Virus record (IMG/VR): IMGVR_UViG_3300032030_000023
Span: 1 to 64,000 of that record
Direction: 5' to 3' (one strand)
DNA from: an uncultured virus (IMG/VR IMGVR_UViG_3300032030_000023)
Taxonomy: Duplodnaviria > Heunggongvirae > Uroviricota > Caudoviricetes
DNA: 64,000 nt
The translations under genes were made by a program, and so were the position numbers. Below the pieces are notes generated by a model. That model saw only the letters and a list, made by a program, of their open reading frames with translations. It was not told where the DNA came from and made no database searches. Within the stretch, counting starts at the first letter, position 1, and every line of letters starts with the position of its first letter. Shown here piece by piece: positions 1-64,000 of this stretch.

Positions 1-43
1 TATAGATATAATCTTAAACACATTTTTTAAAGAGAATAAATTC

Positions 44-709
44 ATGTCTTATACAACAGATCAAATCATTATACCATCATTAATAAATAATTCTTTATAT
101 GTAACATTATATCCAGGTACTTATTATTTATTTATAAAAGGATCAGGAAAAGCAGAAAAAACATTATACAGAAATAATGGTACTGGTAAAGCATGGAAAG
201 CAACAGCTATAAAAGGTAAAGGTTGGTCTGGTACATTTAAAATAACAAAAGAAACTACAGGACATTTTTATTCAGGTGATGTTAATGATATAAGTTATTT
301 TGATATATTAGTTAAACCAACAGTAAGCACTGATTTTTCTCAATTAGAAAATGTATTATCACAAATAACAAATGAAAAATTAAAACAAATAGCAGAAGAT
401 CAAGGTGAATATTCAACAGTAGAATCACCATCCTTAGAATATATATCAGAACAATTAAGTATGACACAAGAACAAACACAATCTCTATTATCTGATTATA
501 CATATGCACAAGGAAAATATACTCGTCTAATATTAGCAGGAAGAGATATGTATAACTACTTTACAAATAATAAACAACCTGTTAATATAAGCAAAGATTG
601 GGCTAATAATTTACTTTACACAAACTATACTGGAACTAATACTATGTCAGATTTACCTTCAGATATACCAGAAGATACAGGCTTTATATATTTAAAATAT
701 AAAGGATAG
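44..709 (+). CDS. hypothetical protein, possibly virion-associated
   Basis: 221-aa ORF in the structural region; no recognised motif. Confidence 0.5.
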   Translation: MSYTTDQIIIPSLINNSLYVTLYPGTYYLFIKGSGKAEKTLYRNNGTGKAWKATAIKGKGWSGTFKITKETTGHFYSGDVNDISYFDILVKPTVSTDFSQLENVLSQITNEKLKQIAEDQGEYSTVESPSLEYISEQLSMTQEQTQSLLSDYTYAQGKYTRLILAGRDMYNYFTNNKQPVNISKDWANNLLYTNYTGTNTMSDLPSDIPEDTGFIYLKYKG

Positions 710-715
710 TAACTC

Positions 716-1579
716 GTGAAAAAATGGACAGAAGAAATAGAACAATTATTAAAAAATTGCTTAAATGAAGGATTTTCAATAAATATATTTGAATCATGTA
801 AATATTACAAAAACGGTATAAATAACTTATTAGAATCACTAACAGATGAAGACTTTGATAAACTTTTAACAGAAGTAAACTTAGATCTAGATGAATATAT
901 TTTACATAAAGCTAAAGATTATTATAATGCAATAACTAAATTTACACCTACTCTACTAAATACAAAACCAAAACAGTATATATTAGATAGCAAGTTAAAT
1001 TTAAAACTATTATATGAAGTGAATGAAATTAATAAAATAGGTAAAAAGAATTTAGCAAAATATGATCCTCTTTCAAATTCTATTACTTTATTTATTCTAA
1101 ACGATAAAGGTCTTGTTGATTATATGTCATTAGCTTTACTTTCTGATAAAATGTTCTATGATGCTATTGTACATGAATTTACACATAATGTAGATTTTGA
1201 AAATATACTAACAAATCATATAGATGCACTTTTTGGTAATAATTTAAGAAACAATAAAGAACCAGAAAATGGTGTTATGGAAGTAAATGCTTTTTCTACT
1301 CAATTAATAAGTGCTTTAGATAAATATGTATATATCAACTTTAATAAAAAAATTGCTTCAATTGGTAAAAATGCAACAATAGAACAACTACATTCAATAA
1401 TAAAACAAACACTACAAGAATTTGTGAATAATGAATACAATAGTAATAATGTTATTATCGCACTTTCTATTTTCAAAAAACTATCAAGAAAAAATAAAAG
1501 AAAAGTAATTAAACATGTATATATGTATTTTACAGAACAGTTTTTAAAATCATATCCATTCTTTAAACCAGACCTATAA
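716..1579 (+). CDS. HEXXH (zincin-like) putative metallopeptidase
   Basis: AIVHEFTH plus downstream EVNAF; paralogue of the next ORF. Confidence 0.55.
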   Translation: MKKWTEEIEQLLKNCLNEGFSINIFESCKYYKNGINNLLESLTDEDFDKLLTEVNLDLDEYILHKAKDYYNAITKFTPTLLNTKPKQYILDSKLNLKLLYEVNEINKIGKKNLAKYDPLSNSITLFILNDKGLVDYMSLALLSDKMFYDAIVHEFTHNVDFENILTNHIDALFGNNLRNNKEPENGVMEVNAFSTQLISALDKYVYINFNKKIASIGKNATIEQLHSIIKQTLQEFVNNEYNSNNVIIALSIFKKLSRKNKRKVIKHVYMYFTEQFLKSYPFFKPDL

Positions 1580-1599
1580 AAAAAAGAAAGGATAAACTT

Positions 1600-2451
1600 A
1601 TGATTTTATTTAATCTAATCGAATCTTGTTTATTTATAGAAAATTACAAGATAGCAGAACAAAAGTATCTTGATAAAATATTAATAGAAGATATTAACAA
1701 AATACTACATGAAGCAGATATATTACAAGACAAAATCTATATAGATATAGCTAAAGATATTGTAGAAGATATTAAAACACAATATATGAACTATATTAAT
1801 AACAAACCATCTAGATTAGTGAAAGAAGATACATTTACATATACATTAACTCCAAAAAATAATAAATATCCAACAATAAGATTAAACTATCATGTACTAA
1901 TGCTAGGATCTGAAATGATAACTTATATACCATCTCAAGATACTATAGAACTTAATATAATGGATTTAGATCAAAACACAAACCTAATCTTCAGTGATAT
2001 AGCATTACAATTCTTCAAAACAAATAAAATACAAGAAGCAATAGTACATGAATTAACACATAGAGAAGATCTATATAAAAGATCTACAAATAATACTAAC
2101 TACGTTAAAACAAAAACACCACAAACAAATAACAACTTCATAAATTACACTAATGATCCTTTAGAAGTTTCAGCTTTTACAAAACAACTTATCACAAATA
2201 TAGAAAATTATCTAAAAGATGCATACAATATACGTCTATACTCACAAGGACCAAAAATAAATCCTCAAGAAATATTTAACACAATAAACGAATATATAAA
2301 TACACTACTAAATAATAAATCTCTAGGTAATTCTAATATATCAGTCTTTTTAAATGCTCTATCACCTAAAAACAAAAAGAAAGTCTATAAAGAACTATTC
2401 AAATATTTTAGCCAAATCTTTATTAATCAATATCCAATCATAAATGCATAA
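1600..2451 (+). CDS. HEXXH (zincin-like) putative metallopeptidase
   Basis: AIVHELTH plus YTNDPLEVSAF; tandem paralogue of 716..1579. Confidence 0.55.
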   Translation: MILFNLIESCLFIENYKIAEQKYLDKILIEDINKILHEADILQDKIYIDIAKDIVEDIKTQYMNYINNKPSRLVKEDTFTYTLTPKNNKYPTIRLNYHVLMLGSEMITYIPSQDTIELNIMDLDQNTNLIFSDIALQFFKTNKIQEAIVHELTHREDLYKRSTNNTNYVKTKTPQTNNNFINYTNDPLEVSAFTKQLITNIENYLKDAYNIRLYSQGPKINPQEIFNTINEYINTLLNNKSLGNSNISVFLNALSPKNKKKVYKELFKYFSQIFINQYPIINA

Positions 2452-2531
2452 AAAAGAAATGAGACTACAGTAATTAAACCATAATCTCATCTCTCTTATC
2501 TCACTCTAAAACGCGAGCTTCCCAAGACTTA

Positions 2532-3590
2532 TTAATTGAAGAATCTCTTACTAAATCTCTTTTCTTCTTTCGTTTCAGCAATGAAGTTATCTGCGTCCAC
2601 AGATTCCTTCATACATCCGCAATAAACTCCGTATTTGGAATCGAACGGACGAACACACTCATGAACTGCCGGCATTTTGAAAGACTCAACAATCATACGA
2701 ATCTTATCTTCAGCCAAACCAGCCTCTTCAAGAGTTTTAGTCATTTCTAAGTAATCTGCACCTGTTTTTTTAGACTCTTCATATTTACCAAGACATGCTT
2801 CAACAACATCATCCATATCATCGAATTCCATATCTGTCATAACAGGTTCAGCTTCTGTAGAAAATGCATCCATAGATTCAGCATCTTCAAACTCATTCTC
2901 TACAAATAATGTACCACGGTTAGTAGCTTTATCGAATTTACCAATGAATTTAGCAGATTCATTCAAAGCTAACTCAGTCTCACCAGGTTGTAATGAACCC
3001 TTACGAGCAGAAACAGCTTCACAGAATGCTTTATAATCTTCAAAAGATTCCATAACAACTTTCTGACATTTAATACGAGACATAGTTAAAGGCTCAGCTT
3101 CATCAGCAATCAAAACAGACTCACAAGCTACAGTCTTAGCAGGATTAATTCTGTTTTCAGCAATTTTACCAAGCTTACTGTCTACTGATTCTTCAGCAGG
3201 TTCAACTTCAGCAACTTCAACATCATCATTACCTTCTTCATTAGAAGATAAGTCTTCAATAGTATCTTCGATATTTCCAGAATCCAAAACCGAATCTAAA
3301 GCCGGTTTCTGAATGAAATTTACATCTGCCAACTCATCTGCAGATGCAACTACGTCAGAAACTCTCTTAGCGATTTCAGGATCAGAGATAACGACGACAG
3401 CTGCTGATCCAGTGTTTACACCAAGGTCACCATCTGGAGTCGCACCCATCTCAATCTCATCACCAACTTCTAATTCTGTGTCGCCATCCTCTGCTTCTAA
3501 AATCATTTTACGAGTTACAATATATTTATTTTTGCTTTCTAATAAACGTTGAAAAGCGTTTCTAGCAGCTAATCTTTTCAAATATTTCAT
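2532..3590 (-). CDS. acidic putative head/scaffold or internal virion protein
   Basis: very D/E-rich with repeated L/I-x-E motifs; GTTCTA motif upstream (~3682, minus strand). Confidence 0.45.
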   Translation of the reverse strand: MKYLKRLAARNAFQRLLESKNKYIVTRKMILEAEDGDTELEVGDEIEMGATPDGDLGVNTGSAAVVVISDPEIAKRVSDVVASADELADVNFIQKPALDSVLDSGNIEDTIEDLSSNEEGNDDVEVAEVEPAEESVDSKLGKIAENRINPAKTVACESVLIADEAEPLTMSRIKCQKVVMESFEDYKAFCEAVSARKGSLQPGETELALNESAKFIGKFDKATNRGTLFVENEFEDAESMDAFSTEAEPVMTDMEFDDMDDVVEACLGKYEESKKTGADYLEMTKTLEEAGLAEDKIRMIVESFKMPAVHECVRPFDSKYGVYCGCMKESVDADNFIAETKEEKRFSKRFFN

Positions 3591-3822
3591 TTATAATCAC
3601 CTTTAAATAGAAAATAAAAAAATTTTTAACAAATATAAACTAGATAAATTTTAATAAGGTAAACTAGAAAATATTTACTTTATAGAACTATTTATTTTTA
3701 GGAAGACTATCATACCATAACATAAATTCTTCCATTGTAAAGAATTCAATCCAATTTAAGTTATTTTTCTAGTTCTAATAATTATCCTTTTAAAGTTTTC
3801 TAAGGGGATAATTATGCAAATT

Positions 3823-3859
3823 GGAGATTTATAGAATATTCTGTAAGTCTCCTTTTTTT
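3823..3859 (+). terminator. intrinsic terminator
   Basis: ggagatttatagaat / attctgtaagtctcc stem followed by T7. Confidence 0.65.
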
Positions 3860-3909
3860 AGTTCTAATATATTGCATAATTATTAAAAACAAATATAGGA
3901 AACTTTAAT

Positions 3910-4773
3910 ATGATTATAAAAATTACACAAGAAGAATTTGACGAATTATATCTCAAACAGCACTTATCAACTCGTGAAATTGCTAAAATTTACAAAGTAA
4001 GTATTGCAACATTTTTAAGACATCTTAAGCGTAATAATGTAGAATATATTATAAAGTCAGGTAATACTTCAAATTATAAACGTTGTTGTAAAGAATGTGG
4101 AAAAGAATTTATATCACATAGTCCTAGTAGTATGTTTTGTTCTGATATATGTAGTAAGCATTATTGTAAAAAACATGGTCCAATTCGCAAATTAAAACCT
4201 AGAAGAACAAACAATTGTAATCCTTGGAATAAAGGTAAAAAATGCCCTGAATTAGCAGGTAAGAATAATCCATTTTATGGTAAAACACATTCTAAAGAAA
4301 CTTGTGAATTAATATCTAAAAAAGTAAAAGAAAGTCGTAAAAATAGAGATTATACTATAAAGAGCAAAGAAGAAGTTTATATAGGTATAATGTTATATAC
4401 TAAATTTCCAAATGTACAAACACAATATATGTCAAAAGAATATCCAAATTTTTGTGATTTTTATATTCCAACATACGATTTATATATTGAATATAAAGGA
4501 TTTTGGACGCATGGTATTCAAGGAGCCAAAATATTTGGTAATTTTGATTCAAACAATCCAGAACATTTACAATTATTAGCAAAATGGCAAGAAAAAGCAG
4601 TAAATGATAACTTTTATAAAAATGCTATAGATACTTGGACGGTTAAAGATCCGGAAAAGATCAAAAATGTTAAAAGTAATAACTTAAATTATATAGAATG
4701 GTATACTATAAAAGAATTTAAAGTATGGTTTAATGATCAAGACGGTTTAAAACTATTACCATATTATAATTAA
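3910..4773 (+). CDS. free-standing homing endonuclease-like protein (Zn-finger, NUMOD3, PD-(D/E)xK/Vsr-like C-terminus)
   Basis: CKECG..FCSDIC; NNPFYGKTHSKET; DFYIPTYDLYIEYKGFWTHG. Confidence 0.7.
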   Translation: MIIKITQEEFDELYLKQHLSTREIAKIYKVSIATFLRHLKRNNVEYIIKSGNTSNYKRCCKECGKEFISHSPSSMFCSDICSKHYCKKHGPIRKLKPRRTNNCNPWNKGKKCPELAGKNNPFYGKTHSKETCELISKKVKESRKNRDYTIKSKEEVYIGIMLYTKFPNVQTQYMSKEYPNFCDFYIPTYDLYIEYKGFWTHGIQGAKIFGNFDSNNPEHLQLLAKWQEKAVNDNFYKNAIDTWTVKDPEKIKNVKSNNLNYIEWYTIKEFKVWFNDQDGLKLLPYYN

Positions 4774-4948
4774 TACATATGCCCTGATATTTATGCATCA
4801 TCTTTATGTAGTAGTTTAATAAGTCAACCTTATACAAAATTCCAATAATTTCAGAGTTCTAACAAATAGTAAGTTTAAAATTAATTAAACTACTTTGTTA
4901 ACAAAGATGAAAATGAATAAAAACTAAAATTAGATAGGATTAATCAAG

Positions 4949-6910
4949 ATGATGCATAAATTCCCGGGCGTCTATAGCCAAATTAATGATCAGTCTCAGA
5001 TTCTGACAGATTACTACACGACTTCATTAGGATGTGTAGGTGAAAGTCAGTATGGTGTGATCGATCAGCCGGTATTATATACAAGTGCAGCTGAATGGAT
5101 CAATTTATTTGGTGCTGCTGATAGTAAGTATGGAATGGCTCCGTTCTTTTGTACTTCTATTTCTACTGCTATTCCGAATAGTTATTTTGTACGTGTAGTT
5201 AATAAAGGTAATCCTGAAGATGAAGATCGTTCTAATAATGCTAAGTGGGGTTCATCTGCTTGTATGGTTAGAGGATATACAGGAGAAGCTTTAGAGAGTG
5301 CTGGATATTACTACGAAGAGATCAAATCTTTTGAAGAAGCAAGAGATAATGGTATTGATAGTGGTTTATTCTCACCTACAGATTTAAATACTGCTTTCGT
5401 TATCGCAGCTATTTCACCAGATAATCGTAAGTTATACTATACTGTTACTGATACTACTAATACTTCTTTAAATAGAGGATATGCAATTAGTAATATTACT
5501 GTAGTACCTTCTAATGAATCTGGAAGCGGTGAAGAAAGTACTTTAGTTAAATTAGTAACTTCTAAAGATATTATGGAAGATATCTATGATGGATGTTCTA
5601 TTGTTGTTAAACGTATGTCTAATAGTGATATGAATGGTACATTTAAATTAACTAACTACGTAGAAAATGAAGATAATGTAGAATTAACATATATTATCAA
5701 TAAAGAAATTAATAACGTAGTAGCTAACCATAATGAAAATGTAGCTATCTATCCTTCAGTAGAAAATACAACATTTGCTTTAAGTATCTTTGAAAAAACA
5801 GGTAAAGTATACCAAGCGGTAGAAACATATAACGAATGTACCTTATTCAATCATAAAGATGGTTATGGTAACTCTACTTACTTAGAAGACGTTATCAATG
5901 GTACATCTAACTATATCCAAGTATTCGTTAATGAAAACTTCGCTAAAAACGATATCTTAGAACAACCTGAAGTATCAGAAAACTATATCCCATTAGAGGG
6001 AGGTTCTGCTGGTAAATTTACTAACCAAGAAGAAAAATTTGTAGCTATCGCAAACGCTTTCGAAGCCTACAGAGATAGAACTCAAGTTACAGTATCTCTC
6101 TTGTCTGACTGCGGTTACGTAACAAAATCAGATACAAGAGTACAACAAAAAATGCTCGAAATTGCTGAGGCTAGACGTGACTGCTTCTGCGTATTCTCTA
6201 CTCCTACAACAGAAAATACAGTAGACAATATCATCGACTGGAGAAATAACATCCAAGCAATGGATACATACAGAGGTGCTCTCTACGGCTCTACAGTCAA
6301 AGCATACGACGCAATCAACGGCAAATCAAACTTCATGGTACCTTCATCACTCTATGCCCTAAAAATTATGGGAGAGAATAACCAGTTTGTAGCCGCCGCT
6401 GGACTAAATCGCGGTGTGCTAGCTAGTTCAGTGGTGACTCCAATGGGCTTGAGTTTATATGTTAATGAGGTACAAGGTGGTAGATTGTATACTGATAACC
6501 AAGTTAATATGACGATTAAGTCTCCTACTGGTGGTTATGTAATTTGGGGTCAACGTACATTACAGAAGCAAGCTAGTGCATTAGACAGAATTAATGTTGC
6601 TCGTACTATCATCTATATTGAGACAGTTATGAGAGATGCATTACGCTGGTTCTTATTTGAAGTTAATGACTCTTATACAAGAACACAGATTGCATTACAG
6701 TTGTCTTCGTTCTTAGATACAGTAGTTGCTGCTAATGGTATTCAAAGTTACAATGTTAAATGTGACAATGAAAACAATCCGCAGGCTGTAATTGCGAAAA
6801 ATCAACTGAATGTTGACGTAACAGTAGTTCCATCGTATGTTATTGAAGCGATTGAGCTTTCAATGAACATATCGAATGGTATCGCAACTGTTACAGTTAA
6901 CGGTCGATAA
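4949..6910 (+). CDS. contractile tail sheath protein (T4 gp18-like)
   Basis: N-terminal FPGVYS; AGLNRG; VIWGQRTLQ..SALDRINVAR; FEVND..TR; CDNENN C-terminal motifs. Confidence 0.92.
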   Translation: MMHKFPGVYSQINDQSQILTDYYTTSLGCVGESQYGVIDQPVLYTSAAEWINLFGAADSKYGMAPFFCTSISTAIPNSYFVRVVNKGNPEDEDRSNNAKWGSSACMVRGYTGEALESAGYYYEEIKSFEEARDNGIDSGLFSPTDLNTAFVIAAISPDNRKLYYTVTDTTNTSLNRGYAISNITVVPSNESGSGEESTLVKLVTSKDIMEDIYDGCSIVVKRMSNSDMNGTFKLTNYVENEDNVELTYIINKEINNVVANHNENVAIYPSVENTTFALSIFEKTGKVYQAVETYNECTLFNHKDGYGNSTYLEDVINGTSNYIQVFVNENFAKNDILEQPEVSENYIPLEGGSAGKFTNQEEKFVAIANAFEAYRDRTQVTVSLLSDCGYVTKSDTRVQQKMLEIAEARRDCFCVFSTPTTENTVDNIIDWRNNIQAMDTYRGALYGSTVKAYDAINGKSNFMVPSSLYALKIMGENNQFVAAAGLNRGVLASSVVTPMGLSLYVNEVQGGRLYTDNQVNMTIKSPTGGYVIWGQRTLQKQASALDRINVARTIIYIETVMRDALRWFLFEVNDSYTRTQIALQLSSFLDTVVAANGIQSYNVKCDNENNPQAVIAKNQLNVDVTVVPSYVIEAIELSMNISNGIATVTVNGR

Positions 6911-6932
6911 TTGATTTTTAACATAATTTTTC

Positions 6933-6969
6933 AGAAAGTCCTCAATTAATTTTGGGGATTTTCTTTTTT
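6933..6969 (+). terminator. intrinsic terminator after tail sheath
   Basis: agaaagtcctcaa / ttggggattttct stem plus T-run. Confidence 0.75.
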
Positions 6970-7183
6970 ATACAGTTCTATATAATGTAGTAATAGCGAT
7001 ATATTTCGTTATCGTTTTATTTCTAATACTAATAAATTAAAGTAACGATTTCTTTTCAAATGAGTTTTTGTAAGTAATAGCGATATATAGCAGAAATACT
7101 CATAAATAATAACAATATATAGTATTTAGAAATATAGTATAAATTATTCCAAATAACGTTAGTTTTAAGGAATAATTATAGCT

Positions 7184-7657
7184 ATGTCATTATATAAAGG
7201 AAATACAGAAATAGGAGCAATATATCATGGAAGTACTGAAATAAGTAAAATATATAAAGGCAGTACTCTAATATATGAAAAAGTAAGTAAACCTTTATAC
7301 TATTGTTATAAATATAATCAAGTTTATTATAACAATACATATGTTTTAACAATATATAAATCACCTGATAATAATACACTTTATATGAACAGTAATGCAA
7401 CAACTACTAAAGATGTAAAAAGCAATGTAATAACATATCGAACATACACAACAAATTCTAATTCATTAACTCAATTAACTGCTAAAACAAAGTTTTTTAC
7501 AGTAAAGAATTATAGAGGTAGTATTGTAATGAGTTTGATTTTTCATAAGTCTAAAACAATTACTGATTCTAATTGTGTACTTTCATTTTATGACGAAAAT
7601 GATGAGCTTGTTGATATTACTCTTAATAGAGATAGTAACAATGATTTATATTCATAA
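7184..7657 (+). CDS. putative distal fibre-tip/receptor-binding protein
   Basis: N-terminal triple repeat LYKGNTEI-GAIYHGSTEI-SKIYKGSTLI resembling docking segments of phage tip proteins; located in the fibre cluster. Confidence 0.5.
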   Translation: MSLYKGNTEIGAIYHGSTEISKIYKGSTLIYEKVSKPLYYCYKYNQVYYNNTYVLTIYKSPDNNTLYMNSNATTTKDVKSNVITYRTYTTNSNSLTQLTAKTKFFTVKNYRGSIVMSLIFHKSKTITDSNCVLSFYDENDELVDITLNRDSNNDLYS

Positions 7658-7756
7658 ATAAAAATATTTTGTCATTTATTATTTGTTTATACAGTTCTAT
7701 ATAGAGTATAATTTTTTAATGATAACGTTATTTTTTAAAAATTGTAGAGGTAATAA

Positions 7757-8185
7757 ATGTCAGATAATACTGAAGATACTTGGGTATTTAATTATGGAGA
7801 TAAGATTGAGTATTTAGATTGTACTCGTGATCTTCATTTTGAAGCTGCAAGACGCTGGGCAATGGATCACGGTGTTAGTTTCGAAGAAGATGAAAGCTTA
7901 CGTACTCATAAAATAGTACAAGAAGAATATACTGAAATGGAAACTAAAACTAAAAAAGTAATTGTACCAGCCGTTACTCATGAAGAAGAAGTTGAAGAAA
8001 CAGATGAAGAAGGTAATGTTGTTAAAAAGACCATTACAGTAGTTGATTCTGAAGAACATGAAGAAGAACAGATGAGTGAAGAAGAAGTTACTAAAACTCG
8101 TGATGTTGATCAATTATGGCGTTATTGGTTTATTGGTACATTACCAGAACCTGCAAATGAAGATGAAGAAGAATCAGGTAATTAG
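7757..8185 (+). CDS. tail fibre assembly/chaperone-like acidic protein
   Basis: FEAARRWAMDHGVSFEED segment; acidic; adjacent to fibre A; ends EDEEESG like the fragment at 16352. Confidence 0.4.
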   Translation: MSDNTEDTWVFNYGDKIEYLDCTRDLHFEAARRWAMDHGVSFEEDESLRTHKIVQEEYTEMETKTKKVIVPAVTHEEEVEETDEEGNVVKKTITVVDSEEHEEEQMSEEEVTKTRDVDQLWRYWFIGTLPEPANEDEEESGN

Positions 8186-8214
8186 CTTTTAATATTTTTT
8201 CAATTACTCCTAGG

Positions 8215-8247
8215 AAAGACTTAACTTTAGATAGTTAGGTCTTTTTT
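8215..8247 (+). terminator. intrinsic terminator directly upstream of the fibre A leader
   Basis: aaagacttaact / agttaggtcttt stem plus T-run. Confidence 0.7.
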
Positions 8248-8284
8248 ATTATATTATTTAGGTCTACTTTGTGTCGTTTATATG

Positions 8285-8309
8285 AATCTATAATATACCT
8301 AAACTAGAG
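8285..8309 (+). repeat. 25-bp inverted repeat (fibre A leader), partner 19844-19868
   Basis: aatctataatatacctaaactagag is the exact reverse complement of 19844-19868. Confidence 0.9.
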
Positions 8310-8327
8310 CGTAGGAAATAGACACAA

Positions 8328-10460
8328 ATGCCAACATCACTCTCAAATATCACTGTTAAAGATTCTGCACATTCTCTTGTAATCAAATCAAACGATATTA
8401 CTATTGATGGTACTAGTATACTTGGACAAAATAATTTTGTCACTCTTGATACAGCACAAACGATTTTGGGTAAAAAAACATTTAGTACTGAAATTATTCA
8501 AAATAAATCAACAAGTGGATATACAGGTTTTTATTCACAAAATACGGCTATTACAAGAGGAACCACTCCTTCTTCAAATTCTGGTATTACTATAGGATTA
8601 CAAGATTCAACGGGATTAAATTCATCTGGAAGATTAGCTGCATTTCAATTACAGTATAATACAGATGGTAATATACAAGCGTCTATGATAGCTGGTGAAC
8701 CAGTCTCAGGTAGTAGTGATAATGCGAGAATTAGTTTATTTAATACTGCTACGGGTACAGCTTATACATCAGCTCCAACACCTATGGAAGATACAACCAC
8801 ATCAAAACAAATTGATACTGTAGGTGCAAGAAATACTAAATTATATAAAGGAATTACTAACTGTATTACATATATCCCGCAAGACATTAAGTTAGAGATA
8901 AACTCAAATGGGAAAGCTGTATTAAAGGCAGGGAGTAAGGTTTATGTACCGAATGGGTTTACAGGAACAACACCAAAATTTGATGTTAATACTATTGCTA
9001 GTGATATTACTTATAATTTTCAATCATCACAGAATGGAAAATATTTACTAGCAAACCATAACAACGGACAAAATGCTGGCTGGTCTAAAGCTAACCTAGC
9101 GGAAAGTGGAACGAGTACAGAATCAAATACTTCATTTTATTATAGAACAGATGATAATAAAGTATATTATCTAAATGATTCTTCAGGCGGTATTTACACA
9201 CTTCCTTTGGCTATTGTAAATTTAACAAATGGTGTTGCAACTATAGATCAAGTCTTTAACGGCTTTGGTTATATTGGTTCAACAGCATTTGCACTTCCTG
9301 GAGTTAAAGGACTTATACCTAATGGCAGAAATGAAGATGGAAGTTTGAAGAATATTGAGTTTATAACAAGTACAGTATATACGAGAAATTTAACACAAAC
9401 TGGTACATACTATATGGGATTAACAGTATCAGGAATTGCAGTGTCAAATTTAACAAATAGCTCATATAATGAAAATGAAAACATAAATTATTCAGGGACA
9501 GTTAAATGGTTTGCTTCTCCATATTGTATTTGTCTTTTATCATCAGGTGTCATTACATCTCTCACTCCTAAAACCCCATTCCACGCAGTTGATTATAATG
9601 ACTTTTCAGACTTGAAAGATATTGTAGATAACACTGTGAAGCTGACAGGTAACCAGACCATTAATGGGGCTAAAACATTTACTGCTTCACCCGTTATAAG
9701 TAATAACATTACTGATACTTCATTATTTTTTAAAGATACAGGTATTGCTTCAAATTCAACAGTACCTACAGCTGACAGATTACGTTCTTTTAGAGTTATG
9801 GCGAATGACAATACGATATTAGGAGACGTAAGATTCGTTAGACAGTCATCAGGAAATGTAACATCACAACTAACTTGTAGAAAAGTTATAGATGGAACTC
9901 AATATAATTCTGCAGTAACAGCAAATGTTTCATCAACAGGTATTATATACGGAACTTGTCCAACGCCTCCGGCTGTTTCTAATACAACTGATGCTTATAT
10001 AGCAACAACAGCATGGTGTAATGACCCAATAAAAAGTACTAATGTAGTTCATAGAAATGGTAATGAAACCATTGGTGGTACAAAGACATTTAATACTACT
10101 TATACATCATTCAAAGGAACAGCCATTGATATTACAAATGCAAAAACTACACAAAATGATGTAGGGATAAACTGGCTAGATAAAAATGGAACAGTTTTAG
10201 GACAAAATCATATTAGAACAGACACTACAGGCTCTGTTGCAAATAGTATGTATATCAAAGCTCATAATAGCAATAGTTGGGTGAGTATCACTGTCGGTTT
10301 TGATACTAATGATAATGTCTATACACATGCTCCGACGCCAGCTGTTTCTAGTAATAATACTAATATAGCAACTACGGCTTATGTAAACAATAAGTTTCAA
10401 GTTGTATCTGCACTACCAGCTTCTCCTGATAGTAATGTTTTCTACTTTATACCAGCTTAG
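8328..10460 (+). CDS. tail fibre protein A
   Basis: T/S/N/G-rich with VxLTGNQTIxGxKTF and PTP..IATT repeats; conserved N-terminus MPTSLSNITVKD and C-terminus QVVSALPASPDSNVFYFIPA. Confidence 0.85.
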   Translation: MPTSLSNITVKDSAHSLVIKSNDITIDGTSILGQNNFVTLDTAQTILGKKTFSTEIIQNKSTSGYTGFYSQNTAITRGTTPSSNSGITIGLQDSTGLNSSGRLAAFQLQYNTDGNIQASMIAGEPVSGSSDNARISLFNTATGTAYTSAPTPMEDTTTSKQIDTVGARNTKLYKGITNCITYIPQDIKLEINSNGKAVLKAGSKVYVPNGFTGTTPKFDVNTIASDITYNFQSSQNGKYLLANHNNGQNAGWSKANLAESGTSTESNTSFYYRTDDNKVYYLNDSSGGIYTLPLAIVNLTNGVATIDQVFNGFGYIGSTAFALPGVKGLIPNGRNEDGSLKNIEFITSTVYTRNLTQTGTYYMGLTVSGIAVSNLTNSSYNENENINYSGTVKWFASPYCICLLSSGVITSLTPKTPFHAVDYNDFSDLKDIVDNTVKLTGNQTINGAKTFTASPVISNNITDTSLFFKDTGIASNSTVPTADRLRSFRVMANDNTILGDVRFVRQSSGNVTSQLTCRKVIDGTQYNSAVTANVSSTGIIYGTCPTPPAVSNTTDAYIATTAWCNDPIKSTNVVHRNGNETIGGTKTFNTTYTSFKGTAIDITNAKTTQNDVGINWLDKNGTVLGQNHIRTDTTGSVANSMYIKAHNSNSWVSITVGFDTNDNVYTHAPTPAVSSNNTNIATTAYVNNKFQVVSALPASPDSNVFYFIPA

Positions 10461-11860
10461 GCAGGAATGTAATAAAATACGTTAGAGTCCGGGCTAGCAG
10501 GTAAAGCTGAAACTACCTGATGTTTATTATTAACATATGCAGTTGTCGCAGCAGTAGCCTCATTTGAAGAAGTAGCAGGTGTAGGTAAGTTCACTTTACT
10601 ATTAAATATTGCGACGCTATTACCATCTGACAGAACTTGTAAAACTAATTGAGAATAAGCTGAACTCGTTTTGCCGTTTGCTCTAATCGCAAAGATTCTA
10701 TTTTCACTTGTATCTACATTTAAATTAATATATCCTAATTGAGTAGAAGAAGCATCATACCACTCTATAAATCTTTGTGTACTTGTAGAAGTTGGTGTTC
10801 CATTAGTATAGGCTTTATTAAATAGTCTTATTTGTGCATATGAATTTGATGTGTTACCATTACCAAGTATTATTTGATTGTGTGCTGTGACCCAATTACT
10901 CATATTAAATTGTGAAAGATCACTGTGTAGTTTTTGTAATTCTAAACCTTTAGCACCATTTGATAAATAATGTATCCCTAAATAAGCAAGACGAGTGTTA
11001 TTATTTCCTCTAAAATCATAACCTACATATTGATTTGATGAAGGAGTAGAACCTGGAGTAATACTATTATTTTGAGCAATAAAATTAACTGGTCCAGTAA
11101 TAGCCGCTACATAATTACTTATATCAAAATGTGCTGAAGAGGCTATTTGTGGAGAATTTTGATTTTTATGAGCTATTAAATCTAAATAAGTATAATATTG
11201 TGTACTGTTAGAAGGATCACCGTTTTGAACACATAAATGACAACCTACTGCATCATTAGTATATTGTCTCATTTGCATAAAAAATGTTCTACTACCGTTT
11301 TTATCAGCTTGTATATAATAATTATTTCCCCATGTATCTGCTGTTAAGGTTTTTGTTTTATCTATAGTAGTATTAATCTGCTGTATACTTAAATTACTAA
11401 GACGTGATTGTACCCAAGCAGTAGTAGCAATTCGTGAGGTACTGTCTGATACTGAAGAAGGAGTTGGAGCTTCTGCATAAGATGTTCCGTCTGATTTTAT
11501 ACCTACTCGAATAGCAGCATAACCATTTCCATTTTGTTGTCTTGCGTATAAACTTTTTCTATAAGTACCATCTGTTAAATGTTCGCATTCTAATCCACCT
11601 AACCAAATATTATTTTTATCTGTAAATCCAATGGAACTAATAGTTTGTTCAGATGGAGCAGTAGTCCAATCATCATTCATACCTTTCTTATAAAATACTT
11701 CTCTGAACCATTTATGAGCTTTTATATCTTGATCAGTATCTAGTGTGACAAAATTATTTGTAGCAAGAATAGATGAACCATTTATAGTAATATCATTAGC
11801 TTTAACTATAAGTGTGTTAGTACCATCTTTTACTGTAATATTACTTAAACTTGTTGTCAT
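10457..11860 (-). CDS. tail fibre protein B
   Basis: same N- and C-terminal motifs; convergent with A with overlapping stop codons. Confidence 0.85.
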   Translation of the reverse strand: MTTSLSNITVKDGTNTLIVKANDITINGSSILATNNFVTLDTDQDIKAHKWFREVFYKKGMNDDWTTAPSEQTISSIGFTDKNNIWLGGLECEHLTDGTYRKSLYARQQNGNGYAAIRVGIKSDGTSYAEAPTPSSVSDSTSRIATTAWVQSRLSNLSIQQINTTIDKTKTLTADTWGNNYYIQADKNGSRTFFMQMRQYTNDAVGCHLCVQNGDPSNSTQYYTYLDLIAHKNQNSPQIASSAHFDISNYVAAITGPVNFIAQNNSITPGSTPSSNQYVGYDFRGNNNTRLAYLGIHYLSNGAKGLELQKLHSDLSQFNMSNWVTAHNQIILGNGNTSNSYAQIRLFNKAYTNGTPTSTSTQRFIEWYDASSTQLGYINLNVDTSENRIFAIRANGKTSSAYSQLVLQVLSDGNSVAIFNSKVNLPTPATSSNEATAATTAYVNNKHQVVSALPASPDSNVFYYIPA

Positions 11861-11931
11861 TTTTCGTCTATTCCTTGTACTCTAATTCAGATATATTATA
11901 GATTCGTATAGAGTGTTAAAAATAGACTTAA
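11861..11931 (-). repeat. diverged copy of the fibre A/C leader
   Basis: minus strand tatacgaatctataatatatctgaattagag..aatagac aligns with the A leader, mostly by transitions. Confidence 0.75.
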
Positions 11932-11951
11932 TTTAACTTAAAGTATTGTTT

Positions 11952-12227
11952 TTAATGAATAATGAAGCCTGGAGATAGAACTACTATTTTACCTTTTTTA
12001 TTTTTAGCATATAAAGCGGATTTTGGTTTACCATGATCTATCCAATATTTAACAAGTAAAATATGAAAATGATTAAAAGGATTATGAGATTTTTCAAAAT
12101 GAGGACAACTGCAAGTTTTAAGATCTGCAGATACAAAAAAAGAAGAGACTAAAACTGAATTTATTTTTTCATGTACAAAGTATCCATTTATTTCTTCATC
12201 TACGATACTTTCTTCAATAAGATACAT
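11952..12227 (-). CDS. SWIM-like zinc-finger protein
   Basis: CSCPHF...HFHIL; start moved to MYLIEE on RBS position. Confidence 0.5.
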   Translation of the reverse strand: MYLIEESIVDEEINGYFVHEKINSVLVSSFFVSADLKTCSCPHFEKSHNPFNHFHILLVKYWIDHGKPKSALYAKNKKGKIVVLSPGFIIH

Positions 12228-12353
12228 ATTAATTCCTTTTTCCTTTTTATAACAATAATACATTATATTAGAACATTAATTTTCATAAAAAATTATAAAG
12301 AAAAAGAGTGTATTAACGAAAACACACTCTCTAACAAACATATTAATTAAAAA

Positions 12354-12992
12354 TTACATAAGACCTATACATAAACCGAATGTAAAGCCATGTAAAATTT
12401 CAGCTAAATTTTTAGGCTCATTTATAGTTAATTTTACAAACATAGAATTAGTATATAATGATGGAAATTTAGCAAAAAGTTTATGACAACTTAAATAAAT
12501 AGGATACATACATAAAATAAGAATTAACCATAACCAAGAATGGTATAAAATCATAGCAGGTAATAAACCAACTAATGCACGCATACTACTATAAATCCAG
12601 TCATATACACCATAGTATTTATGAATATGATAAGGTAAATGTAACAGATCTTCTACAACCCAATTTATAAAACGAACGATCTGATTACATAAAGGACGAA
12701 ACCATAAGCTGTAAGAGTCGCGATTTTGTACTCCACTTTGGCCAGAATCTATGATCTCTCCTATTGACCTAGACCAGTACTGTACTATGATATACAGAGA
12801 TGTAGCAGCAATAGAGAAAGCTTTCCAGAATTCGTTATTAATAGTTACACTCATCTGTATATGCATTAGTACAAAACCAAGAGCCATAATTCCGATCATT
12901 TCTTGAGTAGCTCTAGAAAGTATCTTTTTAAATTTACCTTCTCCAAAAAGACGTCTCCAAAGAGCCCAAAACATTCCACATAATAAACTCAT
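12354..12992 (-). CDS. multi-pass membrane protein
   Basis: several hydrophobic segments. Confidence 0.6.
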   Translation of the reverse strand: MSLLCGMFWALWRRLFGEGKFKKILSRATQEMIGIMALGFVLMHIQMSVTINNEFWKAFSIAATSLYIIVQYWSRSIGEIIDSGQSGVQNRDSYSLWFRPLCNQIVRFINWVVEDLLHLPYHIHKYYGVYDWIYSSMRALVGLLPAMILYHSWLWLILILCMYPIYLSCHKLFAKFPSLYTNSMFVKLTINEPKNLAEILHGFTFGLCIGLM

Positions 12993-13136
12993 TATTTTTA
13001 ACTCCAGTATTAATAATATATATACTTATTAGAACTATTCAAAAGCTTGTTTTAATTAGCATTTTGTTATATAACTATTAGGTCTCATTTTAAGCTCATA
13101 CAGTGATGATATGTCATTTTACTATAAGTTATAAAG

Positions 13137-13169
13137 AAAAGACCCAAAACGTTAATTCTGGGTCATTTT
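13137..13169. terminator. intrinsic terminator
   Basis: gaccca / tgggtc stem flanked by A and T runs. Confidence 0.5.
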
Positions 13170-13192
13170 AGTAACTATTTTTGTTATATTTA

Positions 13193-13588
13193 TTATGAAT
13201 CTTTTTTGCTACAGATATGATGTGCTAGTTTTTTAGCAGATTGTTCCAAAGGATAGAGAATTCCACCTGTTGTTTTTAAGAATTCGTAGATTTTTTGTTC
13301 TACTTGTTCTTCGTTATTTGAGTCTTCTGTTATTTCTTTAGGACTCATTACTTTTTTAATATAATTCCATACTTTTTGTGTAACTTCTTCTTGTTGTTCA
13401 TCTGATAGTTCATTAAAAGAATGTGAATGATAATTTGCTATTTCATTAAGAAAATCTTTTACGCTTTCATAATCTTTAGCCTTTAATATCATATTACTTT
13501 CAATGTAGTTTAACTTTTTAATGATAGTATTTGCGATTCTGCTTAGAGGATTAATTGCTTCCATAAATGCTTGACGTGTAATAGACAT
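13193..13588 (-). CDS. hypothetical protein
   Basis: 131-aa ORF translationally coupled to the upstream gene. Confidence 0.55.
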   Translation of the reverse strand: MSITRQAFMEAINPLSRIANTIIKKLNYIESNMILKAKDYESVKDFLNEIANYHSHSFNELSDEQQEEVTQKVWNYIKKVMSPKEITEDSNNEEQVEQKIYEFLKTTGGILYPLEQSAKKLAHHICSKKDS

Positions 13589-14415
13589 TAGAATTCTCCT
13601 TTAAGACTTTTTAGATAATCAATAACTTCATTAAGTTTATCTTTAGCTTCTTGTGAATATACTGTCAATACCATATCTTCTATTTTCATGATATCAAAGT
13701 CTAAATCACTATTTCTATCTTCTTGTCTTTCAACAGCAGGATCTTTACTATTTACTAATATATTTTCTATTGCTTCAATAGTTCCTTGTTCTAATCCAAA
13801 GTTTATTTTTACTCCCCAAAGATATTTATCTACTTCTTCAGCAGTCATGTCTTGAGGAAATCTGTCAAGCATATTATAAACTTCTTCTTTCTGTCTATCA
13901 TCTAATGCAACAGTTTGAAAGATAGCATATTCAACTTTATCTTTATTATAAAGTCTATTTTCAGCTACATTCTCTTCAAAAGCTTGCACTGATTCTGTTA
14001 GAGATTCTTTTACAGTTTTATCTTCTTTTTCTTTATTATCATCTGTATTTTCTTCAGACGTAATTTCAGAATTTTCAGTATCTTTACCTGTATTAGCTTC
14101 TTCTACACCATCTTCAAATGCTTTTTTAATAGTATCTACTTTAGACATTTGTGTTGTTAATTGAGCAAGATGTTTTACTTCTTCTCTTTTAATATCTTCT
14201 AATGTATCGTGAAAAAGCTCTACTAATGATTTTGTAGTTACATTTTCTTCTAAAGCTAATATTTGGTCATACTCATTACAAGCAGAAGTTTCACTAGAAA
14301 TAGCTCCCATAATAGCTTGCTTATACTGTTCATCATAAGTGATATCTACAGTATTTGTATCTAGTGGATTTACTTCTGCTTCAGTCAGAGTTTTCTTTTT
14401 AGGAATAAATCTCAT
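13588..14415 (-). CDS. ferritin-like domain protein (probably virion-associated)
   Basis: AISSETSACNEY ... IKREEVKH (ExxH) helical pattern, acidic C-terminus. Confidence 0.5.
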   Translation of the reverse strand: MRFIPKKKTLTEAEVNPLDTNTVDITYDEQYKQAIMGAISSETSACNEYDQILALEENVTTKSLVELFHDTLEDIKREEVKHLAQLTTQMSKVDTIKKAFEDGVEEANTGKDTENSEITSEENTDDNKEKEDKTVKESLTESVQAFEENVAENRLYNKDKVEYAIFQTVALDDRQKEEVYNMLDRFPQDMTAEEVDKYLWGVKINFGLEQGTIEAIENILVNSKDPAVERQEDRNSDLDFDIMKIEDMVLTVYSQEAKDKLNEVIDYLKSLKGEF

Positions 14416-14432
14416 AACATTACTTCTTTTTT

Positions 14433-15143
14433 TTATTTTTGGACTGGATTTGCAGCACTCGATTTGTTTACAAAGTATGTATTATCGTCACCTAATTCTA
14501 GAGAAACTGTAGAAACAGTAATATTTTTAGGTAACTTATTCTTATCTACTTGCGATACTTTATAAGCATTGTTTTTCTGATCATCTAATACTTGATCTAC
14601 ATGAATACCTTCTGAACCTTCACCAATTTCGTTCTTCAAAGTATTTAAAACATCAGAAACGTTAATTCGCATGTCCTGCTGGTAATCTTTAGGACCTGCG
14701 AAATCACTTGCCTCAGATAGATATGCTAAACAGTCTTTACCTTCTAAAATCTCGTTCATGAATTTACCATAAGTACCTTCGCCAAACATGTGATGTAGCA
14801 TATGTTCTACTTTGTCTTCACCTTCTTCGCAGTGATCATCTTCACAAGGGTTATCAATTTCTTTTACTGAAATATTTACTAATTCATTTGTAACATCAGC
14901 ATCATGATCAACTGGACCTTCAGCTTTATTTTCAAAGTTAGTATCGTTTGACATTTCAGCTGTATTTACGAGATTTTGAGCATCTGTAATTTCTTCTTGT
15001 GCAAATTCACCCGGAACTACATTAGCCATACCCATATCATCGAATGACTGTACACCATTCTGTTTAATCATATCAGCAGTACTTTCAATACCTTCTTTTA
15101 ATACTGATTTAGCTGCTTCTAATAATTCGTTCTTAAGATTCAT
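14433..15143 (-). CDS. acidic putative prohead core/internal protein
   Basis: N-terminal LLEAAKSVLKEG (L-x-E motifs), acidic. Confidence 0.45.
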   Translation of the reverse strand: MNLKNELLEAAKSVLKEGIESTADMIKQNGVQSFDDMGMANVVPGEFAQEEITDAQNLVNTAEMSNDTNFENKAEGPVDHDADVTNELVNISVKEIDNPCEDDHCEEGEDKVEHMLHHMFGEGTYGKFMNEILEGKDCLAYLSEASDFAGPKDYQQDMRINVSDVLNTLKNEIGEGSEGIHVDQVLDDQKNNAYKVSQVDKNKLPKNITVSTVSLELGDDNTYFVNKSSAANPVQK

Positions 15144-15298
15144 TTATTTTTATCCTTATTAAAAACTCGAGTATATTTGTAGGGATTATTATGTTTTTCT
15201 TTTAAAGACTTACGCTTTTTATCTTTTTCATATCTTTGCATATATTCAACGAAGCGCTTATATGTAAATTTAGAAGATATTTCGTTATCGTCTTTCAT
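15140..15298 (-). CDS. small basic hypothetical protein (52 aa, below ORF-track cutoff)
   Basis: MKDDNEISSKFTYKRF...NKDKNK; aaggt RBS; ATGA overlap with the next gene. Confidence 0.5.
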   Translation of the reverse strand: MKDDNEISSKFTYKRFVEYMQRYEKDKKRKSLKEKHNNPYKYTRVFNKDKNK

Positions 15299-15367
15299 AA
15301 GTTAAACCTTTCTTTTACTTTTATTTAGAACTTCATCATAAATAGAACTTAATTATAACGCTAATTT

Positions 15368-16279
15368 TTATTCTTTTTCATATTGGCATGGATCTGGAAA
15401 TAATGTATATAGTAATCCATTAAGTTTAGGAAAATTTCGCCAGTTATCCGTTACATCATCAAAAACTGATAGCCAACACTCATTAAGATAGTCTTTCGTA
15501 AGATCTCTTCCTAATGGAATTTTTACATCTTTTATAAGTCTTTGATTTTCAACAGTTTTTGTAGGATATAAATTTCTATAAACTGATCTTTTATGTAGTA
15601 CTTTTTTTGTATTTTGAAATTCTTTTATTTCTGGTCTGTTAAGAAATTCTAAAAAATCTTTTTTGTTAATTAATATTGGCCAGTGCGATTCATAGTTAAA
15701 CTGGTTTTTACAATTCATTTGAGTAAGAAGTTCTTCTGCATAAGAAAACGCATATTGCCATCTAGATTTCTTTTCTGTTTTACTGTATCTTTTTATTTCA
15801 TCTAATAGTGTACCTAAGTATACGTTAGTATTTTCTTCCCAATTAGTTATTTGTTTTATAGCAAAGAAATCATCATTCATAAGAATAAAATTATCAGAAA
15901 TATCTGGACATGTACAAGCAGTAGTATAATTAACCATACTGTTTTTCCATTTATTTCCTGTTTGTTCTGTATGTATATATTCTACATTTTGTACCCAAGA
16001 AGGCTTATATCCTATAATCCATATTTTACGATATTTACAGAATTTAGAAACAGAACGTAATGACATTCTTAAATCAGGATTGATCTCTCCTTCTTTTACA
16101 ATATAGACTAAATCATATAATGTATCTGTATCAATAGGATCTTGCTTAATAATATTACAATCTTCTATTTGCGATTTAAAAAGTACTTTTACTCTATCCG
16201 TATGTATTTTTTTTAATTTTTCTCTTTCTTTTGCTAATCTACGTAAATAAGGAGCTAATGTACATCCTAAACTACTCAT
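15368..16279 (-). CDS. Stealth-family (hexose-1-phosphate transferase-like) protein
   Basis: DLVY..DLRMSLRSV..KIWIIGYKPSW..ISDNFILMNDDFF match Stealth conserved regions; start placed at MSSLG by ggag RBS. Confidence 0.7.
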   Translation of the reverse strand: MSSLGCTLAPYLRRLAKEREKLKKIHTDRVKVLFKSQIEDCNIIKQDPIDTDTLYDLVYIVKEGEINPDLRMSLRSVSKFCKYRKIWIIGYKPSWVQNVEYIHTEQTGNKWKNSMVNYTTACTCPDISDNFILMNDDFFAIKQITNWEENTNVYLGTLLDEIKRYSKTEKKSRWQYAFSYAEELLTQMNCKNQFNYESHWPILINKKDFLEFLNRPEIKEFQNTKKVLHKRSVYRNLYPTKTVENQRLIKDVKIPLGRDLTKDYLNECWLSVFDDVTDNWRNFPKLNGLLYTLFPDPCQYEKE

Positions 16280-16351
16280 TATATTCTCCAGTAATATATA
16301 CACTATTTATAATGTATAGAACTGAAAAATACAAACAATAAGCGAATAAAT

Positions 16352-16624
16352 TTATTCGGAAAAATCACCTGATTCTTCATCTTCAGGATAAGGTAAATTC
16401 TCTTCAATCCATGCTGTTACTTCTTTATCAAGAATTAAATAAGCTTCTTCATCTTCAGCAGTCCAACTACCATTAGCTTGTCTTCTTTGTCTTTCTAATG
16501 TTTTATCATCAATGTGTTCTTTACGATATTGGATACGTTGTTGTTCTATTTCTTCGTGTGTAGGAATATGAGGTTCATTTTCAACAGATTCTAAATAATC
16601 ACCTCTATCTTCAAAAGAATGGTT
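16352..16624 (-). pseudogene. 5'-truncated or frameshifted tail-fibre chaperone-like gene
   Basis: 90-aa open frame NHSFEDRGDYLESVEN...LPYPEDEESGDFSE* without an in-frame start; nearby ATG at 16632 is one base out of frame. Confidence 0.6.
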
Positions 16625-16757
16625 TTATACATTAAGCTGGAATATAATAAAATACATTTGCATTCGGACTAGCTGGTAATGCAGAAACTACTTGATGCTT
16701 ACTGTTACAGTAAGCTGTAGTAGCTATTTTGGTACTGTTATCAGATACTGCTGGTGT
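16606..16757 (+). repeat. ~150-bp direct repeat, partner 23896-24047
   Basis: covers the 3' ends of fibres C and E plus the 30 nt encoding YLQKNGFIH*. Confidence 0.85.
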
Positions 16758-19700
16758 CGGAGCTTCAGTATAAAAAGAACCAGAAGCGTTGCATGATATT
16801 CCCAGAGTAGCACCGCTATTAGTTCCAGCAACAGGCGATTTTACAAACAAACGTGAAGAAACACTCCCATCTGTGTACATTCCTGTATATACTGAACCCA
16901 TTTCAACATTATTTTTATCAGTAATTCTAGAACCGCCATAACAGTTTGAGCTAGGAGCAGTGCCTTGCGTATAAACGCTAGATTGATATCTTACACGCAT
17001 ATCACCGTCTTTTAAAACTATTGGAACATTACTAAAAGTCTTAGTACCTGCAATAGTTTGATTTCCTGTTAATTTAACACAGTCAGAAGTATCGCCACTA
17101 GCACTTCCGTATTCTTGGAATTTACCATTAGTATAAGCATATATTTTATCTTGTGGACAGAAATAGCATTGGTAAGTAGAGTACGTATAACCGATAGGAA
17201 TGTAAAATTTATTATCAGCACTACTCGGAACAGTTGTCGTTACTAATGTTGAATCAATTGTCGCTGTTACACCATTAAGAGCAGATAATACTAAGTAGAC
17301 TGTTGCATATTGAGTACCTGTCCAAGATGAATTACCTGTTATATCTCTGACACTTCTACCTGATATTGCTCTAAAATTATTAGTACCTGTACCTGATGCA
17401 CTAATAGCTGAGCCAGCCACCAGAATTGGATAGCTTATATCAAAAGTAATTCCACTGCCTATGTTTTTATAACCAGCAGAAGTTCCTACAATAGCCCTCC
17501 CTGCTGTAATAGCCGTTGCGGCTTTAATATTATTAGCAATTTGAAGTCTATCAGTAGTATTACTGTCTAAATCGCCTATTAATTGATAATATGTGCCATC
17601 ATAAACAAATACGTATGTACGATTAATTCTTAAATATCCTTTATTAATAGCACTGCCACGATACTGAATAGCTTTTGCACCTGTACTATTAACATTAAGT
17701 GTCGGATTGTCTGCACCATTGGCTTCTGCTGTAAACTTAACAAAAATAACTGCACCAGTTTCTAACTTAAATCCCGTACACGCAACTACTTTTTCTTGTG
17801 TAGCTGCTGCTGTATCACAAGTACCATAATGAGTAATATTAGCAGAACCATCAAACTCAACACCATCTATCGTTCGTTTAGTAGTTAGCTTAGCAGCAGA
17901 ACCAGTAATACTACCAGACGATGTGATATATCCTTGAGCCTTAACGAAAGCAGTAGTAGCGATTTTAGTTGAGTTATCAGATGTAGCAGGTGTAGGAGCG
18001 TAAGTAAATACATTTTTATTTTGGTCGTAACCAATTGTTAATTTCGCGTCATTTGTTGAACCTGATGTTGGTTCAAATACTGCTAAATTTAATGTGGAAA
18101 CTCCGTTTGAGTTATAATCATGATAGATTTGAGCCATTTTATTAGTTTGAGCAGTTCCATTTTTATCATAAACAGTTCCAAACCATCCATCTATTGTACT
18201 TGTTGGAGCTGTACCTTTACTTATACCAGAATATTGCATGTAAAGATTAGGTTGAGTCATCTTTATTGTTGGAGTACTAGTAAAAGTCTTATTCCCAGCA
18301 ATAGTTTGGTTACCAGTAAGCTTAACAACATCACTATCAGCAGCTTTTGCATTCAAAGCGTTTTGTAAGTCTGTTTGATTTGATAATGTACCTGTAACTG
18401 ATCCCCAAGTAGCTTGACCACCAGAACTATATCCTTGTGCTTTAACCCAGGCAGTAGTAGCAATCTTTGTGGAGTTATCAGAAGTAGCTGGTGTAAGTGT
18501 AGTTAAATACTCACTAGTATCTCCTAAAAATAATTTTTTCCAAGAAGTCCATGTTCCATTTTTACAAGACCTAAAATATATACAACTCTCCTTAGCACCA
18601 TAATATTTTTGAAAGATAATGTGATCAGTTGACGAAAAATTCCTTATCATAGATGTTTCTAATAAAAAGGTATCTTGGTCTGCTATTGGTTTGTCTGTTA
18701 TGTTAGCACTCGCACCATTAGAAGTACAATAATAATATAATGTTTCACTACTACCAGTTGAAACACAATCATTTAAACTTATTGTTTGGAAAGATATATT
18801 TTTACCTCTAAATACACCATTGAAATATAGTGCATCATTTATAGTTTTATTTCCATTTATAGTTTCATCACCGCTTCTGTGAACAACGTTTGTAGATGTT
18901 GCTGGATTATTTACCCAACCCATTGTTGCTAAAAGGGTATCTGATGTTGAGGAAGTTGAATATACTAAATTATAGTTATAAGTATTTGATAAATTTCCTC
19001 CACCTGTATATATTAATGCGAAATTTTGACCATCATCAGCAATCATATTTCTAAGGTCAGCATATGAAGTATTTTCGCCATATTTGTGTGCTCTAAACCA
19101 ATAGCCTGTTTGTGATTTACCTTCTTGCGAATTATAGCTACGATAATTATATAAAGAAGTAACAGAATTATTAGTTAAATCTGTTGCTTCTAAAATAACA
19201 TGCGCTGAGGACTTAGTAAGTTCAGAAAAATCACTATACCCTTTTAGTTTATATATAGCACCACTTGTTAATGTTAAGTTTCCACTCTTTTCTTCATTAC
19301 CAGTTCTATGAATAACATTTGTACTGGTATCTGGATTGTTTACCCAACCTTTAGTTGGTACTTCTGTATCTGTTGTTGCACTAACGACTCTCGTTAAGGA
19401 TAAGTTTGTTCCATTACCATTAATACTAGCCGTAAATGCTCCATTATCACGATTTTGAACTTCAATATACCCTTCTTTATTTGAAGTTGCATTAACAGTA
19501 TTTAATCTATTATATAAAGCACCATTGACATAATATGATGATTGATTAACACTACCCTTTCCATTAGTATCAGTTAAATTAAATAAAGCAGTTCCCCCAC
19601 TACCTAAGTTAGCTGTTCTTTGAATGGCAGAACTAAAGGTTTTAACACCAGATATACTTTCATTACCAGTTTTGTGTACTACATCTGCATCGTTAGCTTT

Positions 19701-19811
19701 ATTATTTATCTGTGTTTGTATACTAGTACCATCTATTGTGATGTCGTTTGATTTAACTATGAGTGTATGACTTGAATCTTTTACTGTGATATTTGATAAA
19801 GAGGTAGGCAT
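16632..19811 (-). CDS. tail fibre protein C (longest)
   Basis: same N- and C-terminal motifs, repeated fibre modules, TIDGVEFDGSANIT motif. Confidence 0.88.
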   Translation of the reverse strand: MPTSLSNITVKDSSHTLIVKSNDITIDGTSIQTQINNKANDADVVHKTGNESISGVKTFSSAIQRTANLGSGGTALFNLTDTNGKGSVNQSSYYVNGALYNRLNTVNATSNKEGYIEVQNRDNGAFTASINGNGTNLSLTRVVSATTDTEVPTKGWVNNPDTSTNVIHRTGNEEKSGNLTLTSGAIYKLKGYSDFSELTKSSAHVILEATDLTNNSVTSLYNYRSYNSQEGKSQTGYWFRAHKYGENTSYADLRNMIADDGQNFALIYTGGGNLSNTYNYNLVYSTSSTSDTLLATMGWVNNPATSTNVVHRSGDETINGNKTINDALYFNGVFRGKNISFQTISLNDCVSTGSSETLYYYCTSNGASANITDKPIADQDTFLLETSMIRNFSSTDHIIFQKYYGAKESCIYFRSCKNGTWTSWKKLFLGDTSEYLTTLTPATSDNSTKIATTAWVKAQGYSSGGQATWGSVTGTLSNQTDLQNALNAKAADSDVVKLTGNQTIAGNKTFTSTPTIKMTQPNLYMQYSGISKGTAPTSTIDGWFGTVYDKNGTAQTNKMAQIYHDYNSNGVSTLNLAVFEPTSGSTNDAKLTIGYDQNKNVFTYAPTPATSDNSTKIATTAFVKAQGYITSSGSITGSAAKLTTKRTIDGVEFDGSANITHYGTCDTAAATQEKVVACTGFKLETGAVIFVKFTAEANGADNPTLNVNSTGAKAIQYRGSAINKGYLRINRTYVFVYDGTYYQLIGDLDSNTTDRLQIANNIKAATAITAGRAIVGTSAGYKNIGSGITFDISYPILVAGSAISASGTGTNNFRAISGRSVRDITGNSSWTGTQYATVYLVLSALNGVTATIDSTLVTTTVPSSADNKFYIPIGYTYSTYQCYFCPQDKIYAYTNGKFQEYGSASGDTSDCVKLTGNQTIAGTKTFSNVPIVLKDGDMRVRYQSSVYTQGTAPSSNCYGGSRITDKNNVEMGSVYTGMYTDGSVSSRLFVKSPVAGTNSGATLGISCNASGSFYTEAPTPAVSDNSTKIATTAYCNSKHQVVSALPASPNANVFYYIPA

Positions 19812-19843
19812 TATATAAGTCCTTGTTTTGTCTATATTTTTAT

Positions 19844-19889
19844 CTCTAGTTTAGGTATATTATAGATTGATATAAAAGGAAAGAAGTAG
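19844..19889 (-). repeat. composite leader of fibre C: 23-bp repeat shared with F and 25-bp repeat shared with A, overlapping by AA
   Basis: 19867-19889 is the reverse complement of 25252-25274; 19844-19868 is the reverse complement of 8285-8309. Confidence 0.9.
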
Positions 19890-19980
19890 TAATATAATTT
19901 AAAAGAAAATAAATAAAAATCCACTGAAATCCAAAAATATATAACAAACACATACTTTAGCATATAAAACTTTTTTAAGC

Positions 19981-20009
19981 TTTACAAATGTTAAAGATAA
20001 CTATATAAT
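19981..20009 (+). promoter_or_regulatory. sigma70-type promoter of the invertase
   Basis: TTTACA-17 nt-TATAAT. Confidence 0.7.
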
Positions 20010-20065
20010 ATATATCGTAAAAACAAAAATATTAACTTTAATTTTTAGAAAAAGGAAATAATACA

Positions 20066-20707
20066 ATGACAGTATATGCATATCTACGTGTTTCAACACA
20101 ACAACAAGATGAACAAAATCAAAGACTTGGTATTGATAAAAAAGCAGAACAACTAAATCTAACAATAGATAAATACATTATAGATAAGAAATCAGGAGCC
20201 ATTGATCCTAGTGAAAGAAACTTAGGTAAACTACTTAAAAAACTAAAACAAGGAGACATACTACTTATCAGTGAAATATCAAGACTATCACGTAAACTAT
20301 TCTCTCTTTTCAGCATCATAAAAGTACTACTAGAGAAACAAGTCACTATCTATTCAGTAAAGGATGGATATACACTAGATGCATCCATTCAGTCAAAGAT
20401 ACTTGCGTTCGCATTTGGTATTTCAGCCGAATTGGAACGCCAATTACTTTCTCAGAGGACTAAGGAAGCATTGGCTCATAAAAGAGAGCAGGGTGTTATA
20501 TTAGGTCGTCCTAAAGGTTCGAAGTCTTCATATCACAAACTTGATTCACATAAGACAAGATTATTGAATGATTACGAAAAAGGAGCAACTATAACATCAC
20601 TTGCAAAAAGGTATAAAGTCTCTCATAAAACTGTAAAGAAGTATGTAGATCGTTATAGAGGCATTTATCATCTTAAAGTTGAAGAGCAAGTTACTGAAGA
20701 GATTTAA
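20066..20707 (+). CDS. serine recombinase/DNA invertase, Mpi-like
   Basis: YAYLRVST (catalytic Ser), SRLSR, IQSKILAFAFGISAELERQLLSQRTKEAL, LGRPKG, C-terminal HTH. Confidence 0.9.
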   Translation: MTVYAYLRVSTQQQDEQNQRLGIDKKAEQLNLTIDKYIIDKKSGAIDPSERNLGKLLKKLKQGDILLISEISRLSRKLFSLFSIIKVLLEKQVTIYSVKDGYTLDASIQSKILAFAFGISAELERQLLSQRTKEALAHKREQGVILGRPKGSKSSYHKLDSHKTRLLNDYEKGATITSLAKRYKVSHKTVKKYVDRYRGIYHLKVEEQVTEEI

Positions 20708-21650
20708 GTAGAAGTTCTTTATCTTCATCCCAACAGTAGTGGAAGTTTTTACAAGTATATTTAAAGCTTCCACTATTTTTATTTTTATTACACGCTCTAT
20801 AAACAGATGATTTTTTTACTCCTATTTTTTCTGCTAATTTGGCGCCGTTTGTGTAAATTTTATCTTCTTCTAAACAATAGACTTTTGAAAACTTTTTATT
20901 TATAGGAATAGTAAATGTATCTTTATCTTTTAAATAACACCAATGATAACCTTCTGCTGTATGTTTTATTCCTGCACAAACTTTTTGAATGGCTGTTCTA
21001 CAATTAAATTCTTTTTCAGCTTCTGCTATAGTATTGAATATTCTATTTAATTCTACACAATATACAGGAGTTTTATTAGATTTATCTTCTCTTGGTGTAT
21101 ATGTATCTATATCCTTTTCATAACACCAATGCATATTAGCAGAAGTAGTATATTTCTTTTCGCAACAAGCAATTATTCCAGTATCTGTAAAATTATATTC
21201 TGGATATTTTTCACAAAATTCTTTATATGTAAGAGTTTCGTTTAATTCAAAACAATGATATTTACTAACAGTACGTCTTTCATTAAACTCTTTAAATTTT
21301 GTACTATTTTTAAGACCTTCACTTATATGTTTTTTAACTTCTTCTGTATATGCTTTTGATTCTTCTCCGCCCGAAGTTGAATTATAACCTTCATTCATAG
21401 AATTATAATGTTTTATCCAATAAATTTCTTTTTGACTTAATTCTTCTTGTGAATTGCCTTCATCTATTTGTTCAATAATAAAGTTATCTTTACCATATTT
21501 GCGAATAGCATTATGAAACTTATTGTGATAGATATTAGCATTTGCTTTATTAATATGTTGTTTGAAACGTCTTTTTAACTTTTGACGTGTTTGTCCTATA
21601 TAGACTTTATTATTTACTAAGTTTGTAATTTTGTAGATGATACCGTACAT
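20691..21650 (-). CDS. GIY-YIG homing endonuclease with NUMOD1-type repeats
   Basis: GIIYKITN..VYIGQT..RFKQH; repeated VYCxE..F..I.EA modules. Confidence 0.85.
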   Translation of the reverse strand: MYGIIYKITNLVNNKVYIGQTRQKLKRRFKQHINKANANIYHNKFHNAIRKYGKDNFIIEQIDEGNSQEELSQKEIYWIKHYNSMNEGYNSTSGGEESKAYTEEVKKHISEGLKNSTKFKEFNERRTVSKYHCFELNETLTYKEFCEKYPEYNFTDTGIIACCEKKYTTSANMHWCYEKDIDTYTPREDKSNKTPVYCVELNRIFNTIAEAEKEFNCRTAIQKVCAGIKHTAEGYHWCYLKDKDTFTIPINKKFSKVYCLEEDKIYTNGAKLAEKIGVKKSSVYRACNKNKNSGSFKYTCKNFHYCWDEDKELLLKSLQ

Positions 21651-21652
21651 TT

Positions 21653-21889
21653 TTAATATTTTCCGTAGTGAATATAGTCAAATAAATCTTTTTCAATCCC
21701 TTTAAGTTTATTTTCATCTTTTACAATATCGGAATGTACATTTTCTACAATAGTTGTAATTTTTGAGACGAATCCAGAGCCGATTGCAATAAGTGATCCA
21801 TATATTGCCATAATTGAGAGAATTATAGATAAAATATCTGAAATTAATCCAATTTTATCATTTAAATTCATTTTTTGAGTATTCTTCAT
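21653..21889 (-). CDS. small single-pass membrane protein
   Basis: hydrophobic helix; start placed at MKNTQK after aggagg. Confidence 0.5.
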   Translation of the reverse strand: MKNTQKMNLNDKIGLISDILSIILSIMAIYGSLIAIGSGFVSKITTIVENVHSDIVKDENKLKGIEKDLFDYIHYGKY

Positions 21890-22139
21890 TAAGATTCCTC
21901 CTATTTTTGTTAGTTCTAATAATATAAATAGAACCGAAATATTTTTTATTTTTATAAGTAAATACAAAGATAAATTTAAAAAATAAGCAGTTCTAAAAAG
22001 TAATATATGACAAGTTTTCTACTTTATATTGTTATTAAAAATTCTTGAACTTAAAAATACGGATATGCAGTATATATTAAGGATGGTTAATAACGGTATA
22101 TTGTAAAAAAGGATAATAATTAACTAGGTAAATTAAACC

Positions 22140-22172
22140 AACATTTAACATTATAAATCAAGGACTTAGATA
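22140..22172 (+). repeat. 33-bp inverted repeat (fibre D leader), partner 25181-25213
   Basis: aacatttaacattataaatcaaggacttagata, exact reverse complement match. Confidence 0.92.
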
Positions 22173-22173
22173 G

Positions 22174-23391
22174 ATGCCAACTTCTCTTTCAAATATTAAG
22201 GTTACAGATGGACAAAATAATCTTGTAATTACAGGAAACGATATAACAATAAATGGTACATCTATTTTAGGACAAAACAATTATGTTACATTAGATACTA
22301 CTCAGACTATTACAGGAGTAAAGACTTTTAGTAATACTATAAAAAGTACAAGACAAGGAGATGGTATTTTTTTAACTAGAAAAAGTAGTACAGATAGTAC
22401 AGGAGATGCATTTGTAGATTTAAAATTTTTTGATACATTAGGTAATAGAAAAGGTGGAGTTAGAAATATACTTGAAAATGGAAATACTACTTGTTTATAT
22501 GTAACAAACGAAGCTGGAAATGCTATTAAAAATACATTAAACCTAGTATATAATGAATCATCTGATAGAGTATATACAAGTATAATTAATCCAGAAATTA
22601 ATTCTCTTAATTTAAGAACAAACCAATATAATTGGGGTACAAATCCAACTACTGGTACAGATTTACTATCACATAATTTTAGAGATAATACCGATACTCC
22701 TGTTGTTTCTAATAGACCATATTTATCATCAAATGGTGATCGATATTATTTTATATCTGTTATTAATAAAGAAAAAACAAAATATACTGAATTAGCTGTT
22801 GGTTGGGATGCATCTGGAAATGCAAATACTGTTGCTCCAATTCCAACGTCTACTACTTCTACATCTTCTAGACAAATAGCTACTACTGGATGGGTAAATA
22901 CAGTTGGTAATAATGTTGTGCATTTAACTGGTAATGAAACTATAACAGGAGCTAAATGGGTTAATAATAGTTATATAATAAGAGGTAATGGTGAAATTCA
23001 ATTTACAGATACAACCGGATATACACCATCCAATCCACCTTCTGAAAGTAAAGCTTTTGGTACATTACGCTGGGGAGTAGGCTGTACAGCTGGTAATACT
23101 AGTTGGTTAAGTGGTGGTTCTGAATTATTAAAAATACAACCAATTATATCATCACAAGGAAAAGTAAATGTTGCTTTCGTAGTGTTTGATAGTTCTGGTA
23201 ATAGTAAGGAATTATTAGACTTATATTCTACTGCGGATGGAAGTGATGCTGCAGCTATAACTATTACACCTTCTAATGCAGATAATTCTAGAAAAATAGC
23301 TACGACTGCGTATGTAAATAATAAGTTACAAGTCGTATCAGCTTTACCAGCATCTCCTGATAGTAATACATTCTATTTTATTCCTGCATAA
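22174..23391 (+). CDS. tail fibre protein D
   Basis: shared N- and C-terminal motifs, VHLTGNETITG. Confidence 0.85.
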   Translation: MPTSLSNIKVTDGQNNLVITGNDITINGTSILGQNNYVTLDTTQTITGVKTFSNTIKSTRQGDGIFLTRKSSTDSTGDAFVDLKFFDTLGNRKGGVRNILENGNTTCLYVTNEAGNAIKNTLNLVYNESSDRVYTSIINPEINSLNLRTNQYNWGTNPTTGTDLLSHNFRDNTDTPVVSNRPYLSSNGDRYYFISVINKEKTKYTELAVGWDASGNANTVAPIPTSTTSTSSRQIATTGWVNTVGNNVVHLTGNETITGAKWVNNSYIIRGNGEIQFTDTTGYTPSNPPSESKAFGTLRWGVGCTAGNTSWLSGGSELLKIQPIISSQGKVNVAFVVFDSSGNSKELLDLYSTADGSDAAAITITPSNADNSRKIATTAYVNNKLQVVSALPASPDSNTFYFIPA

Positions 23392-23448
23392 TAATTATTA
23401 AAAAGTTCTATACATATATATCATTAAAAAATAAATGAGAATGTATAG

Positions 23449-23925
23449 ATGCCTATATGGAGAAGAATATTACAAGGAACTAAAAAAGTATCTCCTGCTG
23501 TACAAAGAAATGTATCTAATATAGCAAGAATATCTAACTTAGATTTAAGATATGATGAGGGTGTAAAAACTTTAACTTTTTATGCTAATGTAAAATCATC
23601 TACGTTTAATACATTCTATTCTGTTATTATTACATTCAAAGGTGTAGAAAGAACAGATGGTTTAACAGAAGATGAAATTAACAAAGGATTTCAACCAAAA
23701 CCTACACTATCAAAAAATGAAGTAATGATCCGCTGTTCTTGTAATAATTACAGATTTCGTTTTGATCAAGCTAACAGAAAAAATAAAGTAGGTACTGGTG
23801 CTAGATTTCCAATATATAGAAGAAAAACAAATAGAAAACCATATAATCCACATATGATAGCAGGTACATGTAAACATGTTATAGAATTATTAGATTATCT
23901 TCAAAAAAATGGTTTTATACACTAA
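23449..23925 (+). CDS. SWIM zinc-finger protein
   Basis: CSC...CKH motif; GTTCTA motif upstream (~23405). Confidence 0.65.
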   Translation: MPIWRRILQGTKKVSPAVQRNVSNIARISNLDLRYDEGVKTLTFYANVKSSTFNTFYSVIITFKGVERTDGLTEDEINKGFQPKPTLSKNEVMIRCSCNNYRFRFDQANRKNKVGTGARFPIYRRKTNRKPYNPHMIAGTCKHVIELLDYLQKNGFIH

Positions 23926-25178
23926 GCCGGAATATAATAAAATACATTTGCATCTGGACTGGCTGGTAATGCAGAAACTACTTGATGCTTATTATTACAA
24001 TAAGCCGTAGTCGCGATTTTCGTACTATTGTCTGATACTGCTGGAGTAACATCTAAACTTATATAATCATTATTAAGATATATTTTGCGATTATTTCCTG
24101 TTGTTCCATCTTGTGGTCTTAATTGGATACCTGTTGCATTGTTTGTTCCTTGTATTACTAAACACCCTCCTACATTACCATCTCCAACTTTTACATCATC
24201 ACCTATATTGTTCAAAATATTGTTTGCAAATTGAACAGCACTACTAAATGCTTTAGTACCACTAATAGTCTGATCACCATTCAATGTTACATAGTTTGAT
24301 AAACTTTGATGAGAAGTAAGATATCCTTGTGCTTTGACAAATGCAGTTGTTGCAATCTGTGTAGAGTTATCAGAAGTCGCGGGAGTAGGGGCGTAAGTAT
24401 AAACCGTTCCATCTCTTTTTGCTATAACTCTGATTGCTGCGTCATATGCTACATCCGAAGAATTTAAATTCGTCGCAATCATAGATGCTTGTATTTCATT
24501 ACTTGTTGTTTGTGTTACATAAAAATTACCAATTTGTGCATTGTTTTTATCTCTAATGAGCCAACTAGTATATTGAGTAGATGACGGAGCTGTTCCTCTT
24601 GTAATAGTTGAACTTTTTCTTATTGCATCCATACTATGTATTGTGTTTTCACTAAAGGTTTTAGTACCTGTAATAGTTTCATTTCCTGAAGTATGTACTA
24701 TTCCATTTCCGGCTGTTTTAACCCATGCAGTAGTAGCGATCTTAGTACTATTATCAGTTACAGCAGGTGTAATAGCTGTAGTATAACCATTATCGTTAGA
24801 ATCACAACCAATATTTAGCATTCCTTTATTATTACCGTTTTTATCATAAACTAAAAATCTAATTTCCCTTTCAGTAGAAGTATCTCTTAAATATATATCA
24901 CTCAGTACTAAAGCATTTTTATCAAGAAACTTACAGTGTGTATAATTTGCTGTAGATGGATTTACAGTTCTATCCATACCAGTATTTTTAAACTGAATAA
25001 AAACAGTATCAGTACCTCTAGTAATTGATTTTACACCTGTAATCTCTTGGTTTGTATCTAACGTTACAAAGTTATTAGTAGCTAATATACTACTTCCATT
25101 AATTGTAATATCATTAGCCTTAACAACTAATGTATTTTGTCCATCTTTTACCGTTATATTACTTAATGAAGTAGTCAT
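23922..25178 (-). CDS. tail fibre protein E
   Basis: shared N- and C-terminal motifs; N-terminus nearly identical to B. Confidence 0.85.
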   Translation of the reverse strand: MTTSLSNITVKDGQNTLVVKANDITINGSSILATNNFVTLDTNQEITGVKSITRGTDTVFIQFKNTGMDRTVNPSTANYTHCKFLDKNALVLSDIYLRDTSTEREIRFLVYDKNGNNKGMLNIGCDSNDNGYTTAITPAVTDNSTKIATTAWVKTAGNGIVHTSGNETITGTKTFSENTIHSMDAIRKSSTITRGTAPSSTQYTSWLIRDKNNAQIGNFYVTQTTSNEIQASMIATNLNSSDVAYDAAIRVIAKRDGTVYTYAPTPATSDNSTQIATTAFVKAQGYLTSHQSLSNYVTLNGDQTISGTKAFSSAVQFANNILNNIGDDVKVGDGNVGGCLVIQGTNNATGIQLRPQDGTTGNNRKIYLNNDYISLDVTPAVSDNSTKIATTAYCNNKHQVVSALPASPDANVFYYIPA

Positions 25179-25180
25179 AT

Positions 25181-25213
25181 TATCTAAGTCCTTGATTTAT
25201 AATGTTAAATGTT
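25181..25213 (-). repeat. 33-bp inverted repeat (fibre E leader)
   Basis: reverse complement of 22140-22172. Confidence 0.92.
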
Positions 25214-25251
25214 ACTTTAATTGACTTATTTTAGAAATTATATATAATGAT

Positions 25252-25274
25252 CTACTTCTTTCCTTTTATATCAA
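25252..25274 (+). repeat. 23-bp inverted repeat (fibre F leader)
   Basis: ctacttctttccttttatatcaa, reverse complement of 19867-19889. Confidence 0.9.
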
Positions 25275-25306
25275 CATTAAAAATATTATAGGACTTAGAC
25301 AAAAAT

Positions 25307-27568
25307 ATGCCTACATCTGCTTCAAACATAATTGTGAAAAATGGTACAAAAAATACAGTAGTATCTGCTGATGATATTAATATTAACGGTACTTCTGTAA
25401 TTACTACTTTAAGTTCTAAACAAGACGTTTTAACTCCTGGTACCGGAATTGATATTACCAATAACGTTATCTCCTCTACATTAAACTCTGCACAATGGGG
25501 TAATATTACCGGTACCATCTCTAATCAAACAGACTTACAAACAGCCTTAGATAATAAACAAAATGTAGCAACTGCTGTAAATTATGACAACATCACTAAC
25601 TGTATTACATATATTCCACAAGATATTAAACTTGAGCTGAATAATGGTACTCTGACATTAAAAGCTGGTTCTAGAGTTTATGTACCAAATGGGACTAATA
25701 CTTTTGATGAAGTTGTGATTAGCGAAGATATTTCACTTAGTAATAAAACTTCTACTAGAAAGATACAATCATTAATTTTAATGAGGATTAATAAATCGAG
25801 TTTGGAGATTTGGAATGTAAATGATAGTTATTCTGGTACGACTCAACCAACGGCTACATATCAATGCTGGTATAATACAACCAATAATACAATAAAGTCA
25901 TCAGTGAATGGTGGTAGTACATACGGTGTTAATTTGTCTTTACCACTTTGTATTGTTTCTGTTGATTCAACGGGTATGACATCTATAGACCAAGTCTTTA
26001 ATGGCTTTGGATATATTGGCTCAACAGTCTTTGCTTTACCTGGTATACAATATTTATACTCTAATGGTAGAAATGAAAATGGAACATTAAAGAATATTAC
26101 TAATACAACATCCTCTGTTCTGACTTTTACTTGGAATCCGGGTTTATGGGGTAATAATTTCCCCGTTGTATTAGATTTGTATGGTGTTGAGTTTTTGGGT
26201 AATGAGAATACTTTTATTGGGGGCGAAAGACCAGAAAATCCCTCAGCTTATACACGTTGGTATAATAAAGAAGAAAATCAATGGTACATTTATGTTACAT
26301 ACTGGGATAAAGCATATTTGTGCATTTATTCTTATGTTGACCTCTCTAACGGCAAAGTTGTTGGGTTTAGAACAAAAACAGCCTTTCATGCAGTAGATTA
26401 TAATGACTTCTCTGACTTGAAAGATGATGTAGAAGCTAACACTAATACTTTAGAGTATAAACAAGATGAAGCCACTGCTGTCAACTATGACAACATCACT
26501 AACTGTATAACAGAAATTCCACAGAATATACAACTTGAGTTGAATAATGGAACGCTGACACTAAAAGCAGGAAGTAAAGTATATGTGCCAAATGGTGCAG
26601 GTGTGTTTACGCTTGTTACAACTACATCAGATGTTTCAAGAAGCGAATTTGGTACAACAACTGGAAATAATCTATATTTAGAGGGAGTATACGGAGGTGG
26701 TACTATTTCGGCTATTTCTTGGTCTCTACAAAGCAATACATCAAGTGGCACAACATCACCAGCATCAGGTATATTCTATAATACAAGCACAAATTATATA
26801 AATAGGTATGTTGAAGGAGAAGCAAAAGACCAAAGAAGTTTTCCGCTTGCGCTAATAACACTTGATAATGGAACACCGACAAGTATAGACCAAGTCTTCA
26901 ATGGCTTTGGTTATATTGGCTCAACAGTCTTTGTTCTTCCTGGTGTTAAAGGATTAATTCCAAATGGTAGAAATGCGGATGGTACACTGAAGAGTATTGA
27001 GTTAAGTTTTTCAAAAGTTGTAACACAGACAAACAATGTTACATATTCCGGAGATATAGCTATAACTTCGGATTATTTTGATTTGGCACAAGGTAATATG
27101 TATAATGAAAAAGATAATAGAAATTATCTTTCTGATGGTGTAACACCATTTAATAGGTGTATTGCGGGAAAATTTGTTAAGGGAACAAACGGTGTCATCA
27201 CTTCTCTTACTCCTAAAACAGTCTTTCGTGCTCTTGACTACAACGACAGCTCTACAATATCAGGTTGGTCTATGCCATCAAGTAGGTATATAGACTTAAC
27301 CCTTGGCGCTAGTGGTGCAAATTATACAGCTCCGGCAAATGGGTGGATATTTTTTGCAAAAGCCTCCGATTCATCAGGTCAGTTTAATGCTATTACTAAT
27401 AGTACAGGCGGTGGTTTAAGAAGCGACTGTACTGCATCTAGTTCAGGACAGTGGGCGACTGTTAACTGTCCTGTAAAAAGAGGAGATATATTTAGTATTG
27501 AGTATACAACATCAGGAGAAACAAAAAGATTCCGTTTCATTTATACTGAGGGAGAAAGTTCTAATTAA
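25307..27568 (+). CDS. tail fibre protein F (two tandem copies of the domain also in A; distinct C-terminal tip)
   Basis: MPTSASNI N-terminus; ITNCIT.IPQ...IDQVFNGFGYIGST twice; ends LTLGASGANYTAPANGW..PVKRGD. Confidence 0.85.
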   Translation: MPTSASNIIVKNGTKNTVVSADDININGTSVITTLSSKQDVLTPGTGIDITNNVISSTLNSAQWGNITGTISNQTDLQTALDNKQNVATAVNYDNITNCITYIPQDIKLELNNGTLTLKAGSRVYVPNGTNTFDEVVISEDISLSNKTSTRKIQSLILMRINKSSLEIWNVNDSYSGTTQPTATYQCWYNTTNNTIKSSVNGGSTYGVNLSLPLCIVSVDSTGMTSIDQVFNGFGYIGSTVFALPGIQYLYSNGRNENGTLKNITNTTSSVLTFTWNPGLWGNNFPVVLDLYGVEFLGNENTFIGGERPENPSAYTRWYNKEENQWYIYVTYWDKAYLCIYSYVDLSNGKVVGFRTKTAFHAVDYNDFSDLKDDVEANTNTLEYKQDEATAVNYDNITNCITEIPQNIQLELNNGTLTLKAGSKVYVPNGAGVFTLVTTTSDVSRSEFGTTTGNNLYLEGVYGGGTISAISWSLQSNTSSGTTSPASGIFYNTSTNYINRYVEGEAKDQRSFPLALITLDNGTPTSIDQVFNGFGYIGSTVFVLPGVKGLIPNGRNADGTLKSIELSFSKVVTQTNNVTYSGDIAITSDYFDLAQGNMYNEKDNRNYLSDGVTPFNRCIAGKFVKGTNGVITSLTPKTVFRALDYNDSSTISGWSMPSSRYIDLTLGASGANYTAPANGWIFFAKASDSSGQFNAITNSTGGGLRSDCTASSSGQWATVNCPVKRGDIFSIEYTTSGETKRFRFIYTEGESSN

Positions 27569-27604
27569 TATCTTTAAATTTTAATAACTTAGGATATTAA
27601 TTAT

Positions 27605-28258
27605 ATGATTTTAATTTATATGATAACCAATATGATAAATAATAAAAAATATATAGGTCAAACAAAGCATTCTTTAAAATGGAGATTTTATAATCATTGT
27701 CAAAAAAGCAATGGATGTAAGAAACTTTGTCATGCAATTCAAAAATATGGTAAAGAAAATTTTATAATAACAAAAATAGATGAAGCTCCCACAAGAGAAG
27801 AAGCAAACATTAAAGAGCGTTATTATATTTCTTATTATAATACACAAATAGAAGGGTATAATATAGCAGAAGGCGGATTTAATGCTAAGTCTACAAGGCG
27901 TAAAAGAGTAATCTGTTTAGAAACTGGTGAAAAATTCGATAGTATTACAGATTGTGCTAAAAAATATAACGCAAACAAAGTAGATTATATAGCCAGAGTT
28001 TGTCATGGAAATAAACCTACTTTTAAAGGTTATCATTTTGCATTTTTAGATAAAGACGATAAACCCAGGTTAGATAAAATAAGATTAAATGCACCAAAAT
28101 CACACAAAAAGACATTATGTATTGAGACTGGAGAAATATTTAAAGATTCTAAAAGTGCATCTGATTGGTTAGGAGTTCATCGTAATGCAGTATCAATGTG
28201 CTGCAGAGGATTATGTAAAACAATTAAAGGTTACCATTTTAAATATGTGGAGGAATAA
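27605..28258 (+). CDS. GIY-YIG homing endonuclease with NUMOD1-type repeats
   Basis: LIYMITN..KYIGQT..RF; VICLETGEKF and LCIETGEIF repeats. Confidence 0.8.
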   Translation: MILIYMITNMINNKKYIGQTKHSLKWRFYNHCQKSNGCKKLCHAIQKYGKENFIITKIDEAPTREEANIKERYYISYYNTQIEGYNIAEGGFNAKSTRRKRVICLETGEKFDSITDCAKKYNANKVDYIARVCHGNKPTFKGYHFAFLDKDDKPRLDKIRLNAPKSHKKTLCIETGEIFKDSKSASDWLGVHRNAVSMCCRGLCKTIKGYHFKYVEE

Positions 28259-28263
28259 TATAA

Positions 28264-28611
28264 ATGTATAAAGCAATTAAAGATAACAAAATTATAGCAA
28301 TTAACGAAACAGGTGAATTTCCTTGTCTTATTTATGATGAAGTAGTTGAAGATACAGAACACACCTGTGAAGATTATAAGCATTATAATGGTGAGTTTAC
28401 ACTTCACAATATCGAGAAAGACAATGAAGAAATGAAACAAGCTCGTGCCAATGCTTATACAGTTGAAGTTGATCCTTTAATGTCTGAATATAACCGCAAA
28501 AAGACTTTCAATCTGTTTGAAGAAGGTGAAGAAGAAGAACTTATAAAAGCTATTCAAGATAAAGTAGTCGAGATTAAAGAGAAATATCCATATCAAGAGA
28601 ATAATATATAA
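28264..28611 (+). CDS. tail fibre assembly chaperone
   Basis: RANAY..EVDPL...EIKEKYPY pattern; follows fibre F. Confidence 0.6.
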   Translation: MYKAIKDNKIIAINETGEFPCLIYDEVVEDTEHTCEDYKHYNGEFTLHNIEKDNEEMKQARANAYTVEVDPLMSEYNRKKTFNLFEEGEEEELIKAIQDKVVEIKEKYPYQENNI

Positions 28612-28614
28612 AAA

Positions 28615-28980
28615 TTATTCTGCTTTATTATCTACAGTATCTATAATACTTGCTGCTAATACTGCTATAAGTAATTTGCATTGATTCCAGATTTGCATAG
28701 CACTAGATAATTGTAAGTTTTCTGCATTCTTTTTGTTAATGACTAACTTATCAATATACTTATTTAATTCTACTAATGTTACTTGCATTTCTGGATTATG
28801 TTCATAGAGTTTATGTTCTACAGCATAATTATAGAGTACAAAACCTTTTTGAATAATATCATTTAATGCTTTAATAGATGTTTCTGTTGTAATATTTTTA
28901 CCTTCATCTGTTTTATATTTATCTTCATATAGATTAATTTCATCTAATAGTTGTTCTGAAAGTTTATAAGCCTTTTCCAT
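28615..28980 (-). CDS. hypothetical protein
   Basis: 121-aa ORF with RBS. Confidence 0.55.
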   Translation of the reverse strand: MEKAYKLSEQLLDEINLYEDKYKTDEGKNITTETSIKALNDIIQKGFVLYNYAVEHKLYEHNPEMQVTLVELNKYIDKLVINKKNAENLQLSSAMQIWNQCKLLIAVLAASIIDTVDNKAE

Positions 28981-28983
28981 TTT

Positions 28984-29256
28984 TTATTTTCCTTGCATAA
29001 TGTTAAGAATTAAATTAAGATCATTGTTTTTATAAAAAGAAACAAGTACATTTGCTATAACGAAAGCCTGTTCTTTATCTAATGTAATTTTTGTATTTGA
29101 TTTCTTTTCTGTAATAGCCAATAAATTATTTTTATTATCTGGTTGTAATGAAATTTCTATATCTTGTAAAGTCATGTCTTTAAATTTTACTATTTGTTCT
29201 TCAATTGGAAATTGAACAATAGATTCTTTAGATTTCTTTTTAAAAATATTAAACAT
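28984..29256 (-). CDS. hypothetical protein
   Basis: 90-aa ORF; GTTCTA motif upstream (~29291, minus). Confidence 0.55.
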   Translation of the reverse strand: MFNIFKKKSKESIVQFPIEEQIVKFKDMTLQDIEISLQPDNKNNLLAITEKKSNTKITLDKEQAFVIANVLVSFYKNNDLNLILNIMQGK

Positions 29257-29355
29257 CAGAAAAATAATCTCCTATTTTTGTTAATATTTTATAGAACTAG
29301 AAAAATTTTAAGGATTCTATATAATAATTAAAAAATTTTTCTAAAAGGTGATAAT

Positions 29356-30918
29356 ATGCCAATTTATAATACTAATAAATTTTGGAATTATATAACAAAT
29401 GAACCTTATGGTGTGATTCTTAAATGTAAAGATATATTAACAAGAAAAGATTATAACTTTGATACTAAGACTTATGATATATCCTATTATTATAATAACA
29501 TATCATCTTTCACTGTAGAAAACTTTAGATATGATACTATACGATTTCCAGCTGGTCTTACTAAGTATGTATCTGAAAAAGCAGGAATATCTATTGAAAA
29601 TTTACCAATAGATCCTATTTACAATTACACAGAAGAACAAGTACTAGAATATGCAAATAAAGTAAAAGCTATAAATCCAAAATATGAAGTACGAGATTAT
29701 CAAGTAAAAGCCTGTCTTACCTCTCTTAATAATTTCAGAAGTCTTATTGTAGCAGGTACAGGATCAGGCAAAACTTCCATAATGTCATTGTTATGCCTCA
29801 TCCTGTATGAGTCTAAAATACTTATAATGAATGGTAATAACTTCATTTTACAACAAATATATGATAGACTTATATCATTTGGAGAAACTGATATTAGTTG
29901 GAATCCATCGGAAGATCCAGATTACTCTAAAAGAATTGTTATTATGAATACGTCATTATCAGATAGTAGACTAAATACACAAGATCAAAATTATATCAAA
30001 TATCTATCTACAGTTAATGTAGTAATACAGGATGAGGCACATCATTTTCAGTCATTAACAGCTTTTGAACCTTTATTCTATACAAATCCAGATAAATTAG
30101 AACGTATTGTAGGATATACTGCATCTCCATTCAGAGAATATAAAAATCCTTATAAAAATTCAGATGACTTTAGACTTATTGGCTTATTAGGAGAACCAGC
30201 ATTTACATATGATATGAAACAATCTATAGCTGACGGTAATATTGCTCAACCATATGGATATTTCATACGCTATCAGAATAAAATTCCTTTTATACCAGAA
30301 CAATTTAAAGACAATTATTATATGAAATATCGTGTATCTATAACTTATAACAAAGCTCGTAATAAAGCTGGTTTTGAAATGATAAAATACTTATATAAAC
30401 ATAACATCATTACATTTATATCATTAAACAATATCAAACCTGCTCAAAGATTATTAGAAAAATTAGCTAAAGAAAATGTACCTGCTATTATTATATGTGG
30501 TGATAATAAAATCTATAGAACTACAACCTCTAAAAAAGGAAAAGTTAAAATAGTAGAAGAAGATGGTAATACAGATACTCTTAAAACAGAATTACAGAAT
30601 GGGCTAAAGATTGTTATAGGAACTTCAGTGCTTGATGAAGGCGTAGATATAGACATGTTTCAAGCCACAATTCTTTACACAGCTGGGAAGACTCCTATCT
30701 CAGCTTTGCAAAGAGTTGGTAGAAGTGTCAGAAAGAAAGTAAATGGTATGAATGTTTCTTTAGCTATAGACTTCAGAGATGAAGGTGGATTACAAACATT
30801 CAAAGATCATTATTTACAGAGAAGAGAACTAATGGAAAATTCTGGAGTTAAAATCTTAAATGATGTACATGATTTCTTAGAGTTAGTAGAGAAGATTGAA
30901 AATGCCAAAGACGAATAA
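29356..30918 (+). CDS. uvsW: SF2 DEAH helicase, UvsW-like
   Basis: RDYQ, AGTGSGKT, DEAHH, TAS, EGVDI, QRVGRSVR motifs. Confidence 0.8.
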   Translation: MPIYNTNKFWNYITNEPYGVILKCKDILTRKDYNFDTKTYDISYYYNNISSFTVENFRYDTIRFPAGLTKYVSEKAGISIENLPIDPIYNYTEEQVLEYANKVKAINPKYEVRDYQVKACLTSLNNFRSLIVAGTGSGKTSIMSLLCLILYESKILIMNGNNFILQQIYDRLISFGETDISWNPSEDPDYSKRIVIMNTSLSDSRLNTQDQNYIKYLSTVNVVIQDEAHHFQSLTAFEPLFYTNPDKLERIVGYTASPFREYKNPYKNSDDFRLIGLLGEPAFTYDMKQSIADGNIAQPYGYFIRYQNKIPFIPEQFKDNYYMKYRVSITYNKARNKAGFEMIKYLYKHNIITFISLNNIKPAQRLLEKLAKENVPAIIICGDNKIYRTTTSKKGKVKIVEEDGNTDTLKTELQNGLKIVIGTSVLDEGVDIDMFQATILYTAGKTPISALQRVGRSVRKKVNGMNVSLAIDFRDEGGLQTFKDHYLQRRELMENSGVKILNDVHDFLELVEKIENAKDE

Positions 30919-31012
30919 AAATACACTATACAGAAAATTAATTTTCAAAGTAGTGATTTAATAATACTTCTATAATAATGTAAATAACAAGTTTAATTTT
31001 ATGGAGAAAATA

Positions 31013-32443
31013 ATGTCAGAAGAATCTAAAATACCTGAAGAAATTTCATTTGAAGAAGAGTTTGATCTGAATATACAAAGAAAGTTTTTAGGATTATTGG
31101 TATTAGATAAAACATGGGCAGAATTAAATGGCATTAAAATAATTAAACCAGAATATTTTGAAGATACAGTACTATATAATATATGTAAATGGATTCATAA
31201 ATACTACGATAAATATAAAGATATACCTACAAAGTTAATATTAAAAGAAACAGCAAAAGATTATGTAAACGCAAAATCAGAAAACTTACAAAGATTTTTC
31301 TTATATTCAGATGCTCTAGAAGATATTTTTTCAATAGATGGTGGTAGTGCATCTTTACAATACTATCAAGATAAAGCTATTGCATTCATTAGACAGCAAA
31401 CATGGAAGCAAGCTATATCTAAAGCAGGTAAAGTTTTTTCTTTGCATAATTATGAAGTTGCAATGAACTTATTTAAACAAATTATGAGTATAGGATCAGA
31501 AAACGATCTTGGTCTAGAACTTAATAAACTTACAGCTGATGAATTCTTATCTCTTGTTGGTAATACATATGATACTTCTAATATGATAAAAACAGGAATA
31601 GCTTCTTGGGATGCAGGTTTAGGTGGAGGTTTTGTGAAAGACAACATACACTTGATTTGCGCAGCTCCTGGAGGTGGAAAATCGCGTATGATGGCTTACT
31701 TAACACGAGTTGCATTAGAAAATATGAAAAAAGTTATATTTATTACACTCGAGTTAACTGAAACAGAAACTATGGCAAATATTCAAAGTGCTATTACTGG
31801 TATGACTATGTATGATATGTTAAAACCTGAAAATAGAGCTGAATTTGAAGAAAAGACTGCAATGTTTCAGAATACATTTGCTTCAGACTGTTTTGTTAAA
31901 TTTTATAAACCATCGACTGTAACTGCTGATACTATTCAAAATTACATCTATAAAGTCATACAATTTAAGAAAGAAAAAGAAGGTGTAGATTGGAAACCTG
32001 ATGTTATTTTCTTAGACTATCTTGATAAATTACTACCAACACAGAAAGTTAAAGGTAATATTTACGAAGATATCGGTGGTGTAGCTGATGACTGTAAAAA
32101 CCTCGCTATCACTTTTAGTTGCCCTGTTATTTCAGGATCACAATTAGGTAGAATCTCTTGGAATCTTAATGGAGATGAGGTCATAAGTATGGCAAATATA
32201 AGTGAAAGTGCTAGAAAGGCTCACTTAGCTCATTCAATAACAACAATCAACGTTAATCCTGGCGAAAAAGAACTTGGTAAAGCACGCTTATTCATGGCTA
32301 AATCTCGTAATGGACAACCTGGAAAGACTATTTTCATAGAACAGAATCTTGGCAAATGTTTAATGTATGAAGTCGATCCTTGGGATCCGAAGACATTACA
32401 AGGTACTACTATTTATACCATTAAAGGAGCAAATCAGCAATAA
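31013..32443 (+). CDS. DnaB-like replicative helicase (T4 gp41-like)
   Basis: Walker A AAPGGGKS, FITLEL, IFLDYLD, SQLGR, ISES, KSRNG. Confidence 0.88.
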   Translation: MSEESKIPEEISFEEEFDLNIQRKFLGLLVLDKTWAELNGIKIIKPEYFEDTVLYNICKWIHKYYDKYKDIPTKLILKETAKDYVNAKSENLQRFFLYSDALEDIFSIDGGSASLQYYQDKAIAFIRQQTWKQAISKAGKVFSLHNYEVAMNLFKQIMSIGSENDLGLELNKLTADEFLSLVGNTYDTSNMIKTGIASWDAGLGGGFVKDNIHLICAAPGGGKSRMMAYLTRVALENMKKVIFITLELTETETMANIQSAITGMTMYDMLKPENRAEFEEKTAMFQNTFASDCFVKFYKPSTVTADTIQNYIYKVIQFKKEKEGVDWKPDVIFLDYLDKLLPTQKVKGNIYEDIGGVADDCKNLAITFSCPVISGSQLGRISWNLNGDEVISMANISESARKAHLAHSITTINVNPGEKELGKARLFMAKSRNGQPGKTIFIEQNLGKCLMYEVDPWDPKTLQGTTIYTIKGANQQ

Positions 32444-32445
32444 AA

Positions 32446-33303
32446 ATGGTTAAGTATAAGCTAAAAGAATTTACTTGTAGAATATGTGGAAAGAAATTTA
32501 AAGCGCGTTTTTCACATAATATGACTTGTTCCATTAAATGTAAAAGTAGAGCACGTAAATTAGATTCTTATCCACCTACTGGAATTAGAAAGTGTGATTA
32601 TTGTGGAAAAGAGTATTACTATATTCATGGAATGCCTAACTGGAATAAAAATGGAGCCTATAATAAAAGAGGATCTTTTGAATCTAGTAAATATTGTTGT
32701 TATGAATGTGGTAAAGCCGTTTCTAGAAATAAAAGTAAACAATCTAAATATGATAAGTATGGAGATCCAAATTATAATAATCTAGAAAAATACAAAGAAA
32801 CATGTCAAATCAAGTATAATACAGATAATACATTAAAAGTACCTGAAATAAAGGCTAGAAGAAATGCTACTAATTTAAAAAATTTAGGAGTTGAATATCC
32901 ATTACAAAATGAAGAAATATATAAGAAAACTTTAAAAAATAATAAAACGCATATTACAGAGACTAAAATATTTAATCTTATAAAAGAAATATATCCAGAT
33001 GTAATAAGAGAATATAAATCTGATAAATATCCATGGTTCTGTGATTTTTATATTCCGTCTTTAGATCTTTATATTGAATTTCAGGGACATTGGTCTCATG
33101 GTTTAAAACCTTATAATCCAAATGATCCAAATGACAAATTACAATTAGAGAAGTGGATTGAGTGTGAATATAAAAAATCTATAAAAATATGGACAGTTAT
33201 TGATCCACTCAAGCGCGAAACAGCTAAAAAGAATAATATAACACTATTAGAATTTTTCACGATGCGTGAATTTAATGAATGGTATGCTAAACAAAAACCA
33301 TAG
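32446..33303 (+). CDS. homing endonuclease-like protein (Zn-fingers plus PD-(D/E)xK/Vsr-like domain)
   Basis: CxxC pairs; DFYIPSLDLYIEFQGHWSHG, paralogous to 3910..4773. Confidence 0.7.
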   Translation: MVKYKLKEFTCRICGKKFKARFSHNMTCSIKCKSRARKLDSYPPTGIRKCDYCGKEYYYIHGMPNWNKNGAYNKRGSFESSKYCCYECGKAVSRNKSKQSKYDKYGDPNYNNLEKYKETCQIKYNTDNTLKVPEIKARRNATNLKNLGVEYPLQNEEIYKKTLKNNKTHITETKIFNLIKEIYPDVIREYKSDKYPWFCDFYIPSLDLYIEFQGHWSHGLKPYNPNDPNDKLQLEKWIECEYKKSIKIWTVIDPLKRETAKKNNITLLEFFTMREFNEWYAKQKP

Positions 33304-33319
33304 ATTTTTATAAAGATAA

Positions 33320-33350
33320 AGGGTAGGTCTATTGTTGGATCTACCCTATT
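33320..33350. terminator. intrinsic terminator
   Basis: agggtaggtcta / tggatctaccct stem. Confidence 0.6.
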
Positions 33351-33477
33351 ATTATAGTTCTTAAGAAGTCGTTCTCTGGGTACTATATCTTCACCAATAA
33401 TTTTACTGAGACATCGTTCGCAATAGGTGACTATAATGTGTTTTTACCTTTATTTATAGAACTACTGTAAAAATTGC

Positions 33478-33506
33478 TTTACATTAATTATTTTGAAAGT
33501 TATATT
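33478..33506 (+). promoter_or_regulatory. sigma70-type promoter
   Basis: TTTACA-17 nt-TATATT. Confidence 0.5.
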
Positions 33507-33531
33507 ATATATTATTTGAAAAGGATTATAT

Positions 33532-33903
33532 ATGATAGATAAAGTTAAATTACAACAGCTGTTAATTGAAGGTAAAACGCTTGATGCATTAAGATTATAT
33601 GCAGGTGGTGATCATATTAAAAGCAATATGATATTTAAAACACTATATAAAATTGTAAATTTATTAAATACGCATCTTGGCGAGTTTTTGTATGTGTATC
33701 ACATTAGTGATAAAGAACTAAGAAAGTTTATAAATGAAAATAAACACTATTTTAGAAATGATAATCAACAGATTATTATAGCAGAAAATACAATCTGTAT
33801 TCCTAGAAATTCAGAATTTTATTTCTTGTTAAAAGCTTATAATTTCGATATAGCAACTGTTGTACATGCCTATAAAGATAAACAAAATGAGTTTGAAGAA
33901 TAA
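33532..33903 (+). CDS. hypothetical protein
   Basis: 123-aa ORF with RBS. Confidence 0.55.
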   Translation: MIDKVKLQQLLIEGKTLDALRLYAGGDHIKSNMIFKTLYKIVNLLNTHLGEFLYVYHISDKELRKFINENKHYFRNDNQQIIIAENTICIPRNSEFYFLLKAYNFDIATVVHAYKDKQNEFEE

Positions 33904-34333
33904 TTTAAAAATTTTAAGAGTTAAAGCAATGATGCCAATAACTATAATGTATACAAATGATAATACCTATATTCAAGACTGTATAAAAGAACATAAAGCC
34001 ATAATCTATTATATTATAGATCATTATAGTAAAGATACTTTTATGTCTTATGATGATTTATTTTATATTATTGTTAATTTTAAAAATTATGTAGCTAAAA
34101 ATAGAGGATATGATAGTTTTTATTTAAATTTTTTATGTTTAGATGAAGATATTATTGATAAGAAAGATGTTTATTTCGAAGAATATCAAGAGTATTTATC
34201 TCCTGCTACTATTGGAGCATTAGCTTTATGTATTGAAAGATATAAGTTTTATAAAAAATGCACACTTCCTCTTTATTTTTTAATAAAATTGTTTTACAAA
34301 TGTAAAAAAGCTATTTATAAAGGTAATAAATAA
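33887..34333 (+). CDS. hypothetical protein
   Basis: ORF in operon; start placed at MSLKNN. Confidence 0.5.
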   Translation: MSLKNNLKILRVKAMMPITIMYTNDNTYIQDCIKEHKAIIYYIIDHYSKDTFMSYDDLFYIIVNFKNYVAKNRGYDSFYLNFLCLDEDIIDKKDVYFEEYQEYLSPATIGALALCIERYKFYKKCTLPLYFLIKLFYKCKKAIYKGNK

Positions 34334-34409
34334 TGCATTGGATAATTGAACTTGTAATGGATATTATTGCTGATATTATAGCCAATTTATTCACTCAAAG
34401 GAAAAAGAA

Positions 34410-34736
34410 ATGATATGGTTTACTAATTGGAAGAAAAAGTATCAAGATTTAGTAGATAGACAGATTGCTACTTTAGATTTAATTGAAGATTATCTATATG
34501 AAGCCAAATTACAACCATGCGAAATTAAGAAACTTTGTAAAATATATCTTACGTTAAGTATAGAAGACGCAAAGCTTATGATACAATTACATAAAGATTC
34601 GTTGAATAAAAATTTAAATTCTGATACACCAAATTATATTAAAAGATATAGAGGTACACAACTCTGTAAAAAAAGAAATGTATATGTACCAATTCTTGAA
34701 AAAGAACTTAAGAAATTAGAAAAAGGAAAAAAGTAA
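34410..34736 (+). CDS. hypothetical protein
   Basis: 108-aa ORF with RBS. Confidence 0.55.
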   Translation: MIWFTNWKKKYQDLVDRQIATLDLIEDYLYEAKLQPCEIKKLCKIYLTLSIEDAKLMIQLHKDSLNKNLNSDTPNYIKRYRGTQLCKKRNVYVPILEKELKKLEKGKK

Positions 34737-35876
34737 ATGCATATTATAAATGATATTCAATTAGATTATTGTGATGTATTAATTGCAGCTCAAACTACAA
34801 CAGTTAATCATAGAGGAGATGTCAATATCAAAAGACATTTTAAAAATTTATTAGATTTCGATTGTTGTCCAATTATGAATGCTAATATGACTCAAACAGG
34901 TACATTTGAAGTTGCTGAAAAATTAATTGAAAATGGTATGATTGGTTGTATTCATAAATTTTATACAGGTGAACAAATTAAAAAATTTTTAGATTCTGGT
35001 AAAGTTGGATCACTTGGTACAAACCGATTTTTTATTACTATTGGTTTACGTAATCAAGATGAAGAATTGATGAAGTTAAAGTATTCAGGTTTAGATAAAT
35101 ATTTTTGGTCCATTATGATCGATGTACCGAATGCTTATATTCCTGCAGTTGAAGATTTAGTTAAACGTGTACGTAATGAATTTCCTGATAAAATTATTGC
35201 TGTTGGTAATGTTTGTACTGGAGATAGAACACAAGAATTAATCAAAGCTGGTGCGACATTTATAAAGCTAAATGTGGGTCCATCAAAAGTTTGTCGCACA
35301 AGATTTGAAACTGGATGTGGTCGTCCTGCTCTTTCTACTGTTATTGAGTGTGCAAATGCAGCTCATCAAGTTGGTGGATTAGTTATTGCTGATGGTGGAT
35401 TTAATGAAGTTGGTGATTTCGCTAAAGCATTTGTAGCGGGAGCTGATGTTTGTATGTCTGGATGTTTCTTTGCTGGATGTGATGAAGCAGCAGGTAATAT
35501 AATTAAAAAAGTTTATAAAACAAATGAAGTAGAAGTTATTACATGTAATAAAAATAATGAAAATGTTAATCCTTTAGATTACGATTATGATGTTTGTGAT
35601 ATAGTCGAAACAGCCCCAGTATATGAAATCAAGAAATTTAAAGAGTATTATGGCATGAGTTCTTTCAGAGCACAACAAGAGAATTATGGTCAAGTAACAA
35701 AAACTGGTACTTCAGAAGGTGTTGAAAGTAAATTAATTCCGTATACAGGACCTGTTATTGATACTATAAATAAGATTAAAGGCGGATTAAGAAGTACTGG
35801 TAGTTATATTGGTGCTAAAAATATTAAACATTTTAGTCGTCAAGGTATATTTTATAGAACAAATAGGGTACAATAG
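34737..35876 (+). CDS. guaC: GMP reductase (IMPDH/GMPR family)
   Basis: LDYCDVLI, PIMNANM, GNVCT, VGPSKVCRTR..G.G.P, IADGG, YYGMSS, SEG, GGLRS; no CBS domains. Confidence 0.8.
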   Translation: MHIINDIQLDYCDVLIAAQTTTVNHRGDVNIKRHFKNLLDFDCCPIMNANMTQTGTFEVAEKLIENGMIGCIHKFYTGEQIKKFLDSGKVGSLGTNRFFITIGLRNQDEELMKLKYSGLDKYFWSIMIDVPNAYIPAVEDLVKRVRNEFPDKIIAVGNVCTGDRTQELIKAGATFIKLNVGPSKVCRTRFETGCGRPALSTVIECANAAHQVGGLVIADGGFNEVGDFAKAFVAGADVCMSGCFFAGCDEAAGNIIKKVYKTNEVEVITCNKNNENVNPLDYDYDVCDIVETAPVYEIKKFKEYYGMSSFRAQQENYGQVTKTGTSEGVESKLIPYTGPVIDTINKIKGGLRSTGSYIGAKNIKHFSRQGIFYRTNRVQ

Positions 35877-35886
35877 TGAGGTCAGT

Positions 35887-36030
35887 ATGTCTATAGAAAA
35901 ATTAGAAATGATTTTAAGAACTATTTTTATGTGTGTTTGTATTATGTCTTTTGCATATTGTCAAGCAAAAGTTGAAAGTACAAAAAATAAAACTGTTATT
36001 GTAGAAGATTGTAAAAATATTGAAAGGTAA
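35887..36030 (+). CDS. small membrane/secreted protein
   Basis: 47 aa, hydrophobic helix, gagg RBS. Confidence 0.4.
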   Translation: MSIEKLEMILRTIFMCVCIMSFAYCQAKVESTKNKTVIVEDCKNIER

Positions 36031-36034
36031 AATA

Positions 36035-36406
36035 ATGAATAAACAAGAACAAAATAGAACGATTCATAGAGTTATTAGTGTATTTGGTGCTAAAAATCAA
36101 AAAATGCAAGCTATTGAAGAACTCATTGAGCTTCAAAAAGAAGTTTTTGAAAATGTACATCGTGAAACTAATAACAGACAGAATATTCTTGAAGAAGTAA
36201 CTGATGTTGAAATTATGTTAGCACAGTTAAAAGAAATTTATGGTTTTGACGAGAAACAACTTGAAGATATGAAAGATTATAAATTATCTAGATTAAATCG
36301 TACTATTGATAAGTATTTAAGATCTCAACAAGAAGATCAAAATGTAGAATCTGATAATAATGAGATTCATATCTTACGTAAAATTTCTAATGAAGGAAAA
36401 GAATAA
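36035..36406 (+). CDS. MazG-like nucleotide pyrophosphohydrolase
   Basis: Q..AIEEL.EL...ILEEVTDVEIML.QL pattern. Confidence 0.7.
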   Translation: MNKQEQNRTIHRVISVFGAKNQKMQAIEELIELQKEVFENVHRETNNRQNILEEVTDVEIMLAQLKEIYGFDEKQLEDMKDYKLSRLNRTIDKYLRSQQEDQNVESDNNEIHILRKISNEGKE

Positions 36407-36409
36407 AAA

Positions 36410-36652
36410 ATGATAGAAGAACGGTGTGTGTTTTTAGAAAATGGATTTGTAGGTGATAATGAATGGATTTCTGTAGATAATAAAGAAAATCCTAAAATTA
36501 CTGCTGTCAATTGGCTAAGAACACACCCAGAATTCTATTCACCAATTCGATTAGATGAATCTAGAATTTTAGCTGTTGTAGTACGTACACCAAATGACAA
36601 AGAATATTTATATCAAATAGAAGTTACTGCTCAATTTAAAATTGTTGGTTAA
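36410..36652 (+). CDS. hypothetical protein
   Basis: 80-aa ORF in operon. Confidence 0.5.
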   Translation: MIEERCVFLENGFVGDNEWISVDNKENPKITAVNWLRTHPEFYSPIRLDESRILAVVVRTPNDKEYLYQIEVTAQFKIVG

Positions 36653-36696
36653 ACAAGTTCTAATAGTTAAGTTAATACTACTATTAGGCAGAATTT

Positions 36697-37182
36697 ATGA
36701 GACTCTATACAGATGCTAGTACTAGAGGTAAAATTTCTGGAATAGCATATGTCGCAACGACAAGTAAAAATGTAGAACTTTATAAAGCTGGTGTTACGAT
36801 AGATCAACCGGATAATAATACTGCTGAGCTTTTAGCTATTCTCTATGCTATAGATGATACACAACCATTACTTCAAGAAAATGAACATACAACTATTTTA
36901 ACTGATTCTACATATGCAATAAATGCAATTAGAACAGGTAAATGTAGAGAAAATGAAAAGCCTCTTGTTCATAAAATTCAAGATATGATGACTTATGGTA
37001 AGTATGCATTGTGGCATGTTAAAGGACATTGTCAAGACGGCACTGTCCTTTCTTATTTTAATAAAAGAGCTGATAAAATGTCTAAAGTAGTTAGAAGATT
37101 AGAAGAAAAGAGATTAGAAACAGAAAAGAAAAAGAAAAAATTCTTATCTGTATTAAAGAATCAAACACAATTGGACCGTTAA
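36697..37182 (+). CDS. rnhA: ribonuclease HI
   Basis: LYTDAS, NNTAELLA, TDSTY, HVKGH, N.RAD. Confidence 0.88.
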   Translation: MRLYTDASTRGKISGIAYVATTSKNVELYKAGVTIDQPDNNTAELLAILYAIDDTQPLLQENEHTTILTDSTYAINAIRTGKCRENEKPLVHKIQDMMTYGKYALWHVKGHCQDGTVLSYFNKRADKMSKVVRRLEEKRLETEKKKKKFLSVLKNQTQLDR

Positions 37183-37266
37183 TTTTTAGCTTTACATCTG
37201 AAATAATGATGTTATAATGAATAAGTTCTAAATAAGATAATGTTTCTCTATAGGGGATTGTGATCA

Positions 37267-37569
37267 ATGATAGATAAAAATATATTAACTAAAGAGATAA
37301 TTCAAATAGTAGCTGAAATTGCTGGAATGAATAAGAATAATATAACTCTTGATAGCAATTTAAAAAATGATTTAGGACTTGATAGTCTTGATACGATAGA
37401 TTTGATTATGGATTTAGAAAATAAATATAATATATCTATATATGATGATAATGCTATAGATCAAACATTTACTGTAAAGGATGTTATTGATTTAATTATA
37501 ATGGAATATGAGGAAACTGAAAATGTCGAAAAGAAAAGAAACAATAAAAATAAAAAGTCAAAAACCTAG
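37267..37569 (+). CDS. acpP: acyl carrier protein
   Basis: DLGLDSLDT phosphopantetheine site, LE.KY.I.I, TVKDVID. Confidence 0.85.
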   Translation: MIDKNILTKEIIQIVAEIAGMNKNNITLDSNLKNDLGLDSLDTIDLIMDLENKYNISIYDDNAIDQTFTVKDVIDLIIMEYEETENVEKKRNNKNKKSKT

Positions 37570-37708
37570 AAATTTTGAATTAATAGAATTACAAATTAAA
37601 GGTTTAATGAGAACAAGAGTTATTAGAAATAAAAAGAAAGATGTTAAAAAATTTAATTGGAAAAAAGATTGTGCGGATTATTTAAATTTTATACTTTATA
37701 GAGCTTAA
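37523..37708 (+). CDS. small basic protein
   Basis: KPRN...RTRVIRNKKK; gagg RBS. Confidence 0.45.
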   Translation: MSKRKETIKIKSQKPRNFELIELQIKGLMRTRVIRNKKKDVKKFNWKKDCADYLNFILYRA

Positions 37709-37771
37709 ACAATCCGCATTTTTTGTTCTAATATTAGTGTGTATTTTAATTATTATAAGGGACTTAATAAA

Positions 37772-38140
37772 ATGAATTACAGACATTTCACAGGTTTTAA
37801 TGAAAATTCTAAATTTGAAAAACTATCAGGTGATATTCAAAGAGCTATAGAAACACAGACTAATATAGACTTAGAAGCTAGAAAAATATCTCAGTATTTT
37901 AGAAAAACTTTTTCAGATGAAGATGTACAAGTAACATTTTTTAATAAAACTTGTGAAGAATATGCTAATAAAGATGAAAACGAATTAAAGAAATTAGTTA
38001 TAAAAGAATCTAAAGCTTTGTATTTTCATCAATTAACAAAAGATAGATTTGAATATTATGACAATTTAGCAAAATTAGAAGCTAAAAAATTAGATAATAT
38101 GATTAAATATAGAGTAAACGATCATTTTAAGGAATATTAA
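37772..38140 (+). CDS. hypothetical protein
   Basis: ORF with aaggga RBS and GTTCTA motif upstream. Confidence 0.55.
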   Translation: MNYRHFTGFNENSKFEKLSGDIQRAIETQTNIDLEARKISQYFRKTFSDEDVQVTFFNKTCEEYANKDENELKKLVIKESKALYFHQLTKDRFEYYDNLAKLEAKKLDNMIKYRVNDHFKEY

Positions 38141-38194
38141 TTGTGATTGACTTAACGAAATTACAAGAACTGTCAAAAAGAAGGAAATTAGCAG

Positions 38195-38800
38195 ATGAGA
38201 AAAATCTCAAATAAAGAATGTGAATCGTTGTTAAATACTTTATTATATCAATCACAAACTAATAATTTAGCAGCATTTACAGATAAAATAGGAAAATATT
38301 CATTTTATAATACAATAACTAATGAACATATTTTCTATAAAACTTATGAGGAAGCTTTAAATAAAATAATAAAACTAAAATGTTTTAAAGAATTACTGCA
38401 GAAAGACTTTTTATTACAATTAATAATATTATCTAAAAAATTAAAAATAGATCTTTTTTCAAGATATTTTTATTATGATGATTTATCAAAAGAATTAACA
38501 AATTTGCCAGTACAAATTTGGATTTGTAATCTTGGTAAAAAATATTTGCCTAGAATTTTTATTCAAAACAATTCGAATACATTGGAATATTTAAATAATA
38601 TATTAGAAGTAAGTCTTTATCCAAAAATAGAAATAAATGATCGCTTTAATTTTGGAAATAAATTAGCAAAAGATACAGAAGCTACGCTCTTAAATTGGAT
38701 TAATAATCATAAAAAGGATCTAATAAATGCAACAAAATCTGAAAAAGATTATGTACTATTCGTTAGATCATTAGAAAAGGAGAAAAATAATGGTAAATAA
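38195..38800 (+). CDS. hypothetical protein
   Basis: 201 aa; TNLPVQIWI...PRIFIQ segment. Confidence 0.55.
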   Translation: MRKISNKECESLLNTLLYQSQTNNLAAFTDKIGKYSFYNTITNEHIFYKTYEEALNKIIKLKCFKELLQKDFLLQLIILSKKLKIDLFSRYFYYDDLSKELTNLPVQIWICNLGKKYLPRIFIQNNSNTLEYLNNILEVSLYPKIEINDRFNFGNKLAKDTEATLLNWINNHKKDLINATKSEKDYVLFVRSLEKEKNNGK

Positions 38801-39356
38801 GAAAGAGTTAGAAGCTCAAACTCTTGAAGAACAAACTATTAAATCTTTAAAGAAAATTGCATATAGATTTGCATGGAATTTTGATAGGTCTTTTGCAAAG
38901 TTATTATTACCTGTCTTAAAAGCATATGTTTATGATGCTTCTAAATCTATTGACTTATCTCATTTAACAATGCCTTCTTTTATTAAAAAAAGATATTATG
39001 ATGCTTCATTATCTTCTAAACTTGATAAAAAGATTCATGATCATTATCTTAAAAAATCTCTACATTATTTAAATAGTTGTATTGATGTATTGCAAGATAT
39101 ATTAGATGAAGATACAGAAACTTGGAAAGAAAAATGGAAATATAAGGAATACTTTCCTATAGAATATGAAAAAATTCCAGTAAAAGTAAACAATAAAACT
39201 GTGTTTAATATTAAAATTAAACCAGAATTTGAAAAGAATAGAAAAAAGAATACAAAAATTTTAAGTTATAATAATTTTCGCTTTACAAAATGTTTAAGAT
39301 GGCGTAATAAATATTTATATTGGTTAGTTAAAAATCTTAAGCATTTGTGGTGGTAA
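38790..39356 (+). CDS. hypothetical protein
   Basis: 188 aa with aggag RBS. Confidence 0.55.
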   Translation: MVNKKELEAQTLEEQTIKSLKKIAYRFAWNFDRSFAKLLLPVLKAYVYDASKSIDLSHLTMPSFIKKRYYDASLSSKLDKKIHDHYLKKSLHYLNSCIDVLQDILDEDTETWKEKWKYKEYFPIEYEKIPVKVNNKTVFNIKIKPEFEKNRKKNTKILSYNNFRFTKCLRWRNKYLYWLVKNLKHLWW

Positions 39357-39577
39357 AGATGAGATTATATTGTATTGGAATAATTATCGCTGTTGTTGTT
39401 ACTTGTGTTGGAACAGGAATTTTAGGTTCTAAGATAAGTGATGTTATTCAAGAGAATCGAGTTATAGATCAATTACATGCTCAAGGCTATAAGTTAGTAA
39501 GAGCAAATAAAGCAGATCTTCCTTCTCTTGGATATTCAAAATGTGTTGAAGTAAATTATACTTATTATTGCAAATAG
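39347..39577 (+). CDS. small membrane-anchored protein
   Basis: N-terminal hydrophobic helix. Confidence 0.5.
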   Translation: MVVKMRLYCIGIIIAVVVTCVGTGILGSKISDVIQENRVIDQLHAQGYKLVRANKADLPSLGYSKCVEVNYTYYCK

Positions 39578-39586
39578 GAGATTAGA

Positions 39587-39847
39587 ATGAAAAAATTATT
39601 TATTTTAGCTTGTTTTTTAATTACTGCATGTACTAGTGCTCCAGAAGTTAAACCAGTATATCAAGCACAAACAAGACCTGTATATAATACAAATTGTTGT
39701 ACATCATCGCATACTGTTCGTAAGCCTGTGGAAATTATCTATGAAGATACTACTTATACTACAGTTTATGAACCAAAGACATATACCTCAACTAAAAGAG
39801 TTTCAATGCCTTATAACGATTGTACAATTAAATCTTTATGTCGTTAA
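39587..39847 (+). CDS. putative lipoprotein
   Basis: MKKLFILACFLITAC lipobox. Confidence 0.65.
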   Translation: MKKLFILACFLITACTSAPEVKPVYQAQTRPVYNTNCCTSSHTVRKPVEIIYEDTTYTTVYEPKTYTSTKRVSMPYNDCTIKSLCR

Positions 39848-39867
39848 GCTAAACGATGTAATAAAGT

Positions 39868-40102
39868 AAAGTATTTATTATGGCGGAAGTATAGACGCTA
39901 GATGGAGAGTAGAGAGAAGCTCGGGTGCCGGATTATTTGAGCTTCGAAGATGAACGATAAAACAGAGAATGCACGCGATGTGTGAACTCATCCATGGACT
40001 ATTCAGCTAATAGTGTTTTGCATTCCAAAACAAAGACTACTCGTTCTATGGGGTGATTTTTAACCAATAATTTTAAATCTGGCCATAGATAATAAATACT
40101 TT
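39868..40102 (+). ncRNA. candidate structured ncRNA with tRNA-like ends
   Basis: 13-bp perfect terminal stem plus tggc/gcca; several internal hairpins; TGGCGGAAgtaTAGACGC resembles a tRNA-Leu D-arm. Confidence 0.55.
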
Positions 40103-40139
40103 ATATTTCAGTTCTAATAATGTTGAGAAGGGTGATACG

Positions 40140-40562
40140 TTGAAAAGAATTGATAAAGGCATGAATGAAAAATACTACATCCATCTCGAACCACTTTCAT
40201 CTGATAGTTATATGTATGGTGTATTATCAATAGTCGATAATACTCCTTTTGATTATAGTGTCAGTGAACTTGTTGGTAAACGAGAAGAAGTTTTAGATAC
40301 AGTTGCTAAAAAGATAATAGCAACTAATAGTACATTATTAGATAGAAACATTTTTAATTTAAAATTTTCAGAACTAACTGATACAAAATATATGATTCAT
40401 CATATCCAAAAAGATGATTTCTATAAAGACTATAGAGTTAACATAACTCCAGCTGTATTTTTATCCGATATGAATAAAGTAAGTGCAATAAAAGTAATGG
40501 TTCAGAAAAATATCCTGAACCGAAGACTTTTTGAAAATTGGAAAAATAATCAGAAAGATTAA
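40140..40562 (+). CDS. hypothetical protein
   Basis: 140 aa, TTG start, GTTCTA motif upstream. Confidence 0.5.
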   Translation: MKRIDKGMNEKYYIHLEPLSSDSYMYGVLSIVDNTPFDYSVSELVGKREEVLDTVAKKIIATNSTLLDRNIFNLKFSELTDTKYMIHHIQKDDFYKDYRVNITPAVFLSDMNKVSAIKVMVQKNILNRRLFENWKNNQKD

Positions 40563-40777
40563 TATAAAGCGTTTGCTAACTTATTTAATCTATCAAGATC
40601 TGGTAATTCATCGTTTTTAACATAATATGCAACAATATAATCATTAACAGATTTAAGTACGCGCTCATTATAACGAGCTTTCTTAAGTTCTTCAGCTGCA
40701 GTTTCTTCTGCAGATTTTTCTTTAATATCTTCAATCTGTTCTTCTGTAATAGGTGTTGTTTCAATATTTTCAGTCAT
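40559..40777 (-). CDS. hypothetical protein
   Basis: 72 aa with gagg RBS. Confidence 0.55.
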   Translation of the reverse strand: MTENIETTPITEEQIEDIKEKSAEETAAEELKKARYNERVLKSVNDYIVAYYVKNDELPDLDRLNKLANALY

Positions 40778-40790
40778 TTAATATTTTCCT

Positions 40791-41141
40791 CTACTTAAAT
40801 TTAAATGCTAATGGATCAGAATCATAACGAATTCTATTCCATGTTATTATGTTTTTCACTTTATTTAAATCTGAAGTGCTTATCTTAAACCACTCTCCAA
40901 CAGAATCACTTTTAAAAGATTTTAGATCTCTATGTACAAGTTTTTCTATTTTTAAAAGATGATTTCTTTCGCATTCAAATTCTTCAGTGAATAATAATGT
41001 AAGTTTATTTTGATTTCCTGTTTGAAGTTGTTTTAATCTTCTTTTAGGATTTTTAGATATACCTACTTTAATATATCCCTTATCATTTGAGATAATATAC
41101 ATATATTGATAGTTTTTAATATCTTCATCTATAAACTTCAT
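40791..41141 (-). CDS. GIY-YIG / T5orf172-like nuclease domain protein
   Basis: YMYII..IKVGISKNPKRRLKQLQTGN...EK.VH...GEWF. Confidence 0.8.
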   Translation of the reverse strand: MKFIDEDIKNYQYMYIISNDKGYIKVGISKNPKRRLKQLQTGNQNKLTLLFTEEFECERNHLLKIEKLVHRDLKSFKSDSVGEWFKISTSDLNKVKNIITWNRIRYDSDPLAFKFK

Positions 41142-41188
41142 AGCAATAAGAACTATTTAGTTTATAGACTTTTAGAAAAAAAATATGA

Positions 41189-41536
41189 TTATATGGAAAC
41201 TTTTAAAAGAAATTTTAACTTATCTATATTTTTAATTGGAAGTGTAATATTTATTCTAAAGCCAGTATCGTTTGTTAAGCTTCCTCTACTAAATCCATAT
41301 ACGAAATTACGTGGATATTCTGTAATACTAATATCTTTTATAATACCATCTTCTATTAATTCATTAAGAAAATCCATATCATGAGATGTATATTGTTGTA
41401 CACAACAACTTTCTAATATATAAGTAATATCTGAATTATTTTTTGTGGAAAAGTATTCAGAGATTATATATTCTAGAATATTTTTAAAAAAGAACTTTTT
41501 TAATAAAATCTTTAACTCATCCAAATCAATCATCAT
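41189..41536 (-). CDS. small paralogue-family protein
   Basis: C-terminal IDKLKFLLKV. Confidence 0.5.
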   Translation of the reverse strand: MMIDLDELKILLKKFFFKNILEYIISEYFSTKNNSDITYILESCCVQQYTSHDMDFLNELIEDGIIKDISITEYPRNFVYGFSRGSLTNDTGFRINITLPIKNIDKLKFLLKVSI

Positions 41537-41937
41537 AAATCCTTAATTAAAGAATCAATATCAGTATTTAATTTTCCGTATAATCTTAAGTAAAATATTA
41601 TTAGATCTAAATTTGCATTATCTTGAAAAGATATATCAATATGTAGTATCTTTTTAGTTTTATCAATCCAAGTATATTTTGTTTCAATTAGAATATGATC
41701 TTCAAAATATTCATATATCTTTTTTAATTTTTTAATTAAGATATGTTGAACAGCTGGTACTCCAGTCCAAATTTTAGCATTTCCATTAATAGAATCTATT
41801 TGACTTTTAAAAATTTCATCATATCTAAAAAAGCGTGAACTAGGTTTTCTAAGAGCAGAATCTATATCATCTTTTGTTCCTAGTATATTTATAATAAAGC
41901 TTCTTAAAATTAAAATCTTTTTATCAGAATTTGTCAT
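41533..41937 (-). CDS. small paralogue-family protein
   Basis: C-terminal LDLIIFYLRLYG; ggagg RBS; TTTACA promoter upstream. Confidence 0.5.
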   Translation of the reverse strand: MTNSDKKILILRSFIINILGTKDDIDSALRKPSSRFFRYDEIFKSQIDSINGNAKIWTGVPAVQHILIKKLKKIYEYFEDHILIETKYTWIDKTKKILHIDISFQDNANLDLIIFYLRLYGKLNTDIDSLIKDL

Positions 41938-42053
41938 AAATCCTCCACAATTTTTATATATAATATAACATTAAATATCCTTTTGTAAAACCAATTTTCG
42001 GCTTTATTTTTAAAGTTCTATATAATAAATTCAAATCTTGAAAGAGAGTTATA

Positions 42054-42254
42054 ATGAAAGTATTAAAACAATTTGTAGATAGTAATTCGATACATAATTA
42101 TGTAATTTTTAAAATATCAGAATGTACAGAAAAAGCTTTAGAAGAAAAATGTAATCTTATATTAAAACAACAATCTTTAAATTGGAAACGATTAAGACTA
42201 GAATATTCAGAAAGTCTTAAAGTATTTACAATGATTTATTATTACGAAAAATAA
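42054..42254 (+). CDS. hypothetical protein
   Basis: 66 aa, GTTCTA motif upstream. Confidence 0.45.
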   Translation: MKVLKQFVDSNSIHNYVIFKISECTEKALEEKCNLILKQQSLNWKRLRLEYSESLKVFTMIYYYEK

Positions 42255-42278
42255 GGGACCTAATTAAAGATCCCTTAT
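42251..42278. terminator. bidirectional terminator between convergent genes
   Basis: ataaggga / tcccttat stem. Confidence 0.55.
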
Positions 42279-42302
42279 ATTTTTATTAAATGATATTACG
42301 AA

Positions 42303-42737
42303 TTAGAAATCGTAACGAATAGCTGCGTTAACAACAATCATTCCATCTTTGCGTTGGAAAGCTTTTGTCTTTGAATAACGAATAGCAACCGGTTCACTTA
42401 ATTCAACATCTTCATGTCCAGCAAAACCAGGAACTTTCATTTCACCAGCGATTTCTGCAATATCAGCATATGTCAAAGGATTTGCAGGTAATTCATCAGC
42501 ATTATGATTGTTATAAGACAATGTTACATAATGAGATTCAGCAGCACCAGAAGCAGAACCAGATTCTTCAGAAACTACTTCATAAACAGATGCACAGATT
42601 ACCATATAATTTTCTTTGTCTTCTACTTTTTTAATTTCGCCAGAAGCAATCAATTTACTCTTCATCATCGTTGTATTCCTTATATTTAAAACTACGCCTT
42701 GTGGAAAATAATTAAAGTGGCGCGTTACTTTAATCAT
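42303..42737 (-). CDS. hypothetical, possibly virion protein
   Basis: ORF with GTTCTA motif upstream. Confidence 0.5.
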   Translation of the reverse strand: MIKVTRHFNYFPQGVVLNIRNTTMMKSKLIASGEIKKVEDKENYMVICASVYEVVSEESGSASGAAESHYVTLSYNNHNADELPANPLTYADIAEIAGEMKVPGFAGHEDVELSEPVAIRYSKTKAFQRKDGMIVVNAAIRYDF

Positions 42738-42847
42738 AATTATAGAACATTAAAAAATTATATAAAATTGACATAATTAAATTACTGTTTTATTTGGTTA
42801 GTTCTACTATAATAACAGAATAGTTTTTTATTTAGGACGTATTAATC

Positions 42848-43450
42848 ATGTCAAGACTAAATACATTTTGTGGACGCTTTGTTTGGTGTATTCCTGCTTT
42901 AATTGTTGCTATTGGTATATTTTATTTTATTAATTTATTTGATAGAATTTATTCCAGAGATTTAAATAGACAGCTTGATGAGAAATATCAATTAGTAAAT
43001 CTTATAGAAGCTCTTCATAGTAACGAAAGCATGGCTAAAATTGTAGAAATAATGGATGGATTTCAGGATACGTATATTTATGTATTAGAAGTTGAAGATA
43101 GTAAAGTAATCGAAGATTTTCATACAGTAAATTGTCCGTATCGTTTTTCAAAACACCCATTTGAAATGGCTGAAATAAAAAACAAAATTAAGAAAAATAA
43201 GCGTGGATCTTTTGCAACTATTGTTAAAAATACTGGAAAAATATATTGGGAATACCGTTGGATCAATATTTCAGATAAAAACTATCTTCTATTAATGGGA
43301 ATTTCTAATTATCCCACGGATGTATTGGATAAAGAACTTCAAATTTCAATCGGAACACTTTTATTAATTACAGCTTTATTAAACTGGGTTCTTGTTGGAT
43401 ATGCTAAATACTTGAGAGCTGGTTGTTGTAAAATAAAAAGGAAAAAATAA
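42848..43450 (+). CDS. two-TM protein with periplasmic domain (possible lysis regulator)
   Basis: N- and C-terminal hydrophobic helices; directly upstream of the holin. Confidence 0.5.
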   Translation: MSRLNTFCGRFVWCIPALIVAIGIFYFINLFDRIYSRDLNRQLDEKYQLVNLIEALHSNESMAKIVEIMDGFQDTYIYVLEVEDSKVIEDFHTVNCPYRFSKHPFEMAEIKNKIKKNKRGSFATIVKNTGKIYWEYRWINISDKNYLLLMGISNYPTDVLDKELQISIGTLLLITALLNWVLVGYAKYLRAGCCKIKRKK

Positions 43451-43451
43451 C

Positions 43452-43769
43452 GTGAATACTCCAGAAAGTCATGAGCCAGAATACCTTACAATGTTTATGT
43501 GTTTTATTTTGGCATTGTTGGGTGGAACTGCTAGAGAACTATCTAAACAGGAAGAATGCTTCAACTGGAGGCGTTTCTTGTCAAATATCTTTGTCTCTGG
43601 TTTTTGCGGACTTTTAATTGGATTATTTGCAACCGATTTTGAACATAAAAACTGGTTAATGTTTCTTGCTGGTGTTAGTGGTACAGCTGGTGTAGCTTTC
43701 TTAGATTTCTGTTGGGAAGTTCTGAAATCTGTATTGACTAAAGTAGCTGAAAAAGTAGATACTAAATAA
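43452..43769 (+). CDS. holin
   Basis: 105 aa, about 3 TM helices; LALLGG.AR...FVSGFCG...AGVSGTAG pattern. Confidence 0.75.
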   Translation: MNTPESHEPEYLTMFMCFILALLGGTARELSKQEECFNWRRFLSNIFVSGFCGLLIGLFATDFEHKNWLMFLAGVSGTAGVAFLDFCWEVLKSVLTKVAEKVDTK

Positions 43770-43782
43770 AAAGGATCATACT

Positions 43783-44091
43783 ATGAAAAAAGGATATTGG
43801 ATTACTTTAAGTATATTTTTAATTCTCACAATCATATTTGGTTTTATGTGGTATATAAATGCCTCCGAGAAGAATAAAGCTCGTGAGGAGCTAAAAAATG
43901 CACAAATAACGATAGATAATCTTACAACTGATAAAGAAAAGTTAGTTACATATATTACAGAAAGAGATAATGAAATTAAAAGATTACAATCTGAATATAA
44001 AGAAAAATTAAAAAATATTCCTAAAGATACTTGTGGAGATCAGAAACCGTCTAAAGAACTTTTAGAATTTTTTAGGAAGAATGTACAATGA
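43783..44091 (+). CDS. i-spanin (Rz-like)
   Basis: N-terminal TM, coiled coil, C-terminal Cys; follows the holin. Confidence 0.65.
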   Translation: MKKGYWITLSIFLILTIIFGFMWYINASEKNKAREELKNAQITIDNLTTDKEKLVTYITERDNEIKRLQSEYKEKLKNIPKDTCGDQKPSKELLEFFRKNVQ

Positions 44092-44309
44092 AATATATAC
44101 TTACTTTAATATTAGTTTTAATACTTTGTTCTTGTTCTGTTTGTAAAAATAACGTTATACAAACAAATCAATTCATCCAAACTAATTACGATTTTAATTG
44201 TCTTGATGATAATAAAACTCTTTCTGAAATAATTTTATGTTATCAAGAACAAGATAAAGCTGAAAAATTACAAAATAATATTACCAATAAGCTTTTAAAA
44301 ACAAAATAG
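44088..44309 (+). CDS. o-spanin (Rz1-like lipoprotein)
   Basis: signal peptide with LCSC lipobox; ATGA overlap with the i-spanin. Confidence 0.6.
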   Translation: MKYILTLILVLILCSCSVCKNNVIQTNQFIQTNYDFNCLDDNKTLSEIILCYQEQDKAEKLQNNITNKLLKTK

Positions 44310-44368
44310 AATTTTCGACTTTACAATTACCTTCAAATATTATACATTATAATTATAGGAGGTAAATA

Positions 44369-44644
44369 ATGTCTGATTTATTAGATTCTTTAAAACAATC
44401 TATATCTTGCTATTTTGGTAGGACTGTATTTGTAACAACTACAGACGATAATTGTATTTTAATAGCAATTCCTTTACATATCCCTAAGATAGAGTTCGTT
44501 TTTTCAGAAATATTAAGAAATTGTAATATTCCATTAGTTAGATATTCTCATAAAGGTGGTTTTCATTTTTATAAAATCTCTAATGAATATCAAAATGAAT
44601 TAGCTAGATTACCATTTTTTCTAAAGGTTTATAAAAATGTATGA
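44369..44644 (+). CDS. small paralogue-family protein
   Basis: ILRNCNIP...YKIS..LARLPFFLKVY. Confidence 0.55.
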   Translation: MSDLLDSLKQSISCYFGRTVFVTTTDDNCILIAIPLHIPKIEFVFSEILRNCNIPLVRYSHKGGFHFYKISNEYQNELARLPFFLKVYKNV

Positions 44645-45020
44645 TCCAGAATTTGCGCAACTATGTAACAAAACATTAAATTCGTATTATTCTTGCAATA
44701 GTATACTTTTATTAGGTAGTTTGCCTAACACTCCTATGACAGATTATTATCAAATTTTATTTACAGCACCGTATCATGAGAACAATTGGAGATATTATCA
44801 TTTTAAAAAAGTATTAGATGATAATGATATTCCATATGATGAACCCTGTAATGTTAAACCAATAAAAAGTAAAAATGATAAGAATGAAGATGTTTGGGAA
44901 CAAAATGACTCTTATGTTATTGTTATTCATAATAAATATAAAACTAAATTAGAAAGGATATTTTTTCTATTTAAAATACAAGGTAAATGTAGTGTATTAC
45001 GAGAAAGTGATGAGTCTTAA
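44637..45020 (+). CDS. small paralogue-family protein
   Basis: VLDDNDIP...LERIFFLFKIQG. Confidence 0.55.
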   Translation: MYDPEFAQLCNKTLNSYYSCNSILLLGSLPNTPMTDYYQILFTAPYHENNWRYYHFKKVLDDNDIPYDEPCNVKPIKSKNDKNEDVWEQNDSYVIVIHNKYKTKLERIFFLFKIQGKCSVLRESDES

Positions 45021-45426
45021 TATGACAGATGAAGAATATAATAAAAGAAAACAAGAAAATTTCAAAAAGCATCATGACCAACGAGAAATGTATAAAAAGC
45101 AATTATTAGTATTATTGCAAATAAGTGGTTATGATGTTAATACTATTTATTCTCCAGTTCACCTTATTGAAGCATTAGATAATATTGGATTCGTAAAAAT
45201 AAAATCCACATATCATATGAATAAACAAAATAAAAGAGAATTTGAATTTCCATTACGATTTTCCATGAATAATTATGAATTTGAAATGGACGTTGATATT
45301 AAACTTAAAAAACCAAAAGCTAACTTTTCAATAAATGGTGAAAGACAATGGTTAGATATTTGGTATAAGAGACTTTATGAATGTCTTAAAGGTAATGAAA
45401 TTAAAACGGACTTAGAAGAATGGTAG
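45010..45426 (+). CDS. hypothetical protein
   Basis: ORF in operon. Confidence 0.5.
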   Translation: MSLNMTDEEYNKRKQENFKKHHDQREMYKKQLLVLLQISGYDVNTIYSPVHLIEALDNIGFVKIKSTYHMNKQNKREFEFPLRFSMNNYEFEMDVDIKLKKPKANFSINGERQWLDIWYKRLYECLKGNEIKTDLEEW

Positions 45427-45701
45427 ATTACAAACAAGCTTTGACACTCCATTGCAGAATTCAAGGGTATACTCGATTAAACTATAGAAAATGTCTAAAA
45501 GATATAGCACAAACATATCCACATTTAGCAACTTATAAAAGAATAGGAAAAGAACACTATATATTCACCTTTAAAGACCAAACTTTAACTATTTGGATTC
45601 ATTATATGCTAAGTGGACGTACTGATTTTAAATTAAACGATAAAGATATAACTCGCGAAGAAATGTATCAGTTTTTATACTCAGTACTACAAGAATTATA
45701 A
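45420..45701 (+). CDS. hypothetical protein, possibly related to 45010..45426
   Basis: YKQAL.LH.RIQGY versus YKKQLLVLLQISGY. Confidence 0.5.
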   Translation: MVDYKQALTLHCRIQGYTRLNYRKCLKDIAQTYPHLATYKRIGKEHYIFTFKDQTLTIWIHYMLSGRTDFKLNDKDITREEMYQFLYSVLQEL

Positions 45702-45725
45702 AAAGTATATACTCAGTTTCTACTT

Positions 45726-45986
45726 TCATGAATATATTTTTGTTAAGAGTTTAATTCTATCAAGATCTTTTTCTGTGAAGATAATTCGACTCCCGAAAGG
45801 TGAACAAGTACAAAACATCTGATCCTTTAATGTAAAACCCATACTCCATAATTCATTTATTATATCATCAAAAAACCTTACAGTAACAATTCCTAAATAA
45901 ATTCTACTATTATCGTTTATATAATATGATTGCTCATTAACAGTCATGAAATATGAGTTATTTAATAATTCAAAACTAATATTCAT
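45726..45986 (-). CDS. small paralogue-family protein
   Basis: LWSMGF...LDRIKLLTKIY. Confidence 0.55.
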   Translation of the reverse strand: MNISFELLNNSYFMTVNEQSYYINDNSRIYLGIVTVRFFDDIINELWSMGFTLKDQMFCTCSPFGSRIIFTEKDLDRIKLLTKIYS

Positions 45987-46311
45987 CTTTATAAACACCC
46001 TTTATCTTTAAATACATAATTAATCTATTATATTGCTTTTTATTAAGGTTATAAACTTCATAATTACTATGCATCATTTGTTTGAATGAAAACACCTTTG
46101 GTTTACTATCTTTATTTAATATACCTAATTGTACAAAATAATCAAATAACCTACTAAAATATGAATAACTTAAATATAATGTGGATTTTGTAAACTTAGC
46201 AATATATACACAATATGTAGACTCCTTAACAGAAAATCCTAAATTGATAAAATTCTTATTTTTCTCAAAATGACCCATTTTTATAATATCAAAAGTATCT
46301 GGAAAAGACAT
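45976..46311 (-). CDS. small paralogue-family protein
   Basis: FVQLGI...YNRLIMYLKIKG. Confidence 0.55.
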   Translation of the reverse strand: MSFPDTFDIIKMGHFEKNKNFINLGFSVKESTYCVYIAKFTKSTLYLSYSYFSRLFDYFVQLGILNKDSKPKVFSFKQMMHSNYEVYNLNKKQYNRLIMYLKIKGVYKDEY

Positions 46312-46325
46312 TAGTTTTACTCCTA

Positions 46326-46637
46326 TTAACTTGTCTTAACATCACCTGCAATCTTAGCATACATACATAATCTATTATAATCATCTTTAGTTAATTCTAT
46401 CCAGTATTTACCACTAATAGTATTAATTCCTAATTCTTCTAATTTAGCTTTCACAGCATTAACATCTGATGTATTGAATATCTGACATACATAACTATTA
46501 CCAAATCTCTGAGCAAAATAATATGTATCATCACAAATTGTCTTATCTACTGTGGCTTTGATTACTCTCATTAAAAGTGTTTCATCTTTACTATATCTAT
46601 TGATAAAAAATTCTATATCATAAGCATCTTTTTCCAT
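46326..46637 (-). CDS. small paralogue-family protein
   Basis: LEELGI...YWIEL..DDYNRLCMYAKIAG. Confidence 0.55.
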   Translation of the reverse strand: MEKDAYDIEFFINRYSKDETLLMRVIKATVDKTICDDTYYFAQRFGNSYVCQIFNTSDVNAVKAKLEELGINTISGKYWIELTKDDYNRLCMYAKIAGDVKTS

Positions 46638-46653
46638 CTTTATTTTCCTTTTA

Positions 46654-47133
46654 TTATATTGAATTCCATTTCATAGATTTTTTATCATATAACAACTCAT
46701 CCATTTTCTTTTTTATTTCGATAGGATCATCTATATTTCTAAATATTACTTTAGAAGCACCAATACCACTAAATATAATATCACCATAATCAAATATTCT
46801 ACCTAATACAGTTTGTCTTACTTCTATACCTTCTAATTTATCATTCTTTAATTCATCTGTATGTATAGATATTATCCCTTCTTTATAAACTACTCTTTTA
46901 TTAGTTATAATCCTTTCAGTCATAAATAAACTTAAAAATCCATAAACAGAATAACAAAGTAATAGAAACGTACCTAATATAAATAAACCACCTCTTTGAT
47001 TTATAGCTATATCAAAAGTTAAATATCCACAAACAAATGTCATAACCCACCAGTATAAGAAATTAATCCAATGTAATTCAACTTCATACTGAATCTTTTC
47101 TTGAATACCTAAACTTCGATCTATATATCTCAT
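46654..47133 (-). CDS. membrane-flanked bacterial PH-domain protein
   Basis: two TMs then ITNKRVVYKEGII...IEVRQTVLGRIFDYGDI. Confidence 0.8.
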   Translation of the reverse strand: MRYIDRSLGIQEKIQYEVELHWINFLYWWVMTFVCGYLTFDIAINQRGGLFILGTFLLLCYSVYGFLSLFMTERIITNKRVVYKEGIISIHTDELKNDKLEGIEVRQTVLGRIFDYGDIIFSGIGASKVIFRNIDDPIEIKKKMDELLYDKKSMKWNSI

Positions 47134-47510
47134 TTCTCTACTTCCTCATATTTGTATATCTCTAAAGGATTTGTATAATCTATGTTATATGTTGTTTTCA
47201 ATAATAAAAGCTTATCTCCATCTTGCTTACTTATTCTAATACTATAACTATCTCCATGCTCATGCTTTACTATAACTACATTCTGTAAATTCAAAATCTC
47301 AACTAATACACTCTTTGCTAGATTTACAATAAACTTTTGACGAACAAAATCACTGCTATAAAACAAATCTTCATCTCTAAGAGTTTTCTCAAATAATATA
47401 TAATAGTTTCCTAAATTGGTAAAACAAATCTGTAAACCAAAACGGTTATATGTACATACTAAACTTATACTTTCAATACAATATGTTCTTAACAAATCAT
47501 CTAAAGTCAT
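47130..47510 (-). CDS. small paralogue-family protein
   Basis: YSIRISKQDGDKLLLLK. Confidence 0.55.
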   Translation of the reverse strand: MTLDDLLRTYCIESISLVCTYNRFGLQICFTNLGNYYILFEKTLRDEDLFYSSDFVRQKFIVNLAKSVLVEILNLQNVVIVKHEHGDSYSIRISKQDGDKLLLLKTTYNIDYTNPLEIYKYEEVEK

Positions 47511-47845
47511 ACTAAATCATCCTCTATCTTAATATATTCATACATCTTCAATAATAAGACTAATTTATTATAGTTATCTTCATCTAATTTTAATCCTGAG
47601 CCAACCCTAAATTGATCTATAATTACATGTACACCATATTTCAATAAAGTTGCATATACATTAAAATAAAGTTCTTCTTTACTAATTATCTTTTCTTCTG
47701 GTATTTGATTCGTAATAAATACACAAATATAATAATATTTACCAGTACGCGGTAAAAACTCACTATTCGTATTAAGTGCTAATTTCCAATAAAAATCGGT
47801 ACGATTATAATACAGTTCAATATTTGCTACTTTTTTATTACTCAT
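47507..47845 (-). CDS. small paralogue-family protein
   Basis: LLKYGV...DNYNKLVLLLKMY. Confidence 0.55.
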   Translation of the reverse strand: MSNKKVANIELYYNRTDFYWKLALNTNSEFLPRTGKYYYICVFITNQIPEEKIISKEELYFNVYATLLKYGVHVIIDQFRVGSGLKLDEDNYNKLVLLLKMYEYIKIEDDLV

Positions 47846-48219
47846 ATTAGTTTTCCATCATACGTCTTTACTAAAAATATTAACTTCTCATACATTTCTC
47901 TAGTCATAATAATATATAATCCATTATATTGTGCATCTAAATCATATTTCTTAAATATATCAATAAAGGCCATAGCTATTTCTATATTCATACAATCACT
48001 TTGAACATATTGCTGTCCTAAAAAATCTGTATAAAGATGTGACCTAATTATAGACATATCTCTCAAACCAGTAAATGTACCATGACCTGTTGATAACGGT
48101 TGTGAATAGTTAATGCAAAGTACAATTCCATAAGTAGATCTATATTCAACACTATAACTAACACTTGCGTCTGTATTTTCCTTAAATATTTCACTTATTA
48201 TCATAATACATACTTCCAT
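47842..48219 (-). CDS. small paralogue-family protein
   Basis: FKKYDL...YEKLIFLVKTY. Confidence 0.55.
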   Translation of the reverse strand: MEVCIMIISEIFKENTDASVSYSVEYRSTYGIVLCINYSQPLSTGHGTFTGLRDMSIIRSHLYTDFLGQQYVQSDCMNIEIAMAFIDIFKKYDLDAQYNGLYIIMTREMYEKLIFLVKTYDGKLI

Positions 48220-48505
48220 TATTTAACTTTAATAGAAACTTTAACTTATCTAACTCACTCTGCTCTATATATAATGCATTAATATGCGCATTACTATCAT
48301 ATGGCATAATAACACTCTTTATATTTATCTTACGTAGAATATCTTTAAAATACTCATTCAGACTATTATTATTCTTACTATCAAATACAAAAGCACAAAC
48401 ACAATAATACTTAGAATATACTACGTTATATGTACGTATAATAACATGGTCAACTTCAGTCCTAATAACTATCTCATCATCATTATTATAATGTATATAT
48501 ATCAT
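48191..48505 (-). CDS. small paralogue-family protein
   Basis: ILRKINI...LYIEQSELDKLKFLLKL. Confidence 0.55.
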   Translation of the reverse strand: MIYIHYNNDDEIVIRTEVDHVIIRTYNVVYSKYYCVCAFVFDSKNNNSLNEYFKDILRKINIKSVIMPYDSNAHINALYIEQSELDKLKFLLKLNNGSMYYDNK

Positions 48506-48506
48506 A

Positions 48507-48935
48507 TCACACTCTCTCCACTAACTTTATTTCTTTACTATCAACTGAAATATCAAAATTATTATCATATAACTTTAATAAAAACAATAAATTATTATAC
48601 ATACTCTTTTTAATCCATAACGTCTTATATAATCCAAAAAACTTCTTTCTTATTTCTATACTAATACCAATACTACTTAATATACTAATTAACTCATTTA
48701 AATGTCTCTTACTCATTGCTTTCCTATTTGCAAAAATCCTATAACAATCATCTATACATTCACACATCTCATATTCATCAATAATATATAAACAGTTACA
48801 ATACTTCACACCATCTAAACTATGCTTTCCCACTAAACTATATTTGTCTTCCCATTCATAAAATTCAAACTCATAATATATATCACGTCTATCACTAAAA
48901 TAATCACGTAGTCCTATTTCTATTCGTCTAATCAT
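48507..48935 (-). CDS. small paralogue-family protein
   Basis: ILSSIGI...LWIKKSMYNNLLFLLKLY; start placed at MIRRIE after aagggg. Confidence 0.55.
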   Translation of the reverse strand: MIRRIEIGLRDYFSDRRDIYYEFEFYEWEDKYSLVGKHSLDGVKYCNCLYIIDEYEMCECIDDCYRIFANRKAMSKRHLNELISILSSIGISIEIRKKFFGLYKTLWIKKSMYNNLLFLLKLYDNNFDISVDSKEIKLVERV

Positions 48936-49271
48936 TATATTCCCCTTATATATAAAATATAACCATATATAAGAAAAAAGTAAAACCAAAAATCATAACT
49001 CCTCACTCTCTATATCCATCAATTCATCTGCTCCTAGACATAAAAAAAGAAAATATATACAGAACATATACAAAAAGAGTATGCTATCAGATAAAAAACG
49101 ATAGCAAGAACAAAAATACAAGAAAACCTGTATATAAGGACAAACAAAAGAAATAGGAGTACAGACTAAATACAGACAGAATACAAGAACAGTGAGACAA
49201 CAGAACACAGAGACATAGGCATAACCACACAAAACTAACCATCAGAAAACAGACAAGGGCCTATAACGAAC

Positions 49272-49374
49272 ACACCAGAAAACAGAAAACGCCGAGACAC
49301 CTACTGAATACTCAAGGATATGATAACACTTACGAAACTGTGAAAAACACCAGAAAACAGAAAACACCTACTGA
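49272..49374 (+). repeat. direct repeats
   Basis: acaccagaaaacagaaaac at 49272 and 49347; acacctactga at 49297 and 49364. Confidence 0.8.
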
Positions 49375-49439
49375 GTTGGAATTAGACAAAAAACTGCCTA
49401 TACGTAAAGGCCCCTGTCTGCCGTCCGCCGGCTCCGGTA

Positions 49440-49960
49440 TATATTATATCGTGTTATATTTTAGTGGAAATAACCGGTTATTATAGATACTATAATCTAT
49501 ATAAATATAAAAAGATCCACTGAATATTTTTGATTTTACATTTTATAAATAATCCACTAAAATAAAATTATAATAAATAAAAAGATAATAAAAATCCACT
49601 GAAATATAATTTAATATTTTATAATCAAATAATAAATGATAATTAAATAAAATCAAATCATTTATAAAAAATAAAAATAATATTTATAGAGTTGTTATAT
49701 TTTATATTTATATAGATTATATAATAACTCTATAAATTATAATAATATATCCACTAAAATTATATTTAATAAATTATAATCAATAAATAAATAATATAAA
49801 AATTAAATTTATTTATATTTTAGTGAAAAAATAATATTTATAGAGTTAGTAATAATTATATAAATAATAAAAATAATATCCACTGAAATAAAGTTGAATA
49901 TAAATAAGTATAATAAATGATGATTAAAAAAATCAAGTCGTTTATATTTTAGTGGCAAGT
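49440..49960. other. AT-rich iteron-containing region, candidate replication origin or divergent control region
   Basis: ATCCACT(G/A)AA at 49515, 49552, 49594, 49749, 49877, inverted copies near 49460, 49818, 49947; lies between divergent gene blocks. Confidence 0.55.
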
Positions 49961-50092
49961 ATGTACTATAGATATATAATCTATATGCAAGTAGTAAGTA
50001 TATTAGTTGTGTATAGACTATATATCTGAGTAGATGTATAGAGTGCTAGAGATAGTGCTATTGTATTAACTTTAATTTTAAGGAGACGTAAT

Positions 50093-50449
50093 ATGTCAAA
50101 AGTTCAATCTAATTCTGTTGTTAACACTGTAGCTGGTTTCGATTTAGATAAGGCTTTAGAAGTAGCTCAGGCAACTGAAGCTAAGACTCATGGTGGAGCT
50201 AGAGGAGCTGGTGAGTTTCAGACTTTAGTATTAGCGATGCTCGATAAGGCTGGAGTATTGACGATCAATCAGATCAAAGCTGGTTTAGAGTCAGTAGGGT
50301 TTAAGGATGTTCATGGTAACTCAGCAACAAGTAAGTATATTGCTGATAGAATCTGGACATATGCTAAGAAAGGTAAATGTGCATTTGGTGATGTCAGTGG
50401 TCAGTATATGAGCAATGCTCATCGTGCAGAAAATCCGAAAGCTGAGTAA
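50093..50449 (+). CDS. putative winged-helix DNA-binding protein
   Basis: LVLAML...LTINQIK...YIADRIWTYAKKG pattern; aaggag RBS. Confidence 0.4.
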   Translation: MSKVQSNSVVNTVAGFDLDKALEVAQATEAKTHGGARGAGEFQTLVLAMLDKAGVLTINQIKAGLESVGFKDVHGNSATSKYIADRIWTYAKKGKCAFGDVSGQYMSNAHRAENPKAE

Positions 50450-50550
50450 TATCAGTGAGCGGTGCTAGTGGGGGCGGTGCTTATCTTAAGTGATGAGTGC
50501 CGCTCATTAGCTAGTAATATAAGACATATATAGTAGTATAAGATTTGTGA

Positions 50551-50580
50551 GCGGTGTTCGTAATAGATACCGCTATTTTT
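50551..50580 (+). terminator. terminator-like hairpin
   Basis: gcggtgtt / gataccgc stem then ttttt. Confidence 0.45.
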
Positions 50581-50602
50581 GTATATAAGAAAGGAGACGT
50601 GA

Positions 50603-50836
50603 GTGATGTCTAAGAATAAAATTAAGAATATCTATGAGATGAAGCAGAATAAAGCTGGTGAATGGTGCTTATATGATAATTTGAATGGAGTAGTAATGAT
50701 GCGACATCCAGATAAAGCTACAGTAAGTATGATGATGTTGAAGATGTATCGAGATCTAAGTATAGCTGTGCATGCAGTACCAACGATAAGTAGTGCTAAT
50801 CTTAAGTATATAGCTAACAGTAGTTGGGGTATGTAG
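50603..50836 (+). CDS. hypothetical early protein
   Basis: ORF with aaggag RBS. Confidence 0.55.
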   Translation: MMSKNKIKNIYEMKQNKAGEWCLYDNLNGVVMMRHPDKATVSMMMLKMYRDLSIAVHAVPTISSANLKYIANSSWGM

Positions 50837-50960
50837 AAGATATTATGTGAGCACTGAAGATTCACCAGCAGTGTTTTTAGTGAATATTGCTGGTGTTTCT
50901 TGAATGCTTAAACAGTATTCAGTAATGACATTAACACTAGATGAAAGGAGATAGTGAGAT

Positions 50961-51353
50961 ATGTTCAGTAATCAGAAACTAATAGATGCTCAAGAGGTTG
51001 CTAAGACTGATGAGTATGAAGTTGATGAGCAAGGTTTTGCTGTAATAAAGGATAGTATAAATCCAGACAGTAGATCTTTGTTAGATGATAGTCAGTTTAA
51101 GAGTAATGGTACTGATGGTGTGAATGATGTTAATGAAGCTAATAAAGTAATTAATGAATTTCCGACATTAGAAGATGTTACGAATAAAACTGAGGATAAA
51201 TCGAAGGAGAATATTGGTAGGACTGTAGAACAACAGTTACGAGAACTTATTATGAGTAATAATGTACCGTATTTAATTGAAAGCGGTAAGTATAGAGATG
51301 CTAAGATACTTGGTAAGTTACAATTACTGTATTTAGAGTCTCTTGGAGTATAA
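50961..51353 (+). CDS. hypothetical early protein
   Basis: ORF with aaggag RBS. Confidence 0.55.
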   Translation: MFSNQKLIDAQEVAKTDEYEVDEQGFAVIKDSINPDSRSLLDDSQFKSNGTDGVNDVNEANKVINEFPTLEDVTNKTEDKSKENIGRTVEQQLRELIMSNNVPYLIESGKYRDAKILGKLQLLYLESLGV

Positions 51354-51475
51354 TTTCAGTAAAAGCTCGTTAAATGGTCGTACGTGAGCGAAATTAGTTT
51401 TTATATATAGTTATATATATTGAATTGATTTCGTTTATGTACGGTCAAAAAAAGCTTATTTATGGAGGTTTTAGC

Positions 51476-51784
51476 ATGAATAATAAGATAGAGTATATGA
51501 AATTCGCATCAGATTATAGGTCTATTGAGGAATTTCTTAAGACGACATCTGGACGTATGTCTGTAGTTGTAGATGCATCGATATATGGTTTTAATACATA
51601 TAAGTGGTTAATGTTCGAATTTTACTTAGGATTAGATGATAACAATAATCAAGTAATATACATGAACATTATCGAGAAGACTGCTAAAGGTGATACTCTA
51701 TTGAATAAGTATCCTGTTAAACCTACAGTAGATTTCTTGAATGAAGTTAATAAGTTTATCGAAAGAATAAAAGATGAAGAATAA
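51476..51784 (+). CDS. hypothetical early protein
   Basis: start placed at MNNKIE after ggagg. Confidence 0.55.
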   Translation: MNNKIEYMKFASDYRSIEEFLKTTSGRMSVVVDASIYGFNTYKWLMFEFYLGLDDNNNQVIYMNIIEKTAKGDTLLNKYPVKPTVDFLNEVNKFIERIKDEE

Positions 51785-51911
51785 AAACTTTTTACCAGAT
51801 GAAAAAGAAGATGACTTTAGTTACGACTTTCCACTGTTTAATTAAAGTCAATTTTAGAATATATTAATTTAATATTAATATATTATAAAATCAGAAACAG
51901 AGGTTGTCTCA

Positions 51912-51950
51912 CTTCAGAATATATTAATTTAATATTAATATATTCTGAAG
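51912..51950. repeat. perfect 17-bp-stem palindrome, core duplicated at 51856
   Basis: cttcagaatatattaat-ttaat-attaatatattctgaag. Confidence 0.85.
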
Positions 51951-51983
51951 CTTGTTAAGTAATAAAACGAAAGGAAGTATGAA

Positions 51984-52298
51984 ATGAAAACAGGAATGTA
52001 TATCTATGTAATTAAGTCTGATACTAATGAGTATGGTGAGCGTCATATTCAGAGTGTAGAGAAAGATTTAGCTATACATCATAAGTCAGGAGTATTTGTA
52101 ACAGAAAAGAATGGTCTTGTTAAAGATACTAATGTTATGTTAACGTATACCGCTAAACAATTACAGAAATTAGTATTTGAAAATGCTTATAACGGTTATT
52201 GTAGTAAGAAGTTATATAACCAATTCAGAACTCAAAAGCTTATTGAAGATACATTATTACGTAATCAAATGATGTCTGCACAAAGAGTTGCTGCTTAA
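51984..52298 (+). CDS. hypothetical early protein
   Basis: ORF with RBS. Confidence 0.55.
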   Translation: MKTGMYIYVIKSDTNEYGERHIQSVEKDLAIHHKSGVFVTEKNGLVKDTNVMLTYTAKQLQKLVFENAYNGYCSKKLYNQFRTQKLIEDTLLRNQMMSAQRVAA

Positions 52299-52577
52299 TT
52301 ATAGACGAAAAAATAGACAAAAAAGAGTATTTTTTCATTTATTATAGACGAAAATAAATGAATGTCATAAACTGAAGGAGGTTAATCATGAAAAAAGTAT
52401 TCTAGATATGATACAATGATATGATAACGATATAATATTCTATTACTTTTTACTTAAACTTTGGATTAACTATACTGAAGGAGAGTAAGATGTGCGAAAG
52501 ACCTAGGTGAGTATGTCTATTATTATGTATATATGTTATATTAACGATATTTAATAATAAAATAGGAGATTAAAGAA

Positions 52578-53129
52578 ATGACAAAAACATTATTACCGTA
52601 TAAAAGAACATTAGAAGCAAGAAAGTTATATAATAACGCTGTTAAAGAGTTTACTGCTTCTTATGACTTAACTAAGATCAAAGATGAAAAAGAAGACTTC
52701 GACGATATATTAAGTACTAAAGTATATGATAAAATCATGATTAAAGGTTATAATGACATATACGAAATTGTAGACAAGATTATTCATGAAGAAAATCCTG
52801 AAATATCTAAAGATAAAGATATACCATTTCACATGTTTTCTTATGTATTAAATAGTGATACATACTTAGACTGCGATTGTCTTGATTGTGCATATGATAC
52901 AGATATTATTACAGAACTAAAATCATTACTATCACCATTAAAACCTGTATTAGAAGAAAACAGCGATTATCCTGAAGAAGAAGTTAATAAAGTATTTGAC
53001 TTTGCTCTAGTAATCGTTGATAGTATTGCTCATAAATACGGTGAAAGAGGTCAATACTTCCTAGATTGGTGGGGTAATACTGACGGAACGATAGAACTAG
53101 TCGACCAAATAGCTAATGGAACAATATAA
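52578..53129 (+). CDS. hypothetical early protein
   Basis: ORF with aggag RBS. Confidence 0.6.
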   Translation: MTKTLLPYKRTLEARKLYNNAVKEFTASYDLTKIKDEKEDFDDILSTKVYDKIMIKGYNDIYEIVDKIIHEENPEISKDKDIPFHMFSYVLNSDTYLDCDCLDCAYDTDIITELKSLLSPLKPVLEENSDYPEEEVNKVFDFALVIVDSIAHKYGERGQYFLDWWGNTDGTIELVDQIANGTI

Positions 53130-53340
53130 CTTATAACAAAACGTTATAATTACTAAATTTCACACTTTATTATTAAATATCAATAACTTAGGTAAAATAA
53201 TCTATACTTCTCGAATAGTTAACTGAGAAAAAAGGATCATTTTCCCTATATACGAAATACAAACAAAACATCACAAATCGTTATAAATTGACTTAACGAT
53301 ATTACAAAATGTTATAACTTAAAAATGAAAGGAAAATACT

Positions 53341-53877
53341 ATGTCTAAACAATACATCATTACTGATCCATGTTACATCTTATCTGATACTGTATGGCAA
53401 AACATCTGTAAATCCTGTAAAGACGATGACTACTATAACGGTACATTCGATAATAAAGTAACAGAAGAACTAAACAAACTCGCTAATACCACTACTGCTA
53501 AAGCTTCTACTACAGGATTCGGTGATTGGCAAAACTGTATACACTCCGATAATCCTACAGAAGCTAATATCATCCAATCAGACTTCTTTGCTGACTCAGG
53601 TATGGTATGCGTCGTAGAATATAACGATATCATCAAACAAGCTCTAAAAGATAAAAACAATGACCACTTAACAGACGAAAATACAGGTAGTGCTGCTGTC
53701 ATAGAAATACAAGACGATTCAGATATAGATATCGAAATGGATACTTCTGATACTAACTGGACTCAAGTAAAAATCAGCACTCCTAACGAAAACTTCTGGT
53801 CTACATATCCATATAACGACGATGACGAAGAAGAAGATGAAGATTATTGCGACTACGATCCAGAAGATGACGAATAA
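53341..53877 (+). CDS. hypothetical phage protein
   Basis: ITDPCY...TGFGDW...FFADSGMVCV motif set. Confidence 0.6.
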   Translation: MSKQYIITDPCYILSDTVWQNICKSCKDDDYYNGTFDNKVTEELNKLANTTTAKASTTGFGDWQNCIHSDNPTEANIIQSDFFADSGMVCVVEYNDIIKQALKDKNNDHLTDENTGSAAVIEIQDDSDIDIEMDTSDTNWTQVKISTPNENFWSTYPYNDDDEEEDEDYCDYDPEDDE

Positions 53878-54040
53878 AAATAGAATAAAACAAGAACAAA
53901 CAAGACTTTTTGTCTAAAAAATGGACGAAAAAAGTTTTTAATAATTTCAAGTACTTAGATAAAAATCCCTATAAGGAAAATAAAACAGAATTGTAGGGAT
54001 TTTTGTCTATTTTGTCCAACAAGAAAAAGGAGATAAAATC

Positions 54041-54235
54041 ATGCTTAAAACTTATGGTGATCTTAAAAAATACTTCAATAACATCCTAGAAGAAATCGAA
54101 GATGTACCTGATTCTAAAGAACTACATGTATCCTGTAATACATATAGACAATACGGTACTCTACTTTCTATTCCAGGTCAAGGATACATCAACCTAAACG
54201 AACTAACACCAGAAGATGAAGACGAAGAAGACTAA
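54041..54235 (+). CDS. hypothetical protein
   Basis: 64 aa, aaggag RBS. Confidence 0.5.
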   Translation: MLKTYGDLKKYFNNILEEIEDVPDSKELHVSCNTYRQYGTLLSIPGQGYINLNELTPEDEDEED

Positions 54236-54249
54236 AGGATATACACACC

Positions 54250-54432
54250 ATGAAACAACTATTATATACTATCTCATCTATCACAATACTTTCAATTCTT
54301 ATCCTATGTATACTTACTCCTGAAAAAACACTCCAAGGAGAATATACTGATGCTGTAAAATACTGGTCTAACAACACCTACTACACCATGAACTTTATCG
54401 ACCCACTCTTTATCCCTTTGCAACACAACTAA
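54250..54432 (+). CDS. small membrane protein
   Basis: N-terminal hydrophobic helix. Confidence 0.45.
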   Translation: MKQLLYTISSITILSILILCILTPEKTLQGEYTDAVKYWSNNTYYTMNFIDPLFIPLQHN

Positions 54433-54770
54433 CCTAACTGCCATAAATATACAGCAAGTTAGTCTCACTAGATACATGCATATAAGAATTAAAGAGCGGG
54501 TAGATGTCAGTGTCAGTCCTTGTGGTTAGTGTGTCTAAGTCCTCTGTGCATTATCCTGTAGTTAGTCTCAGACACATTGTCTGTAAGTCTGTAGTCCTTG
54601 CACATCTCTTATATGTCTTGCAGTAAGTCTTGTTATATATCTTAGACATATTGTCTATTGTGTTAGATACGTACTGCAAAATGTATGTTAAGTCTGTGTG
54701 TGTCTCTTATATGTATATATGTTATCTCATTATGTTTTATTATTATGTATATGTTTTTGAAAGGAGGTGT

Positions 54771-55106
54771 ATGATGAATAAGAATAAGATATCTGGTGAA
54801 GATTTATATAGTATGATAAGCGGTTATAGTTATGAGACTAGATGGGATAGAAAGCAGTTTATTTGTGTATATATAGATGATTTAGAAAGAAAAAGTAGGT
54901 TTTTAATATTTAGATTAAAGAAAGAAAGAGATGATGTGTATATGGTTATGTTGAATTATTTGAAGTATGATGAAATAAAAAGATTGTTTAAGTGTATAGG
55001 AATTAAGATTAAAGAAGAATATAATAGAAAGTATATAACAAGTGAAGATTATGATAAGTTTATGTTATTATTAAAGTTAAGAGGTGTAAGGAGATGGGAT
55101 AGATAG
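54771..55106 (+). CDS. small paralogue-family protein
   Basis: LFKCIGI...YITSEDYDKFMLLLKLRG; start placed after aaggagg. Confidence 0.55.
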   Translation: MMNKNKISGEDLYSMISGYSYETRWDRKQFICVYIDDLERKSRFLIFRLKKERDDVYMVMLNYLKYDEIKRLFKCIGIKIKEEYNRKYITSEDYDKFMLLLKLRGVRRWDR

Positions 55107-55128
55107 TAGTTATTAGGAGTTATATGTT

Positions 55129-55455
55129 ATGTGTGATGATATAGAGTTAGTAAGAGTAATGGATGTAACAAAGACTGATGGAGATAAAATAGTATATATA
55201 TGTTTTGAAGGAGTATGTAAATATCTAGAGGTTTGTTGTAGATATAATAGAAATATAAGAAAGTATGAGTTTGATAGTTTTGAGTTTAGAGGATATAATA
55301 GAGGAATATTGAATAAGATATATGATATTACTGGAGAGAAGGTAGAGAAGTATTATAATAAGTATTATATTAGTAAGGAAAGTATAAGGAAGATAATAGC
55401 GTATAGTAGAATAATAGGTATATATGGATGGAAATATGGAGGTTGTTATGGTTAA
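55129..55455 (+). CDS. small paralogue-family protein
   Basis: YYISKESIRKIIAYSRIIG. Confidence 0.5.
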   Translation: MCDDIELVRVMDVTKTDGDKIVYICFEGVCKYLEVCCRYNRNIRKYEFDSFEFRGYNRGILNKIYDITGEKVEKYYNKYYISKESIRKIIAYSRIIGIYGWKYGGCYG

Positions 55456-55828
55456 GTATTCAGTTGGTATAATTCCTTGTGGTAAGATTTTGTTAGATAG
55501 TGATAAAGGAAAAGTATATAGAGTAACAGATAGTGAAAGTGTACATATATTTGATTGTTGTGGTGACGTAGTAATAAGTGTGGATAAAGTAAAAAGAGCC
55601 ACAAGAGATACATTTAGGTGTGAAAGAAGTGTAGAGGTATGTATACAAGGTAATGGATATGATGTAATAGTAAGTGAAGATGGATATATAGAACGTAGGA
55701 AATATTTTGAAAGAATTGAAGACGTGTATAATTTAATGAAAAAAGAAAGATGTAATGAGAAAAGTATTAAGTTATTTAGAGTATTATTAGATAAATATAA
55801 TAAGGGTGAGATAGAGATAAGGAGGTGA
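55448..55828 (+). CDS. hypothetical protein
   Basis: start placed at MVKYS after ggagg. Confidence 0.5.
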   Translation: MVKYSVGIIPCGKILLDSDKGKVYRVTDSESVHIFDCCGDVVISVDKVKRATRDTFRCERSVEVCIQGNGYDVIVSEDGYIERRKYFERIEDVYNLMKKERCNEKSIKLFRVLLDKYNKGEIEIRR

Positions 55829-55831
55829 GTT

Positions 55832-56164
55832 ATGAGTGAAAATGAATATAAAAAACTTGAGGAATTAATAAAATGGTTAGAAGATAAGTTAGCAAGTAAA
55901 AACTTATTAAGTCATAGTTTTGGTATATGTCTTTCTGTAGAAGATAAAAAAGATGGTGGTTATTATGTTGGTTTATGTTTAGATGATTATCGTACGAGTT
56001 ATATAAGGTTTCGTGATTTTGGAGTTAGACGTAAAAAGTTTTTAGAGACGTTGGTTGGTGAAGAGTTAGAATATTTTGAGGAAAAAGGTATAGCTACTAT
56101 GAATGTTAGATTAGATGAAAAACATATAAAGAGGTTATCTATGTTACGTAGTATCTATCATTAA
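55832..56164 (+). CDS. small protein, possible paralogue-family member
   Basis: VRLDEKHIKRLSMLRSIY. Confidence 0.5.
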   Translation: MSENEYKKLEELIKWLEDKLASKNLLSHSFGICLSVEDKKDGGYYVGLCLDDYRTSYIRFRDFGVRRKKFLETLVGEELEYFEEKGIATMNVRLDEKHIKRLSMLRSIYH

Positions 56165-56203
56165 ATGGAGTATTACTTTATAGTTTAGACAGGAGGATAT
56201 GAT

Positions 56204-56965
56204 ATGGAAAAAGATATTGAAGTAAAGTTAAATGAGATGAATGCTAAGATAGATAGTATTTGTAGATTTTTAGGAATATCTAATGATATAATTGAAGTGT
56301 CAGATATTAAGAAACATTATTACGAAGTATGGGTTAGAGATGCATATGGTAAAGTAATGATGAATACACATTATAAGTTAGAAGAAAATGCTGAAAAATT
56401 AAAAGATTATATCATGACATATAAAAAGAATTTAGGTGTTGTGGTTGAGATAACTAAAGAAGATAATAAGTATTTTAGTAGTCCTTTAACATATATTATG
56501 ACTGGTACTGTAGTACAATCTAAAGCACAGTTAGAAAAGAAAGATGAAGAGTTATTAGAATATGATAAAAAGATGTTTGATACGATTGTTAATGATATGA
56601 AGAAAACTATCTATAAAGTAGAAGCTATTATAGATGATATTGAATCTGGTACAATGTATGTAAATAAAAAAGATTTAGTATTTATGAAAGATGTGTATAA
56701 ATGTTTAGGATTATTTAATGAAAAGAATAGTAAGATTAATGTTGAGAAGCTTACTTATAGTATTGAGTCAGTTGATGTGAAAGATTATGGTAGAGATGTT
56801 TGGACAGTACGACGTATAGCACGCTTATTAGGTTTTGTAGGGCGTTATGCTAAAAGTGATAATAAACGTGTTAAAGAATTTATTGATAAGTATAATTTAA
56901 AAGATGATAATAGTCATAAGAAGTTATCATTAAAAGAATTTATAGACATAGTATTTCATGACTAA
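56204..56965 (+). CDS. hypothetical protein
   Basis: 253 aa with aggagg RBS. Confidence 0.6.
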   Translation: MEKDIEVKLNEMNAKIDSICRFLGISNDIIEVSDIKKHYYEVWVRDAYGKVMMNTHYKLEENAEKLKDYIMTYKKNLGVVVEITKEDNKYFSSPLTYIMTGTVVQSKAQLEKKDEELLEYDKKMFDTIVNDMKKTIYKVEAIIDDIESGTMYVNKKDLVFMKDVYKCLGLFNEKNSKINVEKLTYSIESVDVKDYGRDVWTVRRIARLLGFVGRYAKSDNKRVKEFIDKYNLKDDNSHKKLSLKEFIDIVFHD

Positions 56966-57131
56966 TGACATAACGAAGGAGAGCAGTGATATGAAATCAT
57001 ATAAATTTTTTGGAAAAGGTTATAAGTGTCTAAATTATGTTTATAAGTTAGATGAGGTTAAGTTATTACTGTAATATTGGACAAAGTCTTTTGTCTATTT
57101 TTCAGTAAATTAAAAAGAAAGGAGGTAAGCA

Positions 57132-57353
57132 ATGTATATTGTTGAAGTTGTTGAATCTTTTGAAATAGTTATATCACGAGATGGATTTGGAGAAGTGATT
57201 GAAGTAGAATCTCATGAATCCCGTAAAGTTGTAGGAATCTTTCGTGATCGTGACCGTGCTGAGAAATGTCGTCGTTTACAACCTGAGTTTGTTGAAGATC
57301 ATCAGAGTTTGGAACCTCAAGTTATAATTCGTGAAATTGATTCTGATTTATAA
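57132..57353 (+). CDS. hypothetical protein
   Basis: aaggagg RBS; VVGIFRDRDRAE. Confidence 0.55.
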   Translation: MYIVEVVESFEIVISRDGFGEVIEVESHESRKVVGIFRDRDRAEKCRRLQPEFVEDHQSLEPQVIIREIDSDL

Positions 57354-57522
57354 TGAATTGAAAGGAAGTTATAATGAAAGGAAGAGTTAAACGAAAATTA
57401 AAAAGAATAGCTAATATTTTAAAGAAAGCTTTTTTACAAAAGAAATATATAAGTGAAATTCAATATAAACCACGAGAACCAATGGAATATATTTGCGTAC
57501 CATTAACCACTAAAAGAAAGGA

Positions 57523-57735
57523 GTGATAACTATGGGTAAACTAATATGGGTAGTATATAGAATTGTAAAACATGGTTATAAAGAAAAAGCTTCATTGATA
57601 TATCTCTGTAAAACCAAAGAGCTAGCAGATTATGCTGCAAGTAAACTCAATGAAAAATATAAACAGACTATAGAAAATTGTAATAACTCCGGTGAAACAT
57701 ATATGTCTTTTTATGTTACCATTGTGTATTACTAA
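57523..57735 (+). CDS. hypothetical protein
   Basis: short ORF with RBS. Confidence 0.45.
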   Translation: MITMGKLIWVVYRIVKHGYKEKASLIYLCKTKELADYAASKLNEKYKQTIENCNNSGETYMSFYVTIVYY

Positions 57736-57796
57736 AAAATTTATTAATGAAACTATGGATTTTACAAACGCATTTTAATTAGAAAGGAGGTAAGTA

Positions 57797-58210
57797 ATGA
57801 CTAAATTATATGTAACAGCAGATGAACTTAAGAAAGCTGCAGACTATCTTACTTCTATTAAAGAACGAGGTGGCTGTTATTATTGGAAAATATACGCCAA
57901 TACAGATGACAATAAAGATATATACATTGTCTTAGGTTGGACACAATATGAATATGATAGTGGCGATACTAAATATTATGATAAAGGATATAATTTAGCG
58001 GTTAAAGTTGCATATCAACCATCTAATAGCATAATGCAATGTAGTTATGATGTAGACTTTAGTCTTCCATACAATCCAGACACTGGTGAAATAGATAATG
58101 ATTTTGAATATCTATTAACCGATACAACAGACTTTAATTCTGTAGCAAAAGATTTAAATAGTAATGCTTCATGGTTAATTAAGCATTGGAAGGAGTTAGG
58201 TCATGAGTAA
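57797..58210 (+). CDS. hypothetical protein
   Basis: aaggagg RBS. Confidence 0.6.
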   Translation: MTKLYVTADELKKAADYLTSIKERGGCYYWKIYANTDDNKDIYIVLGWTQYEYDSGDTKYYDKGYNLAVKVAYQPSNSIMQCSYDVDFSLPYNPDTGEIDNDFEYLLTDTTDFNSVAKDLNSNASWLIKHWKELGHE

Positions 58211-58418
58211 ATGGACTGATGCTAAATTAAAACGTCAAGTTATTGAAGAATGGAAAGACTGTTACGAATGTGGACATTTTCCTGATTTTATATGTGATCA
58301 ACCTAACGTTAGTGAAGAAGAGTTAGAAGATTATGCTAAAGAATATGATATGACTTTAGAAGAATTTAAAAAGTATGTCGATTATTTTCTTTCATATAAC
58401 GAAACTAGAACATTTTAA
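58203..58418 (+). CDS. hypothetical protein
   Basis: ORF in operon with RBS. Confidence 0.55.
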   Translation: MSKWTDAKLKRQVIEEWKDCYECGHFPDFICDQPNVSEEELEDYAKEYDMTLEEFKKYVDYFLSYNETRTF

Positions 58419-58430
58419 GGAGTAAATACT

Positions 58431-58808
58431 ATGAGTAATATTGTATATTGTATTATTGTACGAGATAATGGTTGGGATGATGACGAATTGAATGGGTCTA
58501 CTAAAGATTATTATAGAGGTGAACGAGCAATTCGTTTAATTAAAAGTTTTATAAATGATTGTTGTAAATGTAGTGAAATAGAAAGTATCTATAAAGTCCA
58601 TCCAGATGATGTTAAAAAGTTATCTAAATCTAGTATTTTAACTTTTGAAGATGCTGAAAATTGTGTTAGAGAAATATTAGAAGATATATATGAAGCTGAT
58701 AAAAAATTACTAGATAAAATTATGACAGAAGAGTATTATAAAAAGTATAAAAAATATTTAGATAGAGATACAATTGAAAGATGGAAAGAGGATAAAGATA
58801 ATGAATAA
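58431..58808 (+). CDS. hypothetical protein
   Basis: aaggag RBS. Confidence 0.55.
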   Translation: MSNIVYCIIVRDNGWDDDELNGSTKDYYRGERAIRLIKSFINDCCKCSEIESIYKVHPDDVKKLSKSSILTFEDAENCVREILEDIYEADKKLLDKIMTEEYYKKYKKYLDRDTIERWKEDKDNE

Positions 58809-59154
58809 GATTAACAGTGTATTAGATCAGAAAATACAAGATCAACTTGAAAGTTATCCTAATCTTAAAAAGTATGTTGAACATTATATAGAAACTGATG
58901 GTGAACCTGAAGATGAAGGATGTATCTCTAATCTTGTTTGTTATTTTAAGTTACAATGTCTTAAACATAATTTAAACGAGACAAAAGTATTTAAGTGGAA
59001 TAAGAAAATTTCTGATGATTTCTATACTTGGGGTACTAATTCACGTTGGTCTAATACTTTTGATACCTTTTTATACTATAATTTTCAATATGTTGTAGAA
59101 ATTGGTATTAGTTTAGCTGAAAAATATGGTGATATTGATGTAGATAAGGAGTAA
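58801..59154 (+). CDS. hypothetical protein
   Basis: start placed at MNKINS. Confidence 0.55.
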   Translation: MNKINSVLDQKIQDQLESYPNLKKYVEHYIETDGEPEDEGCISNLVCYFKLQCLKHNLNETKVFKWNKKISDDFYTWGTNSRWSNTFDTFLYYNFQYVVEIGISLAEKYGDIDVDKE

Positions 59155-59159
59155 ATACT

Positions 59160-59648
59160 ATGAGTGAATATTCATATATAGAAGTTTATTTAAACTATCC
59201 TGGCTGTGAAGATGAAGAAATAGGTCCTGGTGAAGAATACTTTAAAGTAGATCCTAATGATAAAGATACAATAAAAGCTTTAAAGATATTAAAACCTTAT
59301 TTTGAGGATAAAGAAGAAATATATTGTGCAGAAACAGATGGTAATAAAATGACAATTAAAAAGAAAGTATCTAAAGTAAAAATTAAAAGGTATGATTCAT
59401 ATATAGATATATTAAAAGCGGATTGGCTGTTTCCTTCATATGATACTGGATTAATATGTTGTAATAAAATTGATCCTTTTATTGATTTGGTTTCTGAATT
59501 TGGTTATCTTCATCCAATAGTAAAAGAGACTTTTAAATATATCTATGAAATCGATTCGAATTTTTTAAATGAATATATGTCTTGGGCAGAATTAAATGGA
59601 ACTAAACAAGACACTAATATTTTTGTTAATTCATTGAAATTAAAATAA
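59160..59648 (+). CDS. hypothetical protein
   Basis: leader taaggagtaaatactATGagt identical to that of 58431. Confidence 0.55.
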   Translation: MSEYSYIEVYLNYPGCEDEEIGPGEEYFKVDPNDKDTIKALKILKPYFEDKEEIYCAETDGNKMTIKKKVSKVKIKRYDSYIDILKADWLFPSYDTGLICCNKIDPFIDLVSEFGYLHPIVKETFKYIYEIDSNFLNEYMSWAELNGTKQDTNIFVNSLKLK

Positions 59649-59662
59649 AAGGAGTTAATACC

Positions 59663-59902
59663 GTGAATAAATATGTTGTTATATATACAGATCATGGTTG
59701 TACTTGTGATGGTTTAGCAAGAATCCTCGGTACATATAATACTAAAGAAGAAGCTCAAGCTAGTATGACCAAAGATGTTAATCAGTACTTAATAGATAAT
59801 ACTGATTATGAATTAGATGTTGATGAAACTTCTCATCGTATTGTTACTAATAATATTGGTGAAGATGCTTGTACTTGGCAAGTTTTAGAAGTAGAAGTAT
59901 AA
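59663..59902 (+). CDS. hypothetical protein
   Basis: ILGTYNTKEEA motif; aaggag RBS. Confidence 0.55.
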   Translation: MNKYVVIYTDHGCTCDGLARILGTYNTKEEAQASMTKDVNQYLIDNTDYELDVDETSHRIVTNNIGEDACTWQVLEVEV

Positions 59903-59935
59903 ATTGTAAGTAATCTTTAACGAAGGAGAGTATCG

Positions 59936-60196
59936 ATGTCTAAGGAACAAATTAAAACTAATGAAGTAGAATTACGTTTTATAAATACGCTTACTCATGA
60001 TAAACATAATCCGTTAACTTGTGGATTTTGTTTAAGTTATAGTGGTATTGGTGAAGATATAAAGTTAGTTGAACATAATGGGTTTAAGAATTTAAAAGCA
60101 GAAGACATTGATGCTTTCCGTAGAGTAGCAGATATGTTAGAAGCTATGTATAAATTAAAAGGAACTGACTATTTAGAGGAGATGAATAATGCGTAA
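59936..60196 (+). CDS. hypothetical protein
   Basis: aaggag RBS. Confidence 0.55.
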   Translation: MSKEQIKTNEVELRFINTLTHDKHNPLTCGFCLSYSGIGEDIKLVEHNGFKNLKAEDIDAFRRVADMLEAMYKLKGTDYLEEMNNA

Positions 60197-60401
60197 GTTG
60201 TTATTTATGTGTTTATTGTTATTAGCTTCTTGTGATAGTGGTGGCGAAGAAGCACAATATCCTGAAACAAATTCTTGGAGTACTTATTGGATTGTTTGTA
60301 TTGATGGTAAAGAATTTATTGAAGGTGCTAAAAGATTATCTATTAATTTAGATATAGATACTGGTAAACCTATTCCGTGTAATGTAAAAATGAGGAGATA
60401 A
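60189..60401 (+). CDS. putative lipoprotein
   Basis: LLLLASC lipobox; VCIDG...GKPIPC. Confidence 0.6.
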   Translation: MRKLLFMCLLLLASCDSGGEEAQYPETNSWSTYWIVCIDGKEFIEGAKRLSINLDIDTGKPIPCNVKMRR

Positions 60402-60404
60402 ATA

Positions 60405-60734
60405 ATGTCAGATGAAATGTTTACATATTCTGCTAGTGGTTATGTATATGGTACAACTTGGGATGGTCATAAAGGAGCATATACAGCAAGAAATTATAGT
60501 GACTATGATCATGAAGATGAATTAAAAGCAGCAATTAAAAAAGATTTTGAATCTGGTGCTTTAGATTCTGGTTTTGGTTTTCAGCATTTAGATGCAGCTA
60601 ATATGACAATTACCATTAGAGATACAATAGTAGTTAATGGTAAGTTATATCATCGAAATGATGAAGAATCATATATTCTAGGTAAAGATGAAGATGTTGA
60701 AAAATTAAATGACATCTTATCATATGCGGAGTAA
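60405..60734 (+). CDS. hypothetical protein
   Basis: ORF with RBS. Confidence 0.55.
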   Translation: MSDEMFTYSASGYVYGTTWDGHKGAYTARNYSDYDHEDELKAAIKKDFESGALDSGFGFQHLDAANMTITIRDTIVVNGKLYHRNDEESYILGKDEDVEKLNDILSYAE

Positions 60735-60739
60735 AGAAA

Positions 60740-61138
60740 ATGAGTAAATATACAGAACTTAAAGATAAAATGAGTAAATATCATAATGATGGTATTGAGT
60801 ATGTTTTTGGTTTAGATCAATGGCGAGATTATTTGAAACGTCATAATCTAACTGAAGAAGAAGCTAAAGCTACATTAGTTGGTGATGGTTATGGAGGTGT
60901 TGGTACTAAAGAAGCTTTTGCTAAAAGAGATAAATACTTTGAGGAAGTTCAAAAAGAAATCTCAGAACAAAGTAATCCTGAAGAAATCTTTGAACATGAA
61001 TGGTGGAATCATGAGTGTGGATATTCTGGTGATTATACAGAAGCTTTAAGGATTACAAGATGTTATTTTAAACATTATACTCCTAAAGAATCTTTTATAA
61101 ATAAATTACAGAAACGATTTAATGAATGTAATTGTTAA
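60740..61138 (+). CDS. hypothetical phage protein
   Basis: FEHEWWNHECGYSGD motif. Confidence 0.55.
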   Translation: MSKYTELKDKMSKYHNDGIEYVFGLDQWRDYLKRHNLTEEEAKATLVGDGYGGVGTKEAFAKRDKYFEEVQKEISEQSNPEEIFEHEWWNHECGYSGDYTEALRITRCYFKHYTPKESFINKLQKRFNECNC

Positions 61139-61470
61139 GTAATATTATTTATTTTTTTTGTTTTTGTCTATTTTTGTTTATTAGTTTTAGTAACTCATAC
61201 TTAAAGAAAGGAAAAATACAAAAGAAAACAAGTCGAGAAAAAAATAAAAAATAAAAATCAAAGAAACATTAATTAGAATATCTAAAAATCATAAAAATAA
61301 GAAAAAATTATAAAGTTATGCACAGTTATTTTTCTGAAAGGAGTTAAATATGTCAGTAACTATATTATTTCCAAAAAAAGTTGTATATATTTACAAATTG
61401 TTAGTACTTCATTAGTAAATATATATTATTGTATTTATCGTTAATTAAACATAGAAGGAGGACTTTAATA

Positions 61471-61983
61471 ATGAAAATACCACAAAGATTATTACGGTTA
61501 ACTTCAGAGCAACTTGAAGCAAAATTAGAAGAATTACGTAGAGAGTTTGCTGAGTTAACTAAAGACCATAAAAGACAGCATGGTCGTAAAGGTAATGTTT
61601 CAGATAATATTATGGAAGAGATTGTAAGATTAACTAATAATATAGCTTCTGTAAAAACTAGAAAAAAGAACAGAGACCTTGATAAATCTAGGGATAAAGT
61701 TTATAAAGAATCTCTTGGATTACGTTCTGAAGATGAAGCAGATAAGCATGGTATAAAACCTGTTGATGAAAGGAGATACATTAAATGCTTTAAGAGTGGT
61801 TATATAAATGCTCCTGTTTATAGAACATACATTAAAAGAATGACTGGATTATCTTTAAATCAAATGTATGTATTACAAGAAAGAACTGGTTATATTCCAA
61901 CACCTAAGATTAGTTTTAATGAAGCTAAGAAAGATGAGCAAACATTATATGATAGTGGTGAAATATATAGTAAAGTATTATAA
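61471..61983 (+). CDS. hypothetical protein
   Basis: start placed at MKIPQR after aggagg. Confidence 0.55.
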   Translation: MKIPQRLLRLTSEQLEAKLEELRREFAELTKDHKRQHGRKGNVSDNIMEEIVRLTNNIASVKTRKKNRDLDKSRDKVYKESLGLRSEDEADKHGIKPVDERRYIKCFKSGYINAPVYRTYIKRMTGLSLNQMYVLQERTGYIPTPKISFNEAKKDEQTLYDSGEIYSKVL

Positions 61984-62040
61984 TCCACTAAAAAATAATT
62001 TTCTTAATATTAACATCTAAATTAAACTGAAGGAGAGTGT

Positions 62041-62349
62041 ATGATGTTTAGTAAAGATAAGGTAGAAGGTCCTATAAGTAAATCTCAAATGAGTAAACTT
62101 ATTAATCTTATGCTAGAATCTAAAAGAGCTAAAGAAAAATATGATGCTTATAAAGAAGAAATTACTAAAGACCTTAAAGATGGTGAATATGTTATTCCAA
62201 ATGTAGGTAAAGTTATTAAATGTACTTATGTTAAATATCTGTTTGATAAAACAGAATTTTATAATAGTCATCCGAATATTAATTTAGATGATTATCAGAA
62301 AGAGGTAGTAACTACTAAATTAGATATTAAAAATCTATCTAATATTTGA
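62041..62349 (+). CDS. hypothetical protein
   Basis: aaggag RBS. Confidence 0.55.
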   Translation: MMFSKDKVEGPISKSQMSKLINLMLESKRAKEKYDAYKEEITKDLKDGEYVIPNVGKVIKCTYVKYLFDKTEFYNSHPNINLDDYQKEVVTTKLDIKNLSNI

Positions 62350-62421
62350 ATTTTTGGTTTTACATTCTATTATTATTTATTCTAATATGTCTAATGTAAT
62401 TTAATGAAAGGAAAAACAATT

Positions 62422-63630
62422 ATGGCTAATAAAAATATTCAAGACTCTAATCTTATGCCGAAGTTTCAAATTGATACAATTAGATCTGAAGATGGAAGTC
62501 AAGTAATTCCAGGTATCAAAAAGATGTATGAAATTGCTTATGCTTTAAAAGATTCTATTATGCTTTGGGGTGCTCCTGGTATTGGTAAGTCTCAATCAGT
62601 TCAACAATGGAATCAAGAAATGATTGAGAAGATGAAAGAGGAAGGTAAGAAACCTTGGTATCCATATGTAGTAGATGTTCGGTTATCTATGAAAGAACCT
62701 GTAGATATGGTTGGTGTACCTATTCCAGTTAAAGATGATAATGGTAAAGTAACAACACAATGGGCAACTCCTTCGATGTGGCCTACAGAAGAAGATGCTA
62801 AGAACTATTCTGGTGGTATCATCCTGTTAGATGAAATCAATCAAGGTCAAGCTGCGATTCTTAATGCTGCATTCCAGTTGATTCAAGATAGAGCTTTAGG
62901 TGAATATAAAGTACCAGAAAACTTTATGATTATGGCTGCAGCTAATCCTCCAGCTTATAACTCAACTGTTACAGAATTATCTGTTCCGTTAGCAAATAGA
63001 TTTAGTCACTTTAACATTGTACCTAACTTCCAATCTTGGTTGGATTACAGAATCAATCATGGTGGTAACGTAGATGTTATGGCTTACTTAAAATCTCAAG
63101 CAACTAATATGTTCTTTGATGAAAAGACTATGACAAGATTAGTTGGTGAACTTGGAAACGCTATGTTTACAGATATTACAATTACTCCTCGTTCTTGGGA
63201 AGTAATTGAGAAGTTATTAGCATTACCTGGTTTTACTTTAGAGGAAAAACAAAGATATGCAACGGGTCGTTTAGGTTTGCCTGAAGCTAATAAATACTTT
63301 ATGTGGTTAAAGAATAAACAAAAGTATCAAGATTGGCGTGAAATCTTAATTAAAGGTCAGCCGTTTAAATCAGAAGAAGCTTCAGAATATTGGGTAACTC
63401 AAATGAATTGTATCTCAAATATTGTAGCAGAAGCAGATGATACTAAATGTAGAAGCTACATTGAGAACTTCTTAAAAGCTACAAAGCAACTTAAATCTCA
63501 ACCGTATAAAATTACAAACGTTATTCAATTAGCAAGAACATCTCGTTGTAATAAGAACTTAAAGTTATTCAATCCGATTAAAGATACAGCAGATATTGTA
63601 GATTTTGCAATTGCATCTTTGAAGTATTAA
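62422..63630 (+). CDS. MoxR-like AAA+ ATPase
   Basis: Walker A WGAPGIGKS, Walker B ILLDEIN, AAANP, PLANRFSH, TPRSWE. Confidence 0.88.
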   Translation: MANKNIQDSNLMPKFQIDTIRSEDGSQVIPGIKKMYEIAYALKDSIMLWGAPGIGKSQSVQQWNQEMIEKMKEEGKKPWYPYVVDVRLSMKEPVDMVGVPIPVKDDNGKVTTQWATPSMWPTEEDAKNYSGGIILLDEINQGQAAILNAAFQLIQDRALGEYKVPENFMIMAAANPPAYNSTVTELSVPLANRFSHFNIVPNFQSWLDYRINHGGNVDVMAYLKSQATNMFFDEKTMTRLVGELGNAMFTDITITPRSWEVIEKLLALPGFTLEEKQRYATGRLGLPEANKYFMWLKNKQKYQDWREILIKGQPFKSEEASEYWVTQMNCISNIVAEADDTKCRSYIENFLKATKQLKSQPYKITNVIQLARTSRCNKNLKLFNPIKDTADIVDFAIASLKY

Positions 63631-63711
63631 TTTTAAGTTATGATGTAGGGATTAAGTTAAAGTAGAAATACTTAATCCCTTGTTGATGGAGATTAATTGA
63701 AGGAGAAAATA

Positions 63712-64000
63712 ATGTTTGTAATTAAAGATAAAAATTTAGATATGTATGTTGAGCTTAAGACATTTACTCAAGATATAAATATCAGAATAGATATTATACC
63801 TGTAGCAAATATTGAGATTGCAACTCTTTTAGAAGATCAAAGCGAAGTAGATTATGTTATGAATATCATGAAGGATCAAGGAGATGATATTAATAACTAT
63901 GAAGTTTTAGATTATGATAACGAATTAGTTAAAGTTAAAGCTAAAGAAGATGAGCAAACTATTCGTGCAATGGGTAATGCTTGGAGTAATTCTTCAGAAG
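63712..64000 (+). CDS. hypothetical protein, truncated by the window edge
   Basis: aaggag RBS, MFVIKDKNLDMYVELK..., open to the end of the window. Confidence 0.5.
   Translation, partial: MFVIKDKNLDMYVELKTFTQDINIRIDIIPVANIEIATLLEDQSEVDYVMNIMKDQGDDINNYEVLDYDNELVKVKAKEDEQTIRAMGNAWSNSSE

Follow-up and report, generated by a model that had tools for sequence, protein, structure and literature searches.

We analyzed a window of 64,000 nucleotides, the first part of a 124.6-kb record of an uncultured tailed phage. The window carries six fibre genes, here called A to F, whose reading frames are all complete (405-1059 aa), each with its own N-terminus and ribosome-binding site. Between genes C and D lies the gene for a serine DNA invertase, the only recombinase found in the record (Table 1). 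The predicted enzyme matches PF00239 over residues 3-144 (5.2e-30), and its residues R8, S10, R73 and R76, which align to R8, S10, R68 and R71 of gamma-delta resolvase, are invariant in all 25 aligned relatives. The alignment to gamma-delta resolvase extends to residue 195, and HTH_23, HTH_28 and HTH_7 match residues 162-199, each below the Pfam cut-off. At 213 aa and with this C-terminal helix-turn-helix region, the enzyme has the build of a small serine invertase (about 190-220 aa) and, judged from its sequence, is intact. By protein comparison the best family match is Mpi of Bacteroides fragilis (NF009949), which is matched at full length (positions 2-196 of 203 in the profile) yet below the cut-off (224.6 bits vs 272), so that by its sequence the invertase is a relative of this family and not an equivalog.

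Table 1 Positions in the window of the fibre genes, the invertase gene, candidate crossover sites and putative regulatory elements
Feature	Position	Strand	Remarks
Terminator-like hairpin	8211..8248	+	between the 142-aa tail-module gene and site A
Candidate site A	8272..8299	+	13 nt + AA 8285-8286 + 13 nt; left half weak
Fibre gene A, 710 aa	8328..10460	+	shared N-terminus MPTSLSNI..., BppL_N repeats
Fibre gene B, 467 aa	10457..11860	-	tail to tail with A
Candidate site B	11890..11917	-	AA at 11904-11903 in gene orientation; right half 3 mismatches
Fibre gene C, 1059 aa	16632..19811	-	
Candidate site C	19854..19881	-	AA at 19868-19867 in gene orientation; right half 2 mismatches
Sigma-70-like TTTACA-17-TATAAT before the invertase gene	19981..20009	+	11/12 consensus positions; consensus match only
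Serine DNA invertase, Mpi-like, 213 aa	20066..20707	+	PF00239 5e-30, phrog_125
Orphan GTTCTA promoter-like motif	21990..21995	+	150 nt upstream of site D, facing D
Candidate site D	22127..22154	+	AA 22140-22141; left half GGTAAATTAAA-cc
Fibre gene D, 405 aa	22174..23391	+	
Fibre gene E, 418 aa	23922..25178	-	tail to tail with the 158-aa gene after D
Candidate site E	25199..25226	-	AA at 25213-25212 in gene orientation; left half AGTCAATTAAA-gt, 2 mismatches
Sigma-70-like TTGACT-16-TATAAT just upstream of the left half of F	25221..25248	+	11/12 consensus positions; consensus match only
Candidate site F	25260..25287	+	AA 25273-25274; left 21 nt + AA identical to those of C
Fibre gene F, 753 aa	25307..27568	+	most divergent N-terminus

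Leader repeats and their common AA

An exact-repeat scan of the record recovered the three perfect inverted repeats that an earlier, sequence-only reading had reported upstream of the fibre genes. Leaders A and C share 25 nt (8285-8309 and 19844-19868), C and F share 23 nt (19867-19889 and 25252-25274), and D and E share 33 nt (22140-22172 and 25181-25213), the last pair being the sole repeat of at least 31 nt within the first 30 kb of the record. As that reading had claimed, the two repeats at C overlap by 2 nt at 19867-19868 (TT on the plus strand, AA in gene orientation), the D/E repeat starts at the AA at 22140-22141, and the six leader strings aligned on this AA are the same as it wrote them. 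The AA is common to all six fibre leaders, lies 34-57 nt upstream of the ATG, and is where the identity blocks stop. Leaders A and B share only 11 nt to the right of it (11903-11904 in B) and 1 nt to the left. The blocks are not due to chance: they contain no mismatch, whereas identity over the first 96 coding nt of the same gene pairs is only 54-76% (A/C 76%, D/E 68%, C/F 54%).

A weak dyad around the AA, TTAWA-N2-AA-N2-TWTAA, had also been proposed. It is present, though short, in A and C (as TTATA-N2-AA-N2-TATAA) and in D and E (as TTAAA-N2-AA-N2-TTTAA), but B and F each miss one side. Four of the six sites thus have the 5-bp dyad, whereas all six have the AA core and five have one strong half-site. 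The degenerate pattern has 5 hits in the window against 2.0 expected, a count reached by 3 of 100 shuffles; however, four of the five hits are paralogous leaders and so are not independent, and dyad enrichment taken alone is weak evidence. The dyad is short and AT-rich. A seventh site-like sequence, at record position 83625 (minus strand), is flanked by plus-strand genes, is not followed by any minus-strand frame of at least 50 aa, and was treated as chance. Nor do the leaders have a common RNA structure, which we reject because only leader B folds better than its shuffled sequences (z = -3.0), the other five lying at z values of -0.47 to +0.42.

Leaders of paralogous genes may resemble each other simply because they are duplicated promoters or 5' UTRs, with mosaics that arose by homologous recombination or gene conversion and an invertase that has its targets elsewhere or none at all in this region. 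TATAAT does occur in the right halves of A, B and C, which agree with GTTCTATA, the motif of this phage, in 4 of 6 positions and at its usual distance of 43-57 nt from the ATG. There are also further mosaic joins between leader and coding sequence (gene B, for example, combines an A/C-type leader with an E-like N-terminus), and the A/C-type dyad occurs in ordinary promoters of another viral locus, L061, where the dyads that we considered as sites are repeated sigma-70-like promoters. However, the likeness of aatctataat to GTTCTA, on which the sequence-only reading had based this alternative, carries little weight. GTTCTA is 6-fold enriched before genes (19 observed vs 3.1 expected), whereas AATCTA is found there 7 times vs 5.7 expected, three of the seven being leaders A, B and C themselves, and the enrichment of GTTCTA is not equalled by that of any variant with a single mismatch. 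Two further observations speak against this explanation, the likeness of the half-sites to those of related invertases at a fixed spacing and a recombinant joint whose arms share only 3 nt, an overlap too short to come from homologous exchange or from a chimera of a k=31 assembly. We regard it as very improbable.

Half-sites of related invertases and a recombinant contig

Among 80 viral loci, five with 43-58% identical invertases contain 12 sites of the form G[GT][TC]AAATTAAA-NN-TT (10 sites) or -TC (2 sites). In phages whose invertases are 48-58% identical, the shufflon sites read GGYAAATTAAA-NN-TT(/TC) and, where read in detail, are intragenic in fibre genes. In L015, a contig of 202,747 nt, they lie inside a fibre gene in the stretch coding TFNLP, and a 42-nt perfect inverted repeat starts exactly at the AA. 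At the same spacing in the window, the half-site is matched by D-left with 0 mismatches (the sole exact match in the window), by E-left, A-right and C-right with 2, and by B-right with 3; the right half of A, on the other strand, reads GGTATATTATA-ga-TT. Only 9.2e-4 of record positions have 2 or fewer mismatches to the half-site at that spacing. The weak halves have 5-6 mismatches, a level that 11-28% of background positions reach as well.

Each of the six candidate sites can be read as two inverted half-sites around an asymmetric 2-bp core that is identical in all partners, with A, D and F oriented one way and B, C and E the opposite way. In sites A, B and C it is the gene-side half that is strong, which is the polarity seen in the relatives' shufflons, whereas in D and E it is the upstream half. 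The halves are shared among sites: the left half of C is that of F and its right half is identical to that of A, and the 33-nt right arm of E is identical to that of D. By its sequence, F is a hybrid of an A/B/C-type left half (6 mismatches) and a D/E-type right half (5 mismatches), both weak.

The shufflons of L015, L016 and L058 resemble the window in their invertase (48-58% identical), the half-site GGYAAATTAAA, the 2-nt spacer and the TT/AA core, and L015 further has in common with it GTTCTATA motifs and a gene homologous to the 158-aa one. They differ in that their sites are coding (read as TFNLP in L015 and L058) and their silent cassettes have no starts, whereas the sites in the window are non-coding and of two polarities. 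Close relatives were not found in viral contigs by invertase, degenerate A/C right-half pattern, six-fibre N-terminal alignment or tail sheath, and megablast of 7500-27600 gave no match in phage records, among which tblastn with the invertase found 7 at 40-43% identity. A scan of metagenomes returned only the same assembly (L002, a 263,336-nt contig 100% identical over 20,639 nt) and remote invertases. A 51%-identical invertase in a MAG contig of 41% GC, found among genome contigs, has no clear inverted repeats nearby and was set aside as unrelated.

Contigs were compared for 4 of the 24 listed sequencing runs, including X1 (the probable source sample), X3 (bovine) and X5 (goat gut). Record 27 of X5 comes from a related phage, ~95% identical over the compared pieces. 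It follows the window from 19867 to 20780 and from 21649 to 22138, then switches strand and runs from 19869 downward. The resulting joint, 22138|19869, has 3 ambiguous letters (cAA) and a shorter side of 199 letters, and unites D-left, AA and C-right. The contig has 28 nt in front of 19867, a start that would be expected with a right arm next to C-left that is 30 nt or longer and repeated elsewhere. Record 22 of X3 (665 nt), from a different study, matches the window from 20217 down to 19867, and its further 314 nt, beyond the AA of C, are not colinear with the window. Thus both the X5 joint and the end of colinearity in X3 fall at the core, each in a single contig; the recombinant junction was seen in one contig only, among 15 of the 45 joints listed. 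Of the breakpoints that had been predicted, the pair 19867-19868 and 22140-22141 is thereby observed, as a strand-switching joint in a related phage.

Two independent lines, the X5 and X3 contigs and the likeness to the relatives' sites, with the same 2-nt spacer and the same core boundary, place the crossover at the AA and support the earlier suggestion that the leader mosaics are invertase sites. We consider it likely that the Mpi-like serine invertase encoded by the phage recombines at sites in the six fibre leaders, and that inversion re-deals the contexts of the fibre genes.

Such sites could be genuine in a system that is now largely frozen, with inversions as rare evolutionary differences between strains and no switch running within a population. 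Where X1 contigs span sites A, B, C and F they have the arrangement of the window, and no alternative arrangement was found in them at these four sites; since contigs drop rare variants, so that minor forms are invisible in them, we treat this single arrangement as neutral rather than negative. Breaks of the X1 contigs at D and E are expected from the 33-nt repeat at k=31. Also compatible with a frozen system are the C x D product in X5, a difference between ~95% identical phages, and F, whose two weak halves look like the dead product of a cross-type exchange. On the other hand, the intact invertase has a promoter-like site of its own and catalytic residues that do not vary among relatives, and the site blocks are perfect next to coding sequence of 54-76% identity. 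In addition, one X5 contig ends at 8297, 11 nt past the AA of A, where A-right and B-right first differ, and another starts near B at the mirror position, 11892. This is the de Bruijn branch expected if both orientations of the A-B segment are present in X5, as in a within-sample mixture, but the argument from contig ends is weak, because breaks in the absence of any repeat occur in the X1 contigs too, at ~14.6 kb and ~18.2 kb. Many short-sided joints in X1 around 14016-14048 look like foreign or low-complexity matches and were discarded. We consider a frozen system unlikely, though less so than duplicated promoters.

A candidate switch of whole fibre genes

If the leaders are invertase sites, each would span ~28 bp, arranged as two 11-nt halves, each set apart by a 2-nt spacer from the asymmetric core AA between them, with one strong and one weak half per site except in F, where both would be weak. 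According to PMC4817059, serine recombinases make a 2-bp staggered cut at the centre of the site, and mismatched core nucleotides block recombinant ligation; the AA that is invariant in all six sites fits this need for matching cores. With two opposed sites cut at the AA, inversion would swap everything downstream, that is, leader, ribosome-binding site and complete fibre gene, between two upstream contexts. As the sites lie upstream of complete genes that each retain their own start codon, inversion would alter only the context of transcription. These contexts appear to differ. D would be served by the orphan GTTCTA on the invertase-bearing C-D segment, much like the promoter of the Salmonella H segment, and the enrichment and spacing of this motif suggest that it may be a promoter. 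F has a candidate sigma-70-like promoter, A lies behind the terminator-like hairpin, and E has no recognisable element upstream. We infer from this layout that the phage may vary the choice of fibres that it makes out of the six, or their timing.

More tentatively, these features may form one combined switch, in which two site classes of opposite polarity, a single invertase, a ratchet between classes and an outward-facing promoter on the C-D segment re-deal the six fibres among active and silent contexts. Exchanges within a class (among A, B and C, or between D and E) would keep one strong half per site and be reversible. Of the two sites created by an exchange between classes, one would have two strong halves (D-left plus C-right, the combination found in X5) and the other two weak halves; F looks like a fossil of this second kind. 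Such products would act as a ratchet, locking a fibre gene in or out of play. We computed that 320 arrangements are reachable by inversion.

In the G segment of Mu, the C segment of P1 and Min of p15B, crossover occurs within a fibre gene and combines a constant N-terminal portion with one of several alternative C-terminal ones. Like these phages, the window has a phage-borne small serine invertase beside fibre genes, several sites in both orientations and fibre genes placed tail to tail (A with B, and E with the 158-aa gene after D), and as in a shufflon the invertase gene is adjacent to the invertible fibre-gene segments. Unlike theirs, its crossover sites are not inside a fibre gene, but before the start codons of six separate, complete genes. 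The Gin/Mu G, Cin/P1 C and Min/p15B systems are cited in PMC9881135 and in a preprint (10.64898/2026.02.14.705889); the cyanophage isomers of that preprint, which involve a 30-kb segment without a dedicated recombinase, are not a comparable case.

The window also has traits of inversion systems in bacteria, as listed here by their likeness. The H segment of Salmonella, inverted by Hin, carries the invertase gene and an outward-facing promoter. Similarly, the C-D segment bears the invertase and perhaps also a promoter, at the GTTCTA motif (21990) that is directed towards D in the window; in X5 the same segment end adjoins C. Hin acts on two sites and moves a promoter, whereas here there would be six sites, and genes would move in addition to a promoter. 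In its bacterium, Mpi inverts segments that carry promoters of capsule loci, a single invertase serving several dispersed sites, as would be the case in the window. In the vsa locus of Mycoplasma pulmonis, inversions bring alternative surface-protein genes to a fixed upstream expression context, and whole genes are moved between expression contexts as in the model proposed here; vsa, however, belongs to a bacterium, its recombinase is of another class, and its sites are located within the 5' coding region. The 2-bp core is likewise common to Hin and the window (PMC4817059). We found no description in the literature of whole-fibre-gene shuffling at phage leader sites, which is not proof of its absence.

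Programmed phage inversion that exchanges the tip of one fibre is already known. In this 263-kb ruminant-gut phage, the probable sites of an invertase of the same family lie outside coding sequence, before six complete fibre genes. Provided that transcription differs between the upstream contexts, the phage could exchange all of its host-binding fibres without hybrid proteins. The relatives that carry the same half-site inside a fibre gene would provide a natural series for the movement of a site from coding sequence to leader, and the site model GGYAAATTAAA-NN-core can be used to find such switches in metagenomes.

Fibre genes around a serine invertase

The window is the opening 64 kb of a virus record 124,640 nt long (G+C ~28%), which itself sits within a 263,336-nt metagenome contig (identity over the 20,639 nt compared). 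Sheep, goat and bovine gut runs contain DNA near-identical or related to it. The six fibre genes, A to F, are bounded by a tail sheath gene and a homing endonuclease gene. Their products all begin MPTSLSNI..., with 12 invariant columns within the first 44 residues; four of the six match the BppL_N motif (A, C and E, with D scoring under the cut-off), and products C and E match tail or tail-fibre families. The serine recombinase encoded between C and D matches Resolvase (5e-30) and PHROG 125 ‘DNA invertase’, its best NCBIfam match being the Mpi family (224.6 bits, under the cut-off of 272). Its R8, S10, R73 and R76 fall opposite the catalytic residues in an alignment with gamma-delta resolvase, and all 25 relatives aligned have them unchanged. 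Within the 124.6-kb record this protein was the one serine recombinase found, and there was no tyrosine recombinase.

Features of the fibre region (window coordinates)
Feature	Position	Strand	Remark
Tail sheath gene	4949-6910		boundary
Fibre gene A	8328-10460	+	
Fibre gene B	10457-11860	-	
B leader	11861-11934	-	
311-aa protein gene	15368-16303	-	B-C segment
Fibre gene C	16632-19811	-	
Serine recombinase gene	20066-20707	+	213 aa, between C and D
GIY-YIG homing endonuclease gene	20691-21650	-	C-D segment
Fibre gene D	22174-23391	+	
Fibre gene E	23922-25178	-	
Fibre gene F	25307-27568	+	
Homing endonuclease gene	27605-28258		boundary
Repeat A/C	8285-8309 / 19844-19868		perfect, inverted
Repeat C/F	19867-19889 / 25252-25274		perfect, inverted
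Repeat D/E	22140-22172 / 25181-25213		perfect, inverted

Several parts of the region vary or remain without assignment. The GIY-YIG gene, which overlaps the 3' end of the invertase gene by 17 nt, is a presence/absence polymorphism within the invertible C-D segment: it is missing in a related phage from a goat gut run (X5), where 20780 joins directly to 21649. Gene C has internal repeat modules, and its length differs in the X5 relative (skips of 957 and 744 nt, back-step of 1453 nt). In the B-C segment, the 311-aa protein has a strong phrog_7999 match and a sub-threshold match to Stealth CR2, and five further genes have no assignment; near window 15371, between the genes for the 236-aa and 311-aa proteins, the X5 relative carries ~1.8 kb of extra sequence (record 26, 3478-5265). 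At 14016-14048 many source-run contigs of other depths join or end (bin depth up to 84.8), which suggests a short sequence common to other organisms, or low complexity. Across the whole record, Shine-Dalgarno words (AAGGAGG and similar) are 6-8-fold enriched upstream of genes, which argues for a host using strong ribosome-binding sites.

Leaders aligned on a single AA

The sequence-only reading had described the leaders as half-site mosaics joined at a central AA. An exact-repeat scan recovered all three perfect inverted repeats where they had been placed (see table), the D/E pair being the sole repeat of at least 31 nt within the first 30 kb. The common alignment held as well: in gene orientation, an AA 34-57 nt before the ATG aligns all six leaders, and the perfect runs stop there, extending leftward for 21 nt in C/F (0 rightward), and rightward for 23 nt in A/C and 31 nt in D/E (0 leftward in both). 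Since the first 96 coding nt are only 54% (C/F), 76% (A/C) and 68% (D/E) identical, the leader blocks are specially conserved, with borders coinciding at one dinucleotide. The B leader can fold with its left arm paired to the ribosome-binding-site stretch (-14.3 kcal/mol, z = -3.0; equalled by 2 of 200 shuffles); the other five leaders gave no comparable fold.

Leaders A, B and C are unlikely to be promoters only, but may serve as promoters besides being probable invertase sites, since their right halves contain TATAAT. In another fetched locus (L061), promoters of an ordinary, repeated kind fit the A/C-type dyad too, so that the dyad alone is unsafe as evidence. The upstream motif enriched in this record is a different one, aGTTCTA(a/t)(a/t)a, which is 6-fold enriched, with 19 seen vs 3.1 expected at -65 to -20 of the 191 genes in a crude gene call; most copies are 31-50 nt from the start codon. 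GTTCTA is present at many neighbours of the fibre genes and at its usual place in none of the six. The AATCTA of leaders A, B and C is unenriched (7 seen vs 5.7 expected, three of the seven being these leaders themselves), and no single-mismatch variant of GTTCTA came near its enrichment. Examples of the enriched motif lie at window 6975, 7694, 16322(-), 21990 and 23405, and it recurs in a distantly related 203-kb phage (L015, 16012-16031 and 16725-16744); probably a transcription system directed by the phage uses it as its promoter.

Half-sites in relatives and a probable crossover in contigs

A protein search returned 6,641 invertase relatives at E <= 1e-20, the nearest (98%, 80% and 73% identical) on short contigs. 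Through an alignment of 25 relatives we fetched 80 viral loci, whose invertases are 43-58% identical to that of the window. Five of them held 12 sites of the form G[GT][TC]AAATTAAA (four each in L015 and L016, two in L058, one each in L020 and L065); after a gap of two letters, 10 of the sites have TT and the other 2 have TC. L015, part of a 202,747-nt phage contig, has GTTCTATA motifs ~40 nt before genes and a gene homologous to the 158-aa one of the window. One of its sites lies within a 486-aa gene, in a stretch coding ...GNSTFNLPDG..., the remaining three precede alternative tips, and a 42-nt perfect inverted repeat starts exactly at AA; the four sites make up a conventional shufflon. The L058 sites and one L016 site are intragenic too.

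We scored the window half-sites against GGYAAATTAAA at the relatives' spacing (11 nt, 2-nt spacer, core). D-left had 0 mismatches, E-left, A-right and C-right 2 each, B-right 3, and the other seven 5-6; two or fewer occur at 9.2e-4 of all record positions, and GGTAAATTAAA occurs once in the window, at D. Putative sites A-E thus each combine one strong and one weak half, like the relatives' sites. Sites A, B and C have their strong half towards the gene, which is the relatives' polarity, and D and E have theirs on the upstream side; in F both halves are weak. Outside the window, a sequence in L013 (~3605-3626; record 83625, -) is one letter off the central 18 nt of site C and lies in a gap between plus-strand genes; with no minus-strand reading frame of at least 50 aa downstream, it is probably a chance match.

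Logan contigs from 4 of 24 listed runs were compared with window 7000-26999, covering 15 of the 45 joints and a minority of the loose ends. The X5 phage is ~95% identical to the window over the pieces shown. Its record 27 (3,688 nt, depth 13.3) follows 19867-20780, then 21649-22138, and then the opposite strand from 19869 down into gene C. This joint has 199 letters on its shorter side, and its three ambiguous letters are c-A-A: it is a hybrid of D-left, AA and C-right, with both halves strong. Because the arms have no homology beyond these letters, homologous exchange and a k=31 assembly chimera are both excluded as its origin. A crossover had been predicted at 19867-68 / 22140-41, and this strand-switching joint in a related phage falls there. 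Record 27 starts 28 nt ahead of 19867; a contig would be expected to begin there if C-left adjoined a repeated right arm, for example the D/E arm, at least 30 nt long. In a bovine run from a separate study (X3), record 22 (665 nt) tracks the window downward from 20217, leaves it exactly at 19867 and continues with 314 nt unlike the window.

At A and B, one X5 contig ends at 8297 and another begins at 11892, mirror positions 11 nt past the two AAs, at the first A/B right-half difference. Had the sample contained the A-B segment in both orientations, a de Bruijn branch would give this pattern; we hold this argument loosely because contigs of the probable source run (X1) also break at ~14.6 kb and ~18.2 kb, where no repeat lies. 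At A, B, C and F the X1 contigs have only the arrangement of the window, and they break at D and E as expected of the 33-nt repeat; a single arrangement says little either way, since contigs drop minor forms. The X5 joint and the likeness of the half-sites to those of related invertases together support the earlier proposal, and we consider it likely that the six leaders are crossover sites of the invertase.

Proposed working of the switch

The accessible text of PMC4817059 describes serine recombinases as making a 2-bp staggered cut at the site centre, recombinants with mismatched core nucleotides not being ligated. An invariant, asymmetric AA would therefore fix polarity, with A, D and F pointing in one direction and B, C and E in the opposite one. 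From the window arrangement, nine single inversions would be possible, and 320 arrangements could be reached if every opposed pair were competent; with only 59 nt between them, sites E and F may be an unusable pair. Each inversion would trade a leader, ribosome-binding site and whole gene between two upstream contexts. These contexts seem to differ: an orphan GTTCTA lies 150 nt ahead of D, within the C-D segment that bears the invertase gene; TTGACT-16-TATAAT precedes F; A comes after a terminator-like hairpin and B after a minus-strand operon, with GTTCTA 77 nt ahead of B; and no recognisable element was found upstream of C and E.

The locus works like those of Mu, P1 and p15B and the shufflons of relatives (L015 and others), but lacks the crossover within a gene that they have and that defines the Mu, P1 and p15B systems; its C-D segment is similar to the H segment of Salmonella. 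Gene-altering inversions, in the portion of PMC9881135 available, join a single upstream part to alternative downstream parts, and the literature searched, in its accessible text, described no phage that shuffles whole fibre genes at leader sites. The window locus is a variant of the known invertase switch, differing in that its sites lie in the leaders of whole fibre genes. Judging from sequence, inversion could change which fibres are made, a reading we put forward tentatively.

Follow-up and report, generated by a model that had tools for sequence, protein, structure and literature searches.

A small serine recombinase and candidate crossover sites upstream of six whole tail-fibre genes in a large sheep-gut phage

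INTRODUCTION

What does a small serine recombinase do in the midst of six complete tail-fibre genes? The question is raised by a 124.6 kb myophage fragment (a 124,640 bp record) from an uncultured large or jumbo phage of the sheep gut, whose first 64,000 nt (hereafter the window) contain both the fibre array and the recombinase. A first-pass annotation, made from the sequence alone, had proposed that an invertase of the Bacteroides Mpi type switches these genes through repeats in their leaders. We examined the genes, the enzyme and its relatives, the leaders and the assembled contigs, and propose, with about an even chance of being right, a site-specific inversion that carries entire fibre genes from one promoter context to another.

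RESULTS

Six intact fibre genes surround an intact recombinase gene

The six fibre ORFs, A to F, are all intact and arranged around an intact small serine recombinase ORF (Table 1). All six, and the recombinase ORF, were recovered where the first-pass annotation had placed them, and the N-terminus that it described as common (MPTSLSNITVKDG..NDITINGTSIL), about 40 aa in length, could be aligned in 6/6 proteins. A tblastn search of the whole record with this N-terminus returned exactly six copies (E 6e-26 to 9e-7), the next match having E 0.12. A C-terminal end (..QVVSALPASPDSNVFYFIPA), which had escaped mention, is common to A–E and absent from F. Pfam BppL_N was matched by four of the six proteins, above its cut-off in three, and PHROG tail/fibre matches were weak. 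The 158-aa ORF lying between D and E is 32% identical to a homologue (L012:11750-12268) adjoining the recombinase of a related phage contig.

Table 1. Coordinates of genes, candidate crossover sites and promoter-like elements in the window
Feature	Position	Strand	Description
Fibre gene A	8328..10460	+	710 aa ORF; common N- and C-termini; BppL_N E 2e-13
Fibre gene B	10457..11860	-	467 aa ORF; common N- and C-termini; convergent with A
Fibre gene C	16632..19811	-	1059 aa ORF; common N- and C-termini; BppL_N E 1.4e-24; weak PHROG structural/tail matches
Fibre gene D	22174..23391	+	405 aa ORF; common N- and C-termini
Fibre gene E	23922..25178	-	418 aa ORF; common N- and C-termini
Fibre gene F	25307..27568	+	753 aa ORF; more diverged N-terminus; without common C-terminal end
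Small serine recombinase	20066..20707	+	213 aa; YLRVST catalytic-serine motif; C-terminal HTH
GIY-YIG homing endonuclease	20691..21650	-	inside C-D segment; PF01541 3.5e-12; phrog_314 9e-31
158-aa ORF	23449..23925	+	inside D-E segment; phrog_18980; own AGTTCTA motif at 23405
Candidate site A	8272..8299	+	gtcgtttatatg-AA-tctataatatacc; AA 8285-8286; right half 10/12 to family core
Candidate site B	11890..11917	-	AA 11903-11904; 11 nt exact with A and C, proximal to AA
Candidate site C	19854..19881	-	AA 19867-19868; left half that of F, right half that of A
Candidate site D	22127..22154	+	GGTAAATTAAACC-AA-CATTTAACATTAT; AA 22140-22141
Candidate site E	25199..25226	-	AA 25212-25213; mirror of D; left half 10/12 to core
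Candidate site F	25260..25287	+	AA 25273-25274; both half-sites poor
Sigma-70-like TTTACA-17-TATAAT	19981..20009	+	upstream of recombinase; 11/12; consensus match only
AGTTCTA-type motifs (two)	21913..21995	+	at 21913 and 21990, pointing toward D slot
Sigma-70-like TTGACT-16-TATAAT	25221..25248	+	toward F, in the 59-bp E-F spacer; 11/12; consensus match only

The recombinase belongs to a phage clade loosely related to Mpi

The recombinase carries a PF00239 domain (5.2e-30, residues 3–144) and HTH_7/23/28 matches at 160–199, and matched the DNA invertase family phrog_125 (2.5e-41); the peptide on which the first-pass annotation based its assignment is present in the translation. The enzyme looks functional, judging by its catalytic-serine motif: YLRVST aligns with YVRVST of Gin, and R8 and S10 are invariant across 16 relatives.

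The profile NF009949 (Mpi ‘master DNA invertase’) matched over its full length with 224.6 bits (E 9.6e-67), below the curated cut-off of 272 bits from which a protein counts as an equivalog; true Mpi equivalogs, Bacteroidales proteins, score 280–326 bits. In a quick IQ-TREE phylogeny of 96 rows the recombinase fell into an 11-row clade of phage contigs (99% SH-aLRT), and the five proteins above the cut-off all fell into a separate 58-row clade, hence we rejected its assignment as an Mpi equivalog. Close kinship to Gin, Cin, Hin or Pin was likewise rejected, Gin being a far outgroup and Mu Gin only 32% identical over 146 aa. By sequence, then, the enzyme can be called Mpi-like in a loose sense, as closer to Mpi than to Gin, and it is in this reduced form that the proposed Mpi subfamily membership survives.

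Among 50,697 phage records searched by tblastn (E <= 1e-5), seven were matched, Mu and P1 not being among them. The closest match in a cultured phage, the B124-14 invertase (42% identity), sits among replication genes and not fibre genes. This location, together with the 17-nt overlap of the recombinase gene with the homing endonuclease gene, would be consistent with a role away from the fibres, in genome multimer resolution, mobility of the homing-endonuclease cassette or action on host DNA. We consider such a role very improbable: the close clade-mates that could be read all adjoin tail or fibre genes, and the family site core described below is located in a fibre leader.

Relatives of the enzyme shuffle coding cassettes at a common core

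Perfect copies of a common core, (A/G)A-C-N-TTTAAT-YT-R-CC, were found in five of the ten clade-mates. The Mpi-like invertases of this phage clade can be defined as a group, and their site core can be read. In L004, L005, L006, L008 and L012, 13 of 14 core matches (<=1 mismatch) encode an in-frame (T/S)FN(L/I)P, each in-frame match being followed by an open frame of 92–127 aa, and at one site per locus a long ORF lies upstream (389 aa in L012, 256 aa in L006). Three to five sites were counted in L012, L006, L108 and L114. Two contigs, L107 and L012, agree at 99.98% of positions along 19,057 nt; past the core at 19033, L107 continues as the right half of the inverted site of L012 at 19687, a real inversion between two assemblies. 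The relatives thus invert fibre DNA at a related core, in classical C-terminal cassette swapping.

These TFNLP shufflons (L012/L107, L006/L110/L111, L108, L114/L115, L004, L005 and L008) resemble the present locus in their recombinases (54–59% identical), in the half-site core C-N-TTTAAT-YT-R-CC preceded by AA, and in an array of 2–5 sites with the recombinase gene inside or adjoining it. They differ in that their sites are coding and join silent cassettes without starts to one long ORF, whereas the phage studied here has non-coding sites and whole genes of 405–1059 aa. A layout with sites upstream of whole fibre genes was not found among the enzyme's relatives; the comparison with related phage contigs that the first-pass annotation had suggested led instead to 3′ cassette shufflons. 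Mpi-type action in trans on many sites, to which it had pointed, is not supported by the nearest relatives, which are cis-linked tail-fibre shufflon invertases and not trans-acting promoter invertases.

Similarity classes of the leaders break at an invariant AA

Six candidate crossover sites, one per fibre gene and three per strand, lie 32–56 nt upstream of the fibre ATGs. Each is non-coding and comprises 28 bp (13 + AA + 13) with an invariant central AA. The exact blocks that they have in common stop at this dinucleotide: 21 nt distal to AA and 0 proximal for C-F, 23 nt proximal and 0 distal for A-C, 31 nt proximal and 0 distal for D-E, and at site C the two exact blocks overlap by exactly AA. 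The leader similarity classes thus all change at one invariant AA, the behaviour expected of a crossover point. The leader repeats announced by the first-pass annotation are real and do lie upstream of complete genes, but no single leader is common to all six, the repeats forming three classes of pairs. Neither the 23-nt C/F block nor the A/B/C block recurs elsewhere in the record, and both are hence specific to the fibre leaders. Two points weigh against the proposed crossovers. Half-sites are not duplicated by reciprocal crossover on its own, so that duplication or short conversion tracts would be needed as well to produce the exact blocks. Moreover, the relatives pin the crossover point only within AAC-N-TTTAAT; their AA results in part from a codon effect, and in L004 it is replaced by CT.

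Genes D and E are flanked by an inverted repeat of 51 nt (90% identity, 33 nt exact). With both strands of the 124,640 bp counted, the 12-nt core STTTAATYTRCC had two perfect matches, whereas 30 shuffles gave 0.1 on average. The first, within this inverted repeat, forms the left half of site D (22127-22138, minus strand); the other, at 80244, is inside an ORF, and no dispersed site pairs were found in the record, which is 52% complete. The right half of site D, AACATTTAA, is the start of the L108 sites, and its left half reads as a dead mini-ORF, MLFNLPS*, perhaps the relic of a coding TFNLP site. When the core pattern was allowed one mismatch over the whole record, no fibre ORF was matched, and within the array only the site-D half-site was. 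Classical in-ORF sites swapping 3′ cassettes were rejected for this array because of the position of the sites upstream of the ATGs.

Other patterns were not above chance. A 16-bp dyad pattern, for which these same leaders had served as the model, proved not to be rare (strict, 7 matches against 3.1 expected; loose, 22 against 17.3), the half-site match of A and C, with 2 mismatches in 12, is no better than chance (96 matches of this quality, 114 expected), and a 15-nt pattern with <=3 mismatches gave 13 against 17.9.

Promoter-like elements in and around the array

The sigma-70-type promoter attributed to the recombinase by the first-pass annotation does exist as an 11/12 match, but as a consensus match only, and such promoter-like matches are fewer over the whole region than in shuffles (97 versus 121). 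AGTTCTA is a general intergenic motif of the phage, distinct from the leader blocks and enriched between genes: the intergenic 12.4% of the genome contains 36 of its 101 copies. As the DNA is now oriented, D stands behind two of these phage-type motifs, and no leftward promoter is recognisable in the spacer that E faces.

The A/B/C conserved block contains TATAAT. This, with the sigma-70 match of F, would fit a static array of six ordinary paralogues that are all expressed, for example in a multi-fibre or branched adsorption apparatus docked via the common N-terminus, the leader blocks being regulatory elements of the fibre genes that were retained, or made uniform by gene conversion, and the recombinase inactive there or directed at another target. 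The chance-level dyad pattern and the absence from these fibre genes of the in-frame TFNLP sites of the relatives go in the same direction. We nevertheless hold a static array to be unlikely: a perfect family core stands in the D leader where 0.1 is expected per record, the three exact blocks all end at one dinucleotide, the enzyme is intact in mid-array, and its clade is tied to fibre inversion.

Assembled contigs examined for alternative forms

Evidence on rearrangement was taken from assembled contigs, with run X1 as the probable source. No inverted junctions of this phage were seen in them. The X1 contigs (records 1, 2, 4 and 6; depth about 15–18) are unbroken through sites A, B, C and F, so that an abundant alternative form at those sites is unlikely, as a static array would have it. 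Contig breaks at D/E are uninformative either way because the 33-nt exact repeat gives them in a k=31 assembly. A 665-nt contig of a relative from run X3 matched 19867-20217 with seven differences, its other 314 nt being unlike the window; the divergence starts precisely at site C's AA (19867), which argues against a static array.

The D/E pair is the best-supported one and would define a 3.07-kb segment, 22141 to 25212. A single two-state switch could be limited to it, flipping to place D or E behind the promoter motifs at 21913 and 21990, with A, B, C and F constitutive and their sites decayed relics. D and E have the best half-sites (12/12 and 10/12) and the longest and most similar inverted repeat, and the other four sites were without heterogeneity in run X1. 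Against this, the exact blocks of C-F and A-C border on the same dinucleotide, the X3 contig breaks at site C and not at D or E, and multi-site systems, with the above counts of 3–5, are the rule in the relatives; we regard a switch of D and E alone as improbable.

DISCUSSION

The locus has the makings of a fibre multiple-inversion system in the broad sense, with a recombinase within a fibre array and inverted sites having a common core. We infer inversion in this phage, the pairs of sites used and their frequency, activity at the six sites and the effect on the fibres made. The 213-aa recombinase would perform a conservative crossover at the central AA of the ~28-bp sites. Because each of the six sites is oriented in the same way towards its own gene, those of the plus strand (A, D and F) are inverted with respect to those of the minus strand (B, C and E), and a crossover between a plus-gene and a minus-gene site would invert the intervening DNA. 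Each gene would remain whole and keep its ribosome-binding site and proximal half-site, the upstream context being swapped for that of another gene.

Min of the plasmid-prophage p15B is a multiple-inversion system grouped with Gin of Mu, Cin of P1 and Pin of e14. The likeness lies in a phage-borne small serine invertase adjoining tail-fibre genes and in several inverted crossover sites whose nested inversions change receptor-binding proteins. However, these systems cross over within the fibre ORF and bring 3′ cassettes onto one constant 5′ part (in the Mu record, the G boundary is 509 nt into S), whereas here the sites are 5′ of the start codons of six complete genes and the enzyme is of a Mpi-like branch. 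The invertible H segment of the Hin/hix system of Salmonella carries the recombinase gene and an outward promoter feeding a flanking gene. Similarly, the C-D segment (19869-22139, 2.27 kb) contains the two AGTTCTA motifs that point toward D as well as the recombinase gene and could therefore work in a Hin-like manner, feeding C or D as one of two flanking genes; it differs in enzyme subfamily, in also containing a homing endonuclease and in lying within a six-site network.

Deletion of Mpi locks seven capsule promoters of Bacteroides fragilis (PMC10403206). Mpi, of the same broad small serine recombinase family, is likewise one enzyme with many expression-controlling sites, but the segments that it flips are short promoters at dispersed places in a bacterial chromosome, whereas the presumed targets here are clustered and are whole phage genes. 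Among fibre inversion systems of gut or enteric phages, the shufflons of a BV01-like Phocaeicola phage and of FRphi were shown by reads to be active, with several fibre isoforms (PMC13596623, PMC13418256). Both differ from the present locus in exchanging C-terminal cassettes of a single fibre gene, BV01 with the core TGGGAGAACT and FRphi with a gin.

Going further, and only tentatively, the locus of a lytic jumbo phage could be a six-site combinatorial switch in which 5′-leader crossovers distribute entire receptor-binding genes over slots with a promoter and slots that are silent, with the 2.27-kb segment as a Hin-like hub of recombinase and promoter, evolved from a coding TFNLP cassette shufflon whose sites moved out of the ORFs. 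Each burst would then be a programmed mixture of virions with different fibre sets.

Fibre switches in metagenomes can be searched for with the site core, which also helps to explain assembly breaks near such genes. The phage fibre inversion systems compared here, including those of the enzyme's relatives, all act on one gene, of which they exchange the 3′ end. If whole genes move, a phage would no longer be restricted to cassettes fitting one shaft and could alternate fibres of very different size and architecture, here from 405 to 1059 aa, which would give gut phages another way of hedging their bets on host range.

Six fibre genes surround a serine recombinase

The window forms the first 64 kb of a 124,640-bp viral record (CheckV completeness 52%) with a GC content of about 28%, and the presence of a tail sheath gene identifies this record as part of a large myophage genome. 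The first-pass annotation had described six fibre genes, A to F, lying around a recombinase gene, and both this arrangement and the position of each of the seven ORFs were borne out (see table). A stretch of ~40 aa at the N-terminus can be aligned across all six fibre proteins. A tblastn search of the whole record with the N-terminal 45 aa of A recovered exactly these six loci (E 6e-26 to 9e-7; next match E 0.12). The last ~40 aa (..ATTAYVNNKxQVVSALPASPDSNVFYFIPA) are common to A-E and lacking in F. Four of the six fibres matched Pfam BppL_N and three of these passed its cut-off; a protein identical to D is encoded on a 263,463-bp contig.

Genes A and B are convergent with stop codons overlapping at 10457-10460, so that their conserved C-terminal coding ends constitute an adjacent inverted repeat (10335-10549); this coding end is found again at C, D and E. 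Flipping by homologous recombination between the N-terminal coding repeats is unlikely, as these are 95-126 nt long and 71-78% identical with scrambled synonymous positions.

Cultured-phage matches to 19000-23500 obtained by blastn were homing-endonuclease fragments only, and no tRNAs were found within the window. GC skew is strongly negative at 46000-50100 (-0.43, -0.32) and then switches to +0.36; together with an ORF-free stretch of 1157 nt at 48936-50092, the region may mark a replication origin or the border between modules.

Features of the fibre locus and its surroundings. Dyads are read in gene orientation; upstream contexts of the fibre slots are from consensus matches only.
Feature	Position	Strand	Leader dyad	Upstream context or remark
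Tail sheath gene	4949-6910			phrog_23, 8e-55
Fibre A	8328-10460	+	TTATA-TG-AA-TC-TATAA	TCTATAAT element in own proximal half
Fibre B	10457-11860	-	CTATA-CG-AA-TC-TATAA	TCTATAAT element in own proximal half
Fibre C	16632-19811	-	TTATA-TC-AA-TC-TATAA	TCTATAAT element in own proximal half
Serine recombinase	20066-20707	+		213 aa
Free-standing GIY-YIG homing endonuclease	20691-21650	-		inside C-D segment; 17-nt overlap with recombinase 3′ end
Fibre D	22174-23391	+	TTAAA-CC-AA-CA-TTTAA	two AGTTCTA motifs, 21913 and 21990
Fibre E	23922-25178	-	TTAAA-GT-AA-CA-TTTAA	59-bp spacer of F slot, faced from promoter-less side
Fibre F	25307-27568	+	TTATA-TC-AA-CA-TTAAA	TTGACT-16-TATAAT, 25221-25248
Free-standing GIY-YIG homing endonuclease	27605-28258	+		

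Candidate crossover sites in the fibre leaders

In each of the six leaders, a short dyad with an invariant AA in the middle occupies the homologous position, and we designate these candidate crossover sites by the letter of their gene, with a proximal half on the gene side and a distal half on the other. The dyad pattern, which was derived from the leaders themselves, is not rare in such an AT-rich genome (7 matches vs 3.1 expected; 22 vs 17.3). The finding carries weight because of three further properties: a family core in site D, shared blocks that abut the AA, and the restriction of these blocks to the leaders.

The 12-nt core of the relatives' sites, STTTAATYTRCC, has two perfect matches in the record vs 0.1 in shuffles. 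One of them makes up the left half of site D (22127-22138, minus strand); a gap of two bases separates it from the AA, as in the relatives' AA-C-N-TTTAAT. The other (80244-80255) lies outside the window within a 99-aa ORF (80062-80361), without the AA-C prefix, and is probably due to chance. Site E agrees with the core at 10 of 12 positions in its left half, and the right half common to D and E, AACATTTAA, is the start of the sites in the related contig L108. The match of the A and C half-sites to the core is at chance level and site F is poor in both halves. A 15-nt pattern allowing 3 mismatches gave 13 matches vs 17.9 expected, thus no overall enrichment, three of the 13 being leader sites. 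An extended motif, T[AT]TAAT[AT]TACCTA, was also considered as a site signature and dropped, since three of its 6 exact matches fall outside the leaders, inside ORFs.

Pairwise comparison showed exact identity ending at the AA: sites C and F agree over 21 nt distally and over 0 nt proximally, while A and C share 23 nt and D and E 31 nt on the proximal side, with 0 distal in both pairs. In site C, the C-F and A-C blocks overlap by the AA only. The shared leader blocks are absent from the rest of the record. Reciprocal exchange reshuffles half-sites without copying them, hence the exact blocks would additionally require duplication or short tracts of conversion, the latter possibly started at the break.

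The recombinase belongs to a phage clade of Mpi-like invertases

The resolvase domain of the recombinase is complete and is accompanied by an HTH. Its translation contains the peptide quoted in the first-pass annotation as characteristic of Mpi, and the sigma70-type promoter claimed there corresponds to TTTACA-17-TATAAT, 57 nt upstream of the gene, a consensus match only. The NCBIfam Mpi model matched the protein over its full length with 224.6 bits, below the cut-off of 272 bits, vs 280-326 bits for Bacteroidales genome proteins. We built a quick IQ-TREE phylogeny of 96 rows (the recombinase, 10 metagenome relatives, 75 genome-contig relatives left after removal of 4 duplicates and 1 partial sequence, 8 loci, Mu Gin and the B124-14 invertase). 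The recombinase fell in an 11-row clade with 99% SH-aLRT, the only support measure, whereas all five proteins above the Mpi cut-off fell in a separate 58-row clade. The 'Mpi-like' label is thus correct for the broad family but wrong for the equivalog. Gin formed a very long outgroup branch (32% identity to the recombinase over 146 aa), and the nearest cultured-phage invertase, of Bacteroides phage B124-14 (42%), sits among replication genes.

Gut and rumen MAGs from many phyla (L014-L093; Alphaproteobacteria, Bacteroidota, Spirochaetota, Bacillota, Fibrobacterota and others) encode recombinases that are 41-58% identical. These frequently lie <1 kb from a contig end, which fits assembly breaks at invertible DNA.

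Clade-mates lie beside arrays of fibre cassettes

Inverted repeats beside related recombinases have one core in common, (A/G)A-C-N-TTTAAT-YT-R-CC. In five such contigs (L004, L005, L006, L008 and L012), 13 of 14 core matches with at most 1 mismatch are in frame as (T/S)FN(L/I)P, followed by an open frame of 92-127 aa. A long upstream ORF is present at one site per locus (389 aa in L012, 256 aa in L006), with 6-71 aa upstream of the other sites. By their layout, these arrays are a fibre gene with silent C-terminal cassettes. The surrounding genes encode tape measure, baseplate, tail tube, and tail fibre or collar proteins, and further arrays were found in viral contigs L108 (4 sites), L114 (3) and L115 (2).

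Rearrangement at such sites was visible between assemblies. L107 and L012 represent one ~203-kb phage (99.98% identity over 19,057 nt), and directly past the core at 19033 L107 continues with the right half of the opposite-strand L012 site at 19687, a real inversion. Also, the right half of an L110 site is found in L111 behind a different left flank, another rearrangement. Judging from these loci, the clade is one of fibre-shufflon invertases of the classical 3′-cassette kind.

A 2.9-kb block is inverted between the related viral contigs L114 (11212-14072) and L115 (13192-10332; ~93% identical), with one end adjoining a TFNLP-type site; the L115 recombinase match ends at residue 115. Contig L010 (GC 0.28), which encodes a homologue of the window gene 2532-3590 at 46% identity, carries directly upstream of its recombinase an exact 20-nt inverted repeat (2475-2494 and 2739-2758) that bounds ~245 bp and may represent an invertible promoter. 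No convincing alignment of this repeat with sites A-F was obtained.

No relative with the layout of the window was found in viral-contig scans with the recombinase alone, the 33-nt D/E block, the fibre alignment, the 311-aa neighbour gene, a 44-nt recombinase stretch or the A/B/C block; the scan with the recombinase alignment returned cassette-type relatives only.

Alternative forms in public sequencing runs

Four public runs (X1-X4) were examined as Logan contigs, which are assembled and not reads. The best public match to the DNA is a sheep-gut run (X1), which may be its source; bovine and goat gut runs hold partial relatives, and X2-X4 gave partial relatives only. In X1, sites A, B, C and F are spanned by unbroken contigs with a depth of ~15-18, and no abundant alternative form at these four sites was present among them. 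Contigs break at 22143-22169 and 25184-25210, at D and E, which is uninformative on inversion since a 33-nt exact repeat must break a 31-mer assembly. The contig joints that were listed are judged spurious: all are same-strand 'skips' whose sides measure 20-30 nt and fall in AT-rich DNA. Finally, a 665-nt contig of a relative in X3 matches 19867-20217 and diverges from the window exactly at the AA of site C, as a swapped proximal half at this site would be expected to look.

A predicted exchange of upstream contexts

The block of the A, B and C leaders was considered as a general late promoter and rejected, being confined to three leaders; the common intergenic motif is AGTTCTA. Of its 101 copies in the whole record, 36 lie in intergenic DNA, which makes up 12.4% of the genome; 27 of these 36 have A at position -1. 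The motif is followed by A/T-rich sequence. It stands upstream of many genes (examples at 6975, 7694, 13035(-), 16322(-), 23405, 29297(-), 36657, 37725, 40111 and 42015) and is probably the phage's own promoter or regulator site.

Relative to its own gene, every site points the same way and, with three on the plus and three on the minus strand, nine inversions are possible. In each, leader, ribosome-binding site and gene would stay together and the upstream contexts would be exchanged. Inversion between sites D and E would swap the two genes behind the D-slot motifs, and inversion between C and D would turn a 2.27-kb segment carrying the recombinase and these motifs towards C, in a manner likened to the Hin segment.

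Published fibre shufflons of BV01-like phages (PMC13596623), of FRphi (PMC13418256) and in a survey of programmed inversions (PMC9881135) are described as swapping C-terminal cassettes only. Searches of open-access papers and preprints yielded no phage system in which the crossover sites precede complete fibre genes, which is not proof of absence. The multi-site switching of whole fibre genes proposed in the first-pass annotation is supported in part, its activity in this phage being only predicted. The locus is most suitably classed as a variant phage fibre inversion switch, which would be operated by Mpi-like invertases of a phage clade.
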